Shown here: positions 1-58,818 of the stretch, one piece after another
Numbering within the stretch: the stretch's first letter is position 1
How the letters are laid out: every line of letters begins with the position of its first letter
Source: an uncultured Planctomycetia bacterium
GTDB taxonomy: Bacteria > Planctomycetota > JAKEIC01 > CAZDSO01
Direction: 5' to 3'
DNA: 58,818 nt
NCBI GenBank assembly: GCA_964508045.1
Contig: CAZDSO010000002.1
Location: forward strand, 1-58,818
The notes under the pieces: model-generated
The model's input: the letters and a program-made list of their open reading frames with translations, nothing else
What the model was told of the DNA's origin: nothing
Database searches by the model: none
Position numbers and translations under genes: made by a program

Positions 1-203
1 GAAACGAGGAGGGCCTCGTGGATCTCGCGAACGGAAGGATCCTCTTCTCGGCGAGGTCCCTGGAACAGGTCACCGTCCAGGAGACGGAAAACCCCATGAA
101 CCGCCAGGTGCGAAAGACCAAGGTCACCTTCAAGATCGAGGCGGAAATCGAGCACGCCCCCGGCATCGTCCGCGAACGCGCGGAGGAGGAGGACGGGGAG
201 TAG
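1..203 (+). CDS. 3' end of an unidentified protein-coding gene, open at the window edge
   Basis: The frame is open from base 3 to TAG at 201-203. G/C third-position bias matches the neighbouring genes. No motif recognised. Confidence 0.45.
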   Translation, partial: NEEGLVDLANGRILFSARSLEQVTVQETENPMNRQVRKTKVTFKIEAEIEHAPGIVRERAEEEDGE

Positions 204-208
204 GTCTC

Positions 209-228
209 CGCCGCCCTCCCCGGCGGCG
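209..228 (+). terminator. Weak intrinsic-terminator-like hairpin after the first partial gene
   Basis: CGCCGCC-ctcccc-GGCGGCG forms a 7-bp GC stem 6 nt after the stop and is followed by acTTccTT. The T-tract is poor. Confidence 0.3.
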
Positions 229-388
229 ACTTCCTTGCGGCGCGAGCGGCCCGGTCCTTCGTATTGCTTGACGCCCCGCTGTCGTTTACCATGCCCGGGG
301 CCCCGGGAGACCCGAGCAGGTCGGCCGGAAGGGGAACCGGCGCAAGGGGCGCCCTCGTTTCCCCGTCGGCCCGGCTTCAGGAGGAGCC

Positions 389-2815
389 ATGTGCGCCAAA
401 GGCCTGGACGCCGGGGAAGGTTTCATCGTCGGCGCGGACCGGCGCGGGGGAGAGGTGGTCTACACGCCGGAGCGCACGACCTACCTGAAGATCCCCTCCG
501 GCGACGAAGCCGAGCGGCAGATCACCTCGCTGGGCCTGTACACGCTCAAGATCGGCTCGGCGCGTTTCGTGTTCGGCGAGGACGCCATCCGGATCGCGCG
601 CACCCTCAAGAGAACGGACCAGCTTCGCTCGCCCTTCCGTCAGGGCCTTCCCGGCAACGATGAGAGGAAGCTCCTCTCCACCATCCTCTCCGCCGTGCTG
701 GGCGCCCCCGGCGAACGGGGCGAGACGGTCGCCTACACCGTCCACGGGGCGCCGATGGACGGCCAGCTCGACATCGCGGGCATCGCGAAGTTCTGGAGCG
801 AGCTTCTCGCCGGCTTCGGGTACCGGCCGGTCACGGTGGGGCGCGCCGAGGCGGCCCTGGCCGGCGAGTTCTGGCGGCGGCGGGACGCCGCGACGGCCGG
901 GGCGGCCCTCAGCATCGTCTTCGGGGAGATGGCCGTCGACATCTGCGCCCGGGACCGCCGCAAGACGATCCAGTTCAGCCTGCTCAGGGGAAGCGACTGG
1001 ATCGACGCGTCCGTGGCGAAGATGAAGGAGGTCCCCGTCGACCGGGTCCGGCACCTCCGGGAGGCGTCGCTGGACCTCACTCGCGTGGACCTCTCCCATC
1101 CCCTGCAGGCGGCGCTGGAGATCTACTTCGAGCACCAGATCCACTACACGCTGCAGCAGGTGGTGGCCCAGATCATGAAAAGCCGCTGGGAACCCGAGGG
1201 CCCGGTGCGGATGGTGGTGTCGGGCAGCTGCGTGCGGATCCCCGGTTTTCCGGCCAAGCTGGAAAAGGGCTTCAAGAAGGTGAAGATGCCCTTCCCGCTG
1301 GAGAAGGTGTTCGTCTCGCGGGAGCCGCTCCAGATGGCGGCGGCGGGCGCCCTCGTCCGGGCCCTGGAGGGGGCGGAGAAGGGCGCAAGCAGGGCGGCGC
1401 CCGCCCCGCCGGGCGCCGGGCGCTCACCCGTCTCCTCCAAGGGGCGGATCTCCGACATCTTCAAGACCGCCACGACGAAGTTCGCGGCGCGGGGCGCCGT
1501 CTCCCCCCCGGCCCCGGGGCAGCCCTCTCAGCCGGCCGCGGAGCCGTCTCCGGCCGCCCCCTCGGAGGACGCGTCCGCCGCCTTCAAGGAGAGGTTGAAG
1601 CGGCTGGAGGGCCGGATCGCCGAGCTGGAGGAGGAGGTCCTCGGGGAGGACCCCTCCTACGTGGAGGCCATGCGCCAGGCCGCGGGGATCGCGGGCGGGG
1701 GTCGCAAGGCGCGCGAGCAGGACTACCGCCCCTTTTTCGAGCTCATGGTGGAAAAGGGGGCGTCGGACCTGTTCCTGTCGGCGGGGGCGCGTCCGGCCAT
1801 GCGGGTGGACGGTCGCGTGGAGTTCATCTCGGGGAACACGCTCAACCAGGCGTTCTGCGTCGGTCTCGCCGAGGCCCTGTCGGGAAAGGCCTACGACGCG
1901 CTCTTCCGCAAGTGCAAGGGCGTGGATCTGGCGATCGAGCTGGAGGACATCGGGCGCTTCCGCGCCAATTTCTTCCACCAGCGCGGCCGCATGGGGGGGG
2001 TGTTCCGCTACATCAAGGAGCGCGTCCCCACGTTCGAGGAACTCAACCTGCCCGGGCGGACGCTGATGAAGATCTCGGCGCACCAGCGGGGCCTCGTGCT
2101 GGTGACGGGCGTGGCGGGCAGCGGAAAATCCACGACGATCGCGGGCATGCTCGAACACATCAACCAGACCTCGAACCGGCACATCGTCACCATCGAGGAC
2201 CCCATCGAGTTCGTCTTCTCCGAGAAACAGAGCGTGATCGACCAGCGGGAGGTGGGCCTGGACACGGACAACTTCATGACGGCCCTGAAATCGGCCGTCC
2301 GCCAGTCGCCGGACGTGATCTTCGTCGGGGAGATGCGCGACAAGGAAACCATGGAAGCCGCCATCTCCGCCGCCGAGACCGGCCACCTCGTCATGTCCAC
2401 CCTCCACACCGTGAACGCCCAGCAGACCGTGGAGAGGATCATCACCTACTTCCCCCCCTACCAGCACAACCTCATCCGCCTGCAGCTCTCCATGGTCCTG
2501 GTCGGCGTGCTCTCCGTGAGGCTCCTGCCCAAGAAGGGCGGCCAGGGACGCGTCCCCGCCCTCGAGATCATGCTCTCCACCCCCACCGTGAAGGACCTCC
2601 TGCTGACCGGGAAGACCAAGTCGCTCGACGCCGCCATCTCGGAGGACGTCCACTACGGCAACCAGACCTTCAACGAGTCGCTGAAGCAGCTCTACCAGGC
2701 CGGCGTGATCGACCTCGAGGAAGCGCTCTCCGCCGCGGACAACCCCGACGAATTCAAGCTTCAGGTCCGCGGCATCGTCCGCGGCGCCCGGGCTTCCGAC
2801 TTCAACTTCCAGTAG
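389..2815 (+). CDS. Fusion protein: N-terminal actin-fold (ParM/PilM/MreB-like) domain, coiled-coil linker, C-terminal PilT/PilU-type hexameric ATPase
   Basis: AGGAGG lies a few nt upstream of ATG 389. The N-terminal ~330 aa carry GLDAGEGFIV (phosphate-1-like), SIVFGEMAVDI (degenerate phosphate-2) and VVSGSCVRIPGF (adenosine-motif-like). A Pro/Ala-rich linker and FKERLKRLEGRIAELEEEV follow. The C-terminal ~360 aa carry Walker A GVAGSGKST, Asp box IVTIEDPIEF, Walker B DVIFVGEMRD and His box GHLVMSTLHT. Confidence 0.85.
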   Translation: MCAKGLDAGEGFIVGADRRGGEVVYTPERTTYLKIPSGDEAERQITSLGLYTLKIGSARFVFGEDAIRIARTLKRTDQLRSPFRQGLPGNDERKLLSTILSAVLGAPGERGETVAYTVHGAPMDGQLDIAGIAKFWSELLAGFGYRPVTVGRAEAALAGEFWRRRDAATAGAALSIVFGEMAVDICARDRRKTIQFSLLRGSDWIDASVAKMKEVPVDRVRHLREASLDLTRVDLSHPLQAALEIYFEHQIHYTLQQVVAQIMKSRWEPEGPVRMVVSGSCVRIPGFPAKLEKGFKKVKMPFPLEKVFVSREPLQMAAAGALVRALEGAEKGASRAAPAPPGAGRSPVSSKGRISDIFKTATTKFAARGAVSPPAPGQPSQPAAEPSPAAPSEDASAAFKERLKRLEGRIAELEEEVLGEDPSYVEAMRQAAGIAGGGRKAREQDYRPFFELMVEKGASDLFLSAGARPAMRVDGRVEFISGNTLNQAFCVGLAEALSGKAYDALFRKCKGVDLAIELEDIGRFRANFFHQRGRMGGVFRYIKERVPTFEELNLPGRTLMKISAHQRGLVLVTGVAGSGKSTTIAGMLEHINQTSNRHIVTIEDPIEFVFSEKQSVIDQREVGLDTDNFMTALKSAVRQSPDVIFVGEMRDKETMEAAISAAETGHLVMSTLHTVNAQQTVERIITYFPPYQHNLIRLQLSMVLVGVLSVRLLPKKGGQGRVPALEIMLSTPTVKDLLLTGKTKSLDAAISEDVHYGNQTFNESLKQLYQAGVIDLEEALSAADNPDEFKLQVRGIVRGARASDFNFQ

Positions 2816-2826
2816 CGTATGCCCCG

Positions 2827-4911
2827 ATGGCGAGACCGATCCCGGCGTGCAGCCTCCTTGCGGTCCTGGCCGCCCTCCTGGCGGCCCCGTCCCCCGCCCC
2901 CGCCGGGGAACAGAAAGACTCCCCCGCCGTCCGTTGCGAGGTCTTTCCCTCCGCCCTCCTCTCCTCCGCCTACTGGGGCCCCCTGCTCGTGGAAGCCCGG
3001 AACGACTCCCCACGCGCCGCGGACATCGACGTCGGTGCGATCACCGCGCAGGGCATCGATCCCGAAGCCCTCGACCTGGAACAGGCCTCCGCGAGCACGC
3101 GTTTCCGCGTGGCGGGCGACGCCGAGAAGCGCCTGTTCCTCTACCTCCCCCCCTTCTCGAGAAGCGATCCCATCGTGATGCGGGCGGCGGACGGGAAAAC
3201 CCTGTCTCCCCACCAGAGGGTCTTCCTCCACCCCAACCCCGGCTGGAAAGCCGTCCTTCTCCTCTCCGACGACGAGACCTGCGAGGCCGCCACCGTCCTC
3301 GAGAACCTCCTCAACGCCTGCACGGCCCCTCCGGCGAGCCTCCCCGAGCGCGCGGAAGGATTCGACGCCTTCCACACCGTCGTCCTTCACCGGCTGGATC
3401 CCGCGGCCCTGAGCCGCGCTTCCCGGCGCGCGATCCGGGACTGGACCGCGCGGGGGGGCCATCTCGTCCTCTCCCCCGGAGACGACGTCCTCCTCTTCCT
3501 GGACGGGATCCTGGCCGAGATCCACCCCTTCACCCCCGTGGACACCCTCCCGGACCACCCCGTCACCGCCTTCGGGGCGCTCGAACCCGGCGCCGCCCCG
3601 CCCCGGGAACCCCTCCACCTGCTCGAAGGGGGCGAGCCGCTTCTGAAAAGCCGGCGCGGCGAGGTCGTGGCCCGCTGGTCCCCCGCCGGCGCAGGAAGCG
3701 TCCTCGCCCTCTCCGCGAGCCTGGACCTCCTCGGCTCCCGCTCGACCGCCGGCCGGATCTGGTTCCTCCGCCGCGTCCTCTTCGCGGGAGGCATGATCGA
3801 AGCGCTGGACCACCACGGAGTGTGCCGCGAGACCCCGCTGCAGCAAGAATTCCTGGCCTCCGCGGCAACCGGACCGACGTCCGGGGAGGGGCTCCGGCTT
3901 TCCACCGGACGCCGGGCCGGCCGCCCCCACCTGATGCCTCCCTTCCGCCATTACTTCTCCAGCATCTTCGCCGGCGTCGAGAGAGACGTCACCGCCTTCG
4001 AGGAGAAAGAGGTCCTGCTGGCGCTGATGGAGGACCTGGCCTCCGCGCCGAGCCTCGGATTCGTCGCCCTTTTCCTGCTCGCCTTCCTCGCCGTGGTCGG
4101 ACCCCTCAACTTCCTCGTCTTGCGCCGGAAGCGAATCCCGGCGCTCGCTTCCGTCACCGTTCCGCTCGTCTCGACGGCGTTCGTCTTCCTCGTCGTCGTC
4201 TCGGGACTGGTCATCCGGGGCGGCCCCCGCGCGAGACGCCTGAACGTGGTGTTCACCCGATCCGGCGAATCGTGGGCCGTGGCGAATTCCCTGATCTCCT
4301 TCAGGACCGGCGCCGAGGGGACGTACGCACTGTCGAGCCCGGACGGGGCCTTCCATCTTCCCCCCGTGCCCTTCTGGACCAAAGCGTTCCGCCTGGAACA
4401 GGACGGCGCCGGACGTCTCACCCTCCCCCTGGACCGGTGGGACCTGGCGGGCGCCACCGCCGAGAGGACGATCCGGCTGGAGGGCGCCGTGGAGGCGTTC
4501 CTGGACGATGAAGGGTTCCACGTGCGGAACAGACTCCCGCTCTCCCTTCGAGGGCTCGTGATGACGCCGCCCCCGGATTGCCCGCTGGAGATCGCGGCCG
4601 CCTTCACGGCCGAGGACCGGGAGGGGACCTTCGCGTTCGGATTCGAGGTCGCGCCGGGCGCCTCGCTCGATTTTCTCTCGCCGCCCCCCCCGGCCCGGGC
4701 GCCCGCGCGGGAGGACCTCGTTCTGGCGAGCCTGTTGGACCACGCCCTCGGCCAGTCCTTTCCGACGTGGGGCGGGGGCGGTCTGGCCTGCTGGATCGAC
4801 GTCCCCTTTCCGGAGTTTCACGTGGACGGGGAGCCGATGGAACTGATGTCCGACCGGACGGCCCTGGTCATCCCCCTGCTGGATCGCAGGAAAGGGGGCG
4901 CCGGGGGATGA
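2827..4911 (+). CDS. Large secreted/membrane protein of unknown function (signal peptide plus internal TM helices)
   Basis: An in-frame ATG sits 11 nt after the upstream stop. Signal peptide is MARPIPACSLLAVLAALLAAPSPAPA. Hydrophobic helices are LGFVALFLLAFLAVVGPLNFLVL and ALASVTVPLVSTAFVFLVVVSGLVI. The segment FHTVVLHRLDPAALSRASRRAIRDWTARGGHLVLSPG resembles amidotransferase-like/DUF4350-type auxiliary proteins (recollection only). The upstream part of track ORF 1912..4911 is a shadow frame over the PilT-like gene. Confidence 0.7.
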   Translation: MARPIPACSLLAVLAALLAAPSPAPAGEQKDSPAVRCEVFPSALLSSAYWGPLLVEARNDSPRAADIDVGAITAQGIDPEALDLEQASASTRFRVAGDAEKRLFLYLPPFSRSDPIVMRAADGKTLSPHQRVFLHPNPGWKAVLLLSDDETCEAATVLENLLNACTAPPASLPERAEGFDAFHTVVLHRLDPAALSRASRRAIRDWTARGGHLVLSPGDDVLLFLDGILAEIHPFTPVDTLPDHPVTAFGALEPGAAPPREPLHLLEGGEPLLKSRRGEVVARWSPAGAGSVLALSASLDLLGSRSTAGRIWFLRRVLFAGGMIEALDHHGVCRETPLQQEFLASAATGPTSGEGLRLSTGRRAGRPHLMPPFRHYFSSIFAGVERDVTAFEEKEVLLALMEDLASAPSLGFVALFLLAFLAVVGPLNFLVLRRKRIPALASVTVPLVSTAFVFLVVVSGLVIRGGPRARRLNVVFTRSGESWAVANSLISFRTGAEGTYALSSPDGAFHLPPVPFWTKAFRLEQDGAGRLTLPLDRWDLAGATAERTIRLEGAVEAFLDDEGFHVRNRLPLSLRGLVMTPPPDCPLEIAAAFTAEDREGTFAFGFEVAPGASLDFLSPPPPARAPAREDLVLASLLDHALGQSFPTWGGGGLACWIDVPFPEFHVDGEPMELMSDRTALVIPLLDRRKGGAGG

Positions 4912-4965
4912 GGGATGGGGGAGGGGGGAGGGGGAATCGCGGATTCGCAGCGTGAGAGAACGCGC

Positions 4966-5892
4966 ATGATCGACATCGAGGGACTGGTGATGGATTTCGG
5001 CGCCAACCGGGCGCTGGACGGGATCTCCTTCACGGTGGAGGCGGGGGACATCTTCGGGTTCATCGGCCCGAACGGCGCCGGGAAGACGACGACCATGCGG
5101 ATCCTGGCCACGCTGCTCCATCCCACGGCCGGGAGGGCGCGGGTGGGGGGGCATTGCGTGGTGAACGCCCCCGAGAAGGTCCGCGCCCTCACCGGGACCA
5201 TGCCGGACACCTACGGGGTCTACGACGGATTGAGCGTGTGGGAGTACCTGGATTTCTTCGGGGCGGCGCACGGCCTCCGGCTTCCGGGCCGGAACCGGGC
5301 CGTCTCCGACGTGATGGCGCTGACGGACCTCGGGGCGTTCGCGGACCGCCCCGTCTCCGCGCTGTCGCGGGGCATGCAGCAGAGGCTCTGCGTGGCCAAG
5401 ACGCTGGTGCACGATCCCGCGGTGCTGATCCTCGACGAGCCGGCGGCCAACCTCGATCCCCGGGCCCGGATCGAGTTCCGGGCGCTGCTCAAGGAGCTCA
5501 AGACGCTGGGGAAGACCATCCTGATCTCGTCCCACATCCTCACCGAGCTCTCGGACGTGTGCACGCGGATCGGGATCATCGAGGCGGGGCGCATGGTGGC
5601 CACGGGCACGCGGGCCGAGATCCTGGAGCGGATCGCGGGAGCGCCGCAGGTGGTCGTGGAGGTGAGGGACCGGGCTGCGGAGGCGGCGCGTCTGGCGCTG
5701 GAGCTGCCTTTCGTGCGCGAGGCGACGGCCGGGGGGGACCGGATCCGGGTGGATTGCGAGGGGCCGGATCCAAACGTGCCGGCGCTGGTCAGGACGCTCG
5801 CGGAGGCGGGGGTCCCGATCCAGGGCGTGCGGATGGAGTCGGCGGACCTGGAGCATCTGTTTCTCGAGATCACGAAGGGGCAGGTGCAGTGA
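4966..5892 (+). CDS. ABC transporter ATP-binding protein (ABC-2/NosF/GldA-like)
   Basis: Walker A GPNGAGKTT, signature LSRGMQQRL, Walker B VLILDEPAANLD and H-loop SSHIL are present. The start is probably ATG 4966 (MIDIEGL...); ATG 4915 is the alternative. Confidence 0.9.
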   Translation: MIDIEGLVMDFGANRALDGISFTVEAGDIFGFIGPNGAGKTTTMRILATLLHPTAGRARVGGHCVVNAPEKVRALTGTMPDTYGVYDGLSVWEYLDFFGAAHGLRLPGRNRAVSDVMALTDLGAFADRPVSALSRGMQQRLCVAKTLVHDPAVLILDEPAANLDPRARIEFRALLKELKTLGKTILISSHILTELSDVCTRIGIIEAGRMVATGTRAEILERIAGAPQVVVEVRDRAAEAARLALELPFVREATAGGDRIRVDCEGPDPNVPALVRTLAEAGVPIQGVRMESADLEHLFLEITKGQVQ

Positions 5893-5902
5893 TGCGGCGC
5901 CT

Positions 5903-7645
5903 TTGATGCGGATGCATGATGCCCTGGAGGGGAAGGCCGGGATGAGCGGCGTGCTCGAAAAGACGCGGACGGCCCTGGACGGGTGGCTGGATCCGATCCT
6001 GATGAAGGAGCTCCGCGCCACGTTCCGGGGCTGGAAATTCTTCGGCGTGCACACGGGCTTTCTGGCCCTGCTTTCCGTGGCGCTGGTGGTGGTGATCCTC
6101 TCGATGTCGACGGCGGTCCGCTGGCAGCCGGCGTCGGTGGGCCGCACGGTCCACGCGGTGTTCCTGGGGGGGATGGCGCTGGCGATCCTGCTGGTGCTTC
6201 CCTCCTTCGCCTCCACCTCCATCGTGGGGGAGCGGGAGGTGAAGACCTTCGAGATGCTCCAGACGACGCAGCTGAGCGCGGCGGGGGTGGTGCGGGGCAA
6301 GTTCCTGGCGTCCATGGTCTACACGGCGGTGTTCCTCTTCTCATCGCTTCCCGTCGGCGCGATCGCCTTCCTCTACGGCGGCATCGGCGTGGGGAACCTC
6401 GTGGCGTCCTACGCGTGCCTTCTGGCGGTGTCGGCGATCTCGAACATCTTCTCCATCTTCATCTCGGCGCATTCGCGCACGAGCCGGACGGCGCTGGCGA
6501 GCACCGGCGCCTTCGGCATCGTCTGCCTGGTGGGGCTCGCCGGATACCTGGCCGCGCTTCCCTCGGAGGCCCTGAGCCGGAAGGCGATGAACCTTATCGG
6601 TCTGCAAGCGCTCGCCTTCCGCCCGTTTCCCACCGCGGATCCACCCGCGACGGATGCGCTGCTCTACCTCTTCGCGCTTCCCCTGTTCGTGATGGGTTCG
6701 ATCTTCGCCTTTTCCGCCCTCTCGGCGTCCAACCGCATCAAACCCCGCGCCGGCAACCGCTCCACGAACCTGAAACTGTTCTTCCTGGCGTTCATGATTC
6801 TCGGATCGGCTCTCTGGCTGCTCCTCCTCTTCCGGGCGGACTTCGGCCCCCCCTGGTCGCGCTGGCGCGCGGCCGCGACCTTTCTCGGCGCCTTCGGCAT
6901 CGTCGCCACCCTTTCCTCCTCCTTCGCCGCCGAAGATCCCCTGCACGCGCTCCCCGCCCGGCTGCGCGGCGGGACCCGCTTCTCCCCGCTCCGCTGCCTT
7001 CGGCCCGGGGCCCAGAACGGCTTTTTCTTCTGCCTCCTGCTCGCGATCCTGGCCGCCACCCCCGCCCTCCTTCTCCTGCGGACCTACATGCAGAGCGCCG
7101 GCGTCTCGTTCGTGCCCGCGCTCGTCGGGATGGGCCTGACGATCCTCTCCTTCCTCCTCCTCTCCGCCTCCGCCGGGCTCCTCCTGACCACGCTGATCCT
7201 CAACGAGCGGGCGCGCATGGTCGTCCAGTCGGGCATCGTCACCGCCCTCATCTTCCTTCCCCTGATCGCGTTCGCCGCGCGCCACCGCCTGGAGAAGATC
7301 TCCGAGGTGTCCCTGCTCGAACCGGGCCTCCTGAGCCCCGCCGTCGCGTTCGGATCGCTGACCACGGGGTTCTTCGAGTACATCACGGACGAACAGATAT
7401 GGAGGGGGGAATCCGCCTTTCCCTACTCGGCGGCGCTCGGGGAAGTCCGCCTGCCGGCCTTCCTCCTCACGGTGGGCATCCACCTGGCGCTCGGCCTGGC
7501 GCTGTGGATCGCGGCCGAGAGACGCCTGGCCAGGGCCGCCAAGCAGGCGCCCCCGCCCGCCGGCGACCCGCCGCCGCCCGCCGGCGACCCGCCGCCGGAG
7601 CCGGACGCGCTGGCCGCCGCTGAATGGTGCCGCGGACATGGGTGA
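5903..7645 (+). CDS. ABC-2 type transporter permease, polytopic, with a Pro-rich C-terminal tail
   Basis: The gene follows the ATPase after a 10-nt gap and has many hydrophobic segments. The N-terminal LDPILMKELRATFRGWKFF is typical of ABC-2 permeases. Possible starts are TTG 5903, ATG 5906 or ATG 5942 (the last has GGAGG upstream). The tail reads PPPAGDPPPPAGDPPPEPD. Confidence 0.75.
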   Translation: MMRMHDALEGKAGMSGVLEKTRTALDGWLDPILMKELRATFRGWKFFGVHTGFLALLSVALVVVILSMSTAVRWQPASVGRTVHAVFLGGMALAILLVLPSFASTSIVGEREVKTFEMLQTTQLSAAGVVRGKFLASMVYTAVFLFSSLPVGAIAFLYGGIGVGNLVASYACLLAVSAISNIFSIFISAHSRTSRTALASTGAFGIVCLVGLAGYLAALPSEALSRKAMNLIGLQALAFRPFPTADPPATDALLYLFALPLFVMGSIFAFSALSASNRIKPRAGNRSTNLKLFFLAFMILGSALWLLLLFRADFGPPWSRWRAAATFLGAFGIVATLSSSFAAEDPLHALPARLRGGTRFSPLRCLRPGAQNGFFFCLLLAILAATPALLLLRTYMQSAGVSFVPALVGMGLTILSFLLLSASAGLLLTTLILNERARMVVQSGIVTALIFLPLIAFAARHRLEKISEVSLLEPGLLSPAVAFGSLTTGFFEYITDEQIWRGESAFPYSAALGEVRLPAFLLTVGIHLALGLALWIAAERRLARAAKQAPPPAGDPPPPAGDPPPEPDALAAAEWCRGHG

Positions 7646-7689
7646 TCGCGAAAAGGGAGATCCATGCGCGCGGGAAGGGGAGGGGGTAT

Positions 7690-7773
7690 GGGCGACCCCG
7701 TGTGGTCGCCCCCTCCGTGCCGGGACGAGGGCGGGCCCATGGGCCCGCCCCTACCCCGCCGTCGCGGCGGTTT
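7690..7773. terminator. Cluster of GC-rich hairpins between the convergent ABC-2 permease and lipoprotein A genes (probable bidirectional terminator region)
   Basis: GGGCGACC-ccgtgt-GGTCGCCC at 7690..7711. A 22-nt perfect palindrome GGGCGGGCCCATGGGCCCGCCC at 7729..7750. CCGCC-gtcgc-GGCGG followed by TTT at 7756..7773. Mirror copy at 51046..51129. Confidence 0.45.
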
Positions 7774-7801
7774 GGCGTTGCTCCGGGATGAAACCCTCGC
7801 C

Positions 7802-8614
7802 TTACTTCCGCCTGGCAACCTCCTTCATGAGGAGTTTGAACGCATTCTCCGGGATCCTCGCGGCCTCGGGCAGGGCGGTGTCCCTGGTGATCGTCCTGGC
7901 GTAGTGTACGCAGGAATGGACGAGGTCTTCCTGCACGTCGTAGATGGTTCCGATGACGCGGCATCTCACCGTGCCGGCGGTGGGGCCAGGTCCATATCCC
8001 CAGATATAGAGGGCGTAGAGGTGCCGCGGTTCAAAGTACAAAGACATCTTCTCCTCGATCAAAACAACCAGCTTGGCCAGGGAGGCTGGAACCTTCTCGA
8101 TGCCCTTGCCGCACGGATCCGTTGCCAGCTCGAAGGACCCGTGTGCGTCGATGCAGTGATAGGCCCCGTACGCGAGCTCGCGGGCCATCCCTCCAAGGCC
8201 GGAGGATTCGAACAAGGGCTTGAGGGGCACCAAGGAGATACCGGTACTCCTGAATGCCATGATGTTGCCTGCCGTCAGTCCGGCGGAGAATTCGGTCTCG
8301 TTGATACCTATGCTGGCGAAGCCGTATGCGACCACGGGAAGAAGAAACACTTTTTCCTTGTCGAGATCGATGCGTTCCGCCCCCTCGCGGACGAACACTT
8401 TTTTTCGGGCTCTCTTCTCATTGCCCTCGGTTTCAGGTTGATCTTCATCCCTTACTTTCCCCTCCTCCTTCGGTTCGGCTTTTTCTTCCTGTTGCGGTCC
8501 ACCCTTCACGGCCTCCTCTCCGGGTTCCCCCAACGGGACCTTCCCGTCCCCGCAACCAGAAACCAGGGCGAAGAAGACCCAGACCGGCGCAGTAAGGACT
8601 ATGAGCCTCGACAT
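7802..8614 (-). CDS. Lipoprotein of unknown family (paralog A)
   Basis: Signal peptide plus lipobox LVSGC (Cys21), then an acidic/Lys-rich linker. The C-terminal ~190 aa align with the 10212..10928 product through shared blocks AYGF, NETE, GISL-P-KP, EKVP, ALY-W-YG and CRVI--IYD-Q--L-HSC-YY. Confidence 0.8.
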   Translation of the reverse strand: MSRLIVLTAPVWVFFALVSGCGDGKVPLGEPGEEAVKGGPQQEEKAEPKEEGKVRDEDQPETEGNEKRARKKVFVREGAERIDLDKEKVFLLPVVAYGFASIGINETEFSAGLTAGNIMAFRSTGISLVPLKPLFESSGLGGMARELAYGAYHCIDAHGSFELATDPCGKGIEKVPASLAKLVVLIEEKMSLYFEPRHLYALYIWGYGPGPTAGTVRCRVIGTIYDVQEDLVHSCVHYARTITRDTALPEAARIPENAFKLLMKEVARRK

Positions 8615-8677
8615 GTTTCCCTCATCGAAAGGTCCGTATCAAAATACACGAATACATGCATCCCCATTTACCATTTA

Positions 8678-9358
8678 CTATTTATCATTCCTATTCTCCA
8701 TTCCCCATTTCCCCTTCACGAATCCCCTCCTCTCCTCTCCCTTCCGCCCGGGGGGAAGCCTCCCCTCTTTCCGGAGGCGCGCCAGCAGCGAGCGGAGGGC
8801 GCGGCCGCGGTGGCTGACGGCGTTCTTCGCCTCCGGCGCGGCGCGGGCGAAGGTGACGCCGAGGTCGCGGGAGAGGAAGACCGGATCGTAGCCGAACCCG
8901 CCCGCGCCGTCGGGGGCATACGTGATGCTCCCTTCCGTCGTTCCTTCCGCCTCGGCGATCACGCCGTTCGGCCCGGCGACGCAAAGGGCGCTGACGAACC
9001 GGGCCGTGCGCGCGGGCGCCGGGACGTCCTTCATCCGCTGGAGGAGCAGGGCCGTGTTCGCGCGGGCATCCTGGTCGGGGCCGGCGAAGCGGGCGGAGCG
9101 CACGCCCGGCTCGCCGTGCAGGGCGTCGACGACGAGGCCCGCGTCCTCGGCGATCACGGGGAGGCCGAGGGCGCGGGCGCAGGCGAGGGCCTTGCGTCGT
9201 GCGTTCTCGGCGAAGGTCTCTGCCGTCTCCTCGACGTCGGGGGCGTCGTCGAAGCCGTCGAGGCCGAGGACTTCCAGGCCTTCGGCCTCGAGGAGGCGGC
9301 GGATTTCCCGCGCTTTGCCTGGGTTCCGGGTCGCCGCGACGAGGGTGTTGATGATCAT
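8678..9358 (-). CDS. rdgB: dITP/XTP pyrophosphatase (RdgB/HAM1 family)
   Basis: MIINTLVAATRNPGKAREI, ETAETFAENARRKA, EDAGLVVDALHGEPGVRSARFAG, GFGYDPVF and SHRGRAL are present. The ATG overlaps the rph stop (ATGA). The upstream part of track ORF 8678..9997 is a shadow frame. Confidence 0.9.
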   Translation of the reverse strand: MIINTLVAATRNPGKAREIRRLLEAEGLEVLGLDGFDDAPDVEETAETFAENARRKALACARALGLPVIAEDAGLVVDALHGEPGVRSARFAGPDQDARANTALLLQRMKDVPAPARTARFVSALCVAGPNGVIAEAEGTTEGSITYAPDGAGGFGYDPVFLSRDLGVTFARAAPEAKNAVSHRGRALRSLLARLRKEGRLPPGRKGEERRGFVKGKWGMENRNDK

Positions 9359-10098
9359 GGCGCCTCCCACGAGGTGCGCATCGATCCCCTCTGCTCGAGG
9401 GCCTGGGTCTGGAGAGCGAAGATCTCCGTGAGTCCCTTGCGCGCCAGGGCGAGCATGGCTTCGAGTTCCCCGGGGGAGAACTGCCCCTTTTCGGAGGCGC
9501 CCTGGATTTCGTGGAAGCCTCCGTCCGCGTTCATGACGACGTTCATGTCGACGGAGGCGGCCTGGTCCTCGTCCCGGTCGAGGTCGAGGAGGGGGACGCC
9601 GCCGACGAGTCCGACGGAGACGGCGGCGACCTGTCGCGGGGGTTCGGGGGGGCAGGTCCATCCCCGGGCGCCGAGCGATTTCATGGCGAGGGCGAGGGCG
9701 ACCCAGGCGCCGGTGACGGAAGCGGTCCGCGTGCCTCCGTGGGCCTGGAGGACGTCGCAGTCGACGCGGAGGGTGAGGGGTCCGAGGTCGTCGAGGTCGA
9801 GGGAAGCGCGCAGGGTTCGTCCGATCATGCGTCCGATCTCGCGGGCGCGTCCGTCGGCGCCGCGGGGTTTTCTCCGGTCGCCGGAGCCGGGCAGCATGGC
9901 GTACTCGGCGGTGAGCCATCCGGCGCGTTCTCCTTCGCGAAAGGGGGGGACGCCGGATTCGGCGGAGACGGTGCACAGGACGAGGGTTCGTCCCCATTCG
10001 ACGAGGGCGGAGCCGGGGGGTTCGGTGGTGAAGGCGGGTCGGATCCGGCAGGGGCGGAGTCGGTCGTGGGGCCGCGCGTGGTTTCTCTCGGGGGGCAT
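9355..10098 (-). CDS. rph: Ribonuclease PH
   Basis: GSALVEWGRTLVLCTVS, GWLTAEYAMLPGS, GRAREIGRMIGRTLRA and CDVLQAHGGTRTASVTGAWVALA align closely with canonical RNase PH. The usual ADGGTR block reads AHGGTR here. Confidence 0.92.
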   Translation of the reverse strand: MPPERNHARPHDRLRPCRIRPAFTTEPPGSALVEWGRTLVLCTVSAESGVPPFREGERAGWLTAEYAMLPGSGDRRKPRGADGRAREIGRMIGRTLRASLDLDDLGPLTLRVDCDVLQAHGGTRTASVTGAWVALALAMKSLGARGWTCPPEPPRQVAAVSVGLVGGVPLLDLDRDEDQAASVDMNVVMNADGGFHEIQGASEKGQFSPGELEAMLALARKGLTEIFALQTQALEQRGSMRTSWEAP

Positions 10099-10211
10099 GG
10101 TTTCCTCCCTGGAGGGGAAAAGGAAAGGAGCGGGACCCGTGGGGGCCCCGCTCCTGTCGGTTCGGTCTTCAAGGGTGCGGTGCCGGGCCGCACGCGCTGA
10201 GCCGAGGGAGG

Positions 10212-10928
10212 CTATTCGCCGTCGCCGTTTCCTTCACCGTCGCCTTCACCTTCGCCTTCGACGCCCTTGGCGGCTTCCTTCATGATGAGGTTGAAGGTGT
10301 CATTGGGGATCTTGGCGGCTTCGACCATGATGATGTCCTTGGCCATGGTCTTGGTGTAGTAGGTGCAGGAGTGCAAGAGGTTCTTCTGCGCGTCGTAGAT
10401 GCATGCGATCACGCGGCACTTCGCGGTGCCGGGGACCATGCCGGACCCGTAGGCCCACAGGTAGAGGGCGAAGTAGTACCGGGGCTTGAAGTCCAGCCCC
10501 ATCTTGCTGGCGACCAGGCCGACGAGTTCGGACACGGCGCCGGGGACCTTTTCGAAGCCGTCGCCGCCGGTGTACTTGGAGAAGTCGTACTCGTCGCGAT
10601 ACTTGGTCATCCAGTAGGCGGCCCAGCACATGCGGCGGGTGAGCCAGTCGAGCCCGGCGGATTCGAGGGCGGGCTTGATGGGCTCGAGCGAGATGCCGTT
10701 GCTTCCGAAGGCCGCGACGGCGCCGGTGAACAGGGCGGCGGAGAGTTCGGTCTCGTTGAGGCCGAGGCTTCCGAAGCCGTAGGCCACGGCGGGCATGATG
10801 ATCATTTTTTCCTTGGACATGTCAATGGGTTCTGCGTCCGGACGGACGAAGACCTGGGTTGACCCGCAACCCACGGCCGCCGCCAGGAAGATCACCGCCA
10901 TGAAGGCAAGGGGCAGACGTTTCGACAT
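10212..10928 (-). CDS. Lipoprotein of unknown family (paralog B)
   Basis: AAGGAGG RBS, signal peptide plus lipobox AVGC (Cys21), homologous to the 7802..8614 product, acidic EGEGEGDGEGNGDGE tail. Confidence 0.8.
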   Translation of the reverse strand: MSKRLPLAFMAVIFLAAAVGCGSTQVFVRPDAEPIDMSKEKMIIMPAVAYGFGSLGLNETELSAALFTGAVAAFGSNGISLEPIKPALESAGLDWLTRRMCWAAYWMTKYRDEYDFSKYTGGDGFEKVPGAVSELVGLVASKMGLDFKPRYYFALYLWAYGSGMVPGTAKCRVIACIYDAQKNLLHSCTYYTKTMAKDIIMVEAAKIPNDTFNLIMKEAAKGVEGEGEGDGEGNGDGE

Positions 10929-11101
10929 GGTTTCCTCCTTAAATCCTTTCCTCTCTTGAAAACATCTGGCCCATGCCGGCCACGTGCCGCCTGGGCCCGA
11001 AGAGCGAGGGAGGCCCGGCCCTCCCCTCTTTTCTTCCTCGGTGACTCGTCGCGTGGAGAGGATTGTCTTCCACGACGCGCGAAGTTTTCACCGATCGTGG
11101 A

Positions 11102-11130
11102 AAGATACGCTCCGCCCCCCGGGAAGTCAA
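11102..11130 (-). promoter_or_regulatory. Putative sigma-70 promoter TTGACT-17 nt-TATCTT for the lipoprotein B-rph-rdgB-lipoprotein A unit
   Basis: Read on the - strand (mirror 47689..47717 +). It lies just downstream of the clpX stop and about 170 nt upstream of the lipoprotein B start. Confidence 0.45.
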
Positions 11131-11158
11131 GGAATAGGAGATTTTTTTTTCGGAGGGA

Positions 11159-12433
11159 TCAGGCGATGCCGCGCTTCTTGGCGCCCCGTGCCCGGGACGG
11201 TTTCGCGGCGGAGGCCTTGCCCTCGACCACGTCCTCGGTGACGGAATAGCGTTTCACGCCCTCGAGGGAGGGAAGGTCGTACATGATGTCCAGCATGATG
11301 TTCTCGAGGATTCCCCGCAGGCCGCGGGCGCCGGTGTCCTTGGCCAGGGCTTTGCGCGCGATCAGTTTCAACGCCCCCTCGGAGAACTCGAGCTGGGCGT
11401 TCTCGAAGGCGAAGAACTTCTGGTACTGCCTCACGAGGGCGTTCCTGGGCTCCAGGAGGATTCGCACGAGGTCGCCCTCGTCGAGGGAATCGAGCGTGGT
11501 ATGCACGGGGAGGCGTCCCACGAACTCGGGAATCAGCCCGAATTCGAGGATGTCCTCCTCCTCCGCGAGCCGGAGGAGCTCGGTCTGCTTCTTCTCCTCC
11601 GCCAGGGGTCCGCTTTCCCCGCGGAAGCCGATGAGTTTCTTTCCCACGCGCTTGGCCACGATGTCGGTCAGGCCCACGAAGGTGCCCGAGCAGATGAACA
11701 GGATCTGGCTGGTGTTCATCTGGATGTAGCTCTGCTCGGGGTGTTTGCGCCCCCCCTGGGGGGGGACGTTGGCGACGGTCCCTTCGAGCATCTTCAACAG
11801 GGACTGCTGGACGCCTTCGCCGGAGACGTCCCGCGTGATGGAGACGTTCTGGGTGGTGCGGCCGATCTTGTCGATCTCGTCGATGAAGAGAATGCCCTGT
11901 TCCGCCCGCGCGAGGTCGAAATCGGCATTCTGGAGGAGTTTGAGGAGGAGGTTCTCCACGTCCTCGCCGACGTAGCCGGCCTCGGTCAGGGTCGTGGCGT
12001 CGCCGATGGCGAAGGGAACGTTGAGGATGTGGGCCAGGGTCCTGGCGAGGAGGGTCTTGCCGGTCCCGGTGGGCCCCACCAGGAGGATGTTGCTCTTTTC
12101 CAGTTCCACGTCGCCGTCGAGGGTTTCGCAAAGGATCCGCTTGTAGTGGTTGTGGACGGCGACGGACAGGACCTTCTTGGTCCTCTCCTGGCCGATGACG
12201 TAGGCGTCGAGGCCGTCCTTGATCTCCCGCGGGGTGGGAAGCGACTCCGGCGAGACCTCGCTCGGCGCCTTGGGGCGCCGGCGGCCGGGCATTTCCTCGG
12301 CGAAGACGTTGGCGCAGACCTCGACGCACTCGTTGCAGATGTAGACGTTCGGCGGCCCCTGGATCAGTTCCACCTCGCCCTGGGGCTTGTCGCAGAACGT
12401 GCACTTCGCCGTTTGTTTTCCCCGCTTGGCCAT
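11159..12433 (-). CDS. clpX: ATP-dependent Clp protease ATP-binding subunit ClpX
   Basis: N-terminal C4 zinc finger CTFCDK...ICNECVEVC, Walker A GPTGTGKTLLA, Walker B ILFIDEIDKI and IGF loop KLIGF are present. Confidence 0.97.
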   Translation of the reverse strand: MAKRGKQTAKCTFCDKPQGEVELIQGPPNVYICNECVEVCANVFAEEMPGRRRPKAPSEVSPESLPTPREIKDGLDAYVIGQERTKKVLSVAVHNHYKRILCETLDGDVELEKSNILLVGPTGTGKTLLARTLAHILNVPFAIGDATTLTEAGYVGEDVENLLLKLLQNADFDLARAEQGILFIDEIDKIGRTTQNVSITRDVSGEGVQQSLLKMLEGTVANVPPQGGRKHPEQSYIQMNTSQILFICSGTFVGLTDIVAKRVGKKLIGFRGESGPLAEEKKQTELLRLAEEEDILEFGLIPEFVGRLPVHTTLDSLDEGDLVRILLEPRNALVRQYQKFFAFENAQLEFSEGALKLIARKALAKDTGARGLRGILENIMLDIMYDLPSLEGVKRYSVTEDVVEGKASAAKPSRARGAKKRGIA

Positions 12434-12443
12434 GACGGTCTCC

Positions 12444-13070
12444 TCAGGTCGTTTGTCCGTCGGCCGAGGCCTGGTCCCCGGTCTTCTTCAGGGATTCGAT
12501 GACGTCGTCCACGAGGCCGTAGTCCCGAGCCGCCCGGGCGGTCATGAAGAAGTCCCTGTCCGTGTCTGATTCGATCTGCTCCTCGGTCTGCCCGGTGTGC
12601 AGCGAGAAGATGGCGTTGAGGGTCTTGTGCAGGCGCACGATTTCCTCCGCGGCGATGTCGATGTCCGCGGCGGTGCCGCGCACGCCCCCCAGCGGCTGGT
12701 GGAGCATGATGCGGGCGTTGGGGAGGGCGAAGCGCTTTTTCGCCGAGCCGGCCGCCAGCAAAAGCGCCGAGATGGACACCGCCTGGCCGATGCAATAGGT
12801 GGCCACGTCGCACTGGACGAACTGGATCGTGTCGTAGATCGCCAGCCCCGCCGTCACCGATCCCCCCGGCGAGTTGATGTAGAGGTTGATGTCCGCGTCC
12901 TTCTTCTCGGACTGGAGGTAGAGCATCTCGGCGATCACGAGGGAGGAGAGCGTGTCGTCGATCGGGGAGCCGATGAAGATGATCCGGTCCTTCAACAGCC
13001 GTGAAAAGATGTCGTAGGCCTTCTCGCCCCGGCTCGTCTTCTCGATCACGATGGGCAGCGTGTATCCCAT
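12444..13070 (-). CDS. clpP: ATP-dependent Clp protease proteolytic subunit (copy adjacent to clpX)
   Basis: [47 protein letters not shown] (catalytic Ser), IMLHQP (His) and TDRDFFM (Asp) are present. The start is probably ATG at 13070 (MGYTLP...) with an AGAGG RBS. The track start 13079 is a GTG inside that RBS. Confidence 0.93.
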
Positions 13071-13160
13071 GCCATGCACCTCTGTACAACGTCGGATGGC
13101 GGATGGCGGACACCTCGCGTCATCGATCCGGAATTCCGCATCCGCACGTCGATGGACCCC

Positions 13161-13766
13161 TCAGGATCCGGCCGTCTTGCCCTTGAGCGTTTGCACCACC
13201 TCGTCGACGATCCCGTAGTCCAAAGCCTCCTCGGAGGACATGTAGTAGTCGCGGTCGGAGTCGGCCTCGACCTTCTCCACCGTCCGGCCCGTGTGCGCGG
13301 CAATGAGCTCGTTGATCCGCCGGCGCCAGAAGAGGATCTCCTCGGCGTGGATCTGGAGATCGAGGGCCGTCCCCTCGGAATAGCCCCAGGGCTGGTGGAT
13401 CATGATGCGGGCCCGGGGAAGGGCGAACCGCTTGCCCGGCGTGCCCGCCGCCAGCAGCAGCACGGCCATGCTCGCGGCGCTTCCCGTACAGTACGTGGCC
13501 ACGTCGCACTCGACGAACTGTATCGTGTCGTAGATCGCGAGCCCCGACGAGATGTCCCCCCCCGGCGAGTTGATGTACATGCTGATGTCGGCGTTCCGGT
13601 TCTCGCTCTGGAGGAAAAGCATCTGGGCCACCACGAGGTTGGCCAGACGGTCGTCGATCTCCTGGCCGATGAGGATGATCCGGTCCTTGAGAAGGCGGGA
13701 AAAGAGGTCGTACTCCCTCTCCGAGGCGCCCACCTTCTCGTACACGCGGGGGATCCAGAAGACCAA
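13161..13766 (-). CDS. clpP: ATP-dependent Clp protease proteolytic subunit, second paralog
   Basis: This is the C-terminal ~200 aa of track ORF 13161..15644. It carries [53 protein letters not shown] and SDRDYYM. No in-frame ATG exists; TTG at 13766 follows GGGAGGAG. The rest of the 827-aa ORF is the antisense shadow of tig. Confidence 0.85.
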   Translation of the reverse strand: MVFWIPRVYEKVGASEREYDLFSRLLKDRIILIGQEIDDRLANLVVAQMLFLQSENRNADISMYINSPGGDISSGLAIYDTIQFVECDVATYCTGSAASMAVLLLAAGTPGKRFALPRARIMIHQPWGYSEGTALDLQIHAEEILFWRRRINELIAAHTGRTVEKVEADSDRDYYMSSEEALDYGIVDEVVQTLKGKTAGS

Positions 13767-13823
13767 GATCTCCTCCCGACAAAAACCGGACCCGCCGGCC
13801 CGGGTCGGCGCGATCCGGTATCC

Positions 13824-13832
13824 ATTGTAGCA
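13824..13832 (-). promoter_or_regulatory. Putative extended -10 promoter element TGCTACAAT between tig and clpP
   Basis: attgtagca on the + strand reads TGCTACAAT on the - strand, about 58 nt upstream of TTG start 13766. Mirror copy at 44987..44995 (+). Confidence 0.4.
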
Positions 13833-13885
13833 GCCGTAGCGTACCCAAGGAAGCGCAGTGCGAATCCACCCGTACGCACCCCCCT

Positions 13886-15448
13886 CTACGCCTCCCCCGC
13901 TTGCTCCGCTTCCTCCGCCTCCTCCGCCTCCCCCGCTTCCTCCGCTTCCTCCTCGCCGGTGGCTTCCTTCGGCGGCGCGGACAAATCCAGCGGCTCCCCT
14001 TCCTCGATCTTCGCCTTCTCCCGGAGGAACGCCTTGACCTTGTCCTCCTTCACCTGGTTGCGGACCTCGTCCATGATCCCGGCGTTCTCCATCTCCTCCC
14101 GCATCTGGGAGGGCCACTTGCCGTAGTTGACCGCCATGGCCTCCACGCGGCGGTCCACCTCCTCCTCCGTGGCGAAGATCTTCTCCTTGGCCGCGATCTC
14201 CTCCAGAAGGAAGAACGCCTTGAATTCCTTCTCCACCGTCTTGCGGCGCTGCTCCCGCAAGCGGCCGATCTGCTCCTGGATGTCGGCCTCCGGGACCTTC
14301 TGCTCGCGCAGGCGGACCTCGTACCGCTTCATGTACTGTTCCACCTCCCGCTCCACCACGTTCCCGGGGAGGTCGATCGGAATCCGATCGAGCAGAGCGT
14401 CCACCAGACGCTCCTCCACGATCCGGTCCGCCATCGAATCCTTCGCCGCCTTCACCTGCTCCCGGATCTTCTCCCGCAACGCCTCCGCCGACGCCACCCC
14501 CAGATCCTCCAGAAACTCCCCCTCCAGATCGGGAAGCTCCAGCCGCTTGATGTCCTCCACCGTCGTCTTCTGCTGCCCCGACTTCCCGCGGACCGACGCC
14601 TCCGGGAAGGTCTCGGGGAAGGAAAAGGAGGTCTGCACCGTCTCCCCCGCCTTCCGGCCCAGAAACGCCTTCAAGGACGACATCTTCTCGTAGAGATCGC
14701 TTCCCTCCTCCGGCATCGGAAGCGTCACGTTCTCTTCCTTGTGGACGGGCTTGCGGCGGTACGTGTATTCGCGGTCCACCACCAGCGTGTCCCCGGGCTG
14801 GACCTCCCCCCCCTCCACCGGCACCACGCGCGCACGGCGCCGGCGAAGGTTGTCGACCTCCTTTTCCACCTCCTCCTCCGACACCTCCACCTTCGGCCTC
14901 TTCACCTCGAGCCCCACGTAGTTGTCCACCGCCAGGTCGGGCTTCACGTCCACGGTGTACGAGAACACGAGAGGCTTGCCCTCCTCCACCTCGATCGCCT
15001 CCAGATCCTCCTCCCCGAAATCCGGCAGGGAGAAGGGCCTGAGGCCCTCCTTCTCGATGCTCTGGGACATCCCCTCGCGGACCAGCGTGGCCCGGACGTC
15101 CTCCTTCACCTTCTTCCCGAAACGCCGGGCCAGAAGCGCCTTGGGAACCCGGCCCTTGCGGAATCCCGGCATGGGAACCGAGGTCCGGATTTCGTCCAGG
15201 CCCTTCTGGATGTCCTCGGTCACGCGCTCGGGAGGGATCTCGACCTTCACCGTCTTCCGGCAGGGGCCCTCCTCCTCCACCGCCACCGTCATCGGGATCG
15301 TCTCCTCCCCCTCCCCGGCGTCCGGCTCGTCGCCCTCGGGCTCCTCTTCGGGTTCCTCGTCCGGGGACGCCTCGACCGTCTCGGGCTCCTCCGCCGGTCG
15401 TTCCGCTTCTTCCCCGGGCGCCTTGGGTTCCTTGTCTTCCTCTGCCAT
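13886..15448 (-). CDS. tig: Trigger factor with acidic N- and C-terminal extensions
   Basis: An AAGGAG RBS precedes the start. CRKTVKVEIPPERV...VPMPGFRKGRVPKALLARRFGKKV is the ribosome-binding N-domain signature (GFRxGxxP). The length and C-terminal helical region are typical. Glu/Pro-rich tails sit at both ends. Confidence 0.92.
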   Translation of the reverse strand: MAEEDKEPKAPGEEAERPAEEPETVEASPDEEPEEEPEGDEPDAGEGEETIPMTVAVEEEGPCRKTVKVEIPPERVTEDIQKGLDEIRTSVPMPGFRKGRVPKALLARRFGKKVKEDVRATLVREGMSQSIEKEGLRPFSLPDFGEEDLEAIEVEEGKPLVFSYTVDVKPDLAVDNYVGLEVKRPKVEVSEEEVEKEVDNLRRRRARVVPVEGGEVQPGDTLVVDREYTYRRKPVHKEENVTLPMPEEGSDLYEKMSSLKAFLGRKAGETVQTSFSFPETFPEASVRGKSGQQKTTVEDIKRLELPDLEGEFLEDLGVASAEALREKIREQVKAAKDSMADRIVEERLVDALLDRIPIDLPGNVVEREVEQYMKRYEVRLREQKVPEADIQEQIGRLREQRRKTVEKEFKAFFLLEEIAAKEKIFATEEEVDRRVEAMAVNYGKWPSQMREEMENAGIMDEVRNQVKEDKVKAFLREKAKIEEGEPLDLSAPPKEATGEEEAEEAGEAEEAEEAEQAGEA

Positions 15449-15513
15449 CGGCCTCGCTCCTTGTTCCTAGGGTACGCGAACGGACATCCCGCTCGAGAGG
15501 CGTAGAATCGGCC

Positions 15514-15541
15514 ATGTTAGCAATCCTCCGGACGGGTGCAA
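15514..15541 (-). promoter_or_regulatory. Putative sigma-70 promoter TTGCAC-16 nt-TAACAT for tig
   Basis: Read on the - strand (mirror 43278..43305 +), about 65 nt upstream of the tig ATG. Confidence 0.35.
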
Positions 15542-15560
15542 GGACAAAGGCGGCCCCCGC

Positions 15561-15590
15561 GGCTGAAATCCGGCGGCTGAAATCTGAAAT
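15561..15590. promoter_or_regulatory. Three closely spaced direct copies of CTGAAATC in the tig / TatD-rSAM divergent intergenic region
   Basis: The sequence ggCTGAAATCcggcggCTGAAATCTGAAATCtg is visible directly. It lies upstream of both putative divergent promoters. Mirror copy at 43229..43258. Confidence 0.35.
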
Positions 15591-15660
15591 CTGTATCCGG
15601 CGACAGCGCGAAGGGCCCACCGAAGGAAAAACAAGCATCCACAAACGCCCACCGGGCGTC

Positions 15661-15666
15661 TACAAT
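15661..15666 (+). promoter_or_regulatory. Putative -10 (tCTACAAT) upstream of the TatD + radical-SAM gene
   Basis: TACAAT lies 41 nt upstream of ATG 15707. A weak -35-like TCCACA sits 17 nt upstream of it. Mirror copy at 43153..43158 (-). Confidence 0.3.
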
Positions 15667-15706
15667 CGAGGATCGATCCCCGGAATGCTCGAAAGGCCGG
15701 CGCCCC

Positions 15707-17089
15707 ATGATCCAGCCCTACATCGATTCCCACGCCCACCTCGATTTTCCGGCATTCGACGGCGAACGCGACGCCGTGCTCCGCCGCGCCCGCGACGCCG
15801 GCGTCGGCGCCGTCCTCACCGTCGGAACCGACCTCGAGGCCACGAAAACCTGCCTCGAGATCGCTTCCCGTTTCGAAAACGTCCGCGCCTCCGCGGGCAT
15901 CCACCCCCACGAGGCCGGACAAGCCTCCCCCGCCGCGCTCTCGGACCTCGAAGCCCTGGCCCGAGGCGGAGCGGCGGCCGTCGGCGAGATCGGCCTCGAC
16001 TACTACCGCGACCGCTCCCCCCGGGACCTCCAGCAACGCGCCTTCCGGGATCAGCTCGACCTCGCTTCCCGGCTGGACCTTCCCGTCATCATCCACACGC
16101 GGCAGGCCTGGGAGGACACGATCGGGATCCTCCGGCAACACCCCCCCCCGAAACGAGGCGTGATCCACTGCTTCTCCGGCGACGCCGACGAGGCCGCCGA
16201 GGCCCTGGCGCTCGGCTTCCACCTCTCCTTCGCCGGCCCCCTCACCTACACAAACGCCCGGAAGGCCCGCAAGGCCGCCGCCTCCGTCCCCCTCGAAAGG
16301 CTCCTGATCGAAACCGACGCCCCCTTCCTCGCCCCCCAGAGCCGGCGCGGGAAACGAAACGAACCCGCCTTCGTGACCGAGGTGGCGCGCGTCCAGGCCC
16401 GGCTGCACGGCGTCTCGCCCGAAGACGCCGGGCGCGTCACCTCCCTGAACGCCCGCACGCTCTTCGGCCTCGGCCCCCCGGTGCCCCCCGAGCGCATCGC
16501 CTACCCCATCCGGGACGCCCTCTACGTCAACCTCACCAACCGCTGCACCAACCGGTGCCGCTTCTGCCCCCGGGAAACCCGTCCCGTCGCGGGAGGGCAC
16601 GAGCTCGCGCTTCCCGCCGAACCCACGGTCCAGGAGGTCCTCGCGGCCGTCTCCGGCGCGCATCCGGACCGGTACCGCGAGGTCGTCTTCTGCGGCTTCG
16701 GCGAGCCGACGCTCCGCCTCGACGCCGTGATCGACGTCGGGAAGCGCCTGCGCGAAAAGGGCCTGCACGTGCGCCTCGACACCAACGGCACGGCGAACCT
16801 GGTCGCCGGGCGCGACGTGACGCCCGCGCTGGCGTCGGCGGTGGACGAGGTCTCGGTGAGCCTGAACGCGCACGACGCCGCGACGTACGCGCGCCTGTGC
16901 CGGCCGTCGTTCGGGGAGGGGACGTTCGAGGCCGTCGTGGACTTCGCGACCTCGGCCCGGACGCGGATCGGAAACGTGACCCTCTCGATCGTGGGCGGCC
17001 AGGACGGGGTGGACGAGGAAGCCTGCCGGCGGATCGCGGAAGAGGCGGGGGCGCGGTTCCGCCTCCGGCCGTACAAGGGGAAGGGGTAG
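15707..17089 (+). CDS. TatD-family metal-dependent hydrolase fused to a radical-SAM domain
   Basis: The N-terminus YIDSHAHLDFPAF...GEIGLDY...IIHTR...VIHCFSG...ETDAPFL is a TatD pattern. The C-terminal ~190 aa begin at YVNLTNRCTNRCRFCPRE, a CX3CX2C radical-SAM cluster motif. Confidence 0.88.
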   Translation: MIQPYIDSHAHLDFPAFDGERDAVLRRARDAGVGAVLTVGTDLEATKTCLEIASRFENVRASAGIHPHEAGQASPAALSDLEALARGGAAAVGEIGLDYYRDRSPRDLQQRAFRDQLDLASRLDLPVIIHTRQAWEDTIGILRQHPPPKRGVIHCFSGDADEAAEALALGFHLSFAGPLTYTNARKARKAAASVPLERLLIETDAPFLAPQSRRGKRNEPAFVTEVARVQARLHGVSPEDAGRVTSLNARTLFGLGPPVPPERIAYPIRDALYVNLTNRCTNRCRFCPRETRPVAGGHELALPAEPTVQEVLAAVSGAHPDRYREVVFCGFGEPTLRLDAVIDVGKRLREKGLHVRLDTNGTANLVAGRDVTPALASAVDEVSVSLNAHDAATYARLCRPSFGEGTFEAVVDFATSARTRIGNVTLSIVGGQDGVDEEACRRIAEEAGARFRLRPYKGKG

Positions 17090-17143
17090 ATCCCTCGACA
17101 GGCCCCGCCTTCACGAAGGAAAAGGCGGGGCCTGTCGAGGGGG

Positions 17144-18253
17144 TCACTTCGGCGCCTCGTCCTTCTGGTAGTGCTTGCTGGCGTCGCGGAGGAAGGCCCT
17201 CTCCCGCTCGGACAGGGCGGTGATGCCTTCCTTGGCGATCTTGTCGAGGAGGAAGTCCACGCGTTTCCGGACTTCCACTTGCCGGCGCACTTCCTTTTCC
17301 CGTTTCTTCTGGATGCGGCGGATGCGCCTTCGATCGAGCCATCCCGGTTCCGGGGCGGGTTTCGGGGTGAAGGCCTCGGCGGCGTACCGCTCCTCGCCGT
17401 CGAGGACGGAGGCGAGGGCGCCGTACTCGAGAAGGCGCTTCTCCCGCTCGCAGAAGAGGTATCCGACGACGGCGAAGAGGAGGAGGAGGATGCCGTTTTC
17501 GGAGATCCAGGGCGGCACCTTCTCCCCGGCGAGGAAGAGGACGATGCCCGCGATTCCCAGCAAGACGGCCGCGGCCTTGCCCACCTTGACCACGGTGAGG
17601 GTGGACGCGGCGTAGCCCCGGTCGGCGTCCCGGGCGATGAGGGTCCAGCGCAGGACGTCGGCGCCGTCCAGGGGGAAGAGGGGGACGAGGTTGAAGGCGA
17701 AGAGGACGGCGTTGCCGAGAAAGCCCACCTGGAGGAGGTAGGGTCCGAACCCGTGCCACCGGAAGGGGGAGAGGCCCGCCAGGGCGAGGAGGCCGAGGCA
17801 GAGGAGGGAGAGGACGAGGTTGACGGCGGGGCCCATGGCGGAGACGCGGATCTGGGGCCCGGGGAAGGGGGGCACGCCCTCGATCTCGGCCATGCCGCCC
17901 AGGGGCCACATCAGGATCTGGCGGGCCTTCCCGCCGGCGCGAAGCCCCGTCCAGACGTGGCCCAGCTCGTGGAGAAAGACGGAAAGGAAGATCACGCCCA
18001 GGGCCGCGAGGCCGAGCACCCGCCCGATGGACTCCTGACGGATGAGGTCGCGAAGGCCCACGATGACGAACAGGGCCAGAAAGAGCCAGTGGACGCGAAT
18101 CTCGGCGCCGAGGAGCCGGCCGATTTTCAGGGACCAGCCGATGGAGACCCCCTTTCCGGAGGGCCTTTCCGTCCTTTCCGCTTCGAGAAAAATCCCCTCC
18201 AACCGAGTATAGGAGGCCGGGAGAGGGAATGCAACGCGGGGGAGAACATTCAA
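17144..18253 (-). CDS. M50 family site-2 protease-like membrane metalloprotease with a C-terminal cytoplasmic extension
   Basis: HExxH (FLHELGHVW), NLVPLFPLDG motif and multiple TM helices are present. The exact start is uncertain: the track start is TTG, and the protein may begin nearer to GWSLKIGRLLG. Confidence 0.85.
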   Translation of the reverse strand: MNVLPRVAFPLPASYTRLEGIFLEAERTERPSGKGVSIGWSLKIGRLLGAEIRVHWLFLALFVIVGLRDLIRQESIGRVLGLAALGVIFLSVFLHELGHVWTGLRAGGKARQILMWPLGGMAEIEGVPPFPGPQIRVSAMGPAVNLVLSLLCLGLLALAGLSPFRWHGFGPYLLQVGFLGNAVLFAFNLVPLFPLDGADVLRWTLIARDADRGYAASTLTVVKVGKAAAVLLGIAGIVLFLAGEKVPPWISENGILLLLFAVVGYLFCEREKRLLEYGALASVLDGEERYAAEAFTPKPAPEPGWLDRRRIRRIQKKREKEVRRQVEVRKRVDFLLDKIAKEGITALSERERAFLRDASKHYQKDEAPK

Positions 18254-18345
18254 GGCCGGGCCCGTTCCGGACGATGGAGATAATGGACCGTCATCGATCG
18301 GGATTTCAACGGGATGCTAGCGATACGCAAAGAAGGATGGAATCC

Positions 18346-19353
18346 ATGAGACGCATCACGGCATGTTCGACGGCATTTCTGGTCGCGATCCTCGCGGCTG
18401 CGCGGGCCGAGGCTTCCGGCCCCTGGCTCACGGCCAAATCGGCGGCGGTGGGGGACCGGAACGGAGCGATGCTCTGGGAGAGGAACGCGGCGTACAAGGC
18501 GCCGCCGGCCAGCACGGCGAAGGTGATGGCGGCCCTGGTGGCGCTGGAGCGCGTCTCCCCGGAGACGCGGGTGACGGTTTCCCGGCGCGCTGCGTCCCAG
18601 GAGCCCACGAAGATCGGCGTCCGTGCGGGCGAGACGTTCCGCGTGGAGGACCTGGTCCGCGCGGCCCTCATCAATTCCGGCAACGACGCGGCCTGCGCGC
18701 TGGCCGAGGGCGTGGCGGGATCGGAGTGGCGCTTCGCCGTGTGGATGACGGAGAAGGCGAAGAAGCTGGGGGCCCGGCGCACGGTGTTCAAGCGCGCGAG
18801 CGGCCTGCCCGCCCAGGGGCAGGTCACCACGGCCTCCGACCTCGTCACGATCATGCAGGCCGCCCTGACGAACGCCTTCATCCGGAAGGTCATGTCGATC
18901 AAGGAGACCTGGATCGAGAGCGGACGGGGGCGCCGCATCCGGCTTCGGAACCACAACCGCCTCCTGTGGGACGGCCGCCGCCCCGTCTACCTCAAGACCG
19001 GCTACACGAGGGCCTCCCGCCACTGCTACGTCGGGTACGTGGGCAAGAAGGGCGAATACGGCGTGTTCGCCTTTCTCACGGCCCGCAAGCCGTGGCCCGA
19101 CGTCCGCGCCCTGGCCGACTGGTGCCTGAAGAGAGGTCCCCACATCGAGGTCAACCGGCGCCTGCTGAAAAAGCCCGAGGTCCGCGACGTCCAGCGGCTG
19201 CTGAAACGCAAGGGCTTCGACCCCGGCCCCGTCGACGGCCTCTTCGGGCCCCGCACCCTGCAGGCCGTCCTCGCCCTCCAGAAGGCCCGGGGCCTCACCA
19301 CCGACGGCATCGTCGGCCCCCGCACGAAAAAGGCGCTGGGCATGGAAAAATGA
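18346..19353 (+). CDS. D-alanyl-D-alanine carboxypeptidase (peptidase S11) with a C-terminal peptidoglycan-binding domain
   Basis: SxxK (ASTAK), SxN (NSGND) and KTG (KTGYT) motifs are present. The C-terminal VRDVQRLLKRKGFDPGPVDGLFGPRTLQAV...GIVGPRT is PG_binding_1-like. ATG 18346 is preferred (AGAAGGA 8 nt upstream, signal peptide MRRITACSTAFLVAILAAARAEA). The track start is 18229. Confidence 0.9.
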   Translation: MRRITACSTAFLVAILAAARAEASGPWLTAKSAAVGDRNGAMLWERNAAYKAPPASTAKVMAALVALERVSPETRVTVSRRAASQEPTKIGVRAGETFRVEDLVRAALINSGNDAACALAEGVAGSEWRFAVWMTEKAKKLGARRTVFKRASGLPAQGQVTTASDLVTIMQAALTNAFIRKVMSIKETWIESGRGRRIRLRNHNRLLWDGRRPVYLKTGYTRASRHCYVGYVGKKGEYGVFAFLTARKPWPDVRALADWCLKRGPHIEVNRRLLKKPEVRDVQRLLKRKGFDPGPVDGLFGPRTLQAVLALQKARGLTTDGIVGPRTKKALGMEK

Positions 19354-19471
19354 CCGGGGAGACCTTCCGCTTTTTCCCGCCTTTCGGGGATTCGGGGTCA
19401 AGACGCGTCCCCCCCCGGCCGATGCCCTAAAGGAGAGGGGAGTCCGTATCGGAACTTCGGAAGGGCACGCC

Positions 19472-20242
19472 ATGCGCAACCCGAGCCGCCTTTGGATCCT
19501 CCTCGCCACGGCGATCGTATTCCTTTCGGCCTCCACGGCCCTGGCCGACCCCGTGACGAGGCTTTCCGGAACCCTCTCCTTCTCCCCCACCTCCACCCGG
19601 CCCTTCTCCTCGGCGCTCACCGCCGAGCCCCCCCTCGCCGTGATCTCGTTCGTCGAGACCGGCCCCGCACGCCTCGCCTCCCAGGCACCGGACCTGATCA
19701 CGCCGGCGCCGCCCGCGCCGAATGCCCCGCGACCGTCGCTCCCCACCCCGAGGATCCGGGACGCCTTCTTCCAGTCCATCGCCCTGCCCGATCCGGACAT
19801 CGAGATCCTGCTGTGTGATCTCAAGAAGAAGTCCGCTCCCGCCGAGCCGGTCGAGGACAAGAACCGCGAGATCAAGATCTTCCCCTCCCTGATCACCTTC
19901 TTCTGCAACCCCTACGCCCTCGCGTCCAGGAAAATGGCGGACATGGGCAGGGGGTTCCGGATGGACTCGCTCGAAGAGATCCATCTGGGCTTCATGGGCC
20001 AGATCGAGGACGTGCGGATCGCCCTCTTCTCGACGGTGTCCATGTGCCGTTTCCGCGAAGACCCTCACTTCACTGACCGGGAGAAGTTCCTCCAGGACAA
20101 GATGACCCATCGCTTCTCCTTCCTCCTCTCCGTCTCGCCCCTGCCGCACATGTACGTCGGCGCGGCCAGCGGCGCCCAGGTCGTGGACAAGCCCCGCGCC
20201 TACATCTTCGAGTTCCTGCTCGAGGCGCGCCTGCGCTTCTAG
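19472..20242 (+). CDS. Secreted hypothetical protein, possibly an outer-membrane beta-barrel
   Basis: Signal peptide MRNPSRLWILLATAIVFLSASTALA, a Pro-rich segment, and a C-terminal ...EARLRF ending in Phe as in many OMPs. Confidence 0.6.
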   Translation: MRNPSRLWILLATAIVFLSASTALADPVTRLSGTLSFSPTSTRPFSSALTAEPPLAVISFVETGPARLASQAPDLITPAPPAPNAPRPSLPTPRIRDAFFQSIALPDPDIEILLCDLKKKSAPAEPVEDKNREIKIFPSLITFFCNPYALASRKMADMGRGFRMDSLEEIHLGFMGQIEDVRIALFSTVSMCRFREDPHFTDREKFLQDKMTHRFSFLLSVSPLPHMYVGAASGAQVVDKPRAYIFEFLLEARLRF

Positions 20243-20461
20243 CCGCCCGATCCACCTCCCTGGATGCCCGCGCTCCCGGCCGCCGCTACCGCCGAAATCG
20301 GAAATCCCTGCCCAAGAGTCCGGGGCACGAAAGAACCATTCGCGCTGTGGCTCCACTTTGACGGTTGCCATCTTCTATTCCTGGCGACGATGCGATGGGA
20401 TGAAATGTCACAAAAAAAACGATGCATCCCTCTGAGAATGTGGAATGCCATGGACACCCTG

Positions 20462-20809
20462 TCACAGCTCCCGCAGGCAGGCCGGGCAGCGCTTCACGCT
20501 GTTCTTCAGCGCCTTGGTGATGCGGATGCGCTTCCCGCAGTGCGGGCAGATGAGGATCGCGAGGTTCGAGTCCTCGTCCCGGAAATCGATCGCCCGCGTC
20601 TTTCCGCTCTGGAAGATGTCGAGGGCCCGCTCGGCCTCCCCGGCCGGCACCAGGACGTCGTAGGGGCGACGCGACGTGTCGCTCAGCACCTGGACCTTCG
20701 TGTTCAGCGACAGGCGGACCTCGATGCCGTGGCTTTTCAGGATCGTCTCGAGGAACTTCGCCTTCGCCTCGCTCTCGGCCGTGACGACGGCCACGAAGTC
20801 TTCGCTCAT
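20462..20809 (-). CDS. Small DUF2007-like protein with a C-terminal zinc ribbon
   Basis: The internal ATG (MSEDFVAVVTAESEAKAKFLETILKSHGIEV...) is preceded by a GAGAGGGGGG RBS. The sequence CPHCG...CPAC forms the zinc ribbon. The upstream part of the 167-aa track ORF looks non-coding. Confidence 0.65.
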   Translation of the reverse strand: MSEDFVAVVTAESEAKAKFLETILKSHGIEVRLSLNTKVQVLSDTSRRPYDVLVPAGEAERALDIFQSGKTRAIDFRDEDSNLAILICPHCGKRIRITKALKNSVKRCPACLREL

Positions 20810-20929
20810 GGACGGCCCCCCTCTCGCCAGCGCAGGGATTTCAGATGTCGGGGAATCCGAGGCCAGCCGGCGGCATCCCGAAAGGTTGCAGACCCGGCAT
20901 GCCGGCCCTCCCGCTTCTCTTCTCCCGCC

Positions 20930-20935
20930 ATTGTA
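20930..20935 (-). promoter_or_regulatory. Putative -10 (gCTACAAT) upstream of the DUF2007-like gene
   Basis: TACAAT sits on the - strand about 120 nt upstream of ATG 20809. Mirror copy at 37884..37889 (+). Confidence 0.3.
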
Positions 20936-21180
20936 GCCCACAACATCAGCGCCTTGGACCCCCATGCCTTGGATTGTTTTCTTTCCGAGAACATCTCCGG
21001 TGCTGCAGTGTTATCTCGAGCCTGAAAACACTGAGATTCTACTGGACTACGCTGAAAGGGCTTTGGGGGAAGGTGGCTTCCCTCCATCGAAAATACTTCA
21101 GCGTTCTCAGAGTCGAAAGACTTGCCAACTCCGGCTTCTTGCCCGTCTTGGCCGCGCGAAGCGGCTTTCGTATTGTCCTT

Positions 21181-22749
21181 TCAGCGCCGGTGCACGATCT
21201 CGCCGTCGAAGACCGTCAGATCCACCCGGACGTTCCGGAGATCCTCCGCGGGGATGGAGAACGGATCCCGGTCCGTCACGCACAGGTCCGCCCGCTTGCC
21301 GGCCTCCACGCTTCCCCTCTCCGCGCCGTCCCCCGACGCCTCCGCCGGCGCCGTCGTGTAGGCCCGGATCGCCTCCTCCACCCCGATGCGCTCCGCAGGG
21401 TACCAACCCTCCTCGGGCGTCCCGTCCAGCCGGGCGCGCCTCACCGCCGCGTGGACCCCGAACCAGGGATTGGGGTCGGCCACCGGCATGTCCGATCCGA
21501 ACACGAGCCTGACCCCCGCGTCCAGAAGCGTGCGGAACCGGTAGGCGTTCGCGCCCCGCTCCCCCAGGGCCCGGTCGATCTGATCGAGGTCCAAAGAGAG
21601 GTGGATCGGCTGGACCGACGCCGTGATCCCGAGCTTCTGGAACCGTACCAGGTCGTCCTCGTGCAGGTGCTGCGCGTGCTCGATGCGGTAGGGCCGGTCC
21701 AGGGACCCGCCCGCGTTCTCGATCGCGTCCAGGACGGTGCGGTTGGCGGCGTCGCCGATGGCGTGGACCATGACGGGAAGGCGGAAGCTCGCGGCCTCGC
21801 GGATCACGGCCTCGAGATCCTCCCGGCCGGTCACGGGGATGCCGCGGGAGGACGCCTTGCCGTAGGGCTCCAGCATGTGGGCCGTCTCGGCGAGCACGGC
21901 GCCGTCGGCGAACATCTTCACGCCTTCGATCCGGAGGAGATCGTCGCCGAAGCCGCCTTCCAGCCCCACGGACGCAGCACCCGGCAGCTCCTCACCGGCG
22001 AGGAAGTAGCGGACGCGAAGCTTCAGCTTCCGCGCCGCACGAAGACGCTGGAGCGCGCGAAGCGACTTCTTCCGCTCCGGCGCGTGCACCGAGACGATCC
22101 CGAAGCCGTGGAGGATCGCCTGGGCCCCCTCCAGGGCTTCCGCAAGCCGGTCCGGCGGATCCTGGGGAATGCGCTCCTTGAAGGCGTCCGCCGCGCGCTC
22201 CTTGAGGATGCCCGTGGGACGCCCTTCGCGATCCCGCTCGAAGGCCCCGCCGTCCGGGTCGGGCGTGTCCGCGTCGATGCCGGCCACCCGGAGGGCCGCC
22301 GAGTTCACCCACAGCACGTGGCCGTCCATGGAGCTGAGCGCCACCGGGACGTCGCCGGAGACGCGGTCGATCATGGACCGGTCCGGGAAGCCCTCGAGCC
22401 CCCAGCCCCGGAACACCCATCCCCGCCCGAGAACCCATTCGCCGGGCTTCGCCGAGGCAACGCGCTTTCCGACCGCCTCCATCGCGTCCTCGAGCGTATC
22501 GAAGGTTCTCAGGTCGATGCGGGCGAGACCGGCGGCCCAGGAGACCAGGTGGCCGTGGGAATCGGTGAAGCCGGGCAGGACGCACCGGCCCTGCAGGTCG
22601 ACGGTCTTCTCGGCGGGGGGCGCGTCCCTCGTCTCGCCGACCCAGGCGATCCGCCCGTTCTGGACCGCCACGGCCGAGGCCACGGTTCCCTTTTCGTCCA
22701 TCGTCCGGACGACGCCGTTTTCGAACCGGAGGCTCATCCCGCGTTCCAT
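21181..22749 (-). CDS. Amidohydrolase-3 (YtcJ-like) metal-dependent hydrolase
   Basis: LPGFTDSHGHL (HxH), VHAIGDAANRTVLDAIE, RIEHAQHL and FGSDMPV are present, and the ~520-aa length is typical. Confidence 0.88.
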   Translation of the reverse strand: MERGMSLRFENGVVRTMDEKGTVASAVAVQNGRIAWVGETRDAPPAEKTVDLQGRCVLPGFTDSHGHLVSWAAGLARIDLRTFDTLEDAMEAVGKRVASAKPGEWVLGRGWVFRGWGLEGFPDRSMIDRVSGDVPVALSSMDGHVLWVNSAALRVAGIDADTPDPDGGAFERDREGRPTGILKERAADAFKERIPQDPPDRLAEALEGAQAILHGFGIVSVHAPERKKSLRALQRLRAARKLKLRVRYFLAGEELPGAASVGLEGGFGDDLLRIEGVKMFADGAVLAETAHMLEPYGKASSRGIPVTGREDLEAVIREAASFRLPVMVHAIGDAANRTVLDAIENAGGSLDRPYRIEHAQHLHEDDLVRFQKLGITASVQPIHLSLDLDQIDRALGERGANAYRFRTLLDAGVRLVFGSDMPVADPNPWFGVHAAVRRARLDGTPEEGWYPAERIGVEEAIRAYTTAPAEASGDGAERGSVEAGKRADLCVTDRDPFSIPAEDLRNVRVDLTVFDGEIVHRR

Positions 22750-22764
22750 GCTCCGTTCCTTTCA

Positions 22765-23202
22765 TCAGTCGAGGTCCCCGAGACGCAGAACGCGTACGTC
22801 TCCCTTCCCGGCCCTTCGGGCCAGGCGGTCGTCCGCCGTCACCAGGGGGGCGCGGGCGGCTTTCGCGCAGGCGAGGTAGCTGGCGTCGTAGACTGTGACG
22901 CCGAGATCCAGGGCGAGGGCGAGGGCGTTCTTCGCGAGCTGCTCCACGGGGAGGGGGATCAAATCGATCTCCAGGATACGGGCGAGACTTCTTTTCGCCT
23001 CATCGGGAGCGTATCCGAAGCGCTTCACGTATTTCCAGAGGGCATTCGCGCATTCCAGGTAGAGAAGATCGGGGACGAAGAACCTCGTCTCCGGATCGAG
23101 GGCCAGCCGCTCGAAGAAGGCCTCCGCCTTGCCGGACAGGTTCTCTTCCACGAACAGTTTGAGGCAAACGCTCGCGTCCACGGCGAAGCTCTTGCCCTTC
23201 AT
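22765..23202 (-). CDS. vapC: PIN-domain toxin (VapC family)
   Basis: FAVDASVCLKLF, YDASYLACA and VTADDRL supply the conserved acidic PIN residues. The gene overlaps the upstream antitoxin gene by 4 nt. Confidence 0.85.
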   Translation of the reverse strand: MKGKSFAVDASVCLKLFVEENLSGKAEAFFERLALDPETRFFVPDLLYLECANALWKYVKRFGYAPDEAKRSLARILEIDLIPLPVEQLAKNALALALDLGVTVYDASYLACAKAARAPLVTADDRLARRAGKGDVRVLRLGDLD

Positions 23203-23441
23203 CGGTCCCGGTCCTCCCGGATCAGGTCCGTGCTGTCCGGCGTCCCGGGGGGGGGAGTGAACCTGCGCTTCCGGATCCCCTTGAACAGATGCCCTTGCCG
23301 CGAGCGCCGCTCGGCCTCTTCCAATCCCCTCTCGATCAACGCCACCAACTCGGCGCTGAGAGAGCGCCCGACCTTGCCCGCACGTTTCCGGATCCGCTCG
23401 TACAGCCGGTCGGGGACGTTCCTGACGTGCAGCGTGGCCAT
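23199..23441 (-). CDS. vapB: Ribbon-helix-helix antitoxin (VapB/FitA-like)
   Basis: MATLHVRNVPDRLYERIRKRAGKVGRSLSAELVALIERGLEE is a typical Arc/FitA-type RHH N-terminus. It shares an ATGA overlap with vapC. Confidence 0.8.
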   Translation of the reverse strand: MATLHVRNVPDRLYERIRKRAGKVGRSLSAELVALIERGLEEAERRSRQGHLFKGIRKRRFTPPPGTPDSTDLIREDRDR

Positions 23442-23561
23442 GTCGCTTGACCTCTGAGAAAAAATTCCAGAACGCCTTCCCTCATGAACCCGGGCTCCTC
23501 ACACAGGGATTGTGCACCATCTGGTAGCAGTTTGCAACCTCTCTTTCTTTCCTCGACCGCT

Positions 23562-23609
23562 TTTCAAAATCCCCCAAATTCACGAAGTGAATTTGGGAGG
23601 ATTTTGAAA
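23562..23609. repeat. AT-rich 48-nt imperfect palindrome / long hairpin in the 544-bp vapB-HEAT intergenic region
   Basis: TTTCAAAATCCCCCAAATTCAC-gaa-GTGAATTTGGGAGGATTTTGAAA has ~22-bp arms with a single 1-nt bulge. It contrasts sharply with the surrounding GC-rich DNA. Mirror copy at 35210..35257. Confidence 0.8.
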
Positions 23610-23920
23610 CCACCGAGAATGACGAACAGGATCCGCGCATAGAATGGATCGAGGGGACGTGTCGTCCGGCGCCGGGATCGGCTTCCTCTTCGGCGCCTGG
23701 CGGAACGGTCTTCCGGATCGGGAGGAAGAGATCCTCGTCACCGCTGGCTGCGTTGCTCCTCCTCGGGGTGGCCAAGGCCACGACCTCGTCGTCGCGCCTT
23801 GCCAGCGATGACGAATGGCTCGCCCAAAATGGGAAGTACTTCTTGCGCGAACCCTATAACATCGGGCGCGCAAATCCACGAAACGACACCCCCCCCCTGA
23901 CTCCGCAACCGGCGCCATTC

Positions 23921-23929
23921 TGCTACAAT
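23921..23929 (+). promoter_or_regulatory. Putative extended -10 promoter element TGCTACAAT for the HEAT-repeat lipoprotein gene
   Basis: TGcTACAAT lies 57 nt upstream of ATG 23986. The same 9-mer recurs upstream of the second clpP. Mirror copy at 34890..34898 (-). Confidence 0.4.
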
Positions 23930-23985
23930 GCTCCCGGTTTCCGTGACCCGTCTTCCGCATCCATCCGTGCCCCTGGATCGAAGCC

Positions 23986-26900
23986 ATGCCTGATCCTCGC
24001 AACCTGCTTGCAGTCCTTCTCCTCGCGGCGGCCCTGCCCCTCTCCTGCGCCGGCGGGCCGGAACCCGTTTTGAAAGAGGAACCTCACGCGAAGAAGGAGG
24101 CGGCACCGCCGGAGGAACCCGCCGAATCCGGATCCGAACCCGAACCCGAACCCGCCGCGCCGGCCCCGGCCCCCGGGGAGGACGTCGGGGAAGAAACGGA
24201 CGAAACCGATCCCCTCCGCGACCCCTTCGACACGACCTGGATCGAGAATCTCCTGGAACGCCGGACCTCCCGCGCCGCGTCCCTGGTCGGCCTGCTCGGG
24301 GACGACGCGAGACCCGCCGTCCCCTGGCTGATCGAGAGGGTCCCGGGCGACATCGGAAACCCCGCATTCGCCATCGAACGAGAGCCCCTGTCCATCCTCG
24401 GAGACGTCGCGCTTCCCGGCCTGCTCAGGTCCGTCGCCGGGCGCGGACCCTTCGCCGCGACGTCCGCGAGATGCGTGTCCCGCATCCCTGCAGGCGATCC
24501 CGCCCTCCTTCCCCTCTTCCGGACGACGGTGGAACAAGCCGAGGCGGACCACGCGGCACGCGTCCTGCACAGCCTCCGGGGCCTCGGCAAGGGAGCCGTC
24601 CCCTTCCTCGCCGGATGCCTCGAGGACGAACGCCCCGCCGTCCGGGAAAGCGCGGCACGGACCCTCGGGCGGATCGGACCCGGCGCCCAAGGGACGGTCT
24701 CCGCGCTCGTGAACCTTGCGCGCGACCCGGACGGAGGGGTCCGCGCCGGCGCCGCGTACGCGCTCGGCCGGACCGGCGCGCCCGGTTCGCTCGCGGTTCC
24801 CTTCCTCGCGGACCTCCTGGACGATCCCCGGGTTCCCGTGCGGCGCGAGGCCGTTTTGGCCCTCGGCCGCTTCGAGAGCGGGGAATCCGCCTCGCGGGCC
24901 GGGATCGTCCGCAAAGCCGCTGATCCCGCCGTGCGCTGGGAGTCGCTTCCGCTTCTTATGCTGGCGGAGGGAAGCGAATCCGAAGCGGTCCGGCGGGCGG
25001 TCCGGGAACGGTTCGAGGCAGGGGAGGACGATAAGGACGTGGAGCGGCTGGCGTCGATCGTCGAGGTCCTCGGAGGGTGGAGGGCGTCGAAAGGCAAGGC
25101 CTTTCCCTTCCTGGTGGAGGCCCTCTCGTTCGCCGACGACGTCAACCGGGAGACGATCGGGGGGATGCTCGACGGGATCGACATGCCCCCCGAAGCGGCC
25201 GCTCCCGTCTGGAAGCGGGCGTTGAGGCACGCCTCCGGCCCCGCCTTCGATCGGGCGGTGATGTTCTTCCTCGAGGCGAACGAAGCGCTCGGCCCGCTCC
25301 GCAAAGACCTGGTCGCGAGATTGCGCGAAGCGCTGGAAGCCGAACACGGAAGGCCCGAGGTCGTCGCCGGGATTCTCGCCCTGCTCGCGGCATCGGGGCG
25401 CCCTCCCGATCCGCAGCTCGTCGTGAAGGTCTTCGAGCCGGGGCGGCGCTGGCCCGACCCCGTCTTCGCGGAAGCCGTCCGGGTCCTCGCCATGGCCCCC
25501 GGCAAGGCGCTGGGTCCCCTGCTCGATCTGGCCCTCTCCCGGCGGGGCGGGCACTGGCATTTCGACAGGCCCCGCTGGCACTGGAGAGCGCTCGCGGCCC
25601 GGGCCATCGCCGGCGCCCTGCCCCTCGAGGAGAGGGGCGCCGCGAGAAGGCGGATCGCCCTCTATCCGGATCCCACCGTCCGGTTCCTCGCCGCGCCGGT
25701 TCCGAAGCTCGTCTCCCCCGCCGCACCGCGCGCCAGGACGTGGCGCGAGGGGGACCTTCGCGTGGAACGGATCGCCACCGAGGTGAGCCTCCCGCGGACG
25801 GTCCAGTTCACGGCCCTCGAGAGGCTGGGGAAGACGGGGCGGTTCCTCCTGCTGACGAGCGACGGCCAGCTCTACACGCTGGCCTCCCGGCCCGACGGAG
25901 GCGTCGAGACGGAGGCCTACCGCGACCTCCCCCTCGCGGCGCATCCGCCGGACCGTGTCCCCTCCTTCCTTCCGAAGATCTGGGAATACCTGGACGCCTC
26001 GCCGGAAGGCGGCGTCTTCGTCGCGGCGGGGGGGGATGACGACCCGGGAGACCGGAAGGCGCTTCTTTTGGTGTACCGGGCCGATGAACCCGGACCGGTC
26101 CTGGCGGGATCGTTGCCCGTCCGGTGGATCCGGGGCGCGGCGCTGGACGCGGAAGCCGGGCGGATCGCAGCGATCGATGACGCGTACGGGATCCACTGGC
26201 TCGATGTCCGCCTCGATCCCGAGCCCGCCTTCCTCGGCCGGGCGTCGGGAAGCGGCGGCCCCGACCAGCGATCCTGCGTCCTCCTGTCCGACGGCACGGT
26301 GCTCACGGGAACGCCCCAGGCCGGGCTCCTGGGCGCGCGTCCCGGAAGAGCCGCGCACCTCCTCTTCTGCCCCGAGGAGGAGGACGCCCCCGTGGTATCG
26401 GGCCCCCTGCCCGACGGCACCGTGCTGTTCGCGACGGTCACCGACCCGGCGGTCAGGAAGATGGATCCCGGGACGGGCCGCATCCTCTGGACGTCGCCGC
26501 TGGGCTCGTCGTTCCATCGGCTCGAGGCGGGCCCGGTCTACTGGGCGGCCTACGGGGGAAGCGAGATCGCGCTCGGGGACACGGAAACGGGCGAGGTTCT
26601 GGGCCGGCTTCCCCTGTCCGAGGAGGGCAGGGCGACGTTCAGCGGGGAAGCGCATTCCCATCACCGCGTGGTCGCCTTCGGGGCGGGCGGGCGGGCGCTG
26701 ATGGCGGTCGCGGTCTCCCAAGAGCGGTCCTGGATCATCCGGTTCCGTCTGACCAGAAGAAGCGATCGGGCCGGCGCCGTTCGCGGAGAGGACGGGACGC
26801 CTTCCGGAGCGGTCCCGGACGGGACGCCCCTCGAGCGGTGGATCGAGGATCTCCGCGCGGAACGGACCGACGTCCGCCATGCGGCCGCATCGGAGCTGGG

Positions 26901-28113
26901 CCGGCTGAGGGGGAAGGCCAGGCGTGCGCTTCCGGCGCTTCGCCAGGCGATCGAGGAGGAGATGGACGCCGAAAGGCCGGACGCCGCGTTCCTTTCCCTC
27001 CTCGTCGATGCGCTCGGCGGGATCGGGAAGGAGGCCGTGCCCGCCCTGGCGGGTCTACTCGAGGCGCAGGATCCCGGCGTCCGCGCGAAGGCCTGCCGGG
27101 CCCTGGCACGTCTCGGCCCGCGGGCCCGGGAGGCGTCGTTCCCGCTGGCCGGCCGGCTCGGCGACATCGACTGGGACGTCCGTCTGGAGGCGGCCCGGGC
27201 GCTTCATGCCTTGCGACCCGAAGCCCGCGGCGCGGCCGTGGCGCTTCGGGGCGCGCTGGACGATCGGAGCCTCCGGGTGCGGGAAGCGGCCCTCGCGGCC
27301 CTGATCGCGATGGGGGAGGCCGCGAGGCTTCCGCTCGAGGCGGGCCTGCCGGAGAGCGGGGGATTCCAGGCGCTCTACACGATCGAGGCCCTTTCCGCGC
27401 TCGGCGTTTTCGAGAAGAAACCGCTGCTGCTGCAAACGGCCCTGTCCCAGCTCGAGGGGCTTCTGGAATCCGGGGACGCCCTGCTCCGCTCGGAGTCGGC
27501 CCGCGTGTGCGGCCGTCTCGGCCCGCTCGCGGCGCCGATCCTCCAGTCCCTGGAGCTGGGCCTGTTCGACGAGCATTTCGAGGTCCAGAGGCGGACCGCC
27601 GAGAGCCTGCGGCGGGTCGGGGGGGGAAGCGAGCTGGGCGTGTCGGTCCTGGCGGGGACGCTCGCGAGCGAGGATCCGGTTCTCCGCCGACGGTGCGCCC
27701 GCGCGCTTGCCACGCTGGGGCCGGCGTCCCCAGCGGCGCTGCCGGCGCTCCTGGAAGCCCTCGAGGACGGGGACGGGTTCGTCCGCGCCTACGCCGCGGA
27801 AGCCCTGCGCGGGATGGGGTCGGAAGGCTTCGAGGCGCTGGCCGGGCGCCTGGGCTCTTCCGATCCCTTCCTGTGCGAGGAGGCGGCGCACGCTTTCCAG
27901 GGGGCGGGACGCGAGGCGCTTCCCGCGCTGCTGGCGGCCCTGCAGGCGGAAGGCTCGCGCGGATGGGGCGCCGTGGCGCTGGGGTGGATGGGGCCGGCGG
28001 CCTCCGAGGCGGCGCCGGCGCTGGAGGCGCTGGCCGGGGACGGGGATCCGTGGGTCCGGTCGGTGGCGGCCAAGGCGCGTCGCCGCATCGCGGGGCGGGA
28101 CGCGGGCCGGTGA
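23986..28113 (+). CDS. Giant lipoprotein: HEAT (PBS-lyase-type) repeat arrays flanking a beta-propeller-like core
   Basis: Lipobox LPLSC (Cys21) and an acidic Pro-rich linker are present. Repeated motifs include VRESAARTLGRIG, VRAGAAYALGRTG, VRREAVLALGRF, VRAKACRALARLG, VRLEAARALHAL and FVRAYAAEALRGMG. The central region carries DGTVL.../GTGRILWTSPLG/ETGEVLGRLPL strands. Confidence 0.85.
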   Translation: MPDPRNLLAVLLLAAALPLSCAGGPEPVLKEEPHAKKEAAPPEEPAESGSEPEPEPAAPAPAPGEDVGEETDETDPLRDPFDTTWIENLLERRTSRAASLVGLLGDDARPAVPWLIERVPGDIGNPAFAIEREPLSILGDVALPGLLRSVAGRGPFAATSARCVSRIPAGDPALLPLFRTTVEQAEADHAARVLHSLRGLGKGAVPFLAGCLEDERPAVRESAARTLGRIGPGAQGTVSALVNLARDPDGGVRAGAAYALGRTGAPGSLAVPFLADLLDDPRVPVRREAVLALGRFESGESASRAGIVRKAADPAVRWESLPLLMLAEGSESEAVRRAVRERFEAGEDDKDVERLASIVEVLGGWRASKGKAFPFLVEALSFADDVNRETIGGMLDGIDMPPEAAAPVWKRALRHASGPAFDRAVMFFLEANEALGPLRKDLVARLREALEAEHGRPEVVAGILALLAASGRPPDPQLVVKVFEPGRRWPDPVFAEAVRVLAMAPGKALGPLLDLALSRRGGHWHFDRPRWHWRALAARAIAGALPLEERGAARRRIALYPDPTVRFLAAPVPKLVSPAAPRARTWREGDLRVERIATEVSLPRTVQFTALERLGKTGRFLLLTSDGQLYTLASRPDGGVETEAYRDLPLAAHPPDRVPSFLPKIWEYLDASPEGGVFVAAGGDDDPGDRKALLLVYRADEPGPVLAGSLPVRWIRGAALDAEAGRIAAIDDAYGIHWLDVRLDPEPAFLGRASGSGGPDQRSCVLLSDGTVLTGTPQAGLLGARPGRAAHLLFCPEEEDAPVVSGPLPDGTVLFATVTDPAVRKMDPGTGRILWTSPLGSSFHRLEAGPVYWAAYGGSEIALGDTETGEVLGRLPLSEEGRATFSGEAHSHHRVVAFGAGGRALMAVAVSQERSWIIRFRLTRRSDRAGAVRGEDGTPSGAVPDGTPLERWIEDLRAERTDVRHAAASELGRLRGKARRALPALRQAIEEEMDAERPDAAFLSLLVDALGGIGKEAVPALAGLLEAQDPGVRAKACRALARLGPRAREASFPLAGRLGDIDWDVRLEAARALHALRPEARGAAVALRGALDDRSLRVREAALAALIAMGEAARLPLEAGLPESGGFQALYTIEALSALGVFEKKPLLLQTALSQLEGLLESGDALLRSESARVCGRLGPLAAPILQSLELGLFDEHFEVQRRTAESLRRVGGGSELGVSVLAGTLASEDPVLRRRCARALATLGPASPAALPALLEALEDGDGFVRAYAAEALRGMGSEGFEALAGRLGSSDPFLCEEAAHAFQGAGREALPALLAALQAEGSRGWGAVALGWMGPAASEAAPALEALAGDGDPWVRSVAAKARRRIAGRDAGR

Positions 28114-28122
28114 CGCGCGCCC

Positions 28123-29229
28123 TCAGCGTCGCCGTCCCCTCTCGCGGCGGAGCTGCTTGGGCTTGTCGAGCAGGGTCTTCAGGATCGCGACGTAGCGTTC
28201 GTGCCGGCCCCGGTCGATCCGCCCCTCCTCCACCGCCCGGAGCACCTCGCACCCCGCCTCCACACGGTGAAGGCAGTCCTTGAACCGGCAACGCTCCCCC
28301 GGCCCGCGGAGCTCGGGATAGTGCTTCCAGAGCGTATCCGGCGTCACGCCGGCCGGCATGAATTCCCGGATGCCCGGCGTGTCGATGACGTGGGTCTCGT
28401 CGTCGATCGGGATCCGCTCCGAGGCGGTGGTGGTGTGGACGCCCCGGCCGGTCCTCGCGCTCACCGGGTTCACCGGCAGGTCGAGATCGGGCCTGAGGCG
28501 CCCGAGGAGGGAGGATTTTCCCACGCCCGAGTGGCCGATCAGGACCGTCTCCTTCCCCTGCAGGGCGGAACGGAGCGTGGCCAGGCCCTCGCCCGTTCGC
28601 GCCGAGGCGCGGAAGACGCGGAAGGAGGCCTCTCGGTAGGCCTCGAGGACCGGTTCGAGATCCTGGGGGGGGTCGAGGTCGTTCTTGTTCAGGCAGATCC
28701 ACCCCTGGAGTCCTCCGGCCTCGGCCGCGACCAGGACGCGGTCCACGAGTCCGGGGCGGAAGGGCGGCTCGCGGGTGGAGGCGATCACGAGGACGGCGTC
28801 GGCGTTGGCCGCGAGCATCTGCTCGTAGTTCCGCTGGGGGGCGCGGCGGATGAGGGTGGTGCGGCGCGGGAGGACCTCCTCGATCACGCCTTCGTCTTTG
28901 GCCGTCATCGCGAAGAGGACGTCGTCGCCGACGGCCACGGGATGCTTCCAGCGTCGGGCGCCGGCCTTGGCCGCGCCCCGGATCTCGCACCGGACGCGGG
29001 CGAGGCCGGGTCCTTCGACCACGGCGCCGCGCGAGGCGAGGCGGACGGCCTTGCCCCGGAGGCGTTCGGGCGTCTTCGCGCTTTTCCGTCGGTTTCCTTC
29101 CACGTGGACGGTCTCCGGCCCGGCGCGGCGGGCGGGGTTGTGCGTACGGGTTCCGGGACGCCTGATTATAGAGGCTGGATTGCCGATTTCCGTCCCTTGC
29201 ATCCACGGATTATAATCGAAGTCGGACAT
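28123..29229 (-). CDS. rsgA: Ribosome small-subunit-dependent GTPase A
   Basis: OB-fold N-domain, circularly permuted GTPase (NKNDL, GHSGVGKSSLL, DTPGIREF) and C-terminal zinc knuckle CRFKDCLHRVEAGC are present. The ~60-aa N-terminal extension makes the start somewhat uncertain. Confidence 0.9.
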   Translation of the reverse strand: MSDFDYNPWMQGTEIGNPASIIRRPGTRTHNPARRAGPETVHVEGNRRKSAKTPERLRGKAVRLASRGAVVEGPGLARVRCEIRGAAKAGARRWKHPVAVGDDVLFAMTAKDEGVIEEVLPRRTTLIRRAPQRNYEQMLAANADAVLVIASTREPPFRPGLVDRVLVAAEAGGLQGWICLNKNDLDPPQDLEPVLEAYREASFRVFRASARTGEGLATLRSALQGKETVLIGHSGVGKSSLLGRLRPDLDLPVNPVSARTGRGVHTTTASERIPIDDETHVIDTPGIREFMPAGVTPDTLWKHYPELRGPGERCRFKDCLHRVEAGCEVLRAVEEGRIDRGRHERYVAILKTLLDKPKQLRRERGRRR

Positions 29230-29264
29230 CTTTTTGTTTGCGGCGAAAGAACAGGAGGCGCGGC

Positions 29265-29409
29265 ATGGCAGAGGCGGAGCGGTACGAGCGGCTGTTCGAG
29301 GGGTTCAAGCGGGCGGGGCAGGAGCACGTCTTCGGGGGATGGGGGGATCTGGACGGTCCCCGCCGGAAGGCCTTCCTGGACCGTCTGGAGGGGGTGGATC
29401 CGGGGCTTT
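29265..29409 (+). pseudogene. 5' fragment (48 codons) of a UDP-N-acetylglucosamine/UDP-sugar pyrophosphorylase-like gene, truncated at the palindrome axis
   Basis: AGGAGG lies 6 nt upstream of ATG 29265. MAEAERYERLFEGFKRAGQEHVFGGWGDLDGPRRKAFLDRLEGVDPGL matches the characteristic UAP1/UDPGP N-terminus (AGQEHLL-FW--L------L---L). The frame runs into the axis, where the mirror sequence creates TAA at 29409-29411. Confidence 0.5.
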
Positions 29410-29554
29410 AAAGCCCCGGATCCACCCCCTCCAGACGGTCCAGGAAGGCCTTCCGGCGGGGACCGTCCAGATCCCCCCATCCCCCGAAGACGTGCTCCTG
29501 CCCCGCCCGCTTGAACCCCTCGAACAGCCGCTCGTACCGCTCCGCCTCTGCCAT
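29410..29554 (-). pseudogene. Mirror copy of the truncated UDP-sugar pyrophosphorylase-like 5' fragment
   Basis: Reverse complement of 29265..29409. Confidence 0.5.
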
Positions 29555-29589
29555 GCCGCGCCTCCTGTTCTTTCGCCGCAAACAAAAAG

Positions 29590-30696
29590 ATGTCCGACTT
29601 CGATTATAATCCGTGGATGCAAGGGACGGAAATCGGCAATCCAGCCTCTATAATCAGGCGTCCCGGAACCCGTACGCACAACCCCGCCCGCCGCGCCGGG
29701 CCGGAGACCGTCCACGTGGAAGGAAACCGACGGAAAAGCGCGAAGACGCCCGAACGCCTCCGGGGCAAGGCCGTCCGCCTCGCCTCGCGCGGCGCCGTGG
29801 TCGAAGGACCCGGCCTCGCCCGCGTCCGGTGCGAGATCCGGGGCGCGGCCAAGGCCGGCGCCCGACGCTGGAAGCATCCCGTGGCCGTCGGCGACGACGT
29901 CCTCTTCGCGATGACGGCCAAAGACGAAGGCGTGATCGAGGAGGTCCTCCCGCGCCGCACCACCCTCATCCGCCGCGCCCCCCAGCGGAACTACGAGCAG
30001 ATGCTCGCGGCCAACGCCGACGCCGTCCTCGTGATCGCCTCCACCCGCGAGCCGCCCTTCCGCCCCGGACTCGTGGACCGCGTCCTGGTCGCGGCCGAGG
30101 CCGGAGGACTCCAGGGGTGGATCTGCCTGAACAAGAACGACCTCGACCCCCCCCAGGATCTCGAACCGGTCCTCGAGGCCTACCGAGAGGCCTCCTTCCG
30201 CGTCTTCCGCGCCTCGGCGCGAACGGGCGAGGGCCTGGCCACGCTCCGTTCCGCCCTGCAGGGGAAGGAGACGGTCCTGATCGGCCACTCGGGCGTGGGA
30301 AAATCCTCCCTCCTCGGGCGCCTCAGGCCCGATCTCGACCTGCCGGTGAACCCGGTGAGCGCGAGGACCGGCCGGGGCGTCCACACCACCACCGCCTCGG
30401 AGCGGATCCCGATCGACGACGAGACCCACGTCATCGACACGCCGGGCATCCGGGAATTCATGCCGGCCGGCGTGACGCCGGATACGCTCTGGAAGCACTA
30501 TCCCGAGCTCCGCGGGCCGGGGGAGCGTTGCCGGTTCAAGGACTGCCTTCACCGTGTGGAGGCGGGGTGCGAGGTGCTCCGGGCGGTGGAGGAGGGGCGG
30601 ATCGACCGGGGCCGGCACGAACGCTACGTCGCGATCCTGAAGACCCTGCTCGACAAGCCCAAGCAGCTCCGCCGCGAGAGGGGACGGCGACGCTGA
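29590..30696 (+). CDS. rsgA: Ribosome small-subunit-dependent GTPase A (mirror copy)
   Basis: Mirror of 28123..29229; the track gives an identical protein. Confidence 0.9.
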   Translation: MSDFDYNPWMQGTEIGNPASIIRRPGTRTHNPARRAGPETVHVEGNRRKSAKTPERLRGKAVRLASRGAVVEGPGLARVRCEIRGAAKAGARRWKHPVAVGDDVLFAMTAKDEGVIEEVLPRRTTLIRRAPQRNYEQMLAANADAVLVIASTREPPFRPGLVDRVLVAAEAGGLQGWICLNKNDLDPPQDLEPVLEAYREASFRVFRASARTGEGLATLRSALQGKETVLIGHSGVGKSSLLGRLRPDLDLPVNPVSARTGRGVHTTTASERIPIDDETHVIDTPGIREFMPAGVTPDTLWKHYPELRGPGERCRFKDCLHRVEAGCEVLRAVEEGRIDRGRHERYVAILKTLLDKPKQLRRERGRRR

Positions 30697-30705
30697 GGGC
30701 GCGCG

Positions 30706-33700
30706 TCACCGGCCCGCGTCCCGCCCCGCGATGCGGCGACGCGCCTTGGCCGCCACCGACCGGACCCACGGATCCCCGTCCCCGGCCAGCGCCTCCAGCG
30801 CCGGCGCCGCCTCGGAGGCCGCCGGCCCCATCCACCCCAGCGCCACGGCGCCCCATCCGCGCGAGCCTTCCGCCTGCAGGGCCGCCAGCAGCGCGGGAAG
30901 CGCCTCGCGTCCCGCCCCCTGGAAAGCGTGCGCCGCCTCCTCGCACAGGAAGGGATCGGAAGAGCCCAGGCGCCCGGCCAGCGCCTCGAAGCCTTCCGAC
31001 CCCATCCCGCGCAGGGCTTCCGCGGCGTAGGCGCGGACGAACCCGTCCCCGTCCTCGAGGGCTTCCAGGAGCGCCGGCAGCGCCGCTGGGGACGCCGGCC
31101 CCAGCGTGGCAAGCGCGCGGGCGCACCGTCGGCGGAGAACCGGATCCTCGCTCGCGAGCGTCCCCGCCAGGACCGACACGCCCAGCTCGCTTCCCCCCCC
31201 GACCCGCCGCAGGCTCTCGGCGGTCCGCCTCTGGACCTCGAAATGCTCGTCGAACAGGCCCAGCTCCAGGGACTGGAGGATCGGCGCCGCGAGCGGGCCG
31301 AGACGGCCGCACACGCGGGCCGACTCCGAGCGGAGCAGGGCGTCCCCGGATTCCAGAAGCCCCTCGAGCTGGGACAGGGCCGTTTGCAGCAGCAGCGGTT
31401 TCTTCTCGAAAACGCCGAGCGCGGAAAGGGCCTCGATCGTGTAGAGCGCCTGGAATCCCCCGCTCTCCGGCAGGCCCGCCTCGAGCGGAAGCCTCGCGGC
31501 CTCCCCCATCGCGATCAGGGCCGCGAGGGCCGCTTCCCGCACCCGGAGGCTCCGATCGTCCAGCGCGCCCCGAAGCGCCACGGCCGCGCCGCGGGCTTCG
31601 GGTCGCAAGGCATGAAGCGCCCGGGCCGCCTCCAGACGGACGTCCCAGTCGATGTCGCCGAGCCGGCCGGCCAGCGGGAACGACGCCTCCCGGGCCCGCG
31701 GGCCGAGACGTGCCAGGGCCCGGCAGGCCTTCGCGCGGACGCCGGGATCCTGCGCCTCGAGTAGACCCGCCAGGGCGGGCACGGCCTCCTTCCCGATCCC
31801 GCCGAGCGCATCGACGAGGAGGGAAAGGAACGCGGCGTCCGGCCTTTCGGCGTCCATCTCCTCCTCGATCGCCTGGCGAAGCGCCGGAAGCGCACGCCTG
31901 GCCTTCCCCCTCAGCCGGCCCAGCTCCGATGCGGCCGCATGGCGGACGTCGGTCCGTTCCGCGCGGAGATCCTCGATCCACCGCTCGAGGGGCGTCCCGT
32001 CCGGGACCGCTCCGGAAGGCGTCCCGTCCTCTCCGCGAACGGCGCCGGCCCGATCGCTTCTTCTGGTCAGACGGAACCGGATGATCCAGGACCGCTCTTG
32101 GGAGACCGCGACCGCCATCAGCGCCCGCCCGCCCGCCCCGAAGGCGACCACGCGGTGATGGGAATGCGCTTCCCCGCTGAACGTCGCCCTGCCCTCCTCG
32201 GACAGGGGAAGCCGGCCCAGAACCTCGCCCGTTTCCGTGTCCCCGAGCGCGATCTCGCTTCCCCCGTAGGCCGCCCAGTAGACCGGGCCCGCCTCGAGCC
32301 GATGGAACGACGAGCCCAGCGGCGACGTCCAGAGGATGCGGCCCGTCCCGGGATCCATCTTCCTGACCGCCGGGTCGGTGACCGTCGCGAACAGCACGGT
32401 GCCGTCGGGCAGGGGGCCCGATACCACGGGGGCGTCCTCCTCCTCGGGGCAGAAGAGGAGGTGCGCGGCTCTTCCGGGACGCGCGCCCAGGAGCCCGGCC
32501 TGGGGCGTTCCCGTGAGCACCGTGCCGTCGGACAGGAGGACGCAGGATCGCTGGTCGGGGCCGCCGCTTCCCGACGCCCGGCCGAGGAAGGCGGGCTCGG
32601 GATCGAGGCGGACATCGAGCCAGTGGATCCCGTACGCGTCATCGATCGCTGCGATCCGCCCGGCTTCCGCGTCCAGCGCCGCGCCCCGGATCCACCGGAC
32701 GGGCAACGATCCCGCCAGGACCGGTCCGGGTTCATCGGCCCGGTACACCAAAAGAAGCGCCTTCCGGTCTCCCGGGTCGTCATCCCCCCCCGCCGCGACG
32801 AAGACGCCGCCTTCCGGCGAGGCGTCCAGGTATTCCCAGATCTTCGGAAGGAAGGAGGGGACACGGTCCGGCGGATGCGCCGCGAGGGGGAGGTCGCGGT
32901 AGGCCTCCGTCTCGACGCCTCCGTCGGGCCGGGAGGCCAGCGTGTAGAGCTGGCCGTCGCTCGTCAGCAGGAGGAACCGCCCCGTCTTCCCCAGCCTCTC
33001 GAGGGCCGTGAACTGGACCGTCCGCGGGAGGCTCACCTCGGTGGCGATCCGTTCCACGCGAAGGTCCCCCTCGCGCCACGTCCTGGCGCGCGGTGCGGCG
33101 GGGGAGACGAGCTTCGGAACCGGCGCGGCGAGGAACCGGACGGTGGGATCCGGATAGAGGGCGATCCGCCTTCTCGCGGCGCCCCTCTCCTCGAGGGGCA
33201 GGGCGCCGGCGATGGCCCGGGCCGCGAGCGCTCTCCAGTGCCAGCGGGGCCTGTCGAAATGCCAGTGCCCGCCCCGCCGGGAGAGGGCCAGATCGAGCAG
33301 GGGACCCAGCGCCTTGCCGGGGGCCATGGCGAGGACCCGGACGGCTTCCGCGAAGACGGGGTCGGGCCAGCGCCGCCCCGGCTCGAAGACCTTCACGACG
33401 AGCTGCGGATCGGGAGGGCGCCCCGATGCCGCGAGCAGGGCGAGAATCCCGGCGACGACCTCGGGCCTTCCGTGTTCGGCTTCCAGCGCTTCGCGCAATC
33501 TCGCGACCAGGTCTTTGCGGAGCGGGCCGAGCGCTTCGTTCGCCTCGAGGAAGAACATCACCGCCCGATCGAAGGCGGGGCCGGAGGCGTGCCTCAACGC
33601 CCGCTTCCAGACGGGAGCGGCCGCTTCGGGGGGCATGTCGATCCCGTCGAGCATCCCCCCGATCGTCTCCCGGTTGACGTCGTCGGCGAACGAGAGGGCC

Positions 33701-34833
33701 TCCACCAGGAAGGGAAAGGCCTTGCCTTTCGACGCCCTCCACCCTCCGAGGACCTCGACGATCGACGCCAGCCGCTCCACGTCCTTATCGTCCTCCCCTG
33801 CCTCGAACCGTTCCCGGACCGCCCGCCGGACCGCTTCGGATTCGCTTCCCTCCGCCAGCATAAGAAGCGGAAGCGACTCCCAGCGCACGGCGGGATCAGC
33901 GGCTTTGCGGACGATCCCGGCCCGCGAGGCGGATTCCCCGCTCTCGAAGCGGCCGAGGGCCAAAACGGCCTCGCGCCGCACGGGAACCCGGGGATCGTCC
34001 AGGAGGTCCGCGAGGAAGGGAACCGCGAGCGAACCGGGCGCGCCGGTCCGGCCGAGCGCGTACGCGGCGCCGGCGCGGACCCCTCCGTCCGGGTCGCGCG
34101 CAAGGTTCACGAGCGCGGAGACCGTCCCTTGGGCGCCGGGTCCGATCCGCCCGAGGGTCCGTGCCGCGCTTTCCCGGACGGCGGGGCGTTCGTCCTCGAG
34201 GCATCCGGCGAGGAAGGGGACGGCTCCCTTGCCGAGGCCCCGGAGGCTGTGCAGGACGCGTGCCGCGTGGTCCGCCTCGGCTTGTTCCACCGTCGTCCGG
34301 AAGAGGGGAAGGAGGGCGGGATCGCCTGCAGGGATGCGGGACACGCATCTCGCGGACGTCGCGGCGAAGGGTCCGCGCCCGGCGACGGACCTGAGCAGGC
34401 CGGGAAGCGCGACGTCTCCGAGGATGGACAGGGGCTCTCGTTCGATGGCGAATGCGGGGTTTCCGATGTCGCCCGGGACCCTCTCGATCAGCCAGGGGAC
34501 GGCGGGTCTCGCGTCGTCCCCGAGCAGGCCGACCAGGGACGCGGCGCGGGAGGTCCGGCGTTCCAGGAGATTCTCGATCCAGGTCGTGTCGAAGGGGTCG
34601 CGGAGGGGATCGGTTTCGTCCGTTTCTTCCCCGACGTCCTCCCCGGGGGCCGGGGCCGGCGCGGCGGGTTCGGGTTCGGGTTCGGATCCGGATTCGGCGG
34701 GTTCCTCCGGCGGTGCCGCCTCCTTCTTCGCGTGAGGTTCCTCTTTCAAAACGGGTTCCGGCCCGCCGGCGCAGGAGAGGGGCAGGGCCGCCGCGAGGAG
34801 AAGGACTGCAAGCAGGTTGCGAGGATCAGGCAT
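30706..34833 (-). CDS. Giant HEAT-repeat/beta-propeller lipoprotein (mirror copy)
   Basis: Mirror of 23986..28113; the track gives an identical protein. Confidence 0.85.
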   Translation of the reverse strand: MPDPRNLLAVLLLAAALPLSCAGGPEPVLKEEPHAKKEAAPPEEPAESGSEPEPEPAAPAPAPGEDVGEETDETDPLRDPFDTTWIENLLERRTSRAASLVGLLGDDARPAVPWLIERVPGDIGNPAFAIEREPLSILGDVALPGLLRSVAGRGPFAATSARCVSRIPAGDPALLPLFRTTVEQAEADHAARVLHSLRGLGKGAVPFLAGCLEDERPAVRESAARTLGRIGPGAQGTVSALVNLARDPDGGVRAGAAYALGRTGAPGSLAVPFLADLLDDPRVPVRREAVLALGRFESGESASRAGIVRKAADPAVRWESLPLLMLAEGSESEAVRRAVRERFEAGEDDKDVERLASIVEVLGGWRASKGKAFPFLVEALSFADDVNRETIGGMLDGIDMPPEAAAPVWKRALRHASGPAFDRAVMFFLEANEALGPLRKDLVARLREALEAEHGRPEVVAGILALLAASGRPPDPQLVVKVFEPGRRWPDPVFAEAVRVLAMAPGKALGPLLDLALSRRGGHWHFDRPRWHWRALAARAIAGALPLEERGAARRRIALYPDPTVRFLAAPVPKLVSPAAPRARTWREGDLRVERIATEVSLPRTVQFTALERLGKTGRFLLLTSDGQLYTLASRPDGGVETEAYRDLPLAAHPPDRVPSFLPKIWEYLDASPEGGVFVAAGGDDDPGDRKALLLVYRADEPGPVLAGSLPVRWIRGAALDAEAGRIAAIDDAYGIHWLDVRLDPEPAFLGRASGSGGPDQRSCVLLSDGTVLTGTPQAGLLGARPGRAAHLLFCPEEEDAPVVSGPLPDGTVLFATVTDPAVRKMDPGTGRILWTSPLGSSFHRLEAGPVYWAAYGGSEIALGDTETGEVLGRLPLSEEGRATFSGEAHSHHRVVAFGAGGRALMAVAVSQERSWIIRFRLTRRSDRAGAVRGEDGTPSGAVPDGTPLERWIEDLRAERTDVRHAAASELGRLRGKARRALPALRQAIEEEMDAERPDAAFLSLLVDALGGIGKEAVPALAGLLEAQDPGVRAKACRALARLGPRAREASFPLAGRLGDIDWDVRLEAARALHALRPEARGAAVALRGALDDRSLRVREAALAALIAMGEAARLPLEAGLPESGGFQALYTIEALSALGVFEKKPLLLQTALSQLEGLLESGDALLRSESARVCGRLGPLAAPILQSLELGLFDEHFEVQRRTAESLRRVGGGSELGVSVLAGTLASEDPVLRRRCARALATLGPASPAALPALLEALEDGDGFVRAYAAEALRGMGSEGFEALAGRLGSSDPFLCEEAAHAFQGAGREALPALLAALQAEGSRGWGAVALGWMGPAASEAAPALEALAGDGDPWVRSVAAKARRRIAGRDAGR

Positions 34834-35377
34834 GGCTTCGATCCAGGGGCACGGATGGATGCGGAAGACGGGTCACGGAAACCGGGAGCATTGTAGCAGA
34901 ATGGCGCCGGTTGCGGAGTCAGGGGGGGGGTGTCGTTTCGTGGATTTGCGCGCCCGATGTTATAGGGTTCGCGCAAGAAGTACTTCCCATTTTGGGCGAG
35001 CCATTCGTCATCGCTGGCAAGGCGCGACGACGAGGTCGTGGCCTTGGCCACCCCGAGGAGGAGCAACGCAGCCAGCGGTGACGAGGATCTCTTCCTCCCG
35101 ATCCGGAAGACCGTTCCGCCAGGCGCCGAAGAGGAAGCCGATCCCGGCGCCGGACGACACGTCCCCTCGATCCATTCTATGCGCGGATCCTGTTCGTCAT
35201 TCTCGGTGGTTTCAAAATCCTCCCAAATTCACTTCGTGAATTTGGGGGATTTTGAAAAGCGGTCGAGGAAAGAAAGAGAGGTTGCAAACTGCTACCAGAT
35301 GGTGCACAATCCCTGTGTGAGGAGCCCGGGTTCATGAGGGAAGGCGTTCTGGAATTTTTTCTCAGAGGTCAAGCGAC

Positions 35378-35620
35378 ATGGCCACGCTGCACGTCAGGAA
35401 CGTCCCCGACCGGCTGTACGAGCGGATCCGGAAACGTGCGGGCAAGGTCGGGCGCTCTCTCAGCGCCGAGTTGGTGGCGTTGATCGAGAGGGGATTGGAA
35501 GAGGCCGAGCGGCGCTCGCGGCAAGGGCATCTGTTCAAGGGGATCCGGAAGCGCAGGTTCACTCCCCCCCCCGGGACGCCGGACAGCACGGACCTGATCC
35601 GGGAGGACCGGGACCGATGA
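35378..35620 (+). CDS. vapB: RHH antitoxin (mirror copy)
   Basis: Mirror of 23199..23441; identical protein. Confidence 0.8.
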   Translation: MATLHVRNVPDRLYERIRKRAGKVGRSLSAELVALIERGLEEAERRSRQGHLFKGIRKRRFTPPPGTPDSTDLIREDRDR

Positions 35621-36054
35621 AGGGCAAGAGCTTCGCCGTGGACGCGAGCGTTTGCCTCAAACTGTTCGTGGAAGAGAACCTGTCCGGCAAGGCGGAGGCC
35701 TTCTTCGAGCGGCTGGCCCTCGATCCGGAGACGAGGTTCTTCGTCCCCGATCTTCTCTACCTGGAATGCGCGAATGCCCTCTGGAAATACGTGAAGCGCT
35801 TCGGATACGCTCCCGATGAGGCGAAAAGAAGTCTCGCCCGTATCCTGGAGATCGATTTGATCCCCCTCCCCGTGGAGCAGCTCGCGAAGAACGCCCTCGC
35901 CCTCGCCCTGGATCTCGGCGTCACAGTCTACGACGCCAGCTACCTCGCCTGCGCGAAAGCCGCCCGCGCCCCCCTGGTGACGGCGGACGACCGCCTGGCC
36001 CGAAGGGCCGGGAAGGGAGACGTACGCGTTCTGCGTCTCGGGGACCTCGACTGA
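35617..36054 (+). CDS. vapC: PIN-domain toxin (mirror copy)
   Basis: Mirror of 22765..23202; identical protein. Confidence 0.85.
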   Translation: MKGKSFAVDASVCLKLFVEENLSGKAEAFFERLALDPETRFFVPDLLYLECANALWKYVKRFGYAPDEAKRSLARILEIDLIPLPVEQLAKNALALALDLGVTVYDASYLACAKAARAPLVTADDRLARRAGKGDVRVLRLGDLD

Positions 36055-36069
36055 TGAAAGGAACGGAGC

Positions 36070-37638
36070 ATGGAACGCGGGATGAGCCTCCGGTTCGAAA
36101 ACGGCGTCGTCCGGACGATGGACGAAAAGGGAACCGTGGCCTCGGCCGTGGCGGTCCAGAACGGGCGGATCGCCTGGGTCGGCGAGACGAGGGACGCGCC
36201 CCCCGCCGAGAAGACCGTCGACCTGCAGGGCCGGTGCGTCCTGCCCGGCTTCACCGATTCCCACGGCCACCTGGTCTCCTGGGCCGCCGGTCTCGCCCGC
36301 ATCGACCTGAGAACCTTCGATACGCTCGAGGACGCGATGGAGGCGGTCGGAAAGCGCGTTGCCTCGGCGAAGCCCGGCGAATGGGTTCTCGGGCGGGGAT
36401 GGGTGTTCCGGGGCTGGGGGCTCGAGGGCTTCCCGGACCGGTCCATGATCGACCGCGTCTCCGGCGACGTCCCGGTGGCGCTCAGCTCCATGGACGGCCA
36501 CGTGCTGTGGGTGAACTCGGCGGCCCTCCGGGTGGCCGGCATCGACGCGGACACGCCCGACCCGGACGGCGGGGCCTTCGAGCGGGATCGCGAAGGGCGT
36601 CCCACGGGCATCCTCAAGGAGCGCGCGGCGGACGCCTTCAAGGAGCGCATTCCCCAGGATCCGCCGGACCGGCTTGCGGAAGCCCTGGAGGGGGCCCAGG
36701 CGATCCTCCACGGCTTCGGGATCGTCTCGGTGCACGCGCCGGAGCGGAAGAAGTCGCTTCGCGCGCTCCAGCGTCTTCGTGCGGCGCGGAAGCTGAAGCT
36801 TCGCGTCCGCTACTTCCTCGCCGGTGAGGAGCTGCCGGGTGCTGCGTCCGTGGGGCTGGAAGGCGGCTTCGGCGACGATCTCCTCCGGATCGAAGGCGTG
36901 AAGATGTTCGCCGACGGCGCCGTGCTCGCCGAGACGGCCCACATGCTGGAGCCCTACGGCAAGGCGTCCTCCCGCGGCATCCCCGTGACCGGCCGGGAGG
37001 ATCTCGAGGCCGTGATCCGCGAGGCCGCGAGCTTCCGCCTTCCCGTCATGGTCCACGCCATCGGCGACGCCGCCAACCGCACCGTCCTGGACGCGATCGA
37101 GAACGCGGGCGGGTCCCTGGACCGGCCCTACCGCATCGAGCACGCGCAGCACCTGCACGAGGACGACCTGGTACGGTTCCAGAAGCTCGGGATCACGGCG
37201 TCGGTCCAGCCGATCCACCTCTCTTTGGACCTCGATCAGATCGACCGGGCCCTGGGGGAGCGGGGCGCGAACGCCTACCGGTTCCGCACGCTTCTGGACG
37301 CGGGGGTCAGGCTCGTGTTCGGATCGGACATGCCGGTGGCCGACCCCAATCCCTGGTTCGGGGTCCACGCGGCGGTGAGGCGCGCCCGGCTGGACGGGAC
37401 GCCCGAGGAGGGTTGGTACCCTGCGGAGCGCATCGGGGTGGAGGAGGCGATCCGGGCCTACACGACGGCGCCGGCGGAGGCGTCGGGGGACGGCGCGGAG
37501 AGGGGAAGCGTGGAGGCCGGCAAGCGGGCGGACCTGTGCGTGACGGACCGGGATCCGTTCTCCATCCCCGCGGAGGATCTCCGGAACGTCCGGGTGGATC
37601 TGACGGTCTTCGACGGCGAGATCGTGCACCGGCGCTGA
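36070..37638 (+). CDS. Amidohydrolase-3 (YtcJ-like) (mirror copy)
   Basis: Mirror of 21181..22749; identical protein. Confidence 0.88.
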   Translation: MERGMSLRFENGVVRTMDEKGTVASAVAVQNGRIAWVGETRDAPPAEKTVDLQGRCVLPGFTDSHGHLVSWAAGLARIDLRTFDTLEDAMEAVGKRVASAKPGEWVLGRGWVFRGWGLEGFPDRSMIDRVSGDVPVALSSMDGHVLWVNSAALRVAGIDADTPDPDGGAFERDREGRPTGILKERAADAFKERIPQDPPDRLAEALEGAQAILHGFGIVSVHAPERKKSLRALQRLRAARKLKLRVRYFLAGEELPGAASVGLEGGFGDDLLRIEGVKMFADGAVLAETAHMLEPYGKASSRGIPVTGREDLEAVIREAASFRLPVMVHAIGDAANRTVLDAIENAGGSLDRPYRIEHAQHLHEDDLVRFQKLGITASVQPIHLSLDLDQIDRALGERGANAYRFRTLLDAGVRLVFGSDMPVADPNPWFGVHAAVRRARLDGTPEEGWYPAERIGVEEAIRAYTTAPAEASGDGAERGSVEAGKRADLCVTDRDPFSIPAEDLRNVRVDLTVFDGEIVHRR

Positions 37639-38009
37639 AAGGACAATACGAAAGCCGCTTCGCGCGGCCAAGACGGGCAAGAAGCCGGAGTTGGCAAGTC
37701 TTTCGACTCTGAGAACGCTGAAGTATTTTCGATGGAGGGAAGCCACCTTCCCCCAAAGCCCTTTCAGCGTAGTCCAGTAGAATCTCAGTGTTTTCAGGCT
37801 CGAGATAACACTGCAGCACCGGAGATGTTCTCGGAAAGAAAACAATCCAAGGCATGGGGGTCCAAGGCGCTGATGTTGTGGGCTACAATGGCGGGAGAAG
37901 AGAAGCGGGAGGGCCGGCATGCCGGGTCTGCAACCTTTCGGGATGCCGCCGGCTGGCCTCGGATTCCCCGACATCTGAAATCCCTGCGCTGGCGAGAGGG
38001 GGGCCGTCC

Positions 38010-38357
38010 ATGAGCGAAGACTTCGTGGCCGTCGTCACGGCCGAGAGCGAGGCGAAGGCGAAGTTCCTCGAGACGATCCTGAAAAGCCACGGCATCGAGG
38101 TCCGCCTGTCGCTGAACACGAAGGTCCAGGTGCTGAGCGACACGTCGCGTCGCCCCTACGACGTCCTGGTGCCGGCCGGGGAGGCCGAGCGGGCCCTCGA
38201 CATCTTCCAGAGCGGAAAGACGCGGGCGATCGATTTCCGGGACGAGGACTCGAACCTCGCGATCCTCATCTGCCCGCACTGCGGGAAGCGCATCCGCATC
38301 ACCAAGGCGCTGAAGAACAGCGTGAAGCGCTGCCCGGCCTGCCTGCGGGAGCTGTGA
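38010..38357 (+). CDS. DUF2007-like zinc-ribbon protein (mirror copy)
   Basis: Mirror of 20462..20809. Confidence 0.65.
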   Translation: MSEDFVAVVTAESEAKAKFLETILKSHGIEVRLSLNTKVQVLSDTSRRPYDVLVPAGEAERALDIFQSGKTRAIDFRDEDSNLAILICPHCGKRIRITKALKNSVKRCPACLREL

Positions 38358-38576
38358 CAGGGTGTCCATGGCATTCCACATTCTCAGAGGGATGCATCGT
38401 TTTTTTTGTGACATTTCATCCCATCGCATCGTCGCCAGGAATAGAAGATGGCAACCGTCAAAGTGGAGCCACAGCGCGAATGGTTCTTTCGTGCCCCGGA
38501 CTCTTGGGCAGGGATTTCCGATTTCGGCGGTAGCGGCGGCCGGGAGCGCGGGCATCCAGGGAGGTGGATCGGGCGG

Positions 38577-39347
38577 CTAGAAGCGCAGGCGCGCCTCGAG
38601 CAGGAACTCGAAGATGTAGGCGCGGGGCTTGTCCACGACCTGGGCGCCGCTGGCCGCGCCGACGTACATGTGCGGCAGGGGCGAGACGGAGAGGAGGAAG
38701 GAGAAGCGATGGGTCATCTTGTCCTGGAGGAACTTCTCCCGGTCAGTGAAGTGAGGGTCTTCGCGGAAACGGCACATGGACACCGTCGAGAAGAGGGCGA
38801 TCCGCACGTCCTCGATCTGGCCCATGAAGCCCAGATGGATCTCTTCGAGCGAGTCCATCCGGAACCCCCTGCCCATGTCCGCCATTTTCCTGGACGCGAG
38901 GGCGTAGGGGTTGCAGAAGAAGGTGATCAGGGAGGGGAAGATCTTGATCTCGCGGTTCTTGTCCTCGACCGGCTCGGCGGGAGCGGACTTCTTCTTGAGA
39001 TCACACAGCAGGATCTCGATGTCCGGATCGGGCAGGGCGATGGACTGGAAGAAGGCGTCCCGGATCCTCGGGGTGGGGAGCGACGGTCGCGGGGCATTCG
39101 GCGCGGGCGGCGCCGGCGTGATCAGGTCCGGTGCCTGGGAGGCGAGGCGTGCGGGGCCGGTCTCGACGAACGAGATCACGGCGAGGGGGGGCTCGGCGGT
39201 GAGCGCCGAGGAGAAGGGCCGGGTGGAGGTGGGGGAGAAGGAGAGGGTTCCGGAAAGCCTCGTCACGGGGTCGGCCAGGGCCGTGGAGGCCGAAAGGAAT
39301 ACGATCGCCGTGGCGAGGAGGATCCAAAGGCGGCTCGGGTTGCGCAT
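38577..39347 (-). CDS. Secreted OMP-like hypothetical protein (mirror copy)
   Basis: Mirror of 19472..20242; identical protein. Confidence 0.6.
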   Translation of the reverse strand: MRNPSRLWILLATAIVFLSASTALADPVTRLSGTLSFSPTSTRPFSSALTAEPPLAVISFVETGPARLASQAPDLITPAPPAPNAPRPSLPTPRIRDAFFQSIALPDPDIEILLCDLKKKSAPAEPVEDKNREIKIFPSLITFFCNPYALASRKMADMGRGFRMDSLEEIHLGFMGQIEDVRIALFSTVSMCRFREDPHFTDREKFLQDKMTHRFSFLLSVSPLPHMYVGAASGAQVVDKPRAYIFEFLLEARLRF

Positions 39348-39465
39348 GGCGTGCCCTTCCGAAGTTCCGATACGGACTCCCCTCTCCTTTAGGGCATCGG
39401 CCGGGGGGGGACGCGTCTTGACCCCGAATCCCCGAAAGGCGGGAAAAAGCGGAAGGTCTCCCCGG

Positions 39466-40473
39466 TCATTTTTCCATGCCCAGCGCCTTTTTCGTGCGGG
39501 GGCCGACGATGCCGTCGGTGGTGAGGCCCCGGGCCTTCTGGAGGGCGAGGACGGCCTGCAGGGTGCGGGGCCCGAAGAGGCCGTCGACGGGGCCGGGGTC
39601 GAAGCCCTTGCGTTTCAGCAGCCGCTGGACGTCGCGGACCTCGGGCTTTTTCAGCAGGCGCCGGTTGACCTCGATGTGGGGACCTCTCTTCAGGCACCAG
39701 TCGGCCAGGGCGCGGACGTCGGGCCACGGCTTGCGGGCCGTGAGAAAGGCGAACACGCCGTATTCGCCCTTCTTGCCCACGTACCCGACGTAGCAGTGGC
39801 GGGAGGCCCTCGTGTAGCCGGTCTTGAGGTAGACGGGGCGGCGGCCGTCCCACAGGAGGCGGTTGTGGTTCCGAAGCCGGATGCGGCGCCCCCGTCCGCT
39901 CTCGATCCAGGTCTCCTTGATCGACATGACCTTCCGGATGAAGGCGTTCGTCAGGGCGGCCTGCATGATCGTGACGAGGTCGGAGGCCGTGGTGACCTGC
40001 CCCTGGGCGGGCAGGCCGCTCGCGCGCTTGAACACCGTGCGCCGGGCCCCCAGCTTCTTCGCCTTCTCCGTCATCCACACGGCGAAGCGCCACTCCGATC
40101 CCGCCACGCCCTCGGCCAGCGCGCAGGCCGCGTCGTTGCCGGAATTGATGAGGGCCGCGCGGACCAGGTCCTCCACGCGGAACGTCTCGCCCGCACGGAC
40201 GCCGATCTTCGTGGGCTCCTGGGACGCAGCGCGCCGGGAAACCGTCACCCGCGTCTCCGGGGAGACGCGCTCCAGCGCCACCAGGGCCGCCATCACCTTC
40301 GCCGTGCTGGCCGGCGGCGCCTTGTACGCCGCGTTCCTCTCCCAGAGCATCGCTCCGTTCCGGTCCCCCACCGCCGCCGATTTGGCCGTGAGCCAGGGGC
40401 CGGAAGCCTCGGCCCGCGCAGCCGCGAGGATCGCGACCAGAAATGCCGTCGAACATGCCGTGATGCGTCTCAT
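39466..40473 (-). CDS. S11 D-Ala-D-Ala carboxypeptidase with PG-binding domain (mirror copy)
   Basis: Mirror of 18346..19353. Confidence 0.9.
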   Translation of the reverse strand: MRRITACSTAFLVAILAAARAEASGPWLTAKSAAVGDRNGAMLWERNAAYKAPPASTAKVMAALVALERVSPETRVTVSRRAASQEPTKIGVRAGETFRVEDLVRAALINSGNDAACALAEGVAGSEWRFAVWMTEKAKKLGARRTVFKRASGLPAQGQVTTASDLVTIMQAALTNAFIRKVMSIKETWIESGRGRRIRLRNHNRLLWDGRRPVYLKTGYTRASRHCYVGYVGKKGEYGVFAFLTARKPWPDVRALADWCLKRGPHIEVNRRLLKKPEVRDVQRLLKRKGFDPGPVDGLFGPRTLQAVLALQKARGLTTDGIVGPRTKKALGMEK

Positions 40474-40565
40474 GGATTCCATCCTTCTTTGCGTATCGCT
40501 AGCATCCCGTTGAAATCCCGATCGATGACGGTCCATTATCTCCATCGTCCGGAACGGGCCCGGCC

Positions 40566-41675
40566 TTGAATGTTCTCCCCCGCGTTGCATTCCCTCTCCC
40601 GGCCTCCTATACTCGGTTGGAGGGGATTTTTCTCGAAGCGGAAAGGACGGAAAGGCCCTCCGGAAAGGGGGTCTCCATCGGCTGGTCCCTGAAAATCGGC
40701 CGGCTCCTCGGCGCCGAGATTCGCGTCCACTGGCTCTTTCTGGCCCTGTTCGTCATCGTGGGCCTTCGCGACCTCATCCGTCAGGAGTCCATCGGGCGGG
40801 TGCTCGGCCTCGCGGCCCTGGGCGTGATCTTCCTTTCCGTCTTTCTCCACGAGCTGGGCCACGTCTGGACGGGGCTTCGCGCCGGCGGGAAGGCCCGCCA
40901 GATCCTGATGTGGCCCCTGGGCGGCATGGCCGAGATCGAGGGCGTGCCCCCCTTCCCCGGGCCCCAGATCCGCGTCTCCGCCATGGGCCCCGCCGTCAAC
41001 CTCGTCCTCTCCCTCCTCTGCCTCGGCCTCCTCGCCCTGGCGGGCCTCTCCCCCTTCCGGTGGCACGGGTTCGGACCCTACCTCCTCCAGGTGGGCTTTC
41101 TCGGCAACGCCGTCCTCTTCGCCTTCAACCTCGTCCCCCTCTTCCCCCTGGACGGCGCCGACGTCCTGCGCTGGACCCTCATCGCCCGGGACGCCGACCG
41201 GGGCTACGCCGCGTCCACCCTCACCGTGGTCAAGGTGGGCAAGGCCGCGGCCGTCTTGCTGGGAATCGCGGGCATCGTCCTCTTCCTCGCCGGGGAGAAG
41301 GTGCCGCCCTGGATCTCCGAAAACGGCATCCTCCTCCTCCTCTTCGCCGTCGTCGGATACCTCTTCTGCGAGCGGGAGAAGCGCCTTCTCGAGTACGGCG
41401 CCCTCGCCTCCGTCCTCGACGGCGAGGAGCGGTACGCCGCCGAGGCCTTCACCCCGAAACCCGCCCCGGAACCGGGATGGCTCGATCGAAGGCGCATCCG
41501 CCGCATCCAGAAGAAACGGGAAAAGGAAGTGCGCCGGCAAGTGGAAGTCCGGAAACGCGTGGACTTCCTCCTCGACAAGATCGCCAAGGAAGGCATCACC
41601 GCCCTGTCCGAGCGGGAGAGGGCCTTCCTCCGCGACGCCAGCAAGCACTACCAGAAGGACGAGGCGCCGAAGTGA
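40566..41675 (+). CDS. M50 site-2 protease-like metalloprotease (mirror copy)
   Basis: Mirror of 17144..18253; identical protein. Confidence 0.85.
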   Translation: MNVLPRVAFPLPASYTRLEGIFLEAERTERPSGKGVSIGWSLKIGRLLGAEIRVHWLFLALFVIVGLRDLIRQESIGRVLGLAALGVIFLSVFLHELGHVWTGLRAGGKARQILMWPLGGMAEIEGVPPFPGPQIRVSAMGPAVNLVLSLLCLGLLALAGLSPFRWHGFGPYLLQVGFLGNAVLFAFNLVPLFPLDGADVLRWTLIARDADRGYAASTLTVVKVGKAAAVLLGIAGIVLFLAGEKVPPWISENGILLLLFAVVGYLFCEREKRLLEYGALASVLDGEERYAAEAFTPKPAPEPGWLDRRRIRRIQKKREKEVRRQVEVRKRVDFLLDKIAKEGITALSERERAFLRDASKHYQKDEAPK

Positions 41676-41729
41676 CCCCCTCGACAGGCCCCGCCTTTTC
41701 CTTCGTGAAGGCGGGGCCTGTCGAGGGAT

Positions 41730-43112
41730 CTACCCCTTCCCCTTGTACGGCCGGAGGCGGAACCGCGCCCCCGCCTCTTCCGCGATCCGCCGGCAGGCTT
41801 CCTCGTCCACCCCGTCCTGGCCGCCCACGATCGAGAGGGTCACGTTTCCGATCCGCGTCCGGGCCGAGGTCGCGAAGTCCACGACGGCCTCGAACGTCCC
41901 CTCCCCGAACGACGGCCGGCACAGGCGCGCGTACGTCGCGGCGTCGTGCGCGTTCAGGCTCACCGAGACCTCGTCCACCGCCGACGCCAGCGCGGGCGTC
42001 ACGTCGCGCCCGGCGACCAGGTTCGCCGTGCCGTTGGTGTCGAGGCGCACGTGCAGGCCCTTTTCGCGCAGGCGCTTCCCGACGTCGATCACGGCGTCGA
42101 GGCGGAGCGTCGGCTCGCCGAAGCCGCAGAAGACGACCTCGCGGTACCGGTCCGGATGCGCGCCGGAGACGGCCGCGAGGACCTCCTGGACCGTGGGTTC
42201 GGCGGGAAGCGCGAGCTCGTGCCCTCCCGCGACGGGACGGGTTTCCCGGGGGCAGAAGCGGCACCGGTTGGTGCAGCGGTTGGTGAGGTTGACGTAGAGG
42301 GCGTCCCGGATGGGGTAGGCGATGCGCTCGGGGGGCACCGGGGGGCCGAGGCCGAAGAGCGTGCGGGCGTTCAGGGAGGTGACGCGCCCGGCGTCTTCGG
42401 GCGAGACGCCGTGCAGCCGGGCCTGGACGCGCGCCACCTCGGTCACGAAGGCGGGTTCGTTTCGTTTCCCGCGCCGGCTCTGGGGGGCGAGGAAGGGGGC
42501 GTCGGTTTCGATCAGGAGCCTTTCGAGGGGGACGGAGGCGGCGGCCTTGCGGGCCTTCCGGGCGTTTGTGTAGGTGAGGGGGCCGGCGAAGGAGAGGTGG
42601 AAGCCGAGCGCCAGGGCCTCGGCGGCCTCGTCGGCGTCGCCGGAGAAGCAGTGGATCACGCCTCGTTTCGGGGGGGGGTGTTGCCGGAGGATCCCGATCG
42701 TGTCCTCCCAGGCCTGCCGCGTGTGGATGATGACGGGAAGGTCCAGCCGGGAAGCGAGGTCGAGCTGATCCCGGAAGGCGCGTTGCTGGAGGTCCCGGGG
42801 GGAGCGGTCGCGGTAGTAGTCGAGGCCGATCTCGCCGACGGCCGCCGCTCCGCCTCGGGCCAGGGCTTCGAGGTCCGAGAGCGCGGCGGGGGAGGCTTGT
42901 CCGGCCTCGTGGGGGTGGATGCCCGCGGAGGCGCGGACGTTTTCGAAACGGGAAGCGATCTCGAGGCAGGTTTTCGTGGCCTCGAGGTCGGTTCCGACGG
43001 TGAGGACGGCGCCGACGCCGGCGTCGCGGGCGCGGCGGAGCACGGCGTCGCGTTCGCCGTCGAATGCCGGAAAATCGAGGTGGGCGTGGGAATCGATGTA
43101 GGGCTGGATCAT
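41730..43112 (-). CDS. TatD hydrolase + radical-SAM fusion (mirror copy)
   Basis: Mirror of 15707..17089; identical protein. Confidence 0.88.
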   Translation of the reverse strand: MIQPYIDSHAHLDFPAFDGERDAVLRRARDAGVGAVLTVGTDLEATKTCLEIASRFENVRASAGIHPHEAGQASPAALSDLEALARGGAAAVGEIGLDYYRDRSPRDLQQRAFRDQLDLASRLDLPVIIHTRQAWEDTIGILRQHPPPKRGVIHCFSGDADEAAEALALGFHLSFAGPLTYTNARKARKAAASVPLERLLIETDAPFLAPQSRRGKRNEPAFVTEVARVQARLHGVSPEDAGRVTSLNARTLFGLGPPVPPERIAYPIRDALYVNLTNRCTNRCRFCPRETRPVAGGHELALPAEPTVQEVLAAVSGAHPDRYREVVFCGFGEPTLRLDAVIDVGKRLREKGLHVRLDTNGTANLVAGRDVTPALASAVDEVSVSLNAHDAATYARLCRPSFGEGTFEAVVDFATSARTRIGNVTLSIVGGQDGVDEEACRRIAEEAGARFRLRPYKGKG

Positions 43113-43370
43113 GGGGCGCCGGCCTTTCGAGCATTCCGGGGATCGATCCTCGATTGTAGACGCCCGGTGGGCGTTTGTGGATGCTTGTTTTTCCTTCGGT
43201 GGGCCCTTCGCGCTGTCGCCGGATACAGATTTCAGATTTCAGCCGCCGGATTTCAGCCGCGGGGGCCGCCTTTGTCCTTGCACCCGTCCGGAGGATTGCT
43301 AACATGGCCGATTCTACGCCTCTCGAGCGGGATGTCCGTTCGCGTACCCTAGGAACAAGGAGCGAGGCCG

Positions 43371-44933
43371 ATGGCAGAGGAAGACAAGGAACCCAAGGCG
43401 CCCGGGGAAGAAGCGGAACGACCGGCGGAGGAGCCCGAGACGGTCGAGGCGTCCCCGGACGAGGAACCCGAAGAGGAGCCCGAGGGCGACGAGCCGGACG
43501 CCGGGGAGGGGGAGGAGACGATCCCGATGACGGTGGCGGTGGAGGAGGAGGGCCCCTGCCGGAAGACGGTGAAGGTCGAGATCCCTCCCGAGCGCGTGAC
43601 CGAGGACATCCAGAAGGGCCTGGACGAAATCCGGACCTCGGTTCCCATGCCGGGATTCCGCAAGGGCCGGGTTCCCAAGGCGCTTCTGGCCCGGCGTTTC
43701 GGGAAGAAGGTGAAGGAGGACGTCCGGGCCACGCTGGTCCGCGAGGGGATGTCCCAGAGCATCGAGAAGGAGGGCCTCAGGCCCTTCTCCCTGCCGGATT
43801 TCGGGGAGGAGGATCTGGAGGCGATCGAGGTGGAGGAGGGCAAGCCTCTCGTGTTCTCGTACACCGTGGACGTGAAGCCCGACCTGGCGGTGGACAACTA
43901 CGTGGGGCTCGAGGTGAAGAGGCCGAAGGTGGAGGTGTCGGAGGAGGAGGTGGAAAAGGAGGTCGACAACCTTCGCCGGCGCCGTGCGCGCGTGGTGCCG
44001 GTGGAGGGGGGGGAGGTCCAGCCCGGGGACACGCTGGTGGTGGACCGCGAATACACGTACCGCCGCAAGCCCGTCCACAAGGAAGAGAACGTGACGCTTC
44101 CGATGCCGGAGGAGGGAAGCGATCTCTACGAGAAGATGTCGTCCTTGAAGGCGTTTCTGGGCCGGAAGGCGGGGGAGACGGTGCAGACCTCCTTTTCCTT
44201 CCCCGAGACCTTCCCGGAGGCGTCGGTCCGCGGGAAGTCGGGGCAGCAGAAGACGACGGTGGAGGACATCAAGCGGCTGGAGCTTCCCGATCTGGAGGGG
44301 GAGTTTCTGGAGGATCTGGGGGTGGCGTCGGCGGAGGCGTTGCGGGAGAAGATCCGGGAGCAGGTGAAGGCGGCGAAGGATTCGATGGCGGACCGGATCG
44401 TGGAGGAGCGTCTGGTGGACGCTCTGCTCGATCGGATTCCGATCGACCTCCCCGGGAACGTGGTGGAGCGGGAGGTGGAACAGTACATGAAGCGGTACGA
44501 GGTCCGCCTGCGCGAGCAGAAGGTCCCGGAGGCCGACATCCAGGAGCAGATCGGCCGCTTGCGGGAGCAGCGCCGCAAGACGGTGGAGAAGGAATTCAAG
44601 GCGTTCTTCCTTCTGGAGGAGATCGCGGCCAAGGAGAAGATCTTCGCCACGGAGGAGGAGGTGGACCGCCGCGTGGAGGCCATGGCGGTCAACTACGGCA
44701 AGTGGCCCTCCCAGATGCGGGAGGAGATGGAGAACGCCGGGATCATGGACGAGGTCCGCAACCAGGTGAAGGAGGACAAGGTCAAGGCGTTCCTCCGGGA
44801 GAAGGCGAAGATCGAGGAAGGGGAGCCGCTGGATTTGTCCGCGCCGCCGAAGGAAGCCACCGGCGAGGAGGAAGCGGAGGAAGCGGGGGAGGCGGAGGAG
44901 GCGGAGGAAGCGGAGCAAGCGGGGGAGGCGTAG
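43371..44933 (+). CDS. tig: Trigger factor (mirror copy)
   Basis: Mirror of 13886..15448; identical protein. Confidence 0.92.
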   Translation: MAEEDKEPKAPGEEAERPAEEPETVEASPDEEPEEEPEGDEPDAGEGEETIPMTVAVEEEGPCRKTVKVEIPPERVTEDIQKGLDEIRTSVPMPGFRKGRVPKALLARRFGKKVKEDVRATLVREGMSQSIEKEGLRPFSLPDFGEEDLEAIEVEEGKPLVFSYTVDVKPDLAVDNYVGLEVKRPKVEVSEEEVEKEVDNLRRRRARVVPVEGGEVQPGDTLVVDREYTYRRKPVHKEENVTLPMPEEGSDLYEKMSSLKAFLGRKAGETVQTSFSFPETFPEASVRGKSGQQKTTVEDIKRLELPDLEGEFLEDLGVASAEALREKIREQVKAAKDSMADRIVEERLVDALLDRIPIDLPGNVVEREVEQYMKRYEVRLREQKVPEADIQEQIGRLREQRRKTVEKEFKAFFLLEEIAAKEKIFATEEEVDRRVEAMAVNYGKWPSQMREEMENAGIMDEVRNQVKEDKVKAFLREKAKIEEGEPLDLSAPPKEATGEEEAEEAGEAEEAEEAEQAGEA

Positions 44934-45052
44934 AGGGGGGTGCGTACGGGTGGATTCGCACTGCGCTTCCTTGGGTACGCTACGGCTGCTACAATGGATA
45001 CCGGATCGCGCCGACCCGGGCCGGCGGGTCCGGTTTTTGTCGGGAGGAGATC

Positions 45053-45658
45053 TTGGTCTTCTGGATCCCCCGCGTGTACGAGAAGGTGGGCGCCTCGGAG
45101 AGGGAGTACGACCTCTTTTCCCGCCTTCTCAAGGACCGGATCATCCTCATCGGCCAGGAGATCGACGACCGTCTGGCCAACCTCGTGGTGGCCCAGATGC
45201 TTTTCCTCCAGAGCGAGAACCGGAACGCCGACATCAGCATGTACATCAACTCGCCGGGGGGGGACATCTCGTCGGGGCTCGCGATCTACGACACGATACA
45301 GTTCGTCGAGTGCGACGTGGCCACGTACTGTACGGGAAGCGCCGCGAGCATGGCCGTGCTGCTGCTGGCGGCGGGCACGCCGGGCAAGCGGTTCGCCCTT
45401 CCCCGGGCCCGCATCATGATCCACCAGCCCTGGGGCTATTCCGAGGGGACGGCCCTCGATCTCCAGATCCACGCCGAGGAGATCCTCTTCTGGCGCCGGC
45501 GGATCAACGAGCTCATTGCCGCGCACACGGGCCGGACGGTGGAGAAGGTCGAGGCCGACTCCGACCGCGACTACTACATGTCCTCCGAGGAGGCTTTGGA
45601 CTACGGGATCGTCGACGAGGTGGTGCAAACGCTCAAGGGCAAGACGGCCGGATCCTGA
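45053..45658 (+). CDS. clpP: ClpP second paralog, TTG start (mirror copy)
   Basis: Mirror of 13161..13766. GGGAGGAG precedes TTG at 45053. Confidence 0.85.
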   Translation: MVFWIPRVYEKVGASEREYDLFSRLLKDRIILIGQEIDDRLANLVVAQMLFLQSENRNADISMYINSPGGDISSGLAIYDTIQFVECDVATYCTGSAASMAVLLLAAGTPGKRFALPRARIMIHQPWGYSEGTALDLQIHAEEILFWRRRINELIAAHTGRTVEKVEADSDRDYYMSSEEALDYGIVDEVVQTLKGKTAGS

Positions 45659-45748
45659 GGGGTCCATCGACGTGCGGATGCGGAATTCCGGATCGATGAC
45701 GCGAGGTGTCCGCCATCCGCCATCCGACGTTGTACAGAGGTGCATGGC

Positions 45749-46375
45749 ATGGGATACACGCTGCCCATCGTGATCGAGAAGACGAGCCGGGGCGAGAAGG
45801 CCTACGACATCTTTTCACGGCTGTTGAAGGACCGGATCATCTTCATCGGCTCCCCGATCGACGACACGCTCTCCTCCCTCGTGATCGCCGAGATGCTCTA
45901 CCTCCAGTCCGAGAAGAAGGACGCGGACATCAACCTCTACATCAACTCGCCGGGGGGATCGGTGACGGCGGGGCTGGCGATCTACGACACGATCCAGTTC
46001 GTCCAGTGCGACGTGGCCACCTATTGCATCGGCCAGGCGGTGTCCATCTCGGCGCTTTTGCTGGCGGCCGGCTCGGCGAAAAAGCGCTTCGCCCTCCCCA
46101 ACGCCCGCATCATGCTCCACCAGCCGCTGGGGGGCGTGCGCGGCACCGCCGCGGACATCGACATCGCCGCGGAGGAAATCGTGCGCCTGCACAAGACCCT
46201 CAACGCCATCTTCTCGCTGCACACCGGGCAGACCGAGGAGCAGATCGAATCAGACACGGACAGGGACTTCTTCATGACCGCCCGGGCGGCTCGGGACTAC
46301 GGCCTCGTGGACGACGTCATCGAATCCCTGAAGAAGACCGGGGACCAGGCCTCGGCCGACGGACAAACGACCTGA
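45749..46375 (+). CDS. clpP: ClpP adjacent to clpX (mirror copy)
   Basis: Mirror of 12444..13070. Confidence 0.93.
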
Positions 46376-46385
46376 GGAGACCGTC

Positions 46386-47660
46386 ATGGCCAAGCGGGGA
46401 AAACAAACGGCGAAGTGCACGTTCTGCGACAAGCCCCAGGGCGAGGTGGAACTGATCCAGGGGCCGCCGAACGTCTACATCTGCAACGAGTGCGTCGAGG
46501 TCTGCGCCAACGTCTTCGCCGAGGAAATGCCCGGCCGCCGGCGCCCCAAGGCGCCGAGCGAGGTCTCGCCGGAGTCGCTTCCCACCCCGCGGGAGATCAA
46601 GGACGGCCTCGACGCCTACGTCATCGGCCAGGAGAGGACCAAGAAGGTCCTGTCCGTCGCCGTCCACAACCACTACAAGCGGATCCTTTGCGAAACCCTC
46701 GACGGCGACGTGGAACTGGAAAAGAGCAACATCCTCCTGGTGGGGCCCACCGGGACCGGCAAGACCCTCCTCGCCAGGACCCTGGCCCACATCCTCAACG
46801 TTCCCTTCGCCATCGGCGACGCCACGACCCTGACCGAGGCCGGCTACGTCGGCGAGGACGTGGAGAACCTCCTCCTCAAACTCCTCCAGAATGCCGATTT
46901 CGACCTCGCGCGGGCGGAACAGGGCATTCTCTTCATCGACGAGATCGACAAGATCGGCCGCACCACCCAGAACGTCTCCATCACGCGGGACGTCTCCGGC
47001 GAAGGCGTCCAGCAGTCCCTGTTGAAGATGCTCGAAGGGACCGTCGCCAACGTCCCCCCCCAGGGGGGGCGCAAACACCCCGAGCAGAGCTACATCCAGA
47101 TGAACACCAGCCAGATCCTGTTCATCTGCTCGGGCACCTTCGTGGGCCTGACCGACATCGTGGCCAAGCGCGTGGGAAAGAAACTCATCGGCTTCCGCGG
47201 GGAAAGCGGACCCCTGGCGGAGGAGAAGAAGCAGACCGAGCTCCTCCGGCTCGCGGAGGAGGAGGACATCCTCGAATTCGGGCTGATTCCCGAGTTCGTG
47301 GGACGCCTCCCCGTGCATACCACGCTCGATTCCCTCGACGAGGGCGACCTCGTGCGAATCCTCCTGGAGCCCAGGAACGCCCTCGTGAGGCAGTACCAGA
47401 AGTTCTTCGCCTTCGAGAACGCCCAGCTCGAGTTCTCCGAGGGGGCGTTGAAACTGATCGCGCGCAAAGCCCTGGCCAAGGACACCGGCGCCCGCGGCCT
47501 GCGGGGAATCCTCGAGAACATCATGCTGGACATCATGTACGACCTTCCCTCCCTCGAGGGCGTGAAACGCTATTCCGTCACCGAGGACGTGGTCGAGGGC
47601 AAGGCCTCCGCCGCGAAACCGTCCCGGGCACGGGGCGCCAAGAAGCGCGGCATCGCCTGA
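46386..47660 (+). CDS. clpX: ClpX (mirror copy)
   Basis: Mirror of 11159..12433; identical protein. Confidence 0.97.
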   Translation: MAKRGKQTAKCTFCDKPQGEVELIQGPPNVYICNECVEVCANVFAEEMPGRRRPKAPSEVSPESLPTPREIKDGLDAYVIGQERTKKVLSVAVHNHYKRILCETLDGDVELEKSNILLVGPTGTGKTLLARTLAHILNVPFAIGDATTLTEAGYVGEDVENLLLKLLQNADFDLARAEQGILFIDEIDKIGRTTQNVSITRDVSGEGVQQSLLKMLEGTVANVPPQGGRKHPEQSYIQMNTSQILFICSGTFVGLTDIVAKRVGKKLIGFRGESGPLAEEKKQTELLRLAEEEDILEFGLIPEFVGRLPVHTTLDSLDEGDLVRILLEPRNALVRQYQKFFAFENAQLEFSEGALKLIARKALAKDTGARGLRGILENIMLDIMYDLPSLEGVKRYSVTEDVVEGKASAAKPSRARGAKKRGIA

Positions 47661-47890
47661 TCCCTCCGAAAAAAAAATCTCCTATTCCTTGACTTCCCGG
47701 GGGGCGGAGCGTATCTTTCCACGATCGGTGAAAACTTCGCGCGTCGTGGAAGACAATCCTCTCCACGCGACGAGTCACCGAGGAAGAAAAGAGGGGAGGG
47801 CCGGGCCTCCCTCGCTCTTCGGGCCCAGGCGGCACGTGGCCGGCATGGGCCAGATGTTTTCAAGAGAGGAAAGGATTTAAGGAGGAAACC

Positions 47891-48607
47891 ATGTCGAAAC
47901 GTCTGCCCCTTGCCTTCATGGCGGTGATCTTCCTGGCGGCGGCCGTGGGTTGCGGGTCAACCCAGGTCTTCGTCCGTCCGGACGCAGAACCCATTGACAT
48001 GTCCAAGGAAAAAATGATCATCATGCCCGCCGTGGCCTACGGCTTCGGAAGCCTCGGCCTCAACGAGACCGAACTCTCCGCCGCCCTGTTCACCGGCGCC
48101 GTCGCGGCCTTCGGAAGCAACGGCATCTCGCTCGAGCCCATCAAGCCCGCCCTCGAATCCGCCGGGCTCGACTGGCTCACCCGCCGCATGTGCTGGGCCG
48201 CCTACTGGATGACCAAGTATCGCGACGAGTACGACTTCTCCAAGTACACCGGCGGCGACGGCTTCGAAAAGGTCCCCGGCGCCGTGTCCGAACTCGTCGG
48301 CCTGGTCGCCAGCAAGATGGGGCTGGACTTCAAGCCCCGGTACTACTTCGCCCTCTACCTGTGGGCCTACGGGTCCGGCATGGTCCCCGGCACCGCGAAG
48401 TGCCGCGTGATCGCATGCATCTACGACGCGCAGAAGAACCTCTTGCACTCCTGCACCTACTACACCAAGACCATGGCCAAGGACATCATCATGGTCGAAG
48501 CCGCCAAGATCCCCAATGACACCTTCAACCTCATCATGAAGGAAGCCGCCAAGGGCGTCGAAGGCGAAGGTGAAGGCGACGGTGAAGGAAACGGCGACGG
48601 CGAATAG
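47891..48607 (+). CDS. Lipoprotein paralog B (mirror copy)
   Basis: Mirror of 10212..10928; identical protein. Confidence 0.8.
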   Translation: MSKRLPLAFMAVIFLAAAVGCGSTQVFVRPDAEPIDMSKEKMIIMPAVAYGFGSLGLNETELSAALFTGAVAAFGSNGISLEPIKPALESAGLDWLTRRMCWAAYWMTKYRDEYDFSKYTGGDGFEKVPGAVSELVGLVASKMGLDFKPRYYFALYLWAYGSGMVPGTAKCRVIACIYDAQKNLLHSCTYYTKTMAKDIIMVEAAKIPNDTFNLIMKEAAKGVEGEGEGDGEGNGDGE

Positions 48608-48720
48608 CCTCCCTCGGCTCAGCGCGTGCGGCCCGGCACCGCACCCTTGAAGACCGAACCGACAGGAGCGGGGCCCCCACGGGTCCCGCTCCTTTCCTTT
48701 TCCCCTCCAGGGAGGAAACC

Positions 48721-49464
48721 ATGCCCCCCGAGAGAAACCACGCGCGGCCCCACGACCGACTCCGCCCCTGCCGGATCCGACCCGCCTTCACCACCGAACC
48801 CCCCGGCTCCGCCCTCGTCGAATGGGGACGAACCCTCGTCCTGTGCACCGTCTCCGCCGAATCCGGCGTCCCCCCCTTTCGCGAAGGAGAACGCGCCGGA
48901 TGGCTCACCGCCGAGTACGCCATGCTGCCCGGCTCCGGCGACCGGAGAAAACCCCGCGGCGCCGACGGACGCGCCCGCGAGATCGGACGCATGATCGGAC
49001 GAACCCTGCGCGCTTCCCTCGACCTCGACGACCTCGGACCCCTCACCCTCCGCGTCGACTGCGACGTCCTCCAGGCCCACGGAGGCACGCGGACCGCTTC
49101 CGTCACCGGCGCCTGGGTCGCCCTCGCCCTCGCCATGAAATCGCTCGGCGCCCGGGGATGGACCTGCCCCCCCGAACCCCCGCGACAGGTCGCCGCCGTC
49201 TCCGTCGGACTCGTCGGCGGCGTCCCCCTCCTCGACCTCGACCGGGACGAGGACCAGGCCGCCTCCGTCGACATGAACGTCGTCATGAACGCGGACGGAG
49301 GCTTCCACGAAATCCAGGGCGCCTCCGAAAAGGGGCAGTTCTCCCCCGGGGAACTCGAAGCCATGCTCGCCCTGGCGCGCAAGGGACTCACGGAGATCTT
49401 CGCTCTCCAGACCCAGGCCCTCGAGCAGAGGGGATCGATGCGCACCTCGTGGGAGGCGCCATGA
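48721..49464 (+). CDS. rph: Ribonuclease PH (mirror copy)
   Basis: Mirror of 9355..10098; identical protein. Confidence 0.92.
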   Translation: MPPERNHARPHDRLRPCRIRPAFTTEPPGSALVEWGRTLVLCTVSAESGVPPFREGERAGWLTAEYAMLPGSGDRRKPRGADGRAREIGRMIGRTLRASLDLDDLGPLTLRVDCDVLQAHGGTRTASVTGAWVALALAMKSLGARGWTCPPEPPRQVAAVSVGLVGGVPLLDLDRDEDQAASVDMNVVMNADGGFHEIQGASEKGQFSPGELEAMLALARKGLTEIFALQTQALEQRGSMRTSWEAP

Positions 49465-50141
49465 TCATCAACACCCTCGTCGCGGCGACCCGGAACCCAG
49501 GCAAAGCGCGGGAAATCCGCCGCCTCCTCGAGGCCGAAGGCCTGGAAGTCCTCGGCCTCGACGGCTTCGACGACGCCCCCGACGTCGAGGAGACGGCAGA
49601 GACCTTCGCCGAGAACGCACGACGCAAGGCCCTCGCCTGCGCCCGCGCCCTCGGCCTCCCCGTGATCGCCGAGGACGCGGGCCTCGTCGTCGACGCCCTG
49701 CACGGCGAGCCGGGCGTGCGCTCCGCCCGCTTCGCCGGCCCCGACCAGGATGCCCGCGCGAACACGGCCCTGCTCCTCCAGCGGATGAAGGACGTCCCGG
49801 CGCCCGCGCGCACGGCCCGGTTCGTCAGCGCCCTTTGCGTCGCCGGGCCGAACGGCGTGATCGCCGAGGCGGAAGGAACGACGGAAGGGAGCATCACGTA
49901 TGCCCCCGACGGCGCGGGCGGGTTCGGCTACGATCCGGTCTTCCTCTCCCGCGACCTCGGCGTCACCTTCGCCCGCGCCGCGCCGGAGGCGAAGAACGCC
50001 GTCAGCCACCGCGGCCGCGCCCTCCGCTCGCTGCTGGCGCGCCTCCGGAAAGAGGGGAGGCTTCCCCCCGGGCGGAAGGGAGAGGAGAGGAGGGGATTCG
50101 TGAAGGGGAAATGGGGAATGGAGAATAGGAATGATAAATAG
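49461..50141 (+). CDS. rdgB: RdgB/HAM1 dITP/XTP pyrophosphatase (mirror copy)
   Basis: Mirror of 8678..9358. ATG 49461 overlaps the rph stop (ATGA). Confidence 0.9.
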   Translation: MIINTLVAATRNPGKAREIRRLLEAEGLEVLGLDGFDDAPDVEETAETFAENARRKALACARALGLPVIAEDAGLVVDALHGEPGVRSARFAGPDQDARANTALLLQRMKDVPAPARTARFVSALCVAGPNGVIAEAEGTTEGSITYAPDGAGGFGYDPVFLSRDLGVTFARAAPEAKNAVSHRGRALRSLLARLRKEGRLPPGRKGEERRGFVKGKWGMENRNDK

Positions 50142-50204
50142 TAAATGGTAAATGGGGATGCATGTATTCGTGTATTTTGATACGGACCTTTCGATGAGGG
50201 AAAC

Positions 50205-51017
50205 ATGTCGAGGCTCATAGTCCTTACTGCGCCGGTCTGGGTCTTCTTCGCCCTGGTTTCTGGTTGCGGGGACGGGAAGGTCCCGTTGGGGGAACCCGGA
50301 GAGGAGGCCGTGAAGGGTGGACCGCAACAGGAAGAAAAAGCCGAACCGAAGGAGGAGGGGAAAGTAAGGGATGAAGATCAACCTGAAACCGAGGGCAATG
50401 AGAAGAGAGCCCGAAAAAAAGTGTTCGTCCGCGAGGGGGCGGAACGCATCGATCTCGACAAGGAAAAAGTGTTTCTTCTTCCCGTGGTCGCATACGGCTT
50501 CGCCAGCATAGGTATCAACGAGACCGAATTCTCCGCCGGACTGACGGCAGGCAACATCATGGCATTCAGGAGTACCGGTATCTCCTTGGTGCCCCTCAAG
50601 CCCTTGTTCGAATCCTCCGGCCTTGGAGGGATGGCCCGCGAGCTCGCGTACGGGGCCTATCACTGCATCGACGCACACGGGTCCTTCGAGCTGGCAACGG
50701 ATCCGTGCGGCAAGGGCATCGAGAAGGTTCCAGCCTCCCTGGCCAAGCTGGTTGTTTTGATCGAGGAGAAGATGTCTTTGTACTTTGAACCGCGGCACCT
50801 CTACGCCCTCTATATCTGGGGATATGGACCTGGCCCCACCGCCGGCACGGTGAGATGCCGCGTCATCGGAACCATCTACGACGTGCAGGAAGACCTCGTC
50901 CATTCCTGCGTACACTACGCCAGGACGATCACCAGGGACACCGCCCTGCCCGAGGCCGCGAGGATCCCGGAGAATGCGTTCAAACTCCTCATGAAGGAGG
51001 TTGCCAGGCGGAAGTAA
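50205..51017 (+). CDS. Lipoprotein paralog A (mirror copy)
   Basis: Mirror of 7802..8614; identical protein. Confidence 0.8.
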   Translation: MSRLIVLTAPVWVFFALVSGCGDGKVPLGEPGEEAVKGGPQQEEKAEPKEEGKVRDEDQPETEGNEKRARKKVFVREGAERIDLDKEKVFLLPVVAYGFASIGINETEFSAGLTAGNIMAFRSTGISLVPLKPLFESSGLGGMARELAYGAYHCIDAHGSFELATDPCGKGIEKVPASLAKLVVLIEEKMSLYFEPRHLYALYIWGYGPGPTAGTVRCRVIGTIYDVQEDLVHSCVHYARTITRDTALPEAARIPENAFKLLMKEVARRK

Positions 51018-51173
51018 GGCGAGGGTTTCATCCCGGAGCAACGCCAAACCGCCGCGACGGCGGGGTAGGGGCGGGCCCATGGGCCCGCCCTCGTCCCGGC
51101 ACGGAGGGGGCGACCACACGGGGTCGCCCATACCCCCTCCCCTTCCCGCGCGCATGGATCTCCCTTTTCGCGA

Positions 51174-52916
51174 TCACCCATGTCCGCGGCACCATTCAGC
51201 GGCGGCCAGCGCGTCCGGCTCCGGCGGCGGGTCGCCGGCGGGCGGCGGCGGGTCGCCGGCGGGCGGGGGCGCCTGCTTGGCGGCCCTGGCCAGGCGTCTC
51301 TCGGCCGCGATCCACAGCGCCAGGCCGAGCGCCAGGTGGATGCCCACCGTGAGGAGGAAGGCCGGCAGGCGGACTTCCCCGAGCGCCGCCGAGTAGGGAA
51401 AGGCGGATTCCCCCCTCCATATCTGTTCGTCCGTGATGTACTCGAAGAACCCCGTGGTCAGCGATCCGAACGCGACGGCGGGGCTCAGGAGGCCCGGTTC
51501 GAGCAGGGACACCTCGGAGATCTTCTCCAGGCGGTGGCGCGCGGCGAACGCGATCAGGGGAAGGAAGATGAGGGCGGTGACGATGCCCGACTGGACGACC
51601 ATGCGCGCCCGCTCGTTGAGGATCAGCGTGGTCAGGAGGAGCCCGGCGGAGGCGGAGAGGAGGAGGAAGGAGAGGATCGTCAGGCCCATCCCGACGAGCG
51701 CGGGCACGAACGAGACGCCGGCGCTCTGCATGTAGGTCCGCAGGAGAAGGAGGGCGGGGGTGGCGGCCAGGATCGCGAGCAGGAGGCAGAAGAAAAAGCC
51801 GTTCTGGGCCCCGGGCCGAAGGCAGCGGAGCGGGGAGAAGCGGGTCCCGCCGCGCAGCCGGGCGGGGAGCGCGTGCAGGGGATCTTCGGCGGCGAAGGAG
51901 GAGGAAAGGGTGGCGACGATGCCGAAGGCGCCGAGAAAGGTCGCGGCCGCGCGCCAGCGCGACCAGGGGGGGCCGAAGTCCGCCCGGAAGAGGAGGAGCA
52001 GCCAGAGAGCCGATCCGAGAATCATGAACGCCAGGAAGAACAGTTTCAGGTTCGTGGAGCGGTTGCCGGCGCGGGGTTTGATGCGGTTGGACGCCGAGAG
52101 GGCGGAAAAGGCGAAGATCGAACCCATCACGAACAGGGGAAGCGCGAAGAGGTAGAGCAGCGCATCCGTCGCGGGTGGATCCGCGGTGGGAAACGGGCGG
52201 AAGGCGAGCGCTTGCAGACCGATAAGGTTCATCGCCTTCCGGCTCAGGGCCTCCGAGGGAAGCGCGGCCAGGTATCCGGCGAGCCCCACCAGGCAGACGA
52301 TGCCGAAGGCGCCGGTGCTCGCCAGCGCCGTCCGGCTCGTGCGCGAATGCGCCGAGATGAAGATGGAGAAGATGTTCGAGATCGCCGACACCGCCAGAAG
52401 GCACGCGTAGGACGCCACGAGGTTCCCCACGCCGATGCCGCCGTAGAGGAAGGCGATCGCGCCGACGGGAAGCGATGAGAAGAGGAACACCGCCGTGTAG
52501 ACCATGGACGCCAGGAACTTGCCCCGCACCACCCCCGCCGCGCTCAGCTGCGTCGTCTGGAGCATCTCGAAGGTCTTCACCTCCCGCTCCCCCACGATGG
52601 AGGTGGAGGCGAAGGAGGGAAGCACCAGCAGGATCGCCAGCGCCATCCCCCCCAGGAACACCGCGTGGACCGTGCGGCCCACCGACGCCGGCTGCCAGCG
52701 GACCGCCGTCGACATCGAGAGGATCACCACCACCAGCGCCACGGAAAGCAGGGCCAGAAAGCCCGTGTGCACGCCGAAGAATTTCCAGCCCCGGAACGTG
52801 GCGCGGAGCTCCTTCATCAGGATCGGATCCAGCCACCCGTCCAGGGCCGTCCGCGTCTTTTCGAGCACGCCGCTCATCCCGGCCTTCCCCTCCAGGGCAT
52901 CATGCATCCGCATCAA
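51174..52916 (-). CDS. ABC-2 permease (mirror copy)
   Basis: Mirror of 5903..7645; identical protein. Confidence 0.75.
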   Translation of the reverse strand: MMRMHDALEGKAGMSGVLEKTRTALDGWLDPILMKELRATFRGWKFFGVHTGFLALLSVALVVVILSMSTAVRWQPASVGRTVHAVFLGGMALAILLVLPSFASTSIVGEREVKTFEMLQTTQLSAAGVVRGKFLASMVYTAVFLFSSLPVGAIAFLYGGIGVGNLVASYACLLAVSAISNIFSIFISAHSRTSRTALASTGAFGIVCLVGLAGYLAALPSEALSRKAMNLIGLQALAFRPFPTADPPATDALLYLFALPLFVMGSIFAFSALSASNRIKPRAGNRSTNLKLFFLAFMILGSALWLLLLFRADFGPPWSRWRAAATFLGAFGIVATLSSSFAAEDPLHALPARLRGGTRFSPLRCLRPGAQNGFFFCLLLAILAATPALLLLRTYMQSAGVSFVPALVGMGLTILSFLLLSASAGLLLTTLILNERARMVVQSGIVTALIFLPLIAFAARHRLEKISEVSLLEPGLLSPAVAFGSLTTGFFEYITDEQIWRGESAFPYSAALGEVRLPAFLLTVGIHLALGLALWIAAERRLARAAKQAPPPAGDPPPPAGDPPPEPDALAAAEWCRGHG

Positions 52917-52926
52917 AGGCGCCGCA

Positions 52927-53853
52927 TCACTGCACCTGCCCCTTCGTGATCTCGAGAAACAGATGCTCCAGGTCCGCCGACTCCATCCGCACGCCCTGGA
53001 TCGGGACCCCCGCCTCCGCGAGCGTCCTGACCAGCGCCGGCACGTTTGGATCCGGCCCCTCGCAATCCACCCGGATCCGGTCCCCCCCGGCCGTCGCCTC
53101 GCGCACGAAAGGCAGCTCCAGCGCCAGACGCGCCGCCTCCGCAGCCCGGTCCCTCACCTCCACGACCACCTGCGGCGCTCCCGCGATCCGCTCCAGGATC
53201 TCGGCCCGCGTGCCCGTGGCCACCATGCGCCCCGCCTCGATGATCCCGATCCGCGTGCACACGTCCGAGAGCTCGGTGAGGATGTGGGACGAGATCAGGA
53301 TGGTCTTCCCCAGCGTCTTGAGCTCCTTGAGCAGCGCCCGGAACTCGATCCGGGCCCGGGGATCGAGGTTGGCCGCCGGCTCGTCGAGGATCAGCACCGC
53401 GGGATCGTGCACCAGCGTCTTGGCCACGCAGAGCCTCTGCTGCATGCCCCGCGACAGCGCGGAGACGGGGCGGTCCGCGAACGCCCCGAGGTCCGTCAGC
53501 GCCATCACGTCGGAGACGGCCCGGTTCCGGCCCGGAAGCCGGAGGCCGTGCGCCGCCCCGAAGAAATCCAGGTACTCCCACACGCTCAATCCGTCGTAGA
53601 CCCCGTAGGTGTCCGGCATGGTCCCGGTGAGGGCGCGGACCTTCTCGGGGGCGTTCACCACGCAATGCCCCCCCACCCGCGCCCTCCCGGCCGTGGGATG
53701 GAGCAGCGTGGCCAGGATCCGCATGGTCGTCGTCTTCCCGGCGCCGTTCGGGCCGATGAACCCGAAGATGTCCCCCGCCTCCACCGTGAAGGAGATCCCG
53801 TCCAGCGCCCGGTTGGCGCCGAAATCCATCACCAGTCCCTCGATGTCGATCAT
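52927..53853 (-). CDS. ABC transporter ATP-binding protein (mirror copy)
   Basis: Mirror of 4966..5892. Confidence 0.9.
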   Translation of the reverse strand: MIDIEGLVMDFGANRALDGISFTVEAGDIFGFIGPNGAGKTTTMRILATLLHPTAGRARVGGHCVVNAPEKVRALTGTMPDTYGVYDGLSVWEYLDFFGAAHGLRLPGRNRAVSDVMALTDLGAFADRPVSALSRGMQQRLCVAKTLVHDPAVLILDEPAANLDPRARIEFRALLKELKTLGKTILISSHILTELSDVCTRIGIIEAGRMVATGTRAEILERIAGAPQVVVEVRDRAAEAARLALELPFVREATAGGDRIRVDCEGPDPNVPALVRTLAEAGVPIQGVRMESADLEHLFLEITKGQVQ

Positions 53854-53907
53854 GCGCGTTCTCTCACGCTGCGAATCCGCGATTCCCCCTCCCCCCTCCC
53901 CCATCCC

Positions 53908-55992
53908 TCATCCCCCGGCGCCCCCTTTCCTGCGATCCAGCAGGGGGATGACCAGGGCCGTCCGGTCGGACATCAGTTCCATCGGCTCCCCGTCCACGTG
54001 AAACTCCGGAAAGGGGACGTCGATCCAGCAGGCCAGACCGCCCCCGCCCCACGTCGGAAAGGACTGGCCGAGGGCGTGGTCCAACAGGCTCGCCAGAACG
54101 AGGTCCTCCCGCGCGGGCGCCCGGGCCGGGGGGGGCGGCGAGAGAAAATCGAGCGAGGCGCCCGGCGCGACCTCGAATCCGAACGCGAAGGTCCCCTCCC
54201 GGTCCTCGGCCGTGAAGGCGGCCGCGATCTCCAGCGGGCAATCCGGGGGCGGCGTCATCACGAGCCCTCGAAGGGAGAGCGGGAGTCTGTTCCGCACGTG
54301 GAACCCTTCATCGTCCAGGAACGCCTCCACGGCGCCCTCCAGCCGGATCGTCCTCTCGGCGGTGGCGCCCGCCAGGTCCCACCGGTCCAGGGGGAGGGTG
54401 AGACGTCCGGCGCCGTCCTGTTCCAGGCGGAACGCTTTGGTCCAGAAGGGCACGGGGGGAAGATGGAAGGCCCCGTCCGGGCTCGACAGTGCGTACGTCC
54501 CCTCGGCGCCGGTCCTGAAGGAGATCAGGGAATTCGCCACGGCCCACGATTCGCCGGATCGGGTGAACACCACGTTCAGGCGTCTCGCGCGGGGGCCGCC
54601 CCGGATGACCAGTCCCGAGACGACGACGAGGAAGACGAACGCCGTCGAGACGAGCGGAACGGTGACGGAAGCGAGCGCCGGGATTCGCTTCCGGCGCAAG
54701 ACGAGGAAGTTGAGGGGTCCGACCACGGCGAGGAAGGCGAGCAGGAAAAGGGCGACGAATCCGAGGCTCGGCGCGGAGGCCAGGTCCTCCATCAGCGCCA
54801 GCAGGACCTCTTTCTCCTCGAAGGCGGTGACGTCTCTCTCGACGCCGGCGAAGATGCTGGAGAAGTAATGGCGGAAGGGAGGCATCAGGTGGGGGCGGCC
54901 GGCCCGGCGTCCGGTGGAAAGCCGGAGCCCCTCCCCGGACGTCGGTCCGGTTGCCGCGGAGGCCAGGAATTCTTGCTGCAGCGGGGTCTCGCGGCACACT
55001 CCGTGGTGGTCCAGCGCTTCGATCATGCCTCCCGCGAAGAGGACGCGGCGGAGGAACCAGATCCGGCCGGCGGTCGAGCGGGAGCCGAGGAGGTCCAGGC
55101 TCGCGGAGAGGGCGAGGACGCTTCCTGCGCCGGCGGGGGACCAGCGGGCCACGACCTCGCCGCGCCGGCTTTTCAGAAGCGGCTCGCCCCCTTCGAGCAG
55201 GTGGAGGGGTTCCCGGGGCGGGGCGGCGCCGGGTTCGAGCGCCCCGAAGGCGGTGACGGGGTGGTCCGGGAGGGTGTCCACGGGGGTGAAGGGGTGGATC
55301 TCGGCCAGGATCCCGTCCAGGAAGAGGAGGACGTCGTCTCCGGGGGAGAGGACGAGATGGCCCCCCCGCGCGGTCCAGTCCCGGATCGCGCGCCGGGAAG
55401 CGCGGCTCAGGGCCGCGGGATCCAGCCGGTGAAGGACGACGGTGTGGAAGGCGTCGAATCCTTCCGCGCGCTCGGGGAGGCTCGCCGGAGGGGCCGTGCA
55501 GGCGTTGAGGAGGTTCTCGAGGACGGTGGCGGCCTCGCAGGTCTCGTCGTCGGAGAGGAGAAGGACGGCTTTCCAGCCGGGGTTGGGGTGGAGGAAGACC
55601 CTCTGGTGGGGAGACAGGGTTTTCCCGTCCGCCGCCCGCATCACGATGGGATCGCTTCTCGAGAAGGGGGGGAGGTAGAGGAACAGGCGCTTCTCGGCGT
55701 CGCCCGCCACGCGGAAACGCGTGCTCGCGGAGGCCTGTTCCAGGTCGAGGGCTTCGGGATCGATGCCCTGCGCGGTGATCGCACCGACGTCGATGTCCGC
55801 GGCGCGTGGGGAGTCGTTCCGGGCTTCCACGAGCAGGGGGCCCCAGTAGGCGGAGGAGAGGAGGGCGGAGGGAAAGACCTCGCAACGGACGGCGGGGGAG
55901 TCTTTCTGTTCCCCGGCGGGGGCGGGGGACGGGGCCGCCAGGAGGGCGGCCAGGACCGCAAGGAGGCTGCACGCCGGGATCGGTCTCGCCAT
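53908..55992 (-). CDS. Large signal-peptide membrane protein (mirror copy)
   Basis: Mirror of 2827..4911. Confidence 0.7.
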   Translation of the reverse strand: MARPIPACSLLAVLAALLAAPSPAPAGEQKDSPAVRCEVFPSALLSSAYWGPLLVEARNDSPRAADIDVGAITAQGIDPEALDLEQASASTRFRVAGDAEKRLFLYLPPFSRSDPIVMRAADGKTLSPHQRVFLHPNPGWKAVLLLSDDETCEAATVLENLLNACTAPPASLPERAEGFDAFHTVVLHRLDPAALSRASRRAIRDWTARGGHLVLSPGDDVLLFLDGILAEIHPFTPVDTLPDHPVTAFGALEPGAAPPREPLHLLEGGEPLLKSRRGEVVARWSPAGAGSVLALSASLDLLGSRSTAGRIWFLRRVLFAGGMIEALDHHGVCRETPLQQEFLASAATGPTSGEGLRLSTGRRAGRPHLMPPFRHYFSSIFAGVERDVTAFEEKEVLLALMEDLASAPSLGFVALFLLAFLAVVGPLNFLVLRRKRIPALASVTVPLVSTAFVFLVVVSGLVIRGGPRARRLNVVFTRSGESWAVANSLISFRTGAEGTYALSSPDGAFHLPPVPFWTKAFRLEQDGAGRLTLPLDRWDLAGATAERTIRLEGAVEAFLDDEGFHVRNRLPLSLRGLVMTPPPDCPLEIAAAFTAEDREGTFAFGFEVAPGASLDFLSPPPPARAPAREDLVLASLLDHALGQSFPTWGGGGLACWIDVPFPEFHVDGEPMELMSDRTALVIPLLDRRKGGAGG

Positions 55993-56003
55993 CGGGGCAT
56001 ACG

Positions 56004-58430
56004 CTACTGGAAGTTGAAGTCGGAAGCCCGGGCGCCGCGGACGATGCCGCGGACCTGAAGCTTGAATTCGTCGGGGTTGTCCGCGGCGGAGAGCGCTTCC
56101 TCGAGGTCGATCACGCCGGCCTGGTAGAGCTGCTTCAGCGACTCGTTGAAGGTCTGGTTGCCGTAGTGGACGTCCTCCGAGATGGCGGCGTCGAGCGACT
56201 TGGTCTTCCCGGTCAGCAGGAGGTCCTTCACGGTGGGGGTGGAGAGCATGATCTCGAGGGCGGGGACGCGTCCCTGGCCGCCCTTCTTGGGCAGGAGCCT
56301 CACGGAGAGCACGCCGACCAGGACCATGGAGAGCTGCAGGCGGATGAGGTTGTGCTGGTAGGGGGGGAAGTAGGTGATGATCCTCTCCACGGTCTGCTGG
56401 GCGTTCACGGTGTGGAGGGTGGACATGACGAGGTGGCCGGTCTCGGCGGCGGAGATGGCGGCTTCCATGGTTTCCTTGTCGCGCATCTCCCCGACGAAGA
56501 TCACGTCCGGCGACTGGCGGACGGCCGATTTCAGGGCCGTCATGAAGTTGTCCGTGTCCAGGCCCACCTCCCGCTGGTCGATCACGCTCTGTTTCTCGGA
56601 GAAGACGAACTCGATGGGGTCCTCGATGGTGACGATGTGCCGGTTCGAGGTCTGGTTGATGTGTTCGAGCATGCCCGCGATCGTCGTGGATTTTCCGCTG
56701 CCCGCCACGCCCGTCACCAGCACGAGGCCCCGCTGGTGCGCCGAGATCTTCATCAGCGTCCGCCCGGGCAGGTTGAGTTCCTCGAACGTGGGGACGCGCT
56801 CCTTGATGTAGCGGAACACCCCCCCCATGCGGCCGCGCTGGTGGAAGAAATTGGCGCGGAAGCGCCCGATGTCCTCCAGCTCGATCGCCAGATCCACGCC
56901 CTTGCACTTGCGGAAGAGCGCGTCGTAGGCCTTTCCCGACAGGGCCTCGGCGAGACCGACGCAGAACGCCTGGTTGAGCGTGTTCCCCGAGATGAACTCC
57001 ACGCGACCGTCCACCCGCATGGCCGGACGCGCCCCCGCCGACAGGAACAGGTCCGACGCCCCCTTTTCCACCATGAGCTCGAAAAAGGGGCGGTAGTCCT
57101 GCTCGCGCGCCTTGCGACCCCCGCCCGCGATCCCCGCGGCCTGGCGCATGGCCTCCACGTAGGAGGGGTCCTCCCCGAGGACCTCCTCCTCCAGCTCGGC
57201 GATCCGGCCCTCCAGCCGCTTCAACCTCTCCTTGAAGGCGGCGGACGCGTCCTCCGAGGGGGCGGCCGGAGACGGCTCCGCGGCCGGCTGAGAGGGCTGC
57301 CCCGGGGCCGGGGGGGAGACGGCGCCCCGCGCCGCGAACTTCGTCGTGGCGGTCTTGAAGATGTCGGAGATCCGCCCCTTGGAGGAGACGGGTGAGCGCC
57401 CGGCGCCCGGCGGGGCGGGCGCCGCCCTGCTTGCGCCCTTCTCCGCCCCCTCCAGGGCCCGGACGAGGGCGCCCGCCGCCGCCATCTGGAGCGGCTCCCG
57501 CGAGACGAACACCTTCTCCAGCGGGAAGGGCATCTTCACCTTCTTGAAGCCCTTTTCCAGCTTGGCCGGAAAACCGGGGATCCGCACGCAGCTGCCCGAC
57601 ACCACCATCCGCACCGGGCCCTCGGGTTCCCAGCGGCTTTTCATGATCTGGGCCACCACCTGCTGCAGCGTGTAGTGGATCTGGTGCTCGAAGTAGATCT
57701 CCAGCGCCGCCTGCAGGGGATGGGAGAGGTCCACGCGAGTGAGGTCCAGCGACGCCTCCCGGAGGTGCCGGACCCGGTCGACGGGGACCTCCTTCATCTT
57801 CGCCACGGACGCGTCGATCCAGTCGCTTCCCCTGAGCAGGCTGAACTGGATCGTCTTGCGGCGGTCCCGGGCGCAGATGTCGACGGCCATCTCCCCGAAG
57901 ACGATGCTGAGGGCCGCCCCGGCCGTCGCGGCGTCCCGCCGCCGCCAGAACTCGCCGGCCAGGGCCGCCTCGGCGCGCCCCACCGTGACCGGCCGGTACC
58001 CGAAGCCGGCGAGAAGCTCGCTCCAGAACTTCGCGATGCCCGCGATGTCGAGCTGGCCGTCCATCGGCGCCCCGTGGACGGTGTAGGCGACCGTCTCGCC
58101 CCGTTCGCCGGGGGCGCCCAGCACGGCGGAGAGGATGGTGGAGAGGAGCTTCCTCTCATCGTTGCCGGGAAGGCCCTGACGGAAGGGCGAGCGAAGCTGG
58201 TCCGTTCTCTTGAGGGTGCGCGCGATCCGGATGGCGTCCTCGCCGAACACGAAACGCGCCGAGCCGATCTTGAGCGTGTACAGGCCCAGCGAGGTGATCT
58301 GCCGCTCGGCTTCGTCGCCGGAGGGGATCTTCAGGTAGGTCGTGCGCTCCGGCGTGTAGACCACCTCTCCCCCGCGCCGGTCCGCGCCGACGATGAAACC
58401 TTCCCCGGCGTCCAGGCCTTTGGCGCACAT
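56004..58430 (-). CDS. Actin-fold + PilT-type ATPase fusion (mirror copy)
   Basis: Mirror of 389..2815; identical protein. Confidence 0.85.
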   Translation of the reverse strand: MCAKGLDAGEGFIVGADRRGGEVVYTPERTTYLKIPSGDEAERQITSLGLYTLKIGSARFVFGEDAIRIARTLKRTDQLRSPFRQGLPGNDERKLLSTILSAVLGAPGERGETVAYTVHGAPMDGQLDIAGIAKFWSELLAGFGYRPVTVGRAEAALAGEFWRRRDAATAGAALSIVFGEMAVDICARDRRKTIQFSLLRGSDWIDASVAKMKEVPVDRVRHLREASLDLTRVDLSHPLQAALEIYFEHQIHYTLQQVVAQIMKSRWEPEGPVRMVVSGSCVRIPGFPAKLEKGFKKVKMPFPLEKVFVSREPLQMAAAGALVRALEGAEKGASRAAPAPPGAGRSPVSSKGRISDIFKTATTKFAARGAVSPPAPGQPSQPAAEPSPAAPSEDASAAFKERLKRLEGRIAELEEEVLGEDPSYVEAMRQAAGIAGGGRKAREQDYRPFFELMVEKGASDLFLSAGARPAMRVDGRVEFISGNTLNQAFCVGLAEALSGKAYDALFRKCKGVDLAIELEDIGRFRANFFHQRGRMGGVFRYIKERVPTFEELNLPGRTLMKISAHQRGLVLVTGVAGSGKSTTIAGMLEHINQTSNRHIVTIEDPIEFVFSEKQSVIDQREVGLDTDNFMTALKSAVRQSPDVIFVGEMRDKETMEAAISAAETGHLVMSTLHTVNAQQTVERIITYFPPYQHNLIRLQLSMVLVGVLSVRLLPKKGGQGRVPALEIMLSTPTVKDLLLTGKTKSLDAAISEDVHYGNQTFNESLKQLYQAGVIDLEEALSAADNPDEFKLQVRGIVRGARASDFNFQ

Positions 58431-58615
58431 GGCTCCTCCTGAAGCCGGGCCGACGGGGAAACGAGGGCGCCCCTTGCGCCGGTTCCCCTTCCGGCCGACC
58501 TGCTCGGGTCTCCCGGGGCCCCGGGCATGGTAAACGACAGCGGGGCGTCAAGCAATACGAAGGACCGGGCCGCTCGCGCCGCAAGGAAGTCGCCGCCGGG
58601 GAGGGCGGCGGAGAC

Positions 58616-58818
58616 CTACTCCCCGTCCTCCTCCTCCGCGCGTTCGCGGACGATGCCGGGGGCGTGCTCGATTTCCGCCTCGATCTTGAAGGTGACCTTG
58701 GTCTTTCGCACCTGGCGGTTCATGGGGTTTTCCGTCTCCTGGACGGTGACCTGTTCCAGGGACCTCGCCGAGAAGAGGATCCTTCCGTTCGCGAGATCCA
58801 CGAGGCCCTCCTCGTTTC
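58616..58818 (-). CDS. 3' end of unidentified gene (mirror copy, open at window edge)
   Basis: Mirror of 1..203. Confidence 0.45.
   Translation of the reverse strand, partial: NEEGLVDLANGRILFSARSLEQVTVQETENPMNRQVRKTKVTFKIEAEIEHAPGIVRERAEEEDGE

Follow-up and report, generated by a model that had tools for sequence, protein, structure and literature searches.

Gene content and symmetry of the window

The window analysed here, a stretch of 58,818 bp with a GC content of 68.3%, is built of two arms that mirror one another. The genes of the arm, whose source is an uncultured Planctomycetota bacterium, are those of an ordinary chromosome and include, among others, ClpXP, trigger factor, RNase PH and RsgA. 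The features on which the following analysis relies are:

1 to 29409: left arm, a chromosomal segment of the uncultured Planctomycetota bacterium and the sole independent information of the window
29410 to 58818: right arm, 1-29409 exactly reverse-complemented and not independent sequence
29400 to 29419: fold-back junction, CCGGGGCTTT abutting AAAGCCCCGG, spacer-less and sharing no microhomology with the native continuation
3 to 203, plus strand: DUF6263 gene, of which only the 3' end falls inside the window; its minus-strand twin lies at 58616-58816
28123 to 29229, minus strand: rsgA (ribosome small-subunit GTPase; PF03193, E = 1.4e-49); twin at 29590-30696 on the plus strand
29265 to 29411, plus strand: 5' fragment of a UDP-sugar pyrophosphorylase gene (UDPGP, PF01704), 48 codons and then the axis
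29408 to 29554, minus strand: mirror twin of the UDPGP fragment, from symmetry

Compared over its whole length with its own reverse complement, the window shows 0 mismatches, and it contains no N. Its base counts mirror each other (G = C = 20,093; A = T = 9,316) and its two ends are reverse complements of one another. The self-comparison places the symmetry axis between positions 29409 and 29410 without a spacer, the centre reading CCGGGGCTTT followed immediately by AAAGCCCCGG, and the hexamer TTTAAA, of which the whole window holds one copy, is made by the fold-back junction. A previous reading of this DNA from its letters and open reading frames (hereafter the sequence-only reading) had described a perfect, spacer-less palindrome of two 29,409-bp arms, in which every gene is counted twice and only 29.4 kb is independent information. 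This description holds in each of its parts, the right arm being the left arm reverse-complemented, and the twin ORFs it had claimed are present at 29234-29653 (+) and 29166-29585 (-), as well as at 28123-29229 (-) and 29590-30696 (+). An exact inverted repeat of 29,409 bp cannot arise by chance. If the assembler walked one graph path twice, the arms are not two independent observations, and the perfection of the palindrome is then biologically weightless.

The gene interrupted at the axis was also recognised by the sequence-only reading, which had claimed that a conserved gene is cut there, and the evidence bears this out. The start codon of the UDPGP fragment, an ATG at 29265, follows an AGGAGG Shine-Dalgarno motif at 29254-29259, and the fragment has an in-frame GC3 of 0.84. 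UDPGP homologues are usually 460–480 aa long, and the intact gene on native contigs encodes a PF01704 protein of 467 aa (L001, L002, L004 and L005). The TAA stop codon that ends the fragment in the window is made by the fold-back itself (CTT T/AA, with the axis at the stroke).

The final complete gene ahead of the axis is rsgA. Eleven public contigs encode a protein identical to the RsgA of the arm, while the closest RsgA among GTDB species representatives reaches 33% identity only, so that synteny with these genomes was unusable. At the other end of the arm, the ORF at 18-203 (+) belongs to the end of a gene that begins beyond the left window edge, and the partial product at this edge has no entry on record; the DUF6263 gene is whole (340 aa) on three native contigs (L009, L010 and L011), on which TPR, radical SAM, PBP, Ser/Thr kinase, MutS and SNF2 genes lie leftward of it. 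At its outer limits the palindrome has ordinary contig ends. Scans of the arm for tRNA genes and Rfam families returned no match.

A ClpP with a 208-aa start was matched on look-up in the public records. A 731-aa 'ClpX' match (P0002) was considered as a second chimera of the same organism and was rejected, as it lies on an unrelated scaffold and shares 64% identity.

Continuation of the chromosome through the axis

The arm was compared with native sequence from five independent assemblies (JGI 3300029258, ENA ERZ27256770, JGI 3300017987, Logan SRR14699969 and Logan SRR6963352). In 5/5 of them (L001, L002, L004, L005 and L006) no more than one mismatch separates the assembly from the arm up to base 29409, and beyond this base all five run natively into the full-length, 467-aa UDPGP gene. 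The native join reads ...GGGGCTTT/TCGAGG..., as opposed to the fold-back in the window. Native contigs carry CCGGGGCTTT followed by TCGAGGTGGT and thus depart from the window immediately past the axis, where the first base is T natively and A in the window; the native continuation opens with TCGAGGTGG. A sixth assembly, JGI 3300029267, is likewise native past 29409, bar a 75-bp in-frame deletion.

A wider view of the region comes from the JGI contig Ga0309772_1000584 (63,811 bp), which matches the left arm at record positions 19066-48474. On this contig a distance of exactly 29,409 bp separates the counterparts of window positions 1 and 29409, with a further 19,065 bp lying past the outer end of the arm and 15,337 bp past the axis. 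Identity to the arm is 100% over the fetched parts, 1-12815 and 18123-29409, and Logan contigs are likewise 100% identical to the arm over 11963-15611 and 15984-23762. Taken together, the comparison with native contigs covered 1-15611 and 15984-29409 of the arm.

A contig that carries the truncated gene past 29409, for which the sequence-only reading had proposed a search, is therefore present in five assemblies, and this argues against a biological palindrome. The judgement of that reading, that an artefact is most likely, is supported by the same native continuation through 29409.

Search for a biological cause at the axis

We looked for sequence features that might account for a fold at this position. 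Scans with Pfam, NCBIfam and PHROGs detected neither a telomere resolvase nor any phage or plasmid gene among the arm ORFs scanned, precomputed Pfam annotations of about 20 kb of fetched native flanks contain none of these either, and no transposase or integrase was found in the arm. Inverted repeats near the axis are imperfect and only 8–18 nt long; among them, an 8-bp pair, GACGGTCC/GGACCGTC, flanks the 12-bp palindrome GGAAGGCCTTCC at 24–57 nt inside the arm. The fold energy of the native DNA around the axis is no better than that of shuffled sequences (z = -0.25). A hairpin-prone native structure was rejected as the cause, given the weakness of these inverted repeats and folding like that of the shuffles.

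The junction itself is equally plain. Comparison of the window with the native contigs gives a junction offset of 0 and a microhomology of 0, and the fold point lacks any native inverted repeat, microhomology, telomere-like or mobile-element features. SMRTbell, ONT, Nextera and TruSeq adapters have no match near the window centre. TruSeq 13-mer matches with one mismatch, at 27854 and 30953, were set aside as a mirrored chance match within a HEAT-repeat gene.

The 40-nt fold-back junction has 0 occurrences in metagenome_contigs, viral_contigs and genome_contigs. The native 40-mer used as a control was also missing from metagenome_contigs and viral_contigs, though the JGI contigs bear it, and the junction scans consequently carry no information.

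Behaviour of the junction in k-mer graphs

The Logan contig SRR6963311_75956 stops exactly at base 29409, and it is the sole contig on record with the 48-aa axis product. A search through UDPGP homologues for the native continuation in this run gave cluster representatives and no partial product. We simulated unitigs (k = 31) from the two alternative sequences. With the native sequence alone the path runs through the axis, with the fold-back alone it stops at +15, and with the native and fold-back sequences together it stops at +0. Since a simulated stop at 29409 needs the native path and a diverging path together, both are taken to coexist in SRR6963311. The window is tied to this run by a coincidence of coordinates, from which we infer the connection and for which we estimate a chance of roughly 1e-4 to 1e-3.

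The counts of the junction k-mers show how such a path could persist. In a single junction-centred read, every canonical junction k-mer is counted twice (k = 21, 31, 55 and 141). A perfect fold-back read thus gives each junction k-mer twice, and the edge it creates passes a minimum-abundance filter of 2.

Origin of the palindrome

The palindrome almost certainly arose as an artefact, during sequencing or assembly, and does not reflect a biological structure. An arbitrary axis, which interrupts the coding sequence of a conserved enzyme behind codon 48, favours this reading. More specifically, we assign a probability of about 0.78 to the window being a mis-assembled contig, in which chimeric fold-back molecules gave rise to a hairpin edge and a graph path was walked out and back. 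A single chimeric fold-back DNA molecule, or a small number of them, would have formed in vitro, for example by a polymerase at the sheared-fragment end ...GGGGCTTT turning back onto the complementary strand; alternatively, the two strands of one fragment end may have been joined otherwise or read in succession, and the exact in-vitro chemistry of the fold-back is a guess. Such molecules would add a short self-complementary 'hairpin' edge to the de Bruijn graph, and with junction k-mers doubled in a single read, one per strand, this edge could outlive an abundance filter of 2. The assembler would then go along the path, cross the hairpin edge and return over the same nodes reversed. This double walk of one graph path would leave identical arms, no spacer, and both contig ends at one genomic point.

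An artefact that arose by another route is unlikely. In one version a long-read fold-back read seeded the contig, either because nanopore sequencing passed from template to complement as if they were a single molecule or because a PacBio hairpin adapter was missed or lacking; in the other the self-join is purely computational and has no read support, an assembler, scaffolder or post-processing step having joined the contig end to its own reverse complement. A junction with zero offset and no microhomology is what is expected when both strands of a duplex end are read, and fold-back reads that are symmetric at the molecule end make up 1–4% of genomic DNA reads, sometimes more (PMC12870357). Against the long-read version stand a centre that shows neither adapter remnant nor spacer and two 29.4-kb arms with 0 differences, which a consensus would seldom yield, although polishing or trimming could have hidden both remnants and differences. 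Both versions have to contend with the short-read Logan contig of SRR6963311, whose stop at the axis base points to a diverging short-read k-mer path, and for a graph-only fold-back the contig would have to end in a native palindrome of k-1 bases, whereas native and window sequences disagree from the first base on.

Two biological routes to the same structure were also weighed. An inverted duplication in vivo, carried by a minority of cells beside wild-type chromosomes, could have followed a double-strand break in the UDPGP gene that was hairpin-capped, or an end-to-end fusion of the two sister copies, with the product then replicated. The branch at 29409 that we infer for SRR6963311 is equally expected under this scenario, and a blunt junction with zero offset and no microhomology suits an end-to-end fusion of sisters. 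We nevertheless regard it as very improbable: the remaining assemblies of this strain, with no more than one mismatch, all continue natively, a conserved enzyme gene would be lost in the event and the chromosome left broken or dicentric-like, and palindromes known to form in vivo start from a short inverted repeat and end up with an asymmetric centre, neither of which is seen in the window. Long perfect palindromes are, in addition, unstable in bacteria through SbcCD cleavage and replication slippage. The absence of divergence between the arms is uninformative on an origin in vivo, as an assembler would collapse the arms. Read-through of a covalently closed hairpin telomere on a linear replicon, or of its replicated telomere junction, would likewise give a perfect palindrome without a spacer, yet it is scarcely credible here. 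The replicon goes on for more than 15 kb past the axis on native contigs, the axis lies in a protein-coding gene and not in a non-coding, conserved telomere recognition sequence, and the arm, with its chromosomal housekeeping content, yielded no resolvase, phage or plasmid genes. For the populations sampled, the native continuation already refutes a hairpin telomere, and hairpin-ended replicons are not known in Planctomycetota.

Comparison with known palindromes

The closest counterparts of the window are palindromic contigs from de Bruijn graph assemblers. SPAdes assemblies of M. bovis isolates contained 81 whole-contig palindromes (PMC9455707), and exact mirror contigs have also been reported in single-cell genome assemblies (bioRxiv 10.1101/2023.06.06.543983). 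The rnaSPAdes study describes a chimeric 'double-strand hairpin' edge, which joins an edge to its reverse complement and can yield palindromic sequence, and notes that connections of this kind occur with MDA (10.1101/420208). Palindromic unitigs are emitted whole by SPAdes and MEGAHIT and are split mid-way by other assemblers (PMC9528984). Like these contigs, the window is its own reverse complement, carries its genes doubled in mirror order and has a featureless fold point; at 58.8 kb, it is presumably large for its kind.

Other palindromes share some of these properties and differ in others. Typical template-switch junctions from MDA have offset arms and short microhomology, while offset and microhomology are both 0 at the junction of the window; Lasken and Stockwell (2007) are said to have found that inverted joins make up most MDA chimeras. 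In comparison with nanopore and PacBio fold-back reads, the window has a centre without adapter remnant and identical arms, and a short-read contig breaks at the same base. The hairpin telomeres processed by Borrelia ResT, phage N15 TelN, phiKO2 TelK and Agrobacterium TelA resemble it in being spacer-less perfect palindromes, but the replicon of the window passes the axis, the axis is coding, no resolvase was found in the arm or the fetched flanks and the context is one of chromosomal housekeeping genes. Giant palindromes that form in vivo where a double-strand break lies next to a short inverted repeat, and against which SbcCD selects in bacteria, are similar in being large inverted duplications that start from a break point. 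Snap-back in vivo leaves a short asymmetric centre, with native sequence through the second repeat arm, whereas the window is perfect to the central base and parts from the native sequence at the first base past the axis.

Consequences for the use of the contig

The main consequence is one of data hygiene. Left in a bin, the window would swell the estimates of duplication and contamination, and it could pass for a genome bearing inverted terminal repeats or for a hairpin-ended linear replicon. A spurious 48-aa protein also results, with a stop codon made by the fold-back. If the palindrome were true, it would stand as a notable example of gross chromosomal rearrangement, in a bacterium known from uncultured material, and nothing that we found favours this; a fold-back in a minority of cells of the population sampled in SRR6963311, if true, would correspond in bacteria to the opening step of a breakage-fusion-bridge cycle, caught in a metagenome. 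For the mis-assembly that we favour, a single read that satisfies a k-mer threshold of 2 helps to explain how chimeras survive error filtering. Such an artefact can be recognised without reads, by seeing whether sibling assemblies go past the axis.

Palindrome and gene content of one arm

Comparison of the window with its own reverse complement gives 0 mismatches over 58,818 bp, with no N and with base counts of G=C=20,093 and A=T=9,316 (GC 68.3%). The axis lies between 29409 and 29410 and the centre reads ...GGATCCGGGGCTTT|AAAGCCCCGGATCC..., confirming the perfect, spacer-less palindrome claimed by the sequence-only reading; the mirrored ORF pairs that it cited are likewise found in the window. 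An exact inverted repeat of 29.4 kb cannot arise by chance. The right arm is the exact reverse complement of the left, so the independent information in the window is 1-29409 only, as had been proposed.

Because the GC content is high, real genes were chosen by third-position GC, and then scanned with Pfam, NCBIfam and PHROGs.

Genes of one arm (coordinates, strand, product)
3-203, +, DUF6263 gene, tail
389-2815, +, volactin-like/PilT fusion protein
4915-5892 and 5903-7645, +, GldA-like and GldF-like ABC transporter pair
8678-9358, -, Ham1/RdgB
9355-10098, -, RNase PH
11159-12433, -, ClpX
12444-13070 and about 13161-13766, both -, two ClpP genes
13886-15448, -, trigger factor
15707-17089, +, TatD plus radical-SAM protein
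17144-18253, -, M50 protease
within 18229-19353, +, D,D-carboxypeptidase
21181-22749, -, amidohydrolase
22765-23202, -, PIN toxin, with an RHH partner gene upstream
23986-28113, +, HEAT-repeat protein, 1,375 aa
28123-29229, -, RsgA

The arm is ordinary chromosome, an unremarkable Planctomycetota piece apart from a few gene-level curiosities. Scans for tRNAs and Rfam families gave no match in the arm, and no transposase, integrase, telomere resolvase or phage-like gene was detected among its genes with Pfam, NCBIfam and PHROGs. The ClpX sequence places the host in Planctomycetota; its closest named relatives are MAGs at no more than 76% identity, and no close relative was found among GTDB species representatives.

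The two clpP paralogues stand in tandem between the trigger-factor gene on their upstream side and clpX on their downstream side, and share ~76% identity across 300 nt (direct repeat D1). The TatD-family nuclease and the radical-SAM domain (TIGR00010 plus TIGR04038) form a single 460-aa polypeptide; NCBIfam describes TIGR04038 as 'TatD family nuclease-associated radical SAM protein', with the two as linked partners.

The chromosome continues past the axis

A frame divergent from rsgA begins at the axis end of the arm (AGGAGG at 29254-29259, ATG at 29265) and has coding-type composition (GC3 0.84). Its product, MAEAERYERLFEGFKRAGQEHVFGGWGDLDGPRRKAFLDRLEGVDPGL, is the N-terminus of a UDP-sugar pyrophosphorylase (PF01704), and its TAA stop is made by the fold-back itself (CTT T|AA). 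As the sequence-only reading had noticed, a conserved gene is cut here: the fold point falls after codon 48 of an enzyme whose homologues typically have 460-480 aa.

The exact RsgA protein is present on 11 public contigs, five of which are independent assemblies: JGI 3300029258 (63.8 kb), ENA ERZ27256770 (63.5 kb), JGI 3300017987, Logan SRR14699969 and Logan SRR6963352. Up to base 29409 the arm matches four of the five at 100% identity and the other with a single mismatch. Beyond 29409 all five read ...GGGGCTTT|TCGAGGTGGTGGAAGG... and carry the PF01704 gene at its full length of 467 aa; a Kelch-repeat protein and more genes come after it. The first base past the axis is A in the window and T in this native sequence, and comparison of the window with the native contigs reveals no native palindrome or microhomology at the junction. 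In the 63.8-kb JGI contig, window position 1 is record position 19066 and the axis base 48474, exactly 29,409 bp, with 19,065 bp more to the left (DUF6263, TPR, radical SAM, PBP, Ser/Thr kinase, MutS, SNF2) and 15,337 bp more to the right of the axis. The independent JGI and Logan sequences compared span all of the arm but 372 bp (15612-15983) and are 100% identical to it.

The sequence-only reading had favoured an artefact and had named beforehand a continuation past 29409 as contradicting a biological palindrome; its presence in five assemblies supports the artefact reading, and we conclude that the genome itself has no such palindrome. The junction has no match in public contig collections, and these scans carry no weight because the native control sequence likewise has none.

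Origin of the fold-back

The Logan contig SRR6963311_75956 (5,583 bp) ends exactly at base 29409 and is the sole contig on record yielding the 48-aa axis product. We simulated unitigs at k=31, which we take to be the Logan k-mer size. Native k-mers alone let the unitig pass straight through the axis, fold-back k-mers alone carry it to an inverted self-loop 15 nt beyond the axis, where it stops, and the two sets together end it at exactly 29409. Run SRR6963311 therefore most probably has the native path and a second path diverging at 29409, as a fold-back junction would produce, a link to the window that we infer from coordinates. That coverage should run out at exactly this base by chance has a low probability, about 1e-4 to 1e-3. 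The sibling run SRR6963352 has the native path across the axis.

In one or a few library molecules, both strands of a fragment end at ...GGGGCTTT were probably joined or copied consecutively. Such chimeric molecules would introduce a self-complementary hairpin edge into the graph, and the assembler would follow the path, the hairpin edge and the same path reversed. This double traversal suffices alone to explain the zero divergence, the lack of a spacer and the location of both contig ends at one genomic point. When one read has a perfect fold-back at its centre, each canonical junction k-mer is counted twice (k from 21 to 141), and therefore one chimeric molecule can pass a minimum-abundance filter of 2. 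Artefacts of this class are known from the literature: SPAdes produced 81 whole-contig palindromes from M. bovis isolates (PMC9455707), exact mirror contigs occur in single-cell genome assemblies (10.1101/2023.06.06.543983), chimeric 'double-strand hairpin' edges can yield palindromic sequence, with similar connections in MDA (10.1101/420208), and SPAdes and MEGAHIT output palindromic unitigs whole while other assemblers split them mid-way (PMC9528984).

Long-read fold-back reads, another reported route to such an artefact (PMC12870357), rank lower, since no adapter remnant marks the junction, the two arms do not differ at any base and SRR6963311_75956, a contig from short reads, breaks at the axis base. 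A true in-vivo fold-back carried by a minority of cells would be expected to give the same graph; it would, however, inactivate a conserved gene and leave the chromosome broken, and long perfect palindromes are unstable in bacteria because of SbcCD. The asymmetric centre left by the usual in-vivo short-inverted-repeat route is absent here, the native DNA at the axis folds no better than shuffles (z = -0.25) and nearby inverted repeats are just weak (8-18 nt), making this origin improbable. The hairpin telomere that the sequence-only reading had entertained is hardly credible at all, because in the five assemblies the replicon does not end at the axis.

Variation among related contigs

JGI 3300029267 carries a 75-bp in-frame deletion in the UDP-sugar pyrophosphorylase N-terminus (window 29304-29378; 442 vs 467 aa), which takes out the conserved 'GQEHVF..W' segment, a local inverted repeat and the 12-bp palindrome GGAAGGCCTTCC. 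A contig of Logan SRR14699967 stops at 29383, close to where the deletion has its right-hand limit, suggesting that deleted and full alleles coexist in that run. Between the end of the deletion and the fold-back axis lie 31 nt, so several contigs break inside this ~100-bp stretch.

In JGI 3300017987, which has the single mismatch over the aligned part, the HEAT-repeat gene appears as two ORFs of 573 and 737 aa, through either a disruption specific to that strain or a mistake in assembly. Logan contigs share breaks at 23827 (three runs) and 15611/15984 (several); the intergenic stretches concerned, 23763-23826 and 15612-15983, are probably strain-variable or repeated k-mers. In an unrelated organism, ENA ERZ28654779 scaffold_328 encodes a 731-aa 'ClpX' (573-2768) with internal direct duplications of ClpX segments, beside L28 and M50 genes each present twice, and looks like another mis-assembled public scaffold.

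A volactin-like/PilT fusion protein

The 808-aa fusion protein (mirror copy 56004-58430, -) has three parts: at the N-terminus a volactin-like domain with an actin fold (PF25216, residues 3-325, E 4.6e-37), then a ~120-aa linker in which charged residues and Pro/Ala abound, and lastly a PilT/PilU-type ATPase that is complete (TIGR01420, residues 451-788, 417 bits vs a cut-off of 319). No PDB relative of the N-terminal half was found by sequence. The same fusion occurs in another lineage (P0244, a retrieved protein of 801 aa with both domains, 54% identical) and in a partial Planctomycetota MAG protein (P0241, 56%). Of 404 volactin-like representatives obtained in an exhaustive search, the majority are stand-alone (~330 aa), and others have a Ser/Thr kinase, ParA/Wzz, a ParB-type HTH domain or coiled coils as fusion partner. 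The combination of an actin-like filament domain and a pilus-retraction-type motor ATPase in one protein may merit separate study.

Directly after the fusion gene lies a 694-aa protein of unknown function (2827-4911, +) with just a weak DUF4350 (GldG-like) match, followed by the GldA-like ABC ATPase, whose TIGR03522 hit (E 6.5e-61) falls below the cut-off, and by an ABC-2 permease of 580 aa that matches GldF weakly. The genes at 2827-7645 (+) may form one operon with the volactin/PilT gene, tying the fusion to a gliding-type ABC transporter.

Follow-up and report, generated by a model that had tools for sequence, protein, structure and literature searches.

Does a four-gene block that joins an actin-like domain, a PilT-type ATPase and an ABC-2 transporter in an uncultured marine-sediment planctomycete encode one envelope machine? 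An earlier note on this DNA had proposed that it might, and that no such system had been described; a literature search likewise turned up no description of a volactin-PilT fusion with an ABC-2 module. The block is conserved and undescribed; its domain identities, its predicted topology and the adjacency of its genes are established, as is the grouping of the fusion-linked modules in a single clade. From the conserved adjacency, motor and transporter may also be physically or functionally coupled as "one machine".

The locus and its open reading frames

The window (the whole stretch of DNA that was analysed, 58,818 nt) is identical (100%) to its own reverse complement over its entire length. 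This perfect palindrome is a fold-back assembly error, with unique sequence only at 1..29409, and contigs of independent runs diverge from the window exactly at 29409. The features of the block are as follows.

3..203, + strand: 3′ end of a DUF6263-family gene, truncated by the window start; a conserved upstream neighbour in the window's subclade
389..1375, + strand: gene 1, aa 1-329, Volactin-family actin-fold domain (Pfam PF25216) with degenerate nucleotide-binding motifs
1376..1720, + strand: gene 1, aa 330-444, Pro/Ala-rich flexible linker (from the AF2 model and conservation)
1721..2815, + strand: gene 1, aa 445-808, PilT/PilU-type hexameric secretion ATPase, N-terminal domain and core
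2827..4911, + strand: gene 2, 694-aa membrane protein with predicted periplasmic domains (from hydropathy and the family profile)
4915..5892, + strand: gene 3, ABC ATPase of the DrrA/ABCA (type V, ABC-2) class; likely start ATG 4966, 308 aa
5903..7645, + strand: gene 4, 580-aa predicted ABC-2 permease with ~12 hydrophobic segments
51174..58430, - strand: mirror copy of the whole block, an assembly artefact and no second locus

All four + strand ORFs (389..2815, 2827..4911, 4915 or 4966..5892, and 5903..7645) have a strong coding signal (GC3 0.90-0.93) and homologues elsewhere. The gene 1 stop (2815) lies 11 nt from the gene 2 ATG (2827), the gene 2 stop (4911) 3 nt from the gene 3 ATG at 4915 or 54 nt from that at 4966, and the gene 3 stop (5892) 10-13 nt from the gene 4 start, TTG 5903 or ATG 5906. 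ATG 4966 is the likelier start of gene 3 because four of the six orthologues that were called share its product length of 308 aa (orthologue range, 300-314 aa). Coordinates and sequence thus bear out the four co-directional genes of the earlier note and the gap lengths given in it (11, about 3-54 and 10 nt); the length of 695 aa given there for the gene 2 product is corrected to 694 aa. The tight gap between genes 1 and 2 is seen in the window only; the called gap in relatives is 20-381 nt. Terminator-like sites in 1..8700 number 5 versus 5.4 expected, no excess over chance, and a search for a sigma-70-like promoter inside the four-gene block found none. The four genes may be co-transcribed. 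The same-strand gene noted upstream is real: the product of 3..203 aligns over 54 aa with the C-terminal end of the DUF6263 protein encoded upstream of the fusion in locus L005 (46% identity, E 2e-17), and DUF6263 is also found upstream in L004 and L006.

Fusion of a volactin-type actin fold to a PilT-type ATPase

Gene 1 is a genuine fusion of a Volactin-family actin fold and a complete PilT/PilU ATPase. Its N-domain scores 128.6 bits against PF25216 (cut-off 35, E 4.6e-37) in an alignment spanning profile positions 2-321 of 321, and Volactin is the sole family match in all seven fusion N-domains (7/7). In tblastn searches, volactins of Halogeometricum, Natrinema and Haloarcula, which themselves score 436-466 bits against PF25216, are 25-27% identical to the N-domain at 98% coverage (E 1e-28 to 1e-31). 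The AF2 model of the domain (pLDDT ~85-93) has an actin-like order of secondary structure. The actin-like domain of the earlier note is therefore real as a fold and is more specifically a volactin homologue with degenerate nucleotide motifs. The phosphate-1 motif, DVGT in haloarchaeal volactin, is DAGE in gene 1; the phosphate-2 motif FGAGMTN becomes FGEMAVD or FSEEMVD in the fusions, and the adenosine motif TGGTS becomes SGSCV or SGKLA, so that the canonical volactin nucleotide-binding motifs are lacking from the fusion N-domains.

Volactin of Haloferax volcanii (VolA, HVO_2015) forms dynamic filaments and has a role in cell shape, both known for H. volcanii only (PMC10869688). Residues 1-329 of gene 1 are collinear with the haloarchaeal volactins over their full length, but the host of gene 1 is bacterial, its domain is joined to a PilT ATPase and its phosphate-1, phosphate-2 and adenosine motifs are changed. 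Haloarchaeal volactin genes, unlike gene 1, sit after a gene for a DUF7139 membrane protein.

Two helices in the linker are conserved across P0001-P0008, GRISDxFxxATxxF and RLxRLExRIAELE...YVExMRxAAG, the latter coiled-coil-like; in the AF2 model, pLDDT falls below 50 at aa 334-395 and helices span aa 354-366 and 393-431. The ATPase half scores 417.3 bits against NCBIfam TIGR01420 (cut-off 319.1; aa 451-788), and Foldseek aligns it to PilT2 (5fl3), PilU (9n32) and PilT4 (6ojx) with target TM-scores of ~0.83-0.92 and 41-48% identity. Walker A (GSGKST), the Asp box (IEDPIE), Walker B (GEMRD) and the His box (TGHLVMSTLHT) are all intact, and these catalytic motifs are highly conserved across the fusions, in contrast to the altered volactin motifs; the PilT half is accordingly predicted from its motifs to be an active motor. 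Retraction-competent PilT carries the motif AIRNLIRE, the position of which in gene 1 reads PTVKDLLLTGK (TPTVKDLLLTGKT) and is more PilU-like. Relative to PilT/PilU (TIGR01420; 5fl3, 9n32, 6ojx, 3jvv), gene 1 thus shares the two-domain fold and all catalytic boxes, but it bears a 445-aa N-terminal extension comprising actin fold and linker, has no nearby pilus genes and no AIRNLIRE-type motif, and adjoins an ABC-2 module wherever downstream DNA is available.

The membrane protein, ABC ATPase and predicted permease

Hydropathy and a probable DUF4350-type class-I-amidotransferase/flavodoxin-like domain agree with the signal peptide, amidotransferase-like segment and central transmembrane (TM) helices that had been read in gene 2. 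The N-terminal hydrophobic segment (aa 4-22) is a predicted signal peptide or N-terminal anchor, and two central TM helices (413-431 and 445-463) form a conserved hairpin (aa 408-465, nt 4048-4221). A beta-rich domain and a DUF4350/GldG-type flavodoxin-like domain (about aa 160-300, nt 3304-3726) are predicted to lie in the periplasm before the hairpin, and a C-terminal beta-rich domain after it. The DUF4350 match in gene 2 itself is weak (18.6 bits versus 30.4 in Pfam; aa 184-263) and spans the segment HTVVLHRL...GGHLVLSPG; of 21 family members, 15 match DUF4350 and 8 match DUF7408. The family profile also matches the GH42M-type trimerisation domain of 7bob (E 6.5e-6), its core motif is Y..(V/I)GP(L/V)N(Y/F)..LRR...T(I/V)P, and the predicted structure of gene 2 has a pLDDT of 35. 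Since the cytoplasmic surface of the protein is a loop of ~8 residues, any docking of a motor would be on the products of gene 3 or gene 4.

Gene 3 matches Pfam ABC_tran (E 6.8e-27) and scores 236 bits against TIGR01188 (drrA) and 206 bits against GldA, both under cut-off; its closest solved relatives are the nucleotide-binding domains of ABCA7, ABCA4 and ABCA1, followed by 4yer, Rv1218c and NosF. Gene 4 is predicted to consist of an ABC-2 permease core of six TM helices (aa ~30-270, nt 5990-6712) and a C-terminal extension of ~300 aa with five to six further TM helices (nt 6770-7645). Its matches to ABC2_membrane_3 (E 1.3e-5, 24.9 bits versus a cut-off of 31.6) and GldF (E 7.9e-6) are under cut-off, the former recurring in orthologues. 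Permeases of ~300 aa from the wider family align to aa ~30-260 of gene 4 only, and a search for internal duplication in gene 4 found none.

Distribution of the fusion and of the wider operon family

The fusion is found only in one small Planctomycetota clade of eight clusters, seven of which (full-length, at 90% identity) carry a continuous ORF of ~800 aa, the eighth ending at a contig end. These clusters come from separate metagenomes and NCBI MAGs (GCA_041308285.1, GCA_041308265.1 and DYIT01), and the fusion ATPase is thus real and recurrent. Every carrier in this eight-cluster clade is uncultured.

Among loci with downstream DNA, which leaves aside L004 (cut within gene 2) and L006 (ending in the fusion gene), the fusion lies directly upstream of a gene 2-like gene, ABC ATPase and ABC-2 permease in the window, L001, the P0006 place, L002/L003, L005 and L008. 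The four-gene synteny is therefore kept in relatives wherever sequence suffices, and across two flanking contexts, the upstream flank being DUF6263 in one subclade and thiolase...MeaB in the other. In some relatives, though not in the window, a secreted PDZ protein with GxDxY repeats follows right after the permease. In a neighbour-joining tree of module ATPases, computed without support values, the five fusion-linked modules form one clade, the sister group of which consists of long-permease modules that have no fusion (L012, L088). The nearest unfused PilT relatives do not adjoin ABC genes.

Genes 2-4 belong to a large uncharacterised operon family of Chloroflexota and Planctomycetota; an exhaustive phmmer search with gene 2 (E<=1e-3) returned homologues in 1210 cluster representatives. 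The order in this wider family is gene 2-like protein, ABC ATPase, ABC-2 permease, TM/coiled-coil protein and MoxR, and the first three steps of it are found in the window. The gene 2-like gene is followed by an ATPase at 50 of 57 loci, and at 37 of 46 a permease comes after that ATPase; a TM/coiled-coil protein lies downstream in 21 of 29 and a MoxR AAA+ ATPase in 14 of 29; neither of these last two has a match in the window arm or the fusion-clade loci. The trio is conserved in 80 metagenomic loci of the wider family, and no PilT or volactin gene lies near it in any of them (0/80); the motor is therefore a clade-specific addition. The trio is old and self-standing, and the motor does not belong integrally to such a machine.

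Comparison with known systems

The block resembles GldA/GldF/GldG of Bacteroidota in combining an ABC ATPase, an ABC-2 permease and a large auxiliary membrane protein. Gene 2 has a predicted periplasmic flavodoxin/GATase1-like domain of the DUF4350 type, which has been tied to GldG by HHpred (PMC5898192). This part of the resemblance noted earlier stands, but as analogy only, since the equivalog tests fail: gene 3 scores 206.4 bits against the GldA model TIGR03522 (cut-off 402.6), gene 4 scores 26 bits against the GldF model TIGR03518 (cut-off 288.5), and the GldG model TIGR03521 matches neither gene 2 nor 21 family members at E<=10. Membership of the block in GldAFG was accordingly rejected. 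Gene 2 also differs from GldG, which is anchored at both termini, in its central TM hairpin and its additional periplasmic domain, and the block differs from GldAFG in placing the auxiliary-protein gene first.

DUF4350 with a MoxR AAA+ ATPase and vWA has been described as a "predicted secretion or membrane remodelling complex" (Makarova et al. 2015, PMC5898192). The wider gene 2 family shares with it DUF4350/DUF7408 and operons commonly ending in MoxR (AAA_3), but adds an ABC ATPase and ABC-2 permease, and the window clade has the volactin-PilT fusion and no nearby MoxR. NosDFY likewise pairs an ABC-2 transporter with a periplasmic partner, and NosF is among the solved relatives of gene 3 (E 1.5e-30), but it is not the best match and the block has no NosD/NosL homologue or nos genes. 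Type IV pilus and type II secretion machines contain the pairs PilM-PilB/PilT and GspL-GspE, in which a hexameric ATPase of the PilT/GspE class is attached to a platform in the inner membrane by a protein with an actin fold; GspL does this through a cytoplasmic domain that needs no nucleotide. Gene 1 may be likened to these pairs, by analogy only, with both partners covalently linked and an actin fold that looks nucleotide-degenerate; however, its N-domain has no sequence relationship to PilM or GspL, and its presumed platform is an ABC-2 transporter rather than PilC/PilN/GspF.

A proposed arrangement and its alternatives

The reading favoured here, tentatively and at a little less than an even chance, is that the block is one lineage's version of an envelope module that is widespread but uncharacterised, with a motor docked via an actin fold. 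The core of genes 2-4 would be a type V (ABC-2) transporter in which hairpin-anchored gene 2 places two large domains in the periplasm. In the small fusion clade, the permease carries its 5-6 TM extension, MoxR is absent nearby and the new fusion gene lies directly upstream, its ~110-aa flexible linker joining a PilT-type hexameric motor to the volactin-type fold. Because the PilT motifs are intact and the volactin motifs degenerate, the actin folds would serve mainly for docking or as a scaffold, as in PilM and GspL. They would keep the PilT ring against the cytoplasmic side of the gene 2/3/4 complex; export, or the assembly and remodelling of the periplasmic part, would then be supplied with a second ATPase activity, of a mechanical kind. 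The fusion may have replaced MoxR, with the actin fold as adaptor.

It is less likely, though still a serious contender, that the fusion is independent of the transporter, a volactin-like cytoskeletal or shape protein with its own PilT-type remodelling ATPase, and that its adjacency persists by descent. The ABC module is self-sufficient elsewhere, occurring without the fusion in 80/80 wider-family loci and in the sister clade. For the favoured reading, adjacency may be a poor guide, since a PilT gene is often found at a distance from its pilus genes. In relatives, up to a few hundred nt separate the fusion from gene 2; haloarchaeal volactin builds dynamic filaments tied to cell shape; and all fusion loci come from one phylum-level lineage, with few independent contexts. 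Against this, the adjacency outlasts a change of both flanks and divergence of the N-domains to 35% identity within the clade, the spacer in the window is 11 nt, the fusion-linked modules are monophyletic, and the degenerate nucleotide motifs speak against ATP-driven filament dynamics.

Two further readings are improbable, and about equally so. The fusion could be a type IV pilus retraction ATPase with a built-in PilM-like adaptor and irrelevant ABC neighbours, given its score above the PilT/PilU threshold, its structural match to PilT, PilU and PilT4, and the binding of ATPases by actin-fold PilM/GspL in known systems (4pht is among the fold matches). Planctomycetes have also been reported to have pili yet seemingly to lack a retraction ATPase (bioRxiv 10.1101/817700). 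However, the N-domain matches Volactin only, not PilM or FtsA, and the AIRNLIRE position is altered. The scanned ORFs of the 29-kb arm contain no domain of a pilin, PilB, PilC or secretin, as the earlier note had observed, and the fetched relatives have no pilus genes; the ABC module that constantly adjoins the fusion, in loci with downstream DNA, would moreover go unexplained. Alternatively, the volactin-like domains might still polymerise; the fusion would then amount to a novel type of bacterial cytoskeletal motor, its PilT hexamer nucleating, riding or dismantling actin-type filaments and linking them mechanically to the trans-membrane ABC-2/GldG-like complex. It is highly implausible that the fusion is an artefact of chimeric assembly or of a mis-called ORF merging two genes: the window is itself a fold-back chimera, but its junction at 29409 lies far from the block, the same ORF recurs in seven clusters of separate origin, and the operon is present in six public runs (0.69-1.00 of sampled words).

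Significance

Volactin was first described in 2024, as a haloarchaeal shape-determining actin (PMC10869688). The homologue found here is a clear one, but it is bacterial and covalently linked with a PilT motor, an architecture not found in the literature searched. The fusion echoes PilM-PilT and GspL-GspE and suggests that motors of the PilT class can also be recruited by platforms that serve neither pili nor secretion. An unnamed operon family is also defined, comprising a DUF4350-hairpin protein, ABC ATPase, ABC-2 permease, TM/coiled-coil protein and MoxR, with at least 1210 cluster representatives. If polymerisation proved true, the block would be an actin-plus-motor envelope machine in a phylum noted for its unusual cell biology, and it would draw on a protein family hitherto known only from archaea, as a cell-shape actin.

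Architecture and coding context of the block

The four co-directional genes at the start of the window (g1 to g4, the block) encode a volactin-PilT fusion, a DUF4350-type hairpin membrane protein, an ABC ATPase and an ABC-2 permease, the last three forming the module.

Features in the unique half of the window
3..203, + strand: C-terminus of a DUF6263-family protein, gene fragment upstream of the block
389..2815, + strand: g1, volactin-PilT fusion, ORF of 808 aa
2827..4911, + strand: g2, hairpin membrane protein, ORF of 694 aa
4915..5892, + strand: g3, ABC ATPase, ORF of 325 aa from the first ATG
5903..7645, + strand: g4, ABC-2 permease, ORF of 580 aa
7802..8614, - strand: lipoprotein-like gene
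10212..10928, - strand: lipoprotein-like gene, paralogue of the preceding one
15707..17089, + strand: TatD_DNase and radical SAM ORF, 460 aa
23986..28113, + strand: HEAT/Armadillo-type repeat protein, 1375 aa

The tight array described in the earlier note is thus present, as is the same-strand gene that it placed upstream; its length for the membrane protein, 695 aa, is one residue too long. Read from the sequence, the spacers are 11 nt (g1-g2), 3 nt (g2-g3) and 10 nt (g3-g4), the second of which is probably 54 nt, since a start at the second ATG of g3 (4966) yields 308 aa, a length shared by four of the six orthologues called. Between the g2 stop and that ATG (4915..4966) lies a purine-rich G run, GGGATGGGGGAGGGGGGAGGGGGAA, because of which either 4915 or 4966 may be the start of g3. 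Third-position GC of 0.90-0.93 in all four genes matches what real genes should show in a sequence of 69% GC overall. No sigma-70-like promoter was found inside the block, and terminator-like hairpins in its region show no excess (5 vs 5.4 in shuffled sequence).

Directly downstream, on the opposite strand, lie the two lipoprotein-like paralogues (48% identity over 197 aa, E 8e-71), neither with a Pfam match, and between them candidate RNase PH and RdgB/HAM1-type pyrophosphatase ORFs, judged by eye. The pairing of TatD_DNase (E 6.8e-82) and radical SAM (E 1.6e-17) in one ORF is unusual and could reflect two genes merged by the ORF call. HEAT/Armadillo-type repeats fill nearly all of the 1375-aa protein (HEAT_2, E 1.8e-56, seven stretches). 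Several short contig pieces from other metagenome places also map within 27295-27688, which suggests repeats.

Assembly of the window

The 58,818-nt window is a perfect palindrome: it matches its reverse complement at 100% identity, without a spacer, and is centred at 29409/29410. Contigs from the independent public metagenome runs X1 and X4 match without mismatch to 29409 and then carry different sequence, and the centre is crossed by one contig only, of 60 nt and depth 1.9 (run X2), so the palindrome is a fold-back assembly chimera. The unique sequence is 1..29409 (29.4 kb) only; the block reappears at 51174..58430 on the - strand, which does not count as a second locus. The assembly error leaves the block sound, because six metagenome runs from sediment and seawater hold it and orthologous loci exist.

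The volactin-PilT fusion

Residues 3-325 of g1 cover the whole Pfam Volactin profile PF25216 (E 4.6e-37, 129 bits against a cut-off of 35), and over residues 451-788 the PilT/PilU family model TIGR01420 scores 417 bits (cut-off 319), which bears out the actin/PilT fusion ATPase first proposed from the sequence. Among actin-type families, Volactin alone matches the N-domains of the fusions (7/7), and tblastn against plasmid records returned proteins of Halogeometricum, Natrinema and Haloarcula at 25-27% identity over 98% of the N-domain (E 1e-28 to 1e-31), all bona fide volactins that score 436-466 bits on PF25216. A continuous ORF of ~800 aa recurs in seven full-length 90%-identity clusters, and in an eighth cut at a contig end, drawn from separate metagenomes and from NCBI MAGs labelled Planctomycetota, so the fusion is real. 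GCA_041308285.1, GCA_041308265.1 and DYIT01 are among the MAGs with the fusion gene.

Throughout the small Planctomycetota clade that carries g1 (the fusion clade), all four catalytic boxes of the PilT part (Walker A, Asp, Walker B and His) are intact, with high conservation. The three nucleotide motifs of the actin fold are changed relative to haloarchaeal volactins (DVGT to DAGE; FGAGMTN to FGEMAVD or FSEEMVD; TGGTS to SGSCV or SGKLA). An AF2 model of g1 from 19 sequences (mean pLDDT 79.5) has a well-folded actin-type N-domain, a disordered linker at 334-395 and conserved helices at 354-366 and 393-431, and superposition of its PilT body, which is complete, on PilT2, PilU and PilT4 gives target TM-scores of ~0.83-0.92. 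The best 50 matches of the model in a PDB fold search were all PilT-class, with no structural neighbour of the actin domain among them, and a profile search of PDB sequences with the N-domain gave nothing significant.

In three haloarchaeal replicons (L094 5797-8185, L095 5977-8032 and L096 5920-8023), a DUF7139 protein of ~300 aa, which has an acidic tail and 3-4 TM helices, is encoded immediately before volactin on the same strand and could be a membrane anchor for the tips of volactin filaments. As a relative of g2 or g4 it was rejected (hhalign probability <1%). In Halogeometricum, rdfA and an SMC-like gene are found close to this pair as well.

The hairpin membrane protein and its transporter

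By hydropathy, g2 has an N-terminal signal-like segment and two TM helices at its centre that enclose a basic loop, LRRKR, with a large domain on each flank; the signal-like segment and the loop between the helices predict a periplasmic location for both domains. The layout proposed in the earlier note (signal peptide, soluble domain, central helices, C-terminal domain) stands, its amidotransferase-like part falling within a weak DUF4350 match. The N-terminal domain matches DUF4350 in 15 of 21 family members and DUF7408 in 8/21, and among PDB sequences the family profile picked up flavodoxin-like trimerisation domains of the GH42M type (7bob, E 6.5e-6). Exhaustive phmmer recovered 1210 cluster representatives at E<=1e-3; word-index searches with g2 or its alignment gave the query only, low-complexity words having probably swamped the candidates. 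Family members share the hairpin motif Y..(V/I)GP(L/V)N(Y/F)..LRR...T(I/V)P, and those that are named are 'hypothetical proteins' of Planctomycetota and Anaerolineae. A single-sequence AF2 model of g2 was unusable (pLDDT 35).

The g3 product is an ABC ATPase of the DrrA/ABCA type, and g4 joins a 6-TM ABC-2 core to a C-terminal extension of ~300 aa with 5-6 TM helices. The segments of g4 taken as cytoplasmic are its N-tail (aa 1-50) and loops at about 311-373 and 458-518. The idea that g4 arose by duplication of an ABC-2 half was rejected, as its halves are dissimilar and permeases of ~300 aa from the wider family align to the N-terminal half only. The suggested likeness to a GldA/GldF module is an analogy only: the block scores far below the cut-offs of the GldA and GldF models, and the GldG model matches neither g2 nor 21 members of its family. 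DUF4350 has been tied to GldG through HHpred (Makarova et al., PMC5898192).

Conservation of the gene neighbourhood

In every orthologous locus with downstream sequence, the g2-like, ABC ATPase and ABC-2 permease genes lie directly 3' of the fusion. These loci, in other contigs, are L001, the P0006 place, L002/L003 (the same as L007), L005 and L008 (the second GTDB-representative match); the sequence of L004 breaks off in g2, and that of L006 already in the fusion gene. The order persists despite two types of flank, which answers in the affirmative the earlier note's question of whether the fusion and the ABC-2 set keep company in other genomes. In the window's subclade the upstream neighbour of the fusion is a DUF6263-family gene, in the closest relatives as at 3..203, and in the other subclade a thiolase...MeaB set lies upstream and a gene for a secreted PDZ/GxDxY-repeat protein downstream. 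The called gap between fusion and g2 is 11 nt in the window and 20-381 nt in relatives.

This fifth gene of the distant subclade (L001 17053-19494, L008 17200-19641, L002 15756-17309) overlaps the permease stop and encodes a secreted protein of ~813 aa with a PDZ domain at its N-terminus, a helical central part and numerous GxDxY repeats of beta-helix-like appearance, reminiscent of NosD next to NosFY. The window's unique half has no such gene. At L001 7993-10004, a called 571-aa gene combines an acyl-CoA dehydrogenase with the N-terminal portion of MeaB, whose C-terminus is encoded by the next gene, of 101 aa; a frameshift or assembly error is the probable cause, since the genes are separate in L002 and at the P0006 place. 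The L008 contig (DYIT01000019.1) belongs to a GTDB-representative MAG titled 'Candidatus Kuenenia stuttgartiensis' and has the fusion block; its label or binning looks wrong, because the contig is 63-65% GC and the GC content of K. stuttgartiensis is much lower.

An NJ tree of module ATPases, drawn without support values, places the fusion-linked modules in one clade, with L012, L022 and L088, which have a long permease and no fusion, as sisters. Linkage of the ABC module to the nearest unfused PilT relatives was rejected, as no ABC genes were found near them. In the wider g2 family, sampled with a 21-sequence alignment as 80 metagenomic loci of which some are near-duplicates, so that counts are not fully independent, an ABC ATPase lies 3' of g2 in 50 of the 57 loci that extend at least 1 kb further downstream, and ATPase plus permease in 37 of the 46 that extend at least 2.5 kb. 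The array usually continues with a TM/coiled-coil protein (21/29 loci) and a MoxR AAA_3 ATPase (14/29), both absent from the window and the fusion-clade loci, and a PilT, volactin or PDZ gene occurs in 0/80. The association does not hold in reverse, from module to fusion.

The operon of the wider family (L014-L093; for example L030, L042, L055, L071, L072 and L093) has a conserved and apparently undescribed order: DUF4350/DUF7408 hairpin protein, ABC ATPase, ABC-2 permease (sometimes two), TM/coiled-coil protein of ~520 aa, MoxR AAA_3 and a ~278-aa protein without a Pfam match.

Possible roles of the fusion

PilM and GspL tether PilB/PilT and GspE. By analogy, and at somewhat less than even odds, the preferred reading is that the PilT ring would work at the cytoplasmic face of the g2-g3-g4 transporter, to which the nucleotide-degenerate actin-fold domains of g1 would tether it. 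Such coupling of motor to transporter, like co-transcription and a substrate, is something that we infer. An unlikely but still serious competitor makes g1 an independent cytoskeletal protein, volactin-like in its N-domain and merely adjacent to an ABC module that elsewhere occurs without it; beside this stands the observation that the fusion stayed next to the module while both flanks changed. It is improbable that g1 serves pili as their retraction ATPase and brings its own adaptor; according to a preprint, Planctomycetes have pili yet seem to be without a retraction ATPase (bioRxiv 10.1101/817700). That the fusion or the block is an artefact is scarcely credible beside its recurrence in separate metagenomes.

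The literature searched contains no description of a volactin-PilT fusion or of the wider operon family, in agreement with the earlier suggestion of an undescribed combination; the parts are of known kinds, and what is new is their architecture and association. As an ABC-2 module with a GldG-type periplasmic partner, the g2-g3-g4 trio is old, self-standing and uncharacterised; it gained the volactin-PilT gene on a single occasion, in a small clade of Planctomycetota without the usual MoxR companion nearby.

Follow-up and report, generated by a model that had tools for sequence, protein, structure and literature searches.

A conserved volactin–PilT fusion protein of uncultured Planctomycetota, encoded ahead of an ABC-2-type exporter cassette

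A single gene in an uncultured Planctomycetia bacterium encodes a cytoplasmic protein, genuine and conserved, in which two known modules are fused: an N-terminal actin-fold domain and a C-terminal PilT-type ATPase. That both lie on one polypeptide had been proposed in a sequence-only reading of this DNA, and profile matches to PF25216 and TIGR01420 bear it out. Wherever actin-fold proteins (PilM and, more indirectly, MreB) are known to work with secretion-superfamily ATPases, the two are separate proteins; a covalent fusion that is conserved documents a partnership between an actin fold and a motor directly, at the genomic level. Databases already list both Pfam domains on these proteins, and our literature search, on volactins and on fusions of actin-like proteins with PilT, found no description of the architecture. 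The gene lies in a stretch of 58,818 bp, the whole of which we refer to as the window, and forms a single uninterrupted ORF from its ATG start, in whose product a transmembrane (TM) scan predicted no TM segment. All of the motifs quoted in the sequence-only reading are present in the 808-aa protein, at the residues given below, far above chance.

389..2815, + strand: coding sequence of the volactin–PilT fusion, 808 aa, stop codon included (ORF with ATG start; Pfam PF25216 and PF00437; same protein on 10 contigs; uniform GC3)
56004..58430, − strand: mirror image of the fusion gene, an artefact rather than a second copy (window palindromic)

The whole window is its own reverse complement, a perfect 58.8-kb palindrome centred at 29409/29410, which is an assembly artefact of this contig and the reason that the gene appears a second time in mirror image. 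An artefactual origin of the fusion itself, whether by frameshift, misassembly or a palindromic chimera of this contig joining adjacent genes, would draw on this fold-back structure and on a related entry (P0052, 363 aa) that is a truncated or frameshifted version of the gene at another locus, L011, but it is effectively refuted and we give it next to no credence. Ten independently assembled contigs (JGI, ENA and Logan assemblies) carry the identical 808-aa protein in normal, non-palindromic flanks, so that the gene is unaffected by the palindrome, whose centre lies 26.6 kb away. Eight further distinct full-length fusions (799–861 aa, 47–66% identity) retain the architecture, with linkers that have diverged and differ in length yet contain no stop codon. 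GC3 is 0.90–0.98 in each 60-codon block, linker included, and thus gives no sign of a frameshift, and the coiled-coil helix in the junction region is conserved. The possibility raised at the outset, that the two halves are separate genes joined by error, therefore fails against both the identical contigs and the eight additional fusions.

389..1387, + strand: actin-fold domain, aa 1–333, a divergent member of the volactin family (Pfam Volactin; AlphaFold2 model; Foldseek)

Residues 1–333 are confidently predicted to adopt an actin (ASKHA) fold, structurally nearest to MreB, MamK and BeeR. The AlphaFold2 (AF2) model of this domain has a pLDDT of 95.1 and a pTM of 0.92, and its best Foldseek matches in the PDB are MreB, MamK, BeeR, actin, ParM and the Hsp70 nucleotide-binding domain, with a Foldseek probability of 1.00 against the first four and, for MreB, MamK and BeeR, TM 0.6–0.7 and an identity of ~12–16%. 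Pfam Volactin (PF25216) matches aa 3–325 over model positions 2–321 of 321 (E 4.6e-37; 128.6 bits against a gathering cutoff of 35), and the start of the domain aligns with the family start, M-A-K-G-L-D-x-G. Ten other volactin members that we scanned scored 238–379 bits, versus 129 for the fused domain. These profile and structure checks (Pfam Volactin, AF2 and Foldseek) agree with the sequence-only reading in placing residues ~1–330 within the actin/ParM/PilM/MreB fold, but refine the affinity to the volactin family, which is MamK/MreB-like rather than PilM-like: in a search of structures with the volactin-family profile, MamK was found at E 1.3e-13 and PilM (5eox) at E 0.024. PilM was likewise absent from the top 50 Foldseek matches, and a Pfam search of the domain yielded no PilM match and, at E up to 1, no MreB_Mbl (PF06723) match; some other volactin members do show weak MreB_Mbl matches. 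As a single sequence the domain matched nothing among PDB sequences, MamK being found only with the family profile, and in a word-indexed homologue search with the domain alone we retrieved three close fragments only. A phage origin was rejected, as the domain had no PHROG match.

The fused domain thus shares its fold with volactin (HVO_2015 of Haloferax volcanii, PF25216) through a full-length model match, but it is bacterial (Planctomycetota), has a replaced nucleotide site and is joined to PilT, whereas volactin is archaeal and stands alone. Within the family, dynamic filaments and a role in the formation of disk-shaped cells have been shown only for H. volcanii volactin (PMC10869688). The fusion extends this recently named family from haloarchaeal cell-shape control to bacteria and to a motor context. 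MamK, MreB and BeeR are the best structural matches of the domain, and MamK/MreB-type proteins the best family-profile matches, but the fused domain differs from them in its degenerate ATP site and its attached motor ATPase. PilM, of the FtsA/PilM branch, is made as a polypeptide of its own, and the fused domain falls outside that branch by profile.

401..424, + strand: phosphate-1 loop GLDAGEGF, aa 5–12; the family DxGT reads DxGE (T10E in 10 of 10 fused sequences)
836..859, + strand: VGRAEAAL; the glutamate of the family ‘NEA’ motif (96% E) is Arg152 in every fused sequence (alignment)
917..943, + strand: phosphate-2 region VFGEMAVDI, aa 177–185; consensus SFGAGMxNV, with S177, G181 and N184 all replaced (alignment)
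1214..1249, + strand: adenosine-motif region VVSGSCVRIPGF, aa 276–287; family GGTS..GF, with S, K or P in place of the second Gly (G280, 98% conserved) (alignment)

Using 121 non-fused volactin domains as a conservation baseline for comparison with 10 fused sequences, we found 47 columns that are at least 80% conserved in the former, of which the fused clade retains 21 and wholly loses 9. Six of these nine fall in the phosphate-1, catalytic-Glu, phosphate-2 and adenosine motifs, and the lost nucleotide-site residues are 93–98% conserved among the 121 other domains. All 10 fused sequences carry T10E, E152R and N184D and have S177 (V or C), G181 and G280 replaced, so that the family nucleotide-site residues (DxGT, NEA, SFGAGMxN and GGT) are missing from a domain that otherwise matches the family over its full length; the FGEDA motif lies at aa 62–66. 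Judged from the alignment, the residues for nucleotide binding and hydrolysis have been replaced concertedly and clade-wide, and the fused domain is probably a pseudo-ATPase scaffold. The loss across the clade of residues at least 93% conserved in 121 relatives strengthens the earlier suggestion of a degenerate, non-catalytic scaffold, although one of its arguments carries no weight by itself: DxGGG is indeed missing, but so it is throughout the volactin family (consensus SFGAGMxN), and its absence is not in itself evidence of degeneracy. Because the family lacks a canonical DxGGG and H. volcanii volactin nevertheless forms dynamic filaments, the motif loss is suggestive of lost nucleotide cycling rather than proof of it. 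With T10E and E152R fixed clade-wide, the domain would be a clean natural case of an actin fold turned into a pseudo-enzyme scaffold.

1721..2812, + strand: complete PilT/PilU-family ATPase, aa 445–808, N- and C-terminal PilT domains (TIGR01420; Thermus PilT 5fl3)
2108..2134, + strand: Walker A GVAGSGKST, aa 574–582 (identical in all seven aligned full-length members)
2195..2218, + strand: Asp box EDPIEFVF, aa 603–610 (sequence; alignment)
2312..2341, + strand: Walker B with catalytic Glu, DVIFVGEMRD, aa 642–651 (sequence; alignment)
2381..2410, + strand: His box GHLVMSTLHT, aa 665–674 (sequence; alignment)
2585..2614, + strand: TVKDLLLTGK, aa 733–742, at the position of PilT AIRNLIRE (alignment to Thermus PilT)

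The C-terminal ~360 aa had been read as a PilT/PilU-like ATPase with all four nucleotide-site boxes, which agrees with a match to the NCBIfam family TIGR01420 (pilT_fam) at 417.3 bits against a cutoff of 319.1, spanning aa 451–788 and model positions 7–343 of 343. Pfam T2SSE matches the fusion protein with E 1.8e-39, and the match to Thermus PilT 5fl3 (E 3.5e-100) covers residues 14–360 of 368. The last 364 aa can be aligned over their whole length with solved PilT and PilU proteins (Thermus 5fl3, Aquifex 2ewv, P. aeruginosa 3jvu and PilU 9n32), but canonical PilT and PilU are stand-alone proteins of 340–400 aa, whereas the fusion carries ~445 extra N-terminal residues comprising the actin fold, linker and coiled coil, has its own Walker A sequence and C-terminal motif, and is encoded in an ABC-2 cassette away from pilus genes. 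Across the seven aligned members the four boxes (Walker A, Asp, Walker B and His) show little or no variation. By these conserved sequences the PilT module is complete, with every predicted catalytic box intact and under strong constraint. AIRNLIRE, the P. aeruginosa PilT sequence at the position of TVKDLLLTGK, defines the PilT C-terminal motif and is linked to retraction function; here that position reads TVKDLLLT (TIKDLLLT in relatives), which retains the hydrophobic pattern but alters the charged residues. The replacement is therefore as the sequence-only reading described it but is not special, since the solved Thermus PilT also deviates (YVRELLKD).

1388..1570, + strand: Pro/Ala-rich linker, aa 334–394, predicted disordered, of variable length among homologues (pLDDT <50 over 336–394; alignment)
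1571..1639, + strand: conserved amphipathic helix, a short coiled coil, aa 395–417 (AF2 helix 395–417; alignment; heptad spacing from sequence)
1652..1690, + strand: second conserved helix PSYVEAMRQAAGI, aa 422–434, immediately before the PilT domain (alignment; AF2 model)

Between the two modules, a Pro/Ala linker and a short coiled coil were found where they had been anticipated, the former by its low pLDDT and the latter by its modelled helix. The linker in L011 is 54 aa longer, and a short conserved motif, GRISDIF..AT..F, lies inside the linker at 1442–1483. In the coiled coil (FKERLKRLEGRIAELEEEV at aa 399–417) the residues F/L/L/I/L/V are spaced 4-3-4-3-4, and E407, A411 and E414 are invariant in the alignment of seven full-length members. 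The full-length AF2 model has a pTM of 0.50, and its interdomain geometry is not confident.

2827..4911, + strand: 694-aa envelope protein gene (gene calls; weak Pfam; homologues at the same position in L001, L005 and L006; TM scan)
4966..5892, + strand: ABC transporter ATPase, DrrA/GldA-like, 308 aa, or 325 aa from an alternative ATG at 4915 (Pfam ABC_tran; NCBIfam; orthologues)
5906..7645, + strand: long ABC-2-type permease, 579 aa, ~12 hydrophobic segments (weak Pfam ABC2_membrane_3; weak GldF; orthologues in L001, L005 and L006; TM scan)

Three genes follow the fusion, the first starting 11 nt after its stop codon. The product of this gene combines a signal peptide with a ~370-aa domain (weak DUF4350), a pair of TM helices and a ~230-aa C-terminal domain, and returned only itself in a word-indexed homologue search. 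DUF4350 is related to the GldG-type auxiliary domain. The two TM helices flank a short conserved Arg/Lys-rich loop, VGPxNFxxLRR, and from this predicted topology the protein would expose only ~8 residues to the cytoplasm as a small docking surface. In its composition (ABC ATPase, permease and large envelope accessory protein) the cassette is like the GldA/GldF/GldG and DrrAB ABC-2 exporters, but its permease is about twice the usual length, the topology of its accessory protein differs and its scores lie below the family cutoffs. The ATPase, whose orthologues in L001, L005 and L006 are 58–60% identical, scores 236 bits with drrA and 206.6 with GldA against a GldA cutoff of 402.6, both below cutoff; the permease scores 26 with GldF against 288.5, and GldG gave no match. 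We know of no link between Gld/Drr-type ABC-2 exporters and a PilT-like ATPase. The order of fusion, ~650–720-aa protein, ABC_tran and ABC2_membrane_3 is common to the window, L001, L005, L006 and the P0006 contig, and the genes upstream of the cassette differ between these. A search for pilus genes drew a blank, both in the unique part of the window (29 kb) and among the genes called up to 10 kb to each side of the fusion in L001, L002/L003 and the P0006 contig. This fixed association with an ABC-2 exporter, and not with pilus genes, hints at the use of a PilT-type motor outside pili. A role as a defence system was rejected, PADLOC having returned only generic P-loop or ABC similarity.

We favour, at somewhat less than an even chance, a PilT hexamer with a built-in pseudo-actin adaptor that takes a PilM-like role and is docked to a membrane partner. 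The PilT part would form the usual hexameric ring and serve as the sole motor, and the six tethered pseudo-actin domains, no longer cycling nucleotide, would provide a scaffold, or an adaptor resembling a stator, that is part of the motor protein itself, and take on in cis the task that PilM has as a separate protein. The conserved coiled coil would pair or bundle adjacent protomers, and the adaptor would dock the ring to a membrane partner, most likely a complex of the three following genes, that is, the two-TM envelope protein with its basic loop and the DrrA/GldA-like ABC-2 exporter. The locus would then specify an envelope machine other than a canonical pilus, or accessory to one. At the base of type IV pilus machines, the actin-fold protein PilM provides the stator socket of the PilB and PilT hexamers, and it binds the membrane protein PilN through a short peptide of the latter in the cytoplasm (PMC11656802); the proposed role of the fused domain would be analogous, a resemblance of role and not of membership. 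Against this, the domain appears by profile to be unrelated to PilM beyond the shared fold, the 694-aa protein would offer the adaptor little cytoplasmic surface, the conserved gene order could reflect co-regulation instead of physical assembly, and, with only flanks in view here, a canonical pilus machine encoded elsewhere in the genome may be the true partner. Going further, we speculate, while thinking it rather unlikely, that the fusion, the two-TM envelope protein and the long ABC-2 exporter make up an unrecognised envelope machine of subsurface Planctomycetota, in which a hexameric PilT motor with its own pseudo-actin stator powers something other than a pilus: a surface polymer or adhesin might be exported or retracted, for instance, or the membrane and cell shape remodelled. 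The fusion would then serve as a ‘Rosetta stone’, evidence that actins of the volactin type are able to act in one unit with PilT-type motors. Structural work could also take the protein as it stands to ask how a PilT ring is constrained or positioned by an actin-fold module.

Two other readings weigh the same observations differently, and we regard each as rather unlikely. The actin-like domain might still polymerise, nucleotide-free or with a rebuilt site, its filaments carrying or positioning PilT hexamers (for example at the pole or along the cell), or the PilT ring might remodel or disassemble the filament, which would make the protein a cytoskeleton-coupled motor and not a static adaptor. 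The confident, complete actin fold is consistent with this, as are the filaments formed in vivo by the founding member of the family and the fact that, of the 47 positions conserved in the family, 21 are fully kept, among them Gly, Asp and Pro of the core. Fusions of other volactin domains, to coiled coils, kinases, Wzz/BY-kinase and ParB-HTH modules, suggest that the family often provides a positioning platform, and Cowles and Gitai are said to have reported in 2010 that MreB influences pilus localisation and function in P. aeruginosa. Yet no member retains the residues by which nucleotide state is coupled to polymer dynamics, and a 6-fold ring tethered to a linear polymer would be expected to meet steric and symmetry problems.

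The protein might instead be this lineage's type IV pilus retraction ATPase, with an extra N-terminal domain for regulation or localisation, a standard PilC/PilM/PilN/PilO/PilQ machine elsewhere and the ABC-2 cassette a mere neighbour. pilT genes are often unlinked from other pilus genes, the C-domain scores above the PilT/PilU family threshold, and the nearest non-fused relatives (52% identity) are ordinary PilT genes of 369–370 aa, one of which (L010) adjoins further T2SSE and MshEN genes. This reading, which we again hold to be improbable, has to contend with the absence of pilus genes from every flank examined and with a four-gene order, tightly spaced at its start, that is kept between subclades whose fusions are ~51% identical and whose upstream genes differ. 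The non-conserved AIRNLIRE motif counts against it as well, if weakly, given the deviation in Thermus PilT. Cultured Planctomycetes, moreover, have been reported to bear pili but to lack a retraction ATPase and twitching (bioRxiv 10.1101/817700).

The fused clade is very small and rare, and belongs to uncultured Planctomycetota. With the window protein included we count 9 distinct full-length fusions, with identity down to about 47–51%; one of them (L011) was the sole fusion added by a metagenome scan, whose other four loci were weak P-loop matches. A ‘pre-fusion’ volactin gene was sought beside the nearest PilT-only relatives, and tblastn gave no match in L007–L010, where the neighbours are unrelated; the nearest stand-alone volactin (P0053) is on a contig of 2.5 kb and has no informative neighbours there. 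Saltatorellus has a MamK-like actin, saltatorellin; a link to it was considered and dropped, as it is a stand-alone protein and the paper describes no fusion (bioRxiv 10.1101/817700). Between the two subclades of fusions, the C-domains are 72–74% identical, versus 35–37% for the N-domains.

The fusion gene is the first of four co-directional genes that form a tight unit in the window.

Cassette genes in the window (coordinates, strand, feature)
389–2815, +, fusion gene, one ORF with an ATG start, 808 aa
2827–4911, co-directional with the fusion gene, gene for the 694-aa protein, starting 11 nt past the fusion stop
4966–5892, co-directional with the fusion gene, ABC ATPase
5906–7645, co-directional with the fusion gene, ABC-2 permease, 579 aa

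GC3 per 60-codon block of the fusion gene is uniform at 0.90–0.98, Pro/Ala linker included, and a single reading frame is therefore used throughout. Pfam places Volactin (PF25216; gathering score 35) on aa 3–325 of the product (model 2–321 of 321, E 4.6e-37, 128.6 bits) and also reports a T2SSE match (E 1.8e-39). Residues 451–788 match the NCBIfam PilT/PilU family TIGR01420 (417 bits, cutoff 319 bits), and the last 373 aa can be aligned from end to end with PilT proteins of solved structure (Thermus 5fl3, E 3.5e-100). All motifs quoted in the sequence-only reading were found in the order and position it gave. The product is a cytoplasmic protein in which a flexible tether, with its conserved coiled coil, links a degenerate actin-fold domain to an intact PilT motor.

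That two separate genes had been joined by error, an outcome that the sequence-only reading had asked to be checked, is practically out of the question, as ten contigs from JGI, ENA and Logan assemblies carry the identical 808-aa protein, with normal flanks in those displayed (L002–L004). Homologue searches and collection scans returned eight further distinct full-length fusions (P0002–P0007, L006 with 819 aa and L011 with 861 aa) at 47–66% identity, with both Pfam domains in all those that have precomputed domains. Their linkers vary in sequence and length (in the L011 gene, 959–3544, the Pro/Ala linker exceeds that of the window by 54 aa), and none contains a stop codon. Among the matches listed in an exhaustive HMMER search of the N-domain against 1.84 billion cluster representatives, P0002 is the sole full-length fusion, accompanied by the fragments P0051 and P0052, which we take to mean that all fusions belong to one 50%-identity cluster and which makes the architecture real but rare. 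P0052 (363 aa) is 98% identical to the first 300 residues of the L011 fusion and diverges after that; a frameshift or truncation in the call of that gene is the probable reason. Named members are Planctomycetota MAGs. The record of L006 (DYIT01000019.1) is titled ‘Candidatus Kuenenia stuttgartiensis isolate FI88_62_9’, a label that looks wrong because its 18.5-kb stretch has 64% G+C, as against ~41% for Kuenenia, and the fusion gene there shares 75% identity with the one (P0005) from an unclassified Planctomycetota MAG.

The N-domain model (AlphaFold2, alignment of 53 family sequences; pLDDT 95.1, pTM 0.92) is closest in the PDB to MreB, MamK, the BeeR filament (TM 0.69), actin, ParM and Hsp70 nucleotide-binding domains. 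The proposed actin fold is thus borne out; a PilM-type lineage is not, as the volactin-family profile matches MamK (1.3e-13), BeeR (2.5e-11), MreB (4e-07) and FtsA (2e-05) and is marginal against PilM (0.02). Volactin itself, an actin homologue of Haloferax volcanii, assembles into dynamic filaments and takes part in disk-shape formation (PMC10869688). The family extends well beyond haloarchaea: the same 1.84 billion representatives include 411 clusters matching at E ≤1e-3, with Patescibacteria and Planctomycetota proteins among the members. Pfam volactin scores are 238–379 bits for members with other architectures vs 129 bits for the window fusion, marking the fused clade as a divergent branch. 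These other, unreported-looking architectures (P0139, P0181, P0120, P0070, P0062/P0065, P0148) join the domain to a Ser/Thr protein kinase, a coiled coil of ~500 aa or a ParB HTH, or repeat it in tandem; elsewhere it occurs with Wzz and a BY-kinase-like P-loop (in a Planctomycetota MAG) or is split by a LAGLIDADG-containing intein. A stand-alone volactin-like gene, P0058 (L016 1–13023; L017), lies in a run of ~16 co-directional, mostly small genes almost without Pfam matches, and its weak PHROG ‘partition protein’ match suggests a phage or plasmid segregation actin.

The family consensus comprises GLDxGT (phosphate 1), NEAxA (conserved Glu), SFGAGMxNV (phosphate 2) and GGTS..GF (adenosine). 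In an alignment of 121 non-fused with 10 fused domains, 47 columns reach ≥80% conservation among the non-fused domains; of these, 21 are retained in the fused clade, 17 are partly retained and 9 are completely lost, six of the nine at the nucleotide site.

Nucleotide-site positions lost in the fused clade (position, family residue, fused-clade residue)
10, T (95%), E in 10/10
152, E (96%), R in 10/10
177, S (96%), V or C
181, G (98%), varied
184, N (94%), D in 10/10
280, G (98%), S, K or P

The remaining three are L45, K224 (conservative, to R) and Y247, and the Gly, Asp and Pro positions of the structural core are kept. Because the nucleotide-site replacements are selective, clade-wide and partly charge-swapping, we infer that the fused N-domain no longer binds or hydrolyses nucleotide like its relatives; the pocket that once took the phosphates may now be occupied by acidic and basic side chains. 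Degeneracy had been argued from a missing DxGGG, a motif that the whole family lacks, polymerising volactin included; the evidence for it is instead this departure from the family's own conserved residues.

In the full-length model, aa 1–333 have pLDDT >90, aa 334–394 are disordered, helices span aa 395–417 and 422–431, and the PilT fold begins at ~aa 445; the pTM of 0.50 means that no interdomain arrangement is supported. The first helix carries F/L/L/I/L/V at 4-3-4-3-4 spacing, with residues invariant across the clade. Between the two subclades identity is 72–74% in the PilT part vs 35–37% in the N-domain, making the former the most constrained part of the fusion, and its Walker A, Asp box, Walker B and His box are kept in all members. 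The AIRNLIRE position indeed reads TVKDLLLT and differs from P. aeruginosa PilT, but is no special trait, as the solved Thermus PilT deviates there too. The closest non-fused relatives (52% identity) are ordinary 369–370-aa PilT genes of a Planctomycetota MAG and Sumerlaeota, so the motor was recruited from canonical PilT.

All 58,818 bp of the window form one perfect palindrome (centre 29409/29410, 0 mismatches to the reverse complement): 29410–58818 mirrors 1–29409 exactly, each gene is present twice, and the unique sequence amounts to only 29.4 kb. The pattern has the look of an assembly chimera of the fold-back or hairpin kind and needs flagging for users of contig CAZDSO010000002.1; L002 and L003, which carry the same genes, are non-palindromic over the 22-kb stretches compared. 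The four genes stand in this order also in L001, L005 and L006 and on the P0006 contig, despite differing upstream genes. Features of the 694-aa protein are a signal peptide, a weak match to DUF4350, a pair of TM helices that flank a short, conserved basic loop, and a domain at the C-terminus; it diverges fast, the subclades sharing 23–25% identity. The ATPase resembles DrrA and GldA, and the permease weakly resembles GldF, with every score below the cutoff of its family. Housekeeping genes (RNase PH, ClpXP, trigger factor, D-Ala-D-Ala carboxypeptidase, RsgA and others) make up the rest of the unique 29 kb.

We tentatively propose, with slightly less than even confidence, that the PilT part would form a hexamer and be the sole motor, its six pseudo-actin domains providing a built-in scaffold or stator-like adaptor through which the ring docks to a partner in the membrane; the likeliest candidate is the envelope protein and ABC-2 complex encoded alongside. 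PilM is a separate actin-fold protein serving PilB and PilT (PMC11656802), and the pseudo-actin domains would take its part toward the PilT ring. An N-domain that has stayed able to form polymers, either positioning the motor or being remodelled by it, would accord with the filaments of volactin and less well with the predicted loss of nucleotide use, and we consider this rather unlikely. A reading as an ordinary ATPase for pilus retraction, extended by a regulatory N-domain and with the cassette as a mere neighbour, would suit the canonical PilT ancestry; the recurring gene order speaks against it, as does the lack of pilus genes in the unique 29 kb and among the called genes of L001, L002/L003 and the P0006 contig, and it too seems fairly improbable.

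The volactin-PilT architecture is described nowhere in the literature searched, and databases annotate the fusions as plain PilT and the fragments as ‘volactin, partial’. The ‘saltatorellin’ of Saltatorellus differs in being a stand-alone MamK-like actin, and its paper reports no fusion (bioRxiv 10.1101/817700). Since both modules belong to known families, the fusion is a new domain architecture, not a categorically new kind; the fused clade probably represents a new branch of pseudo-enzymes.

In one subclade a PDZ-domain protein of ~812 aa follows the cassette (L001 17053–19494; P0006 contig), and a smaller PDZ protein lies directly 3′ of the closest stand-alone PilT (L007 6137–7027); the association of PilT with PDZ proteins may be a recurring one. 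In the stretch 7993–10004 of L001, upstream of the fusion, an acyl-CoA dehydrogenase is joined to a MeaB GTPase (571 aa) and followed by a 101-aa ORF matching the MeaB C-terminus; the two are normal genes (379 and 323 aa) in the P0006 contig, and the joining is probably a frameshift or merge error. In the window, a 460-aa ORF (15707–17089, +) combines a full TatD-related DNase (aa 6–254, E 7e-82) with radical SAM (aa 274–437, E 2e-17), to our knowledge not a standard architecture, and 23986–28113 (+) encodes a very large HEAT/Armadillo-repeat protein of 1375 aa.
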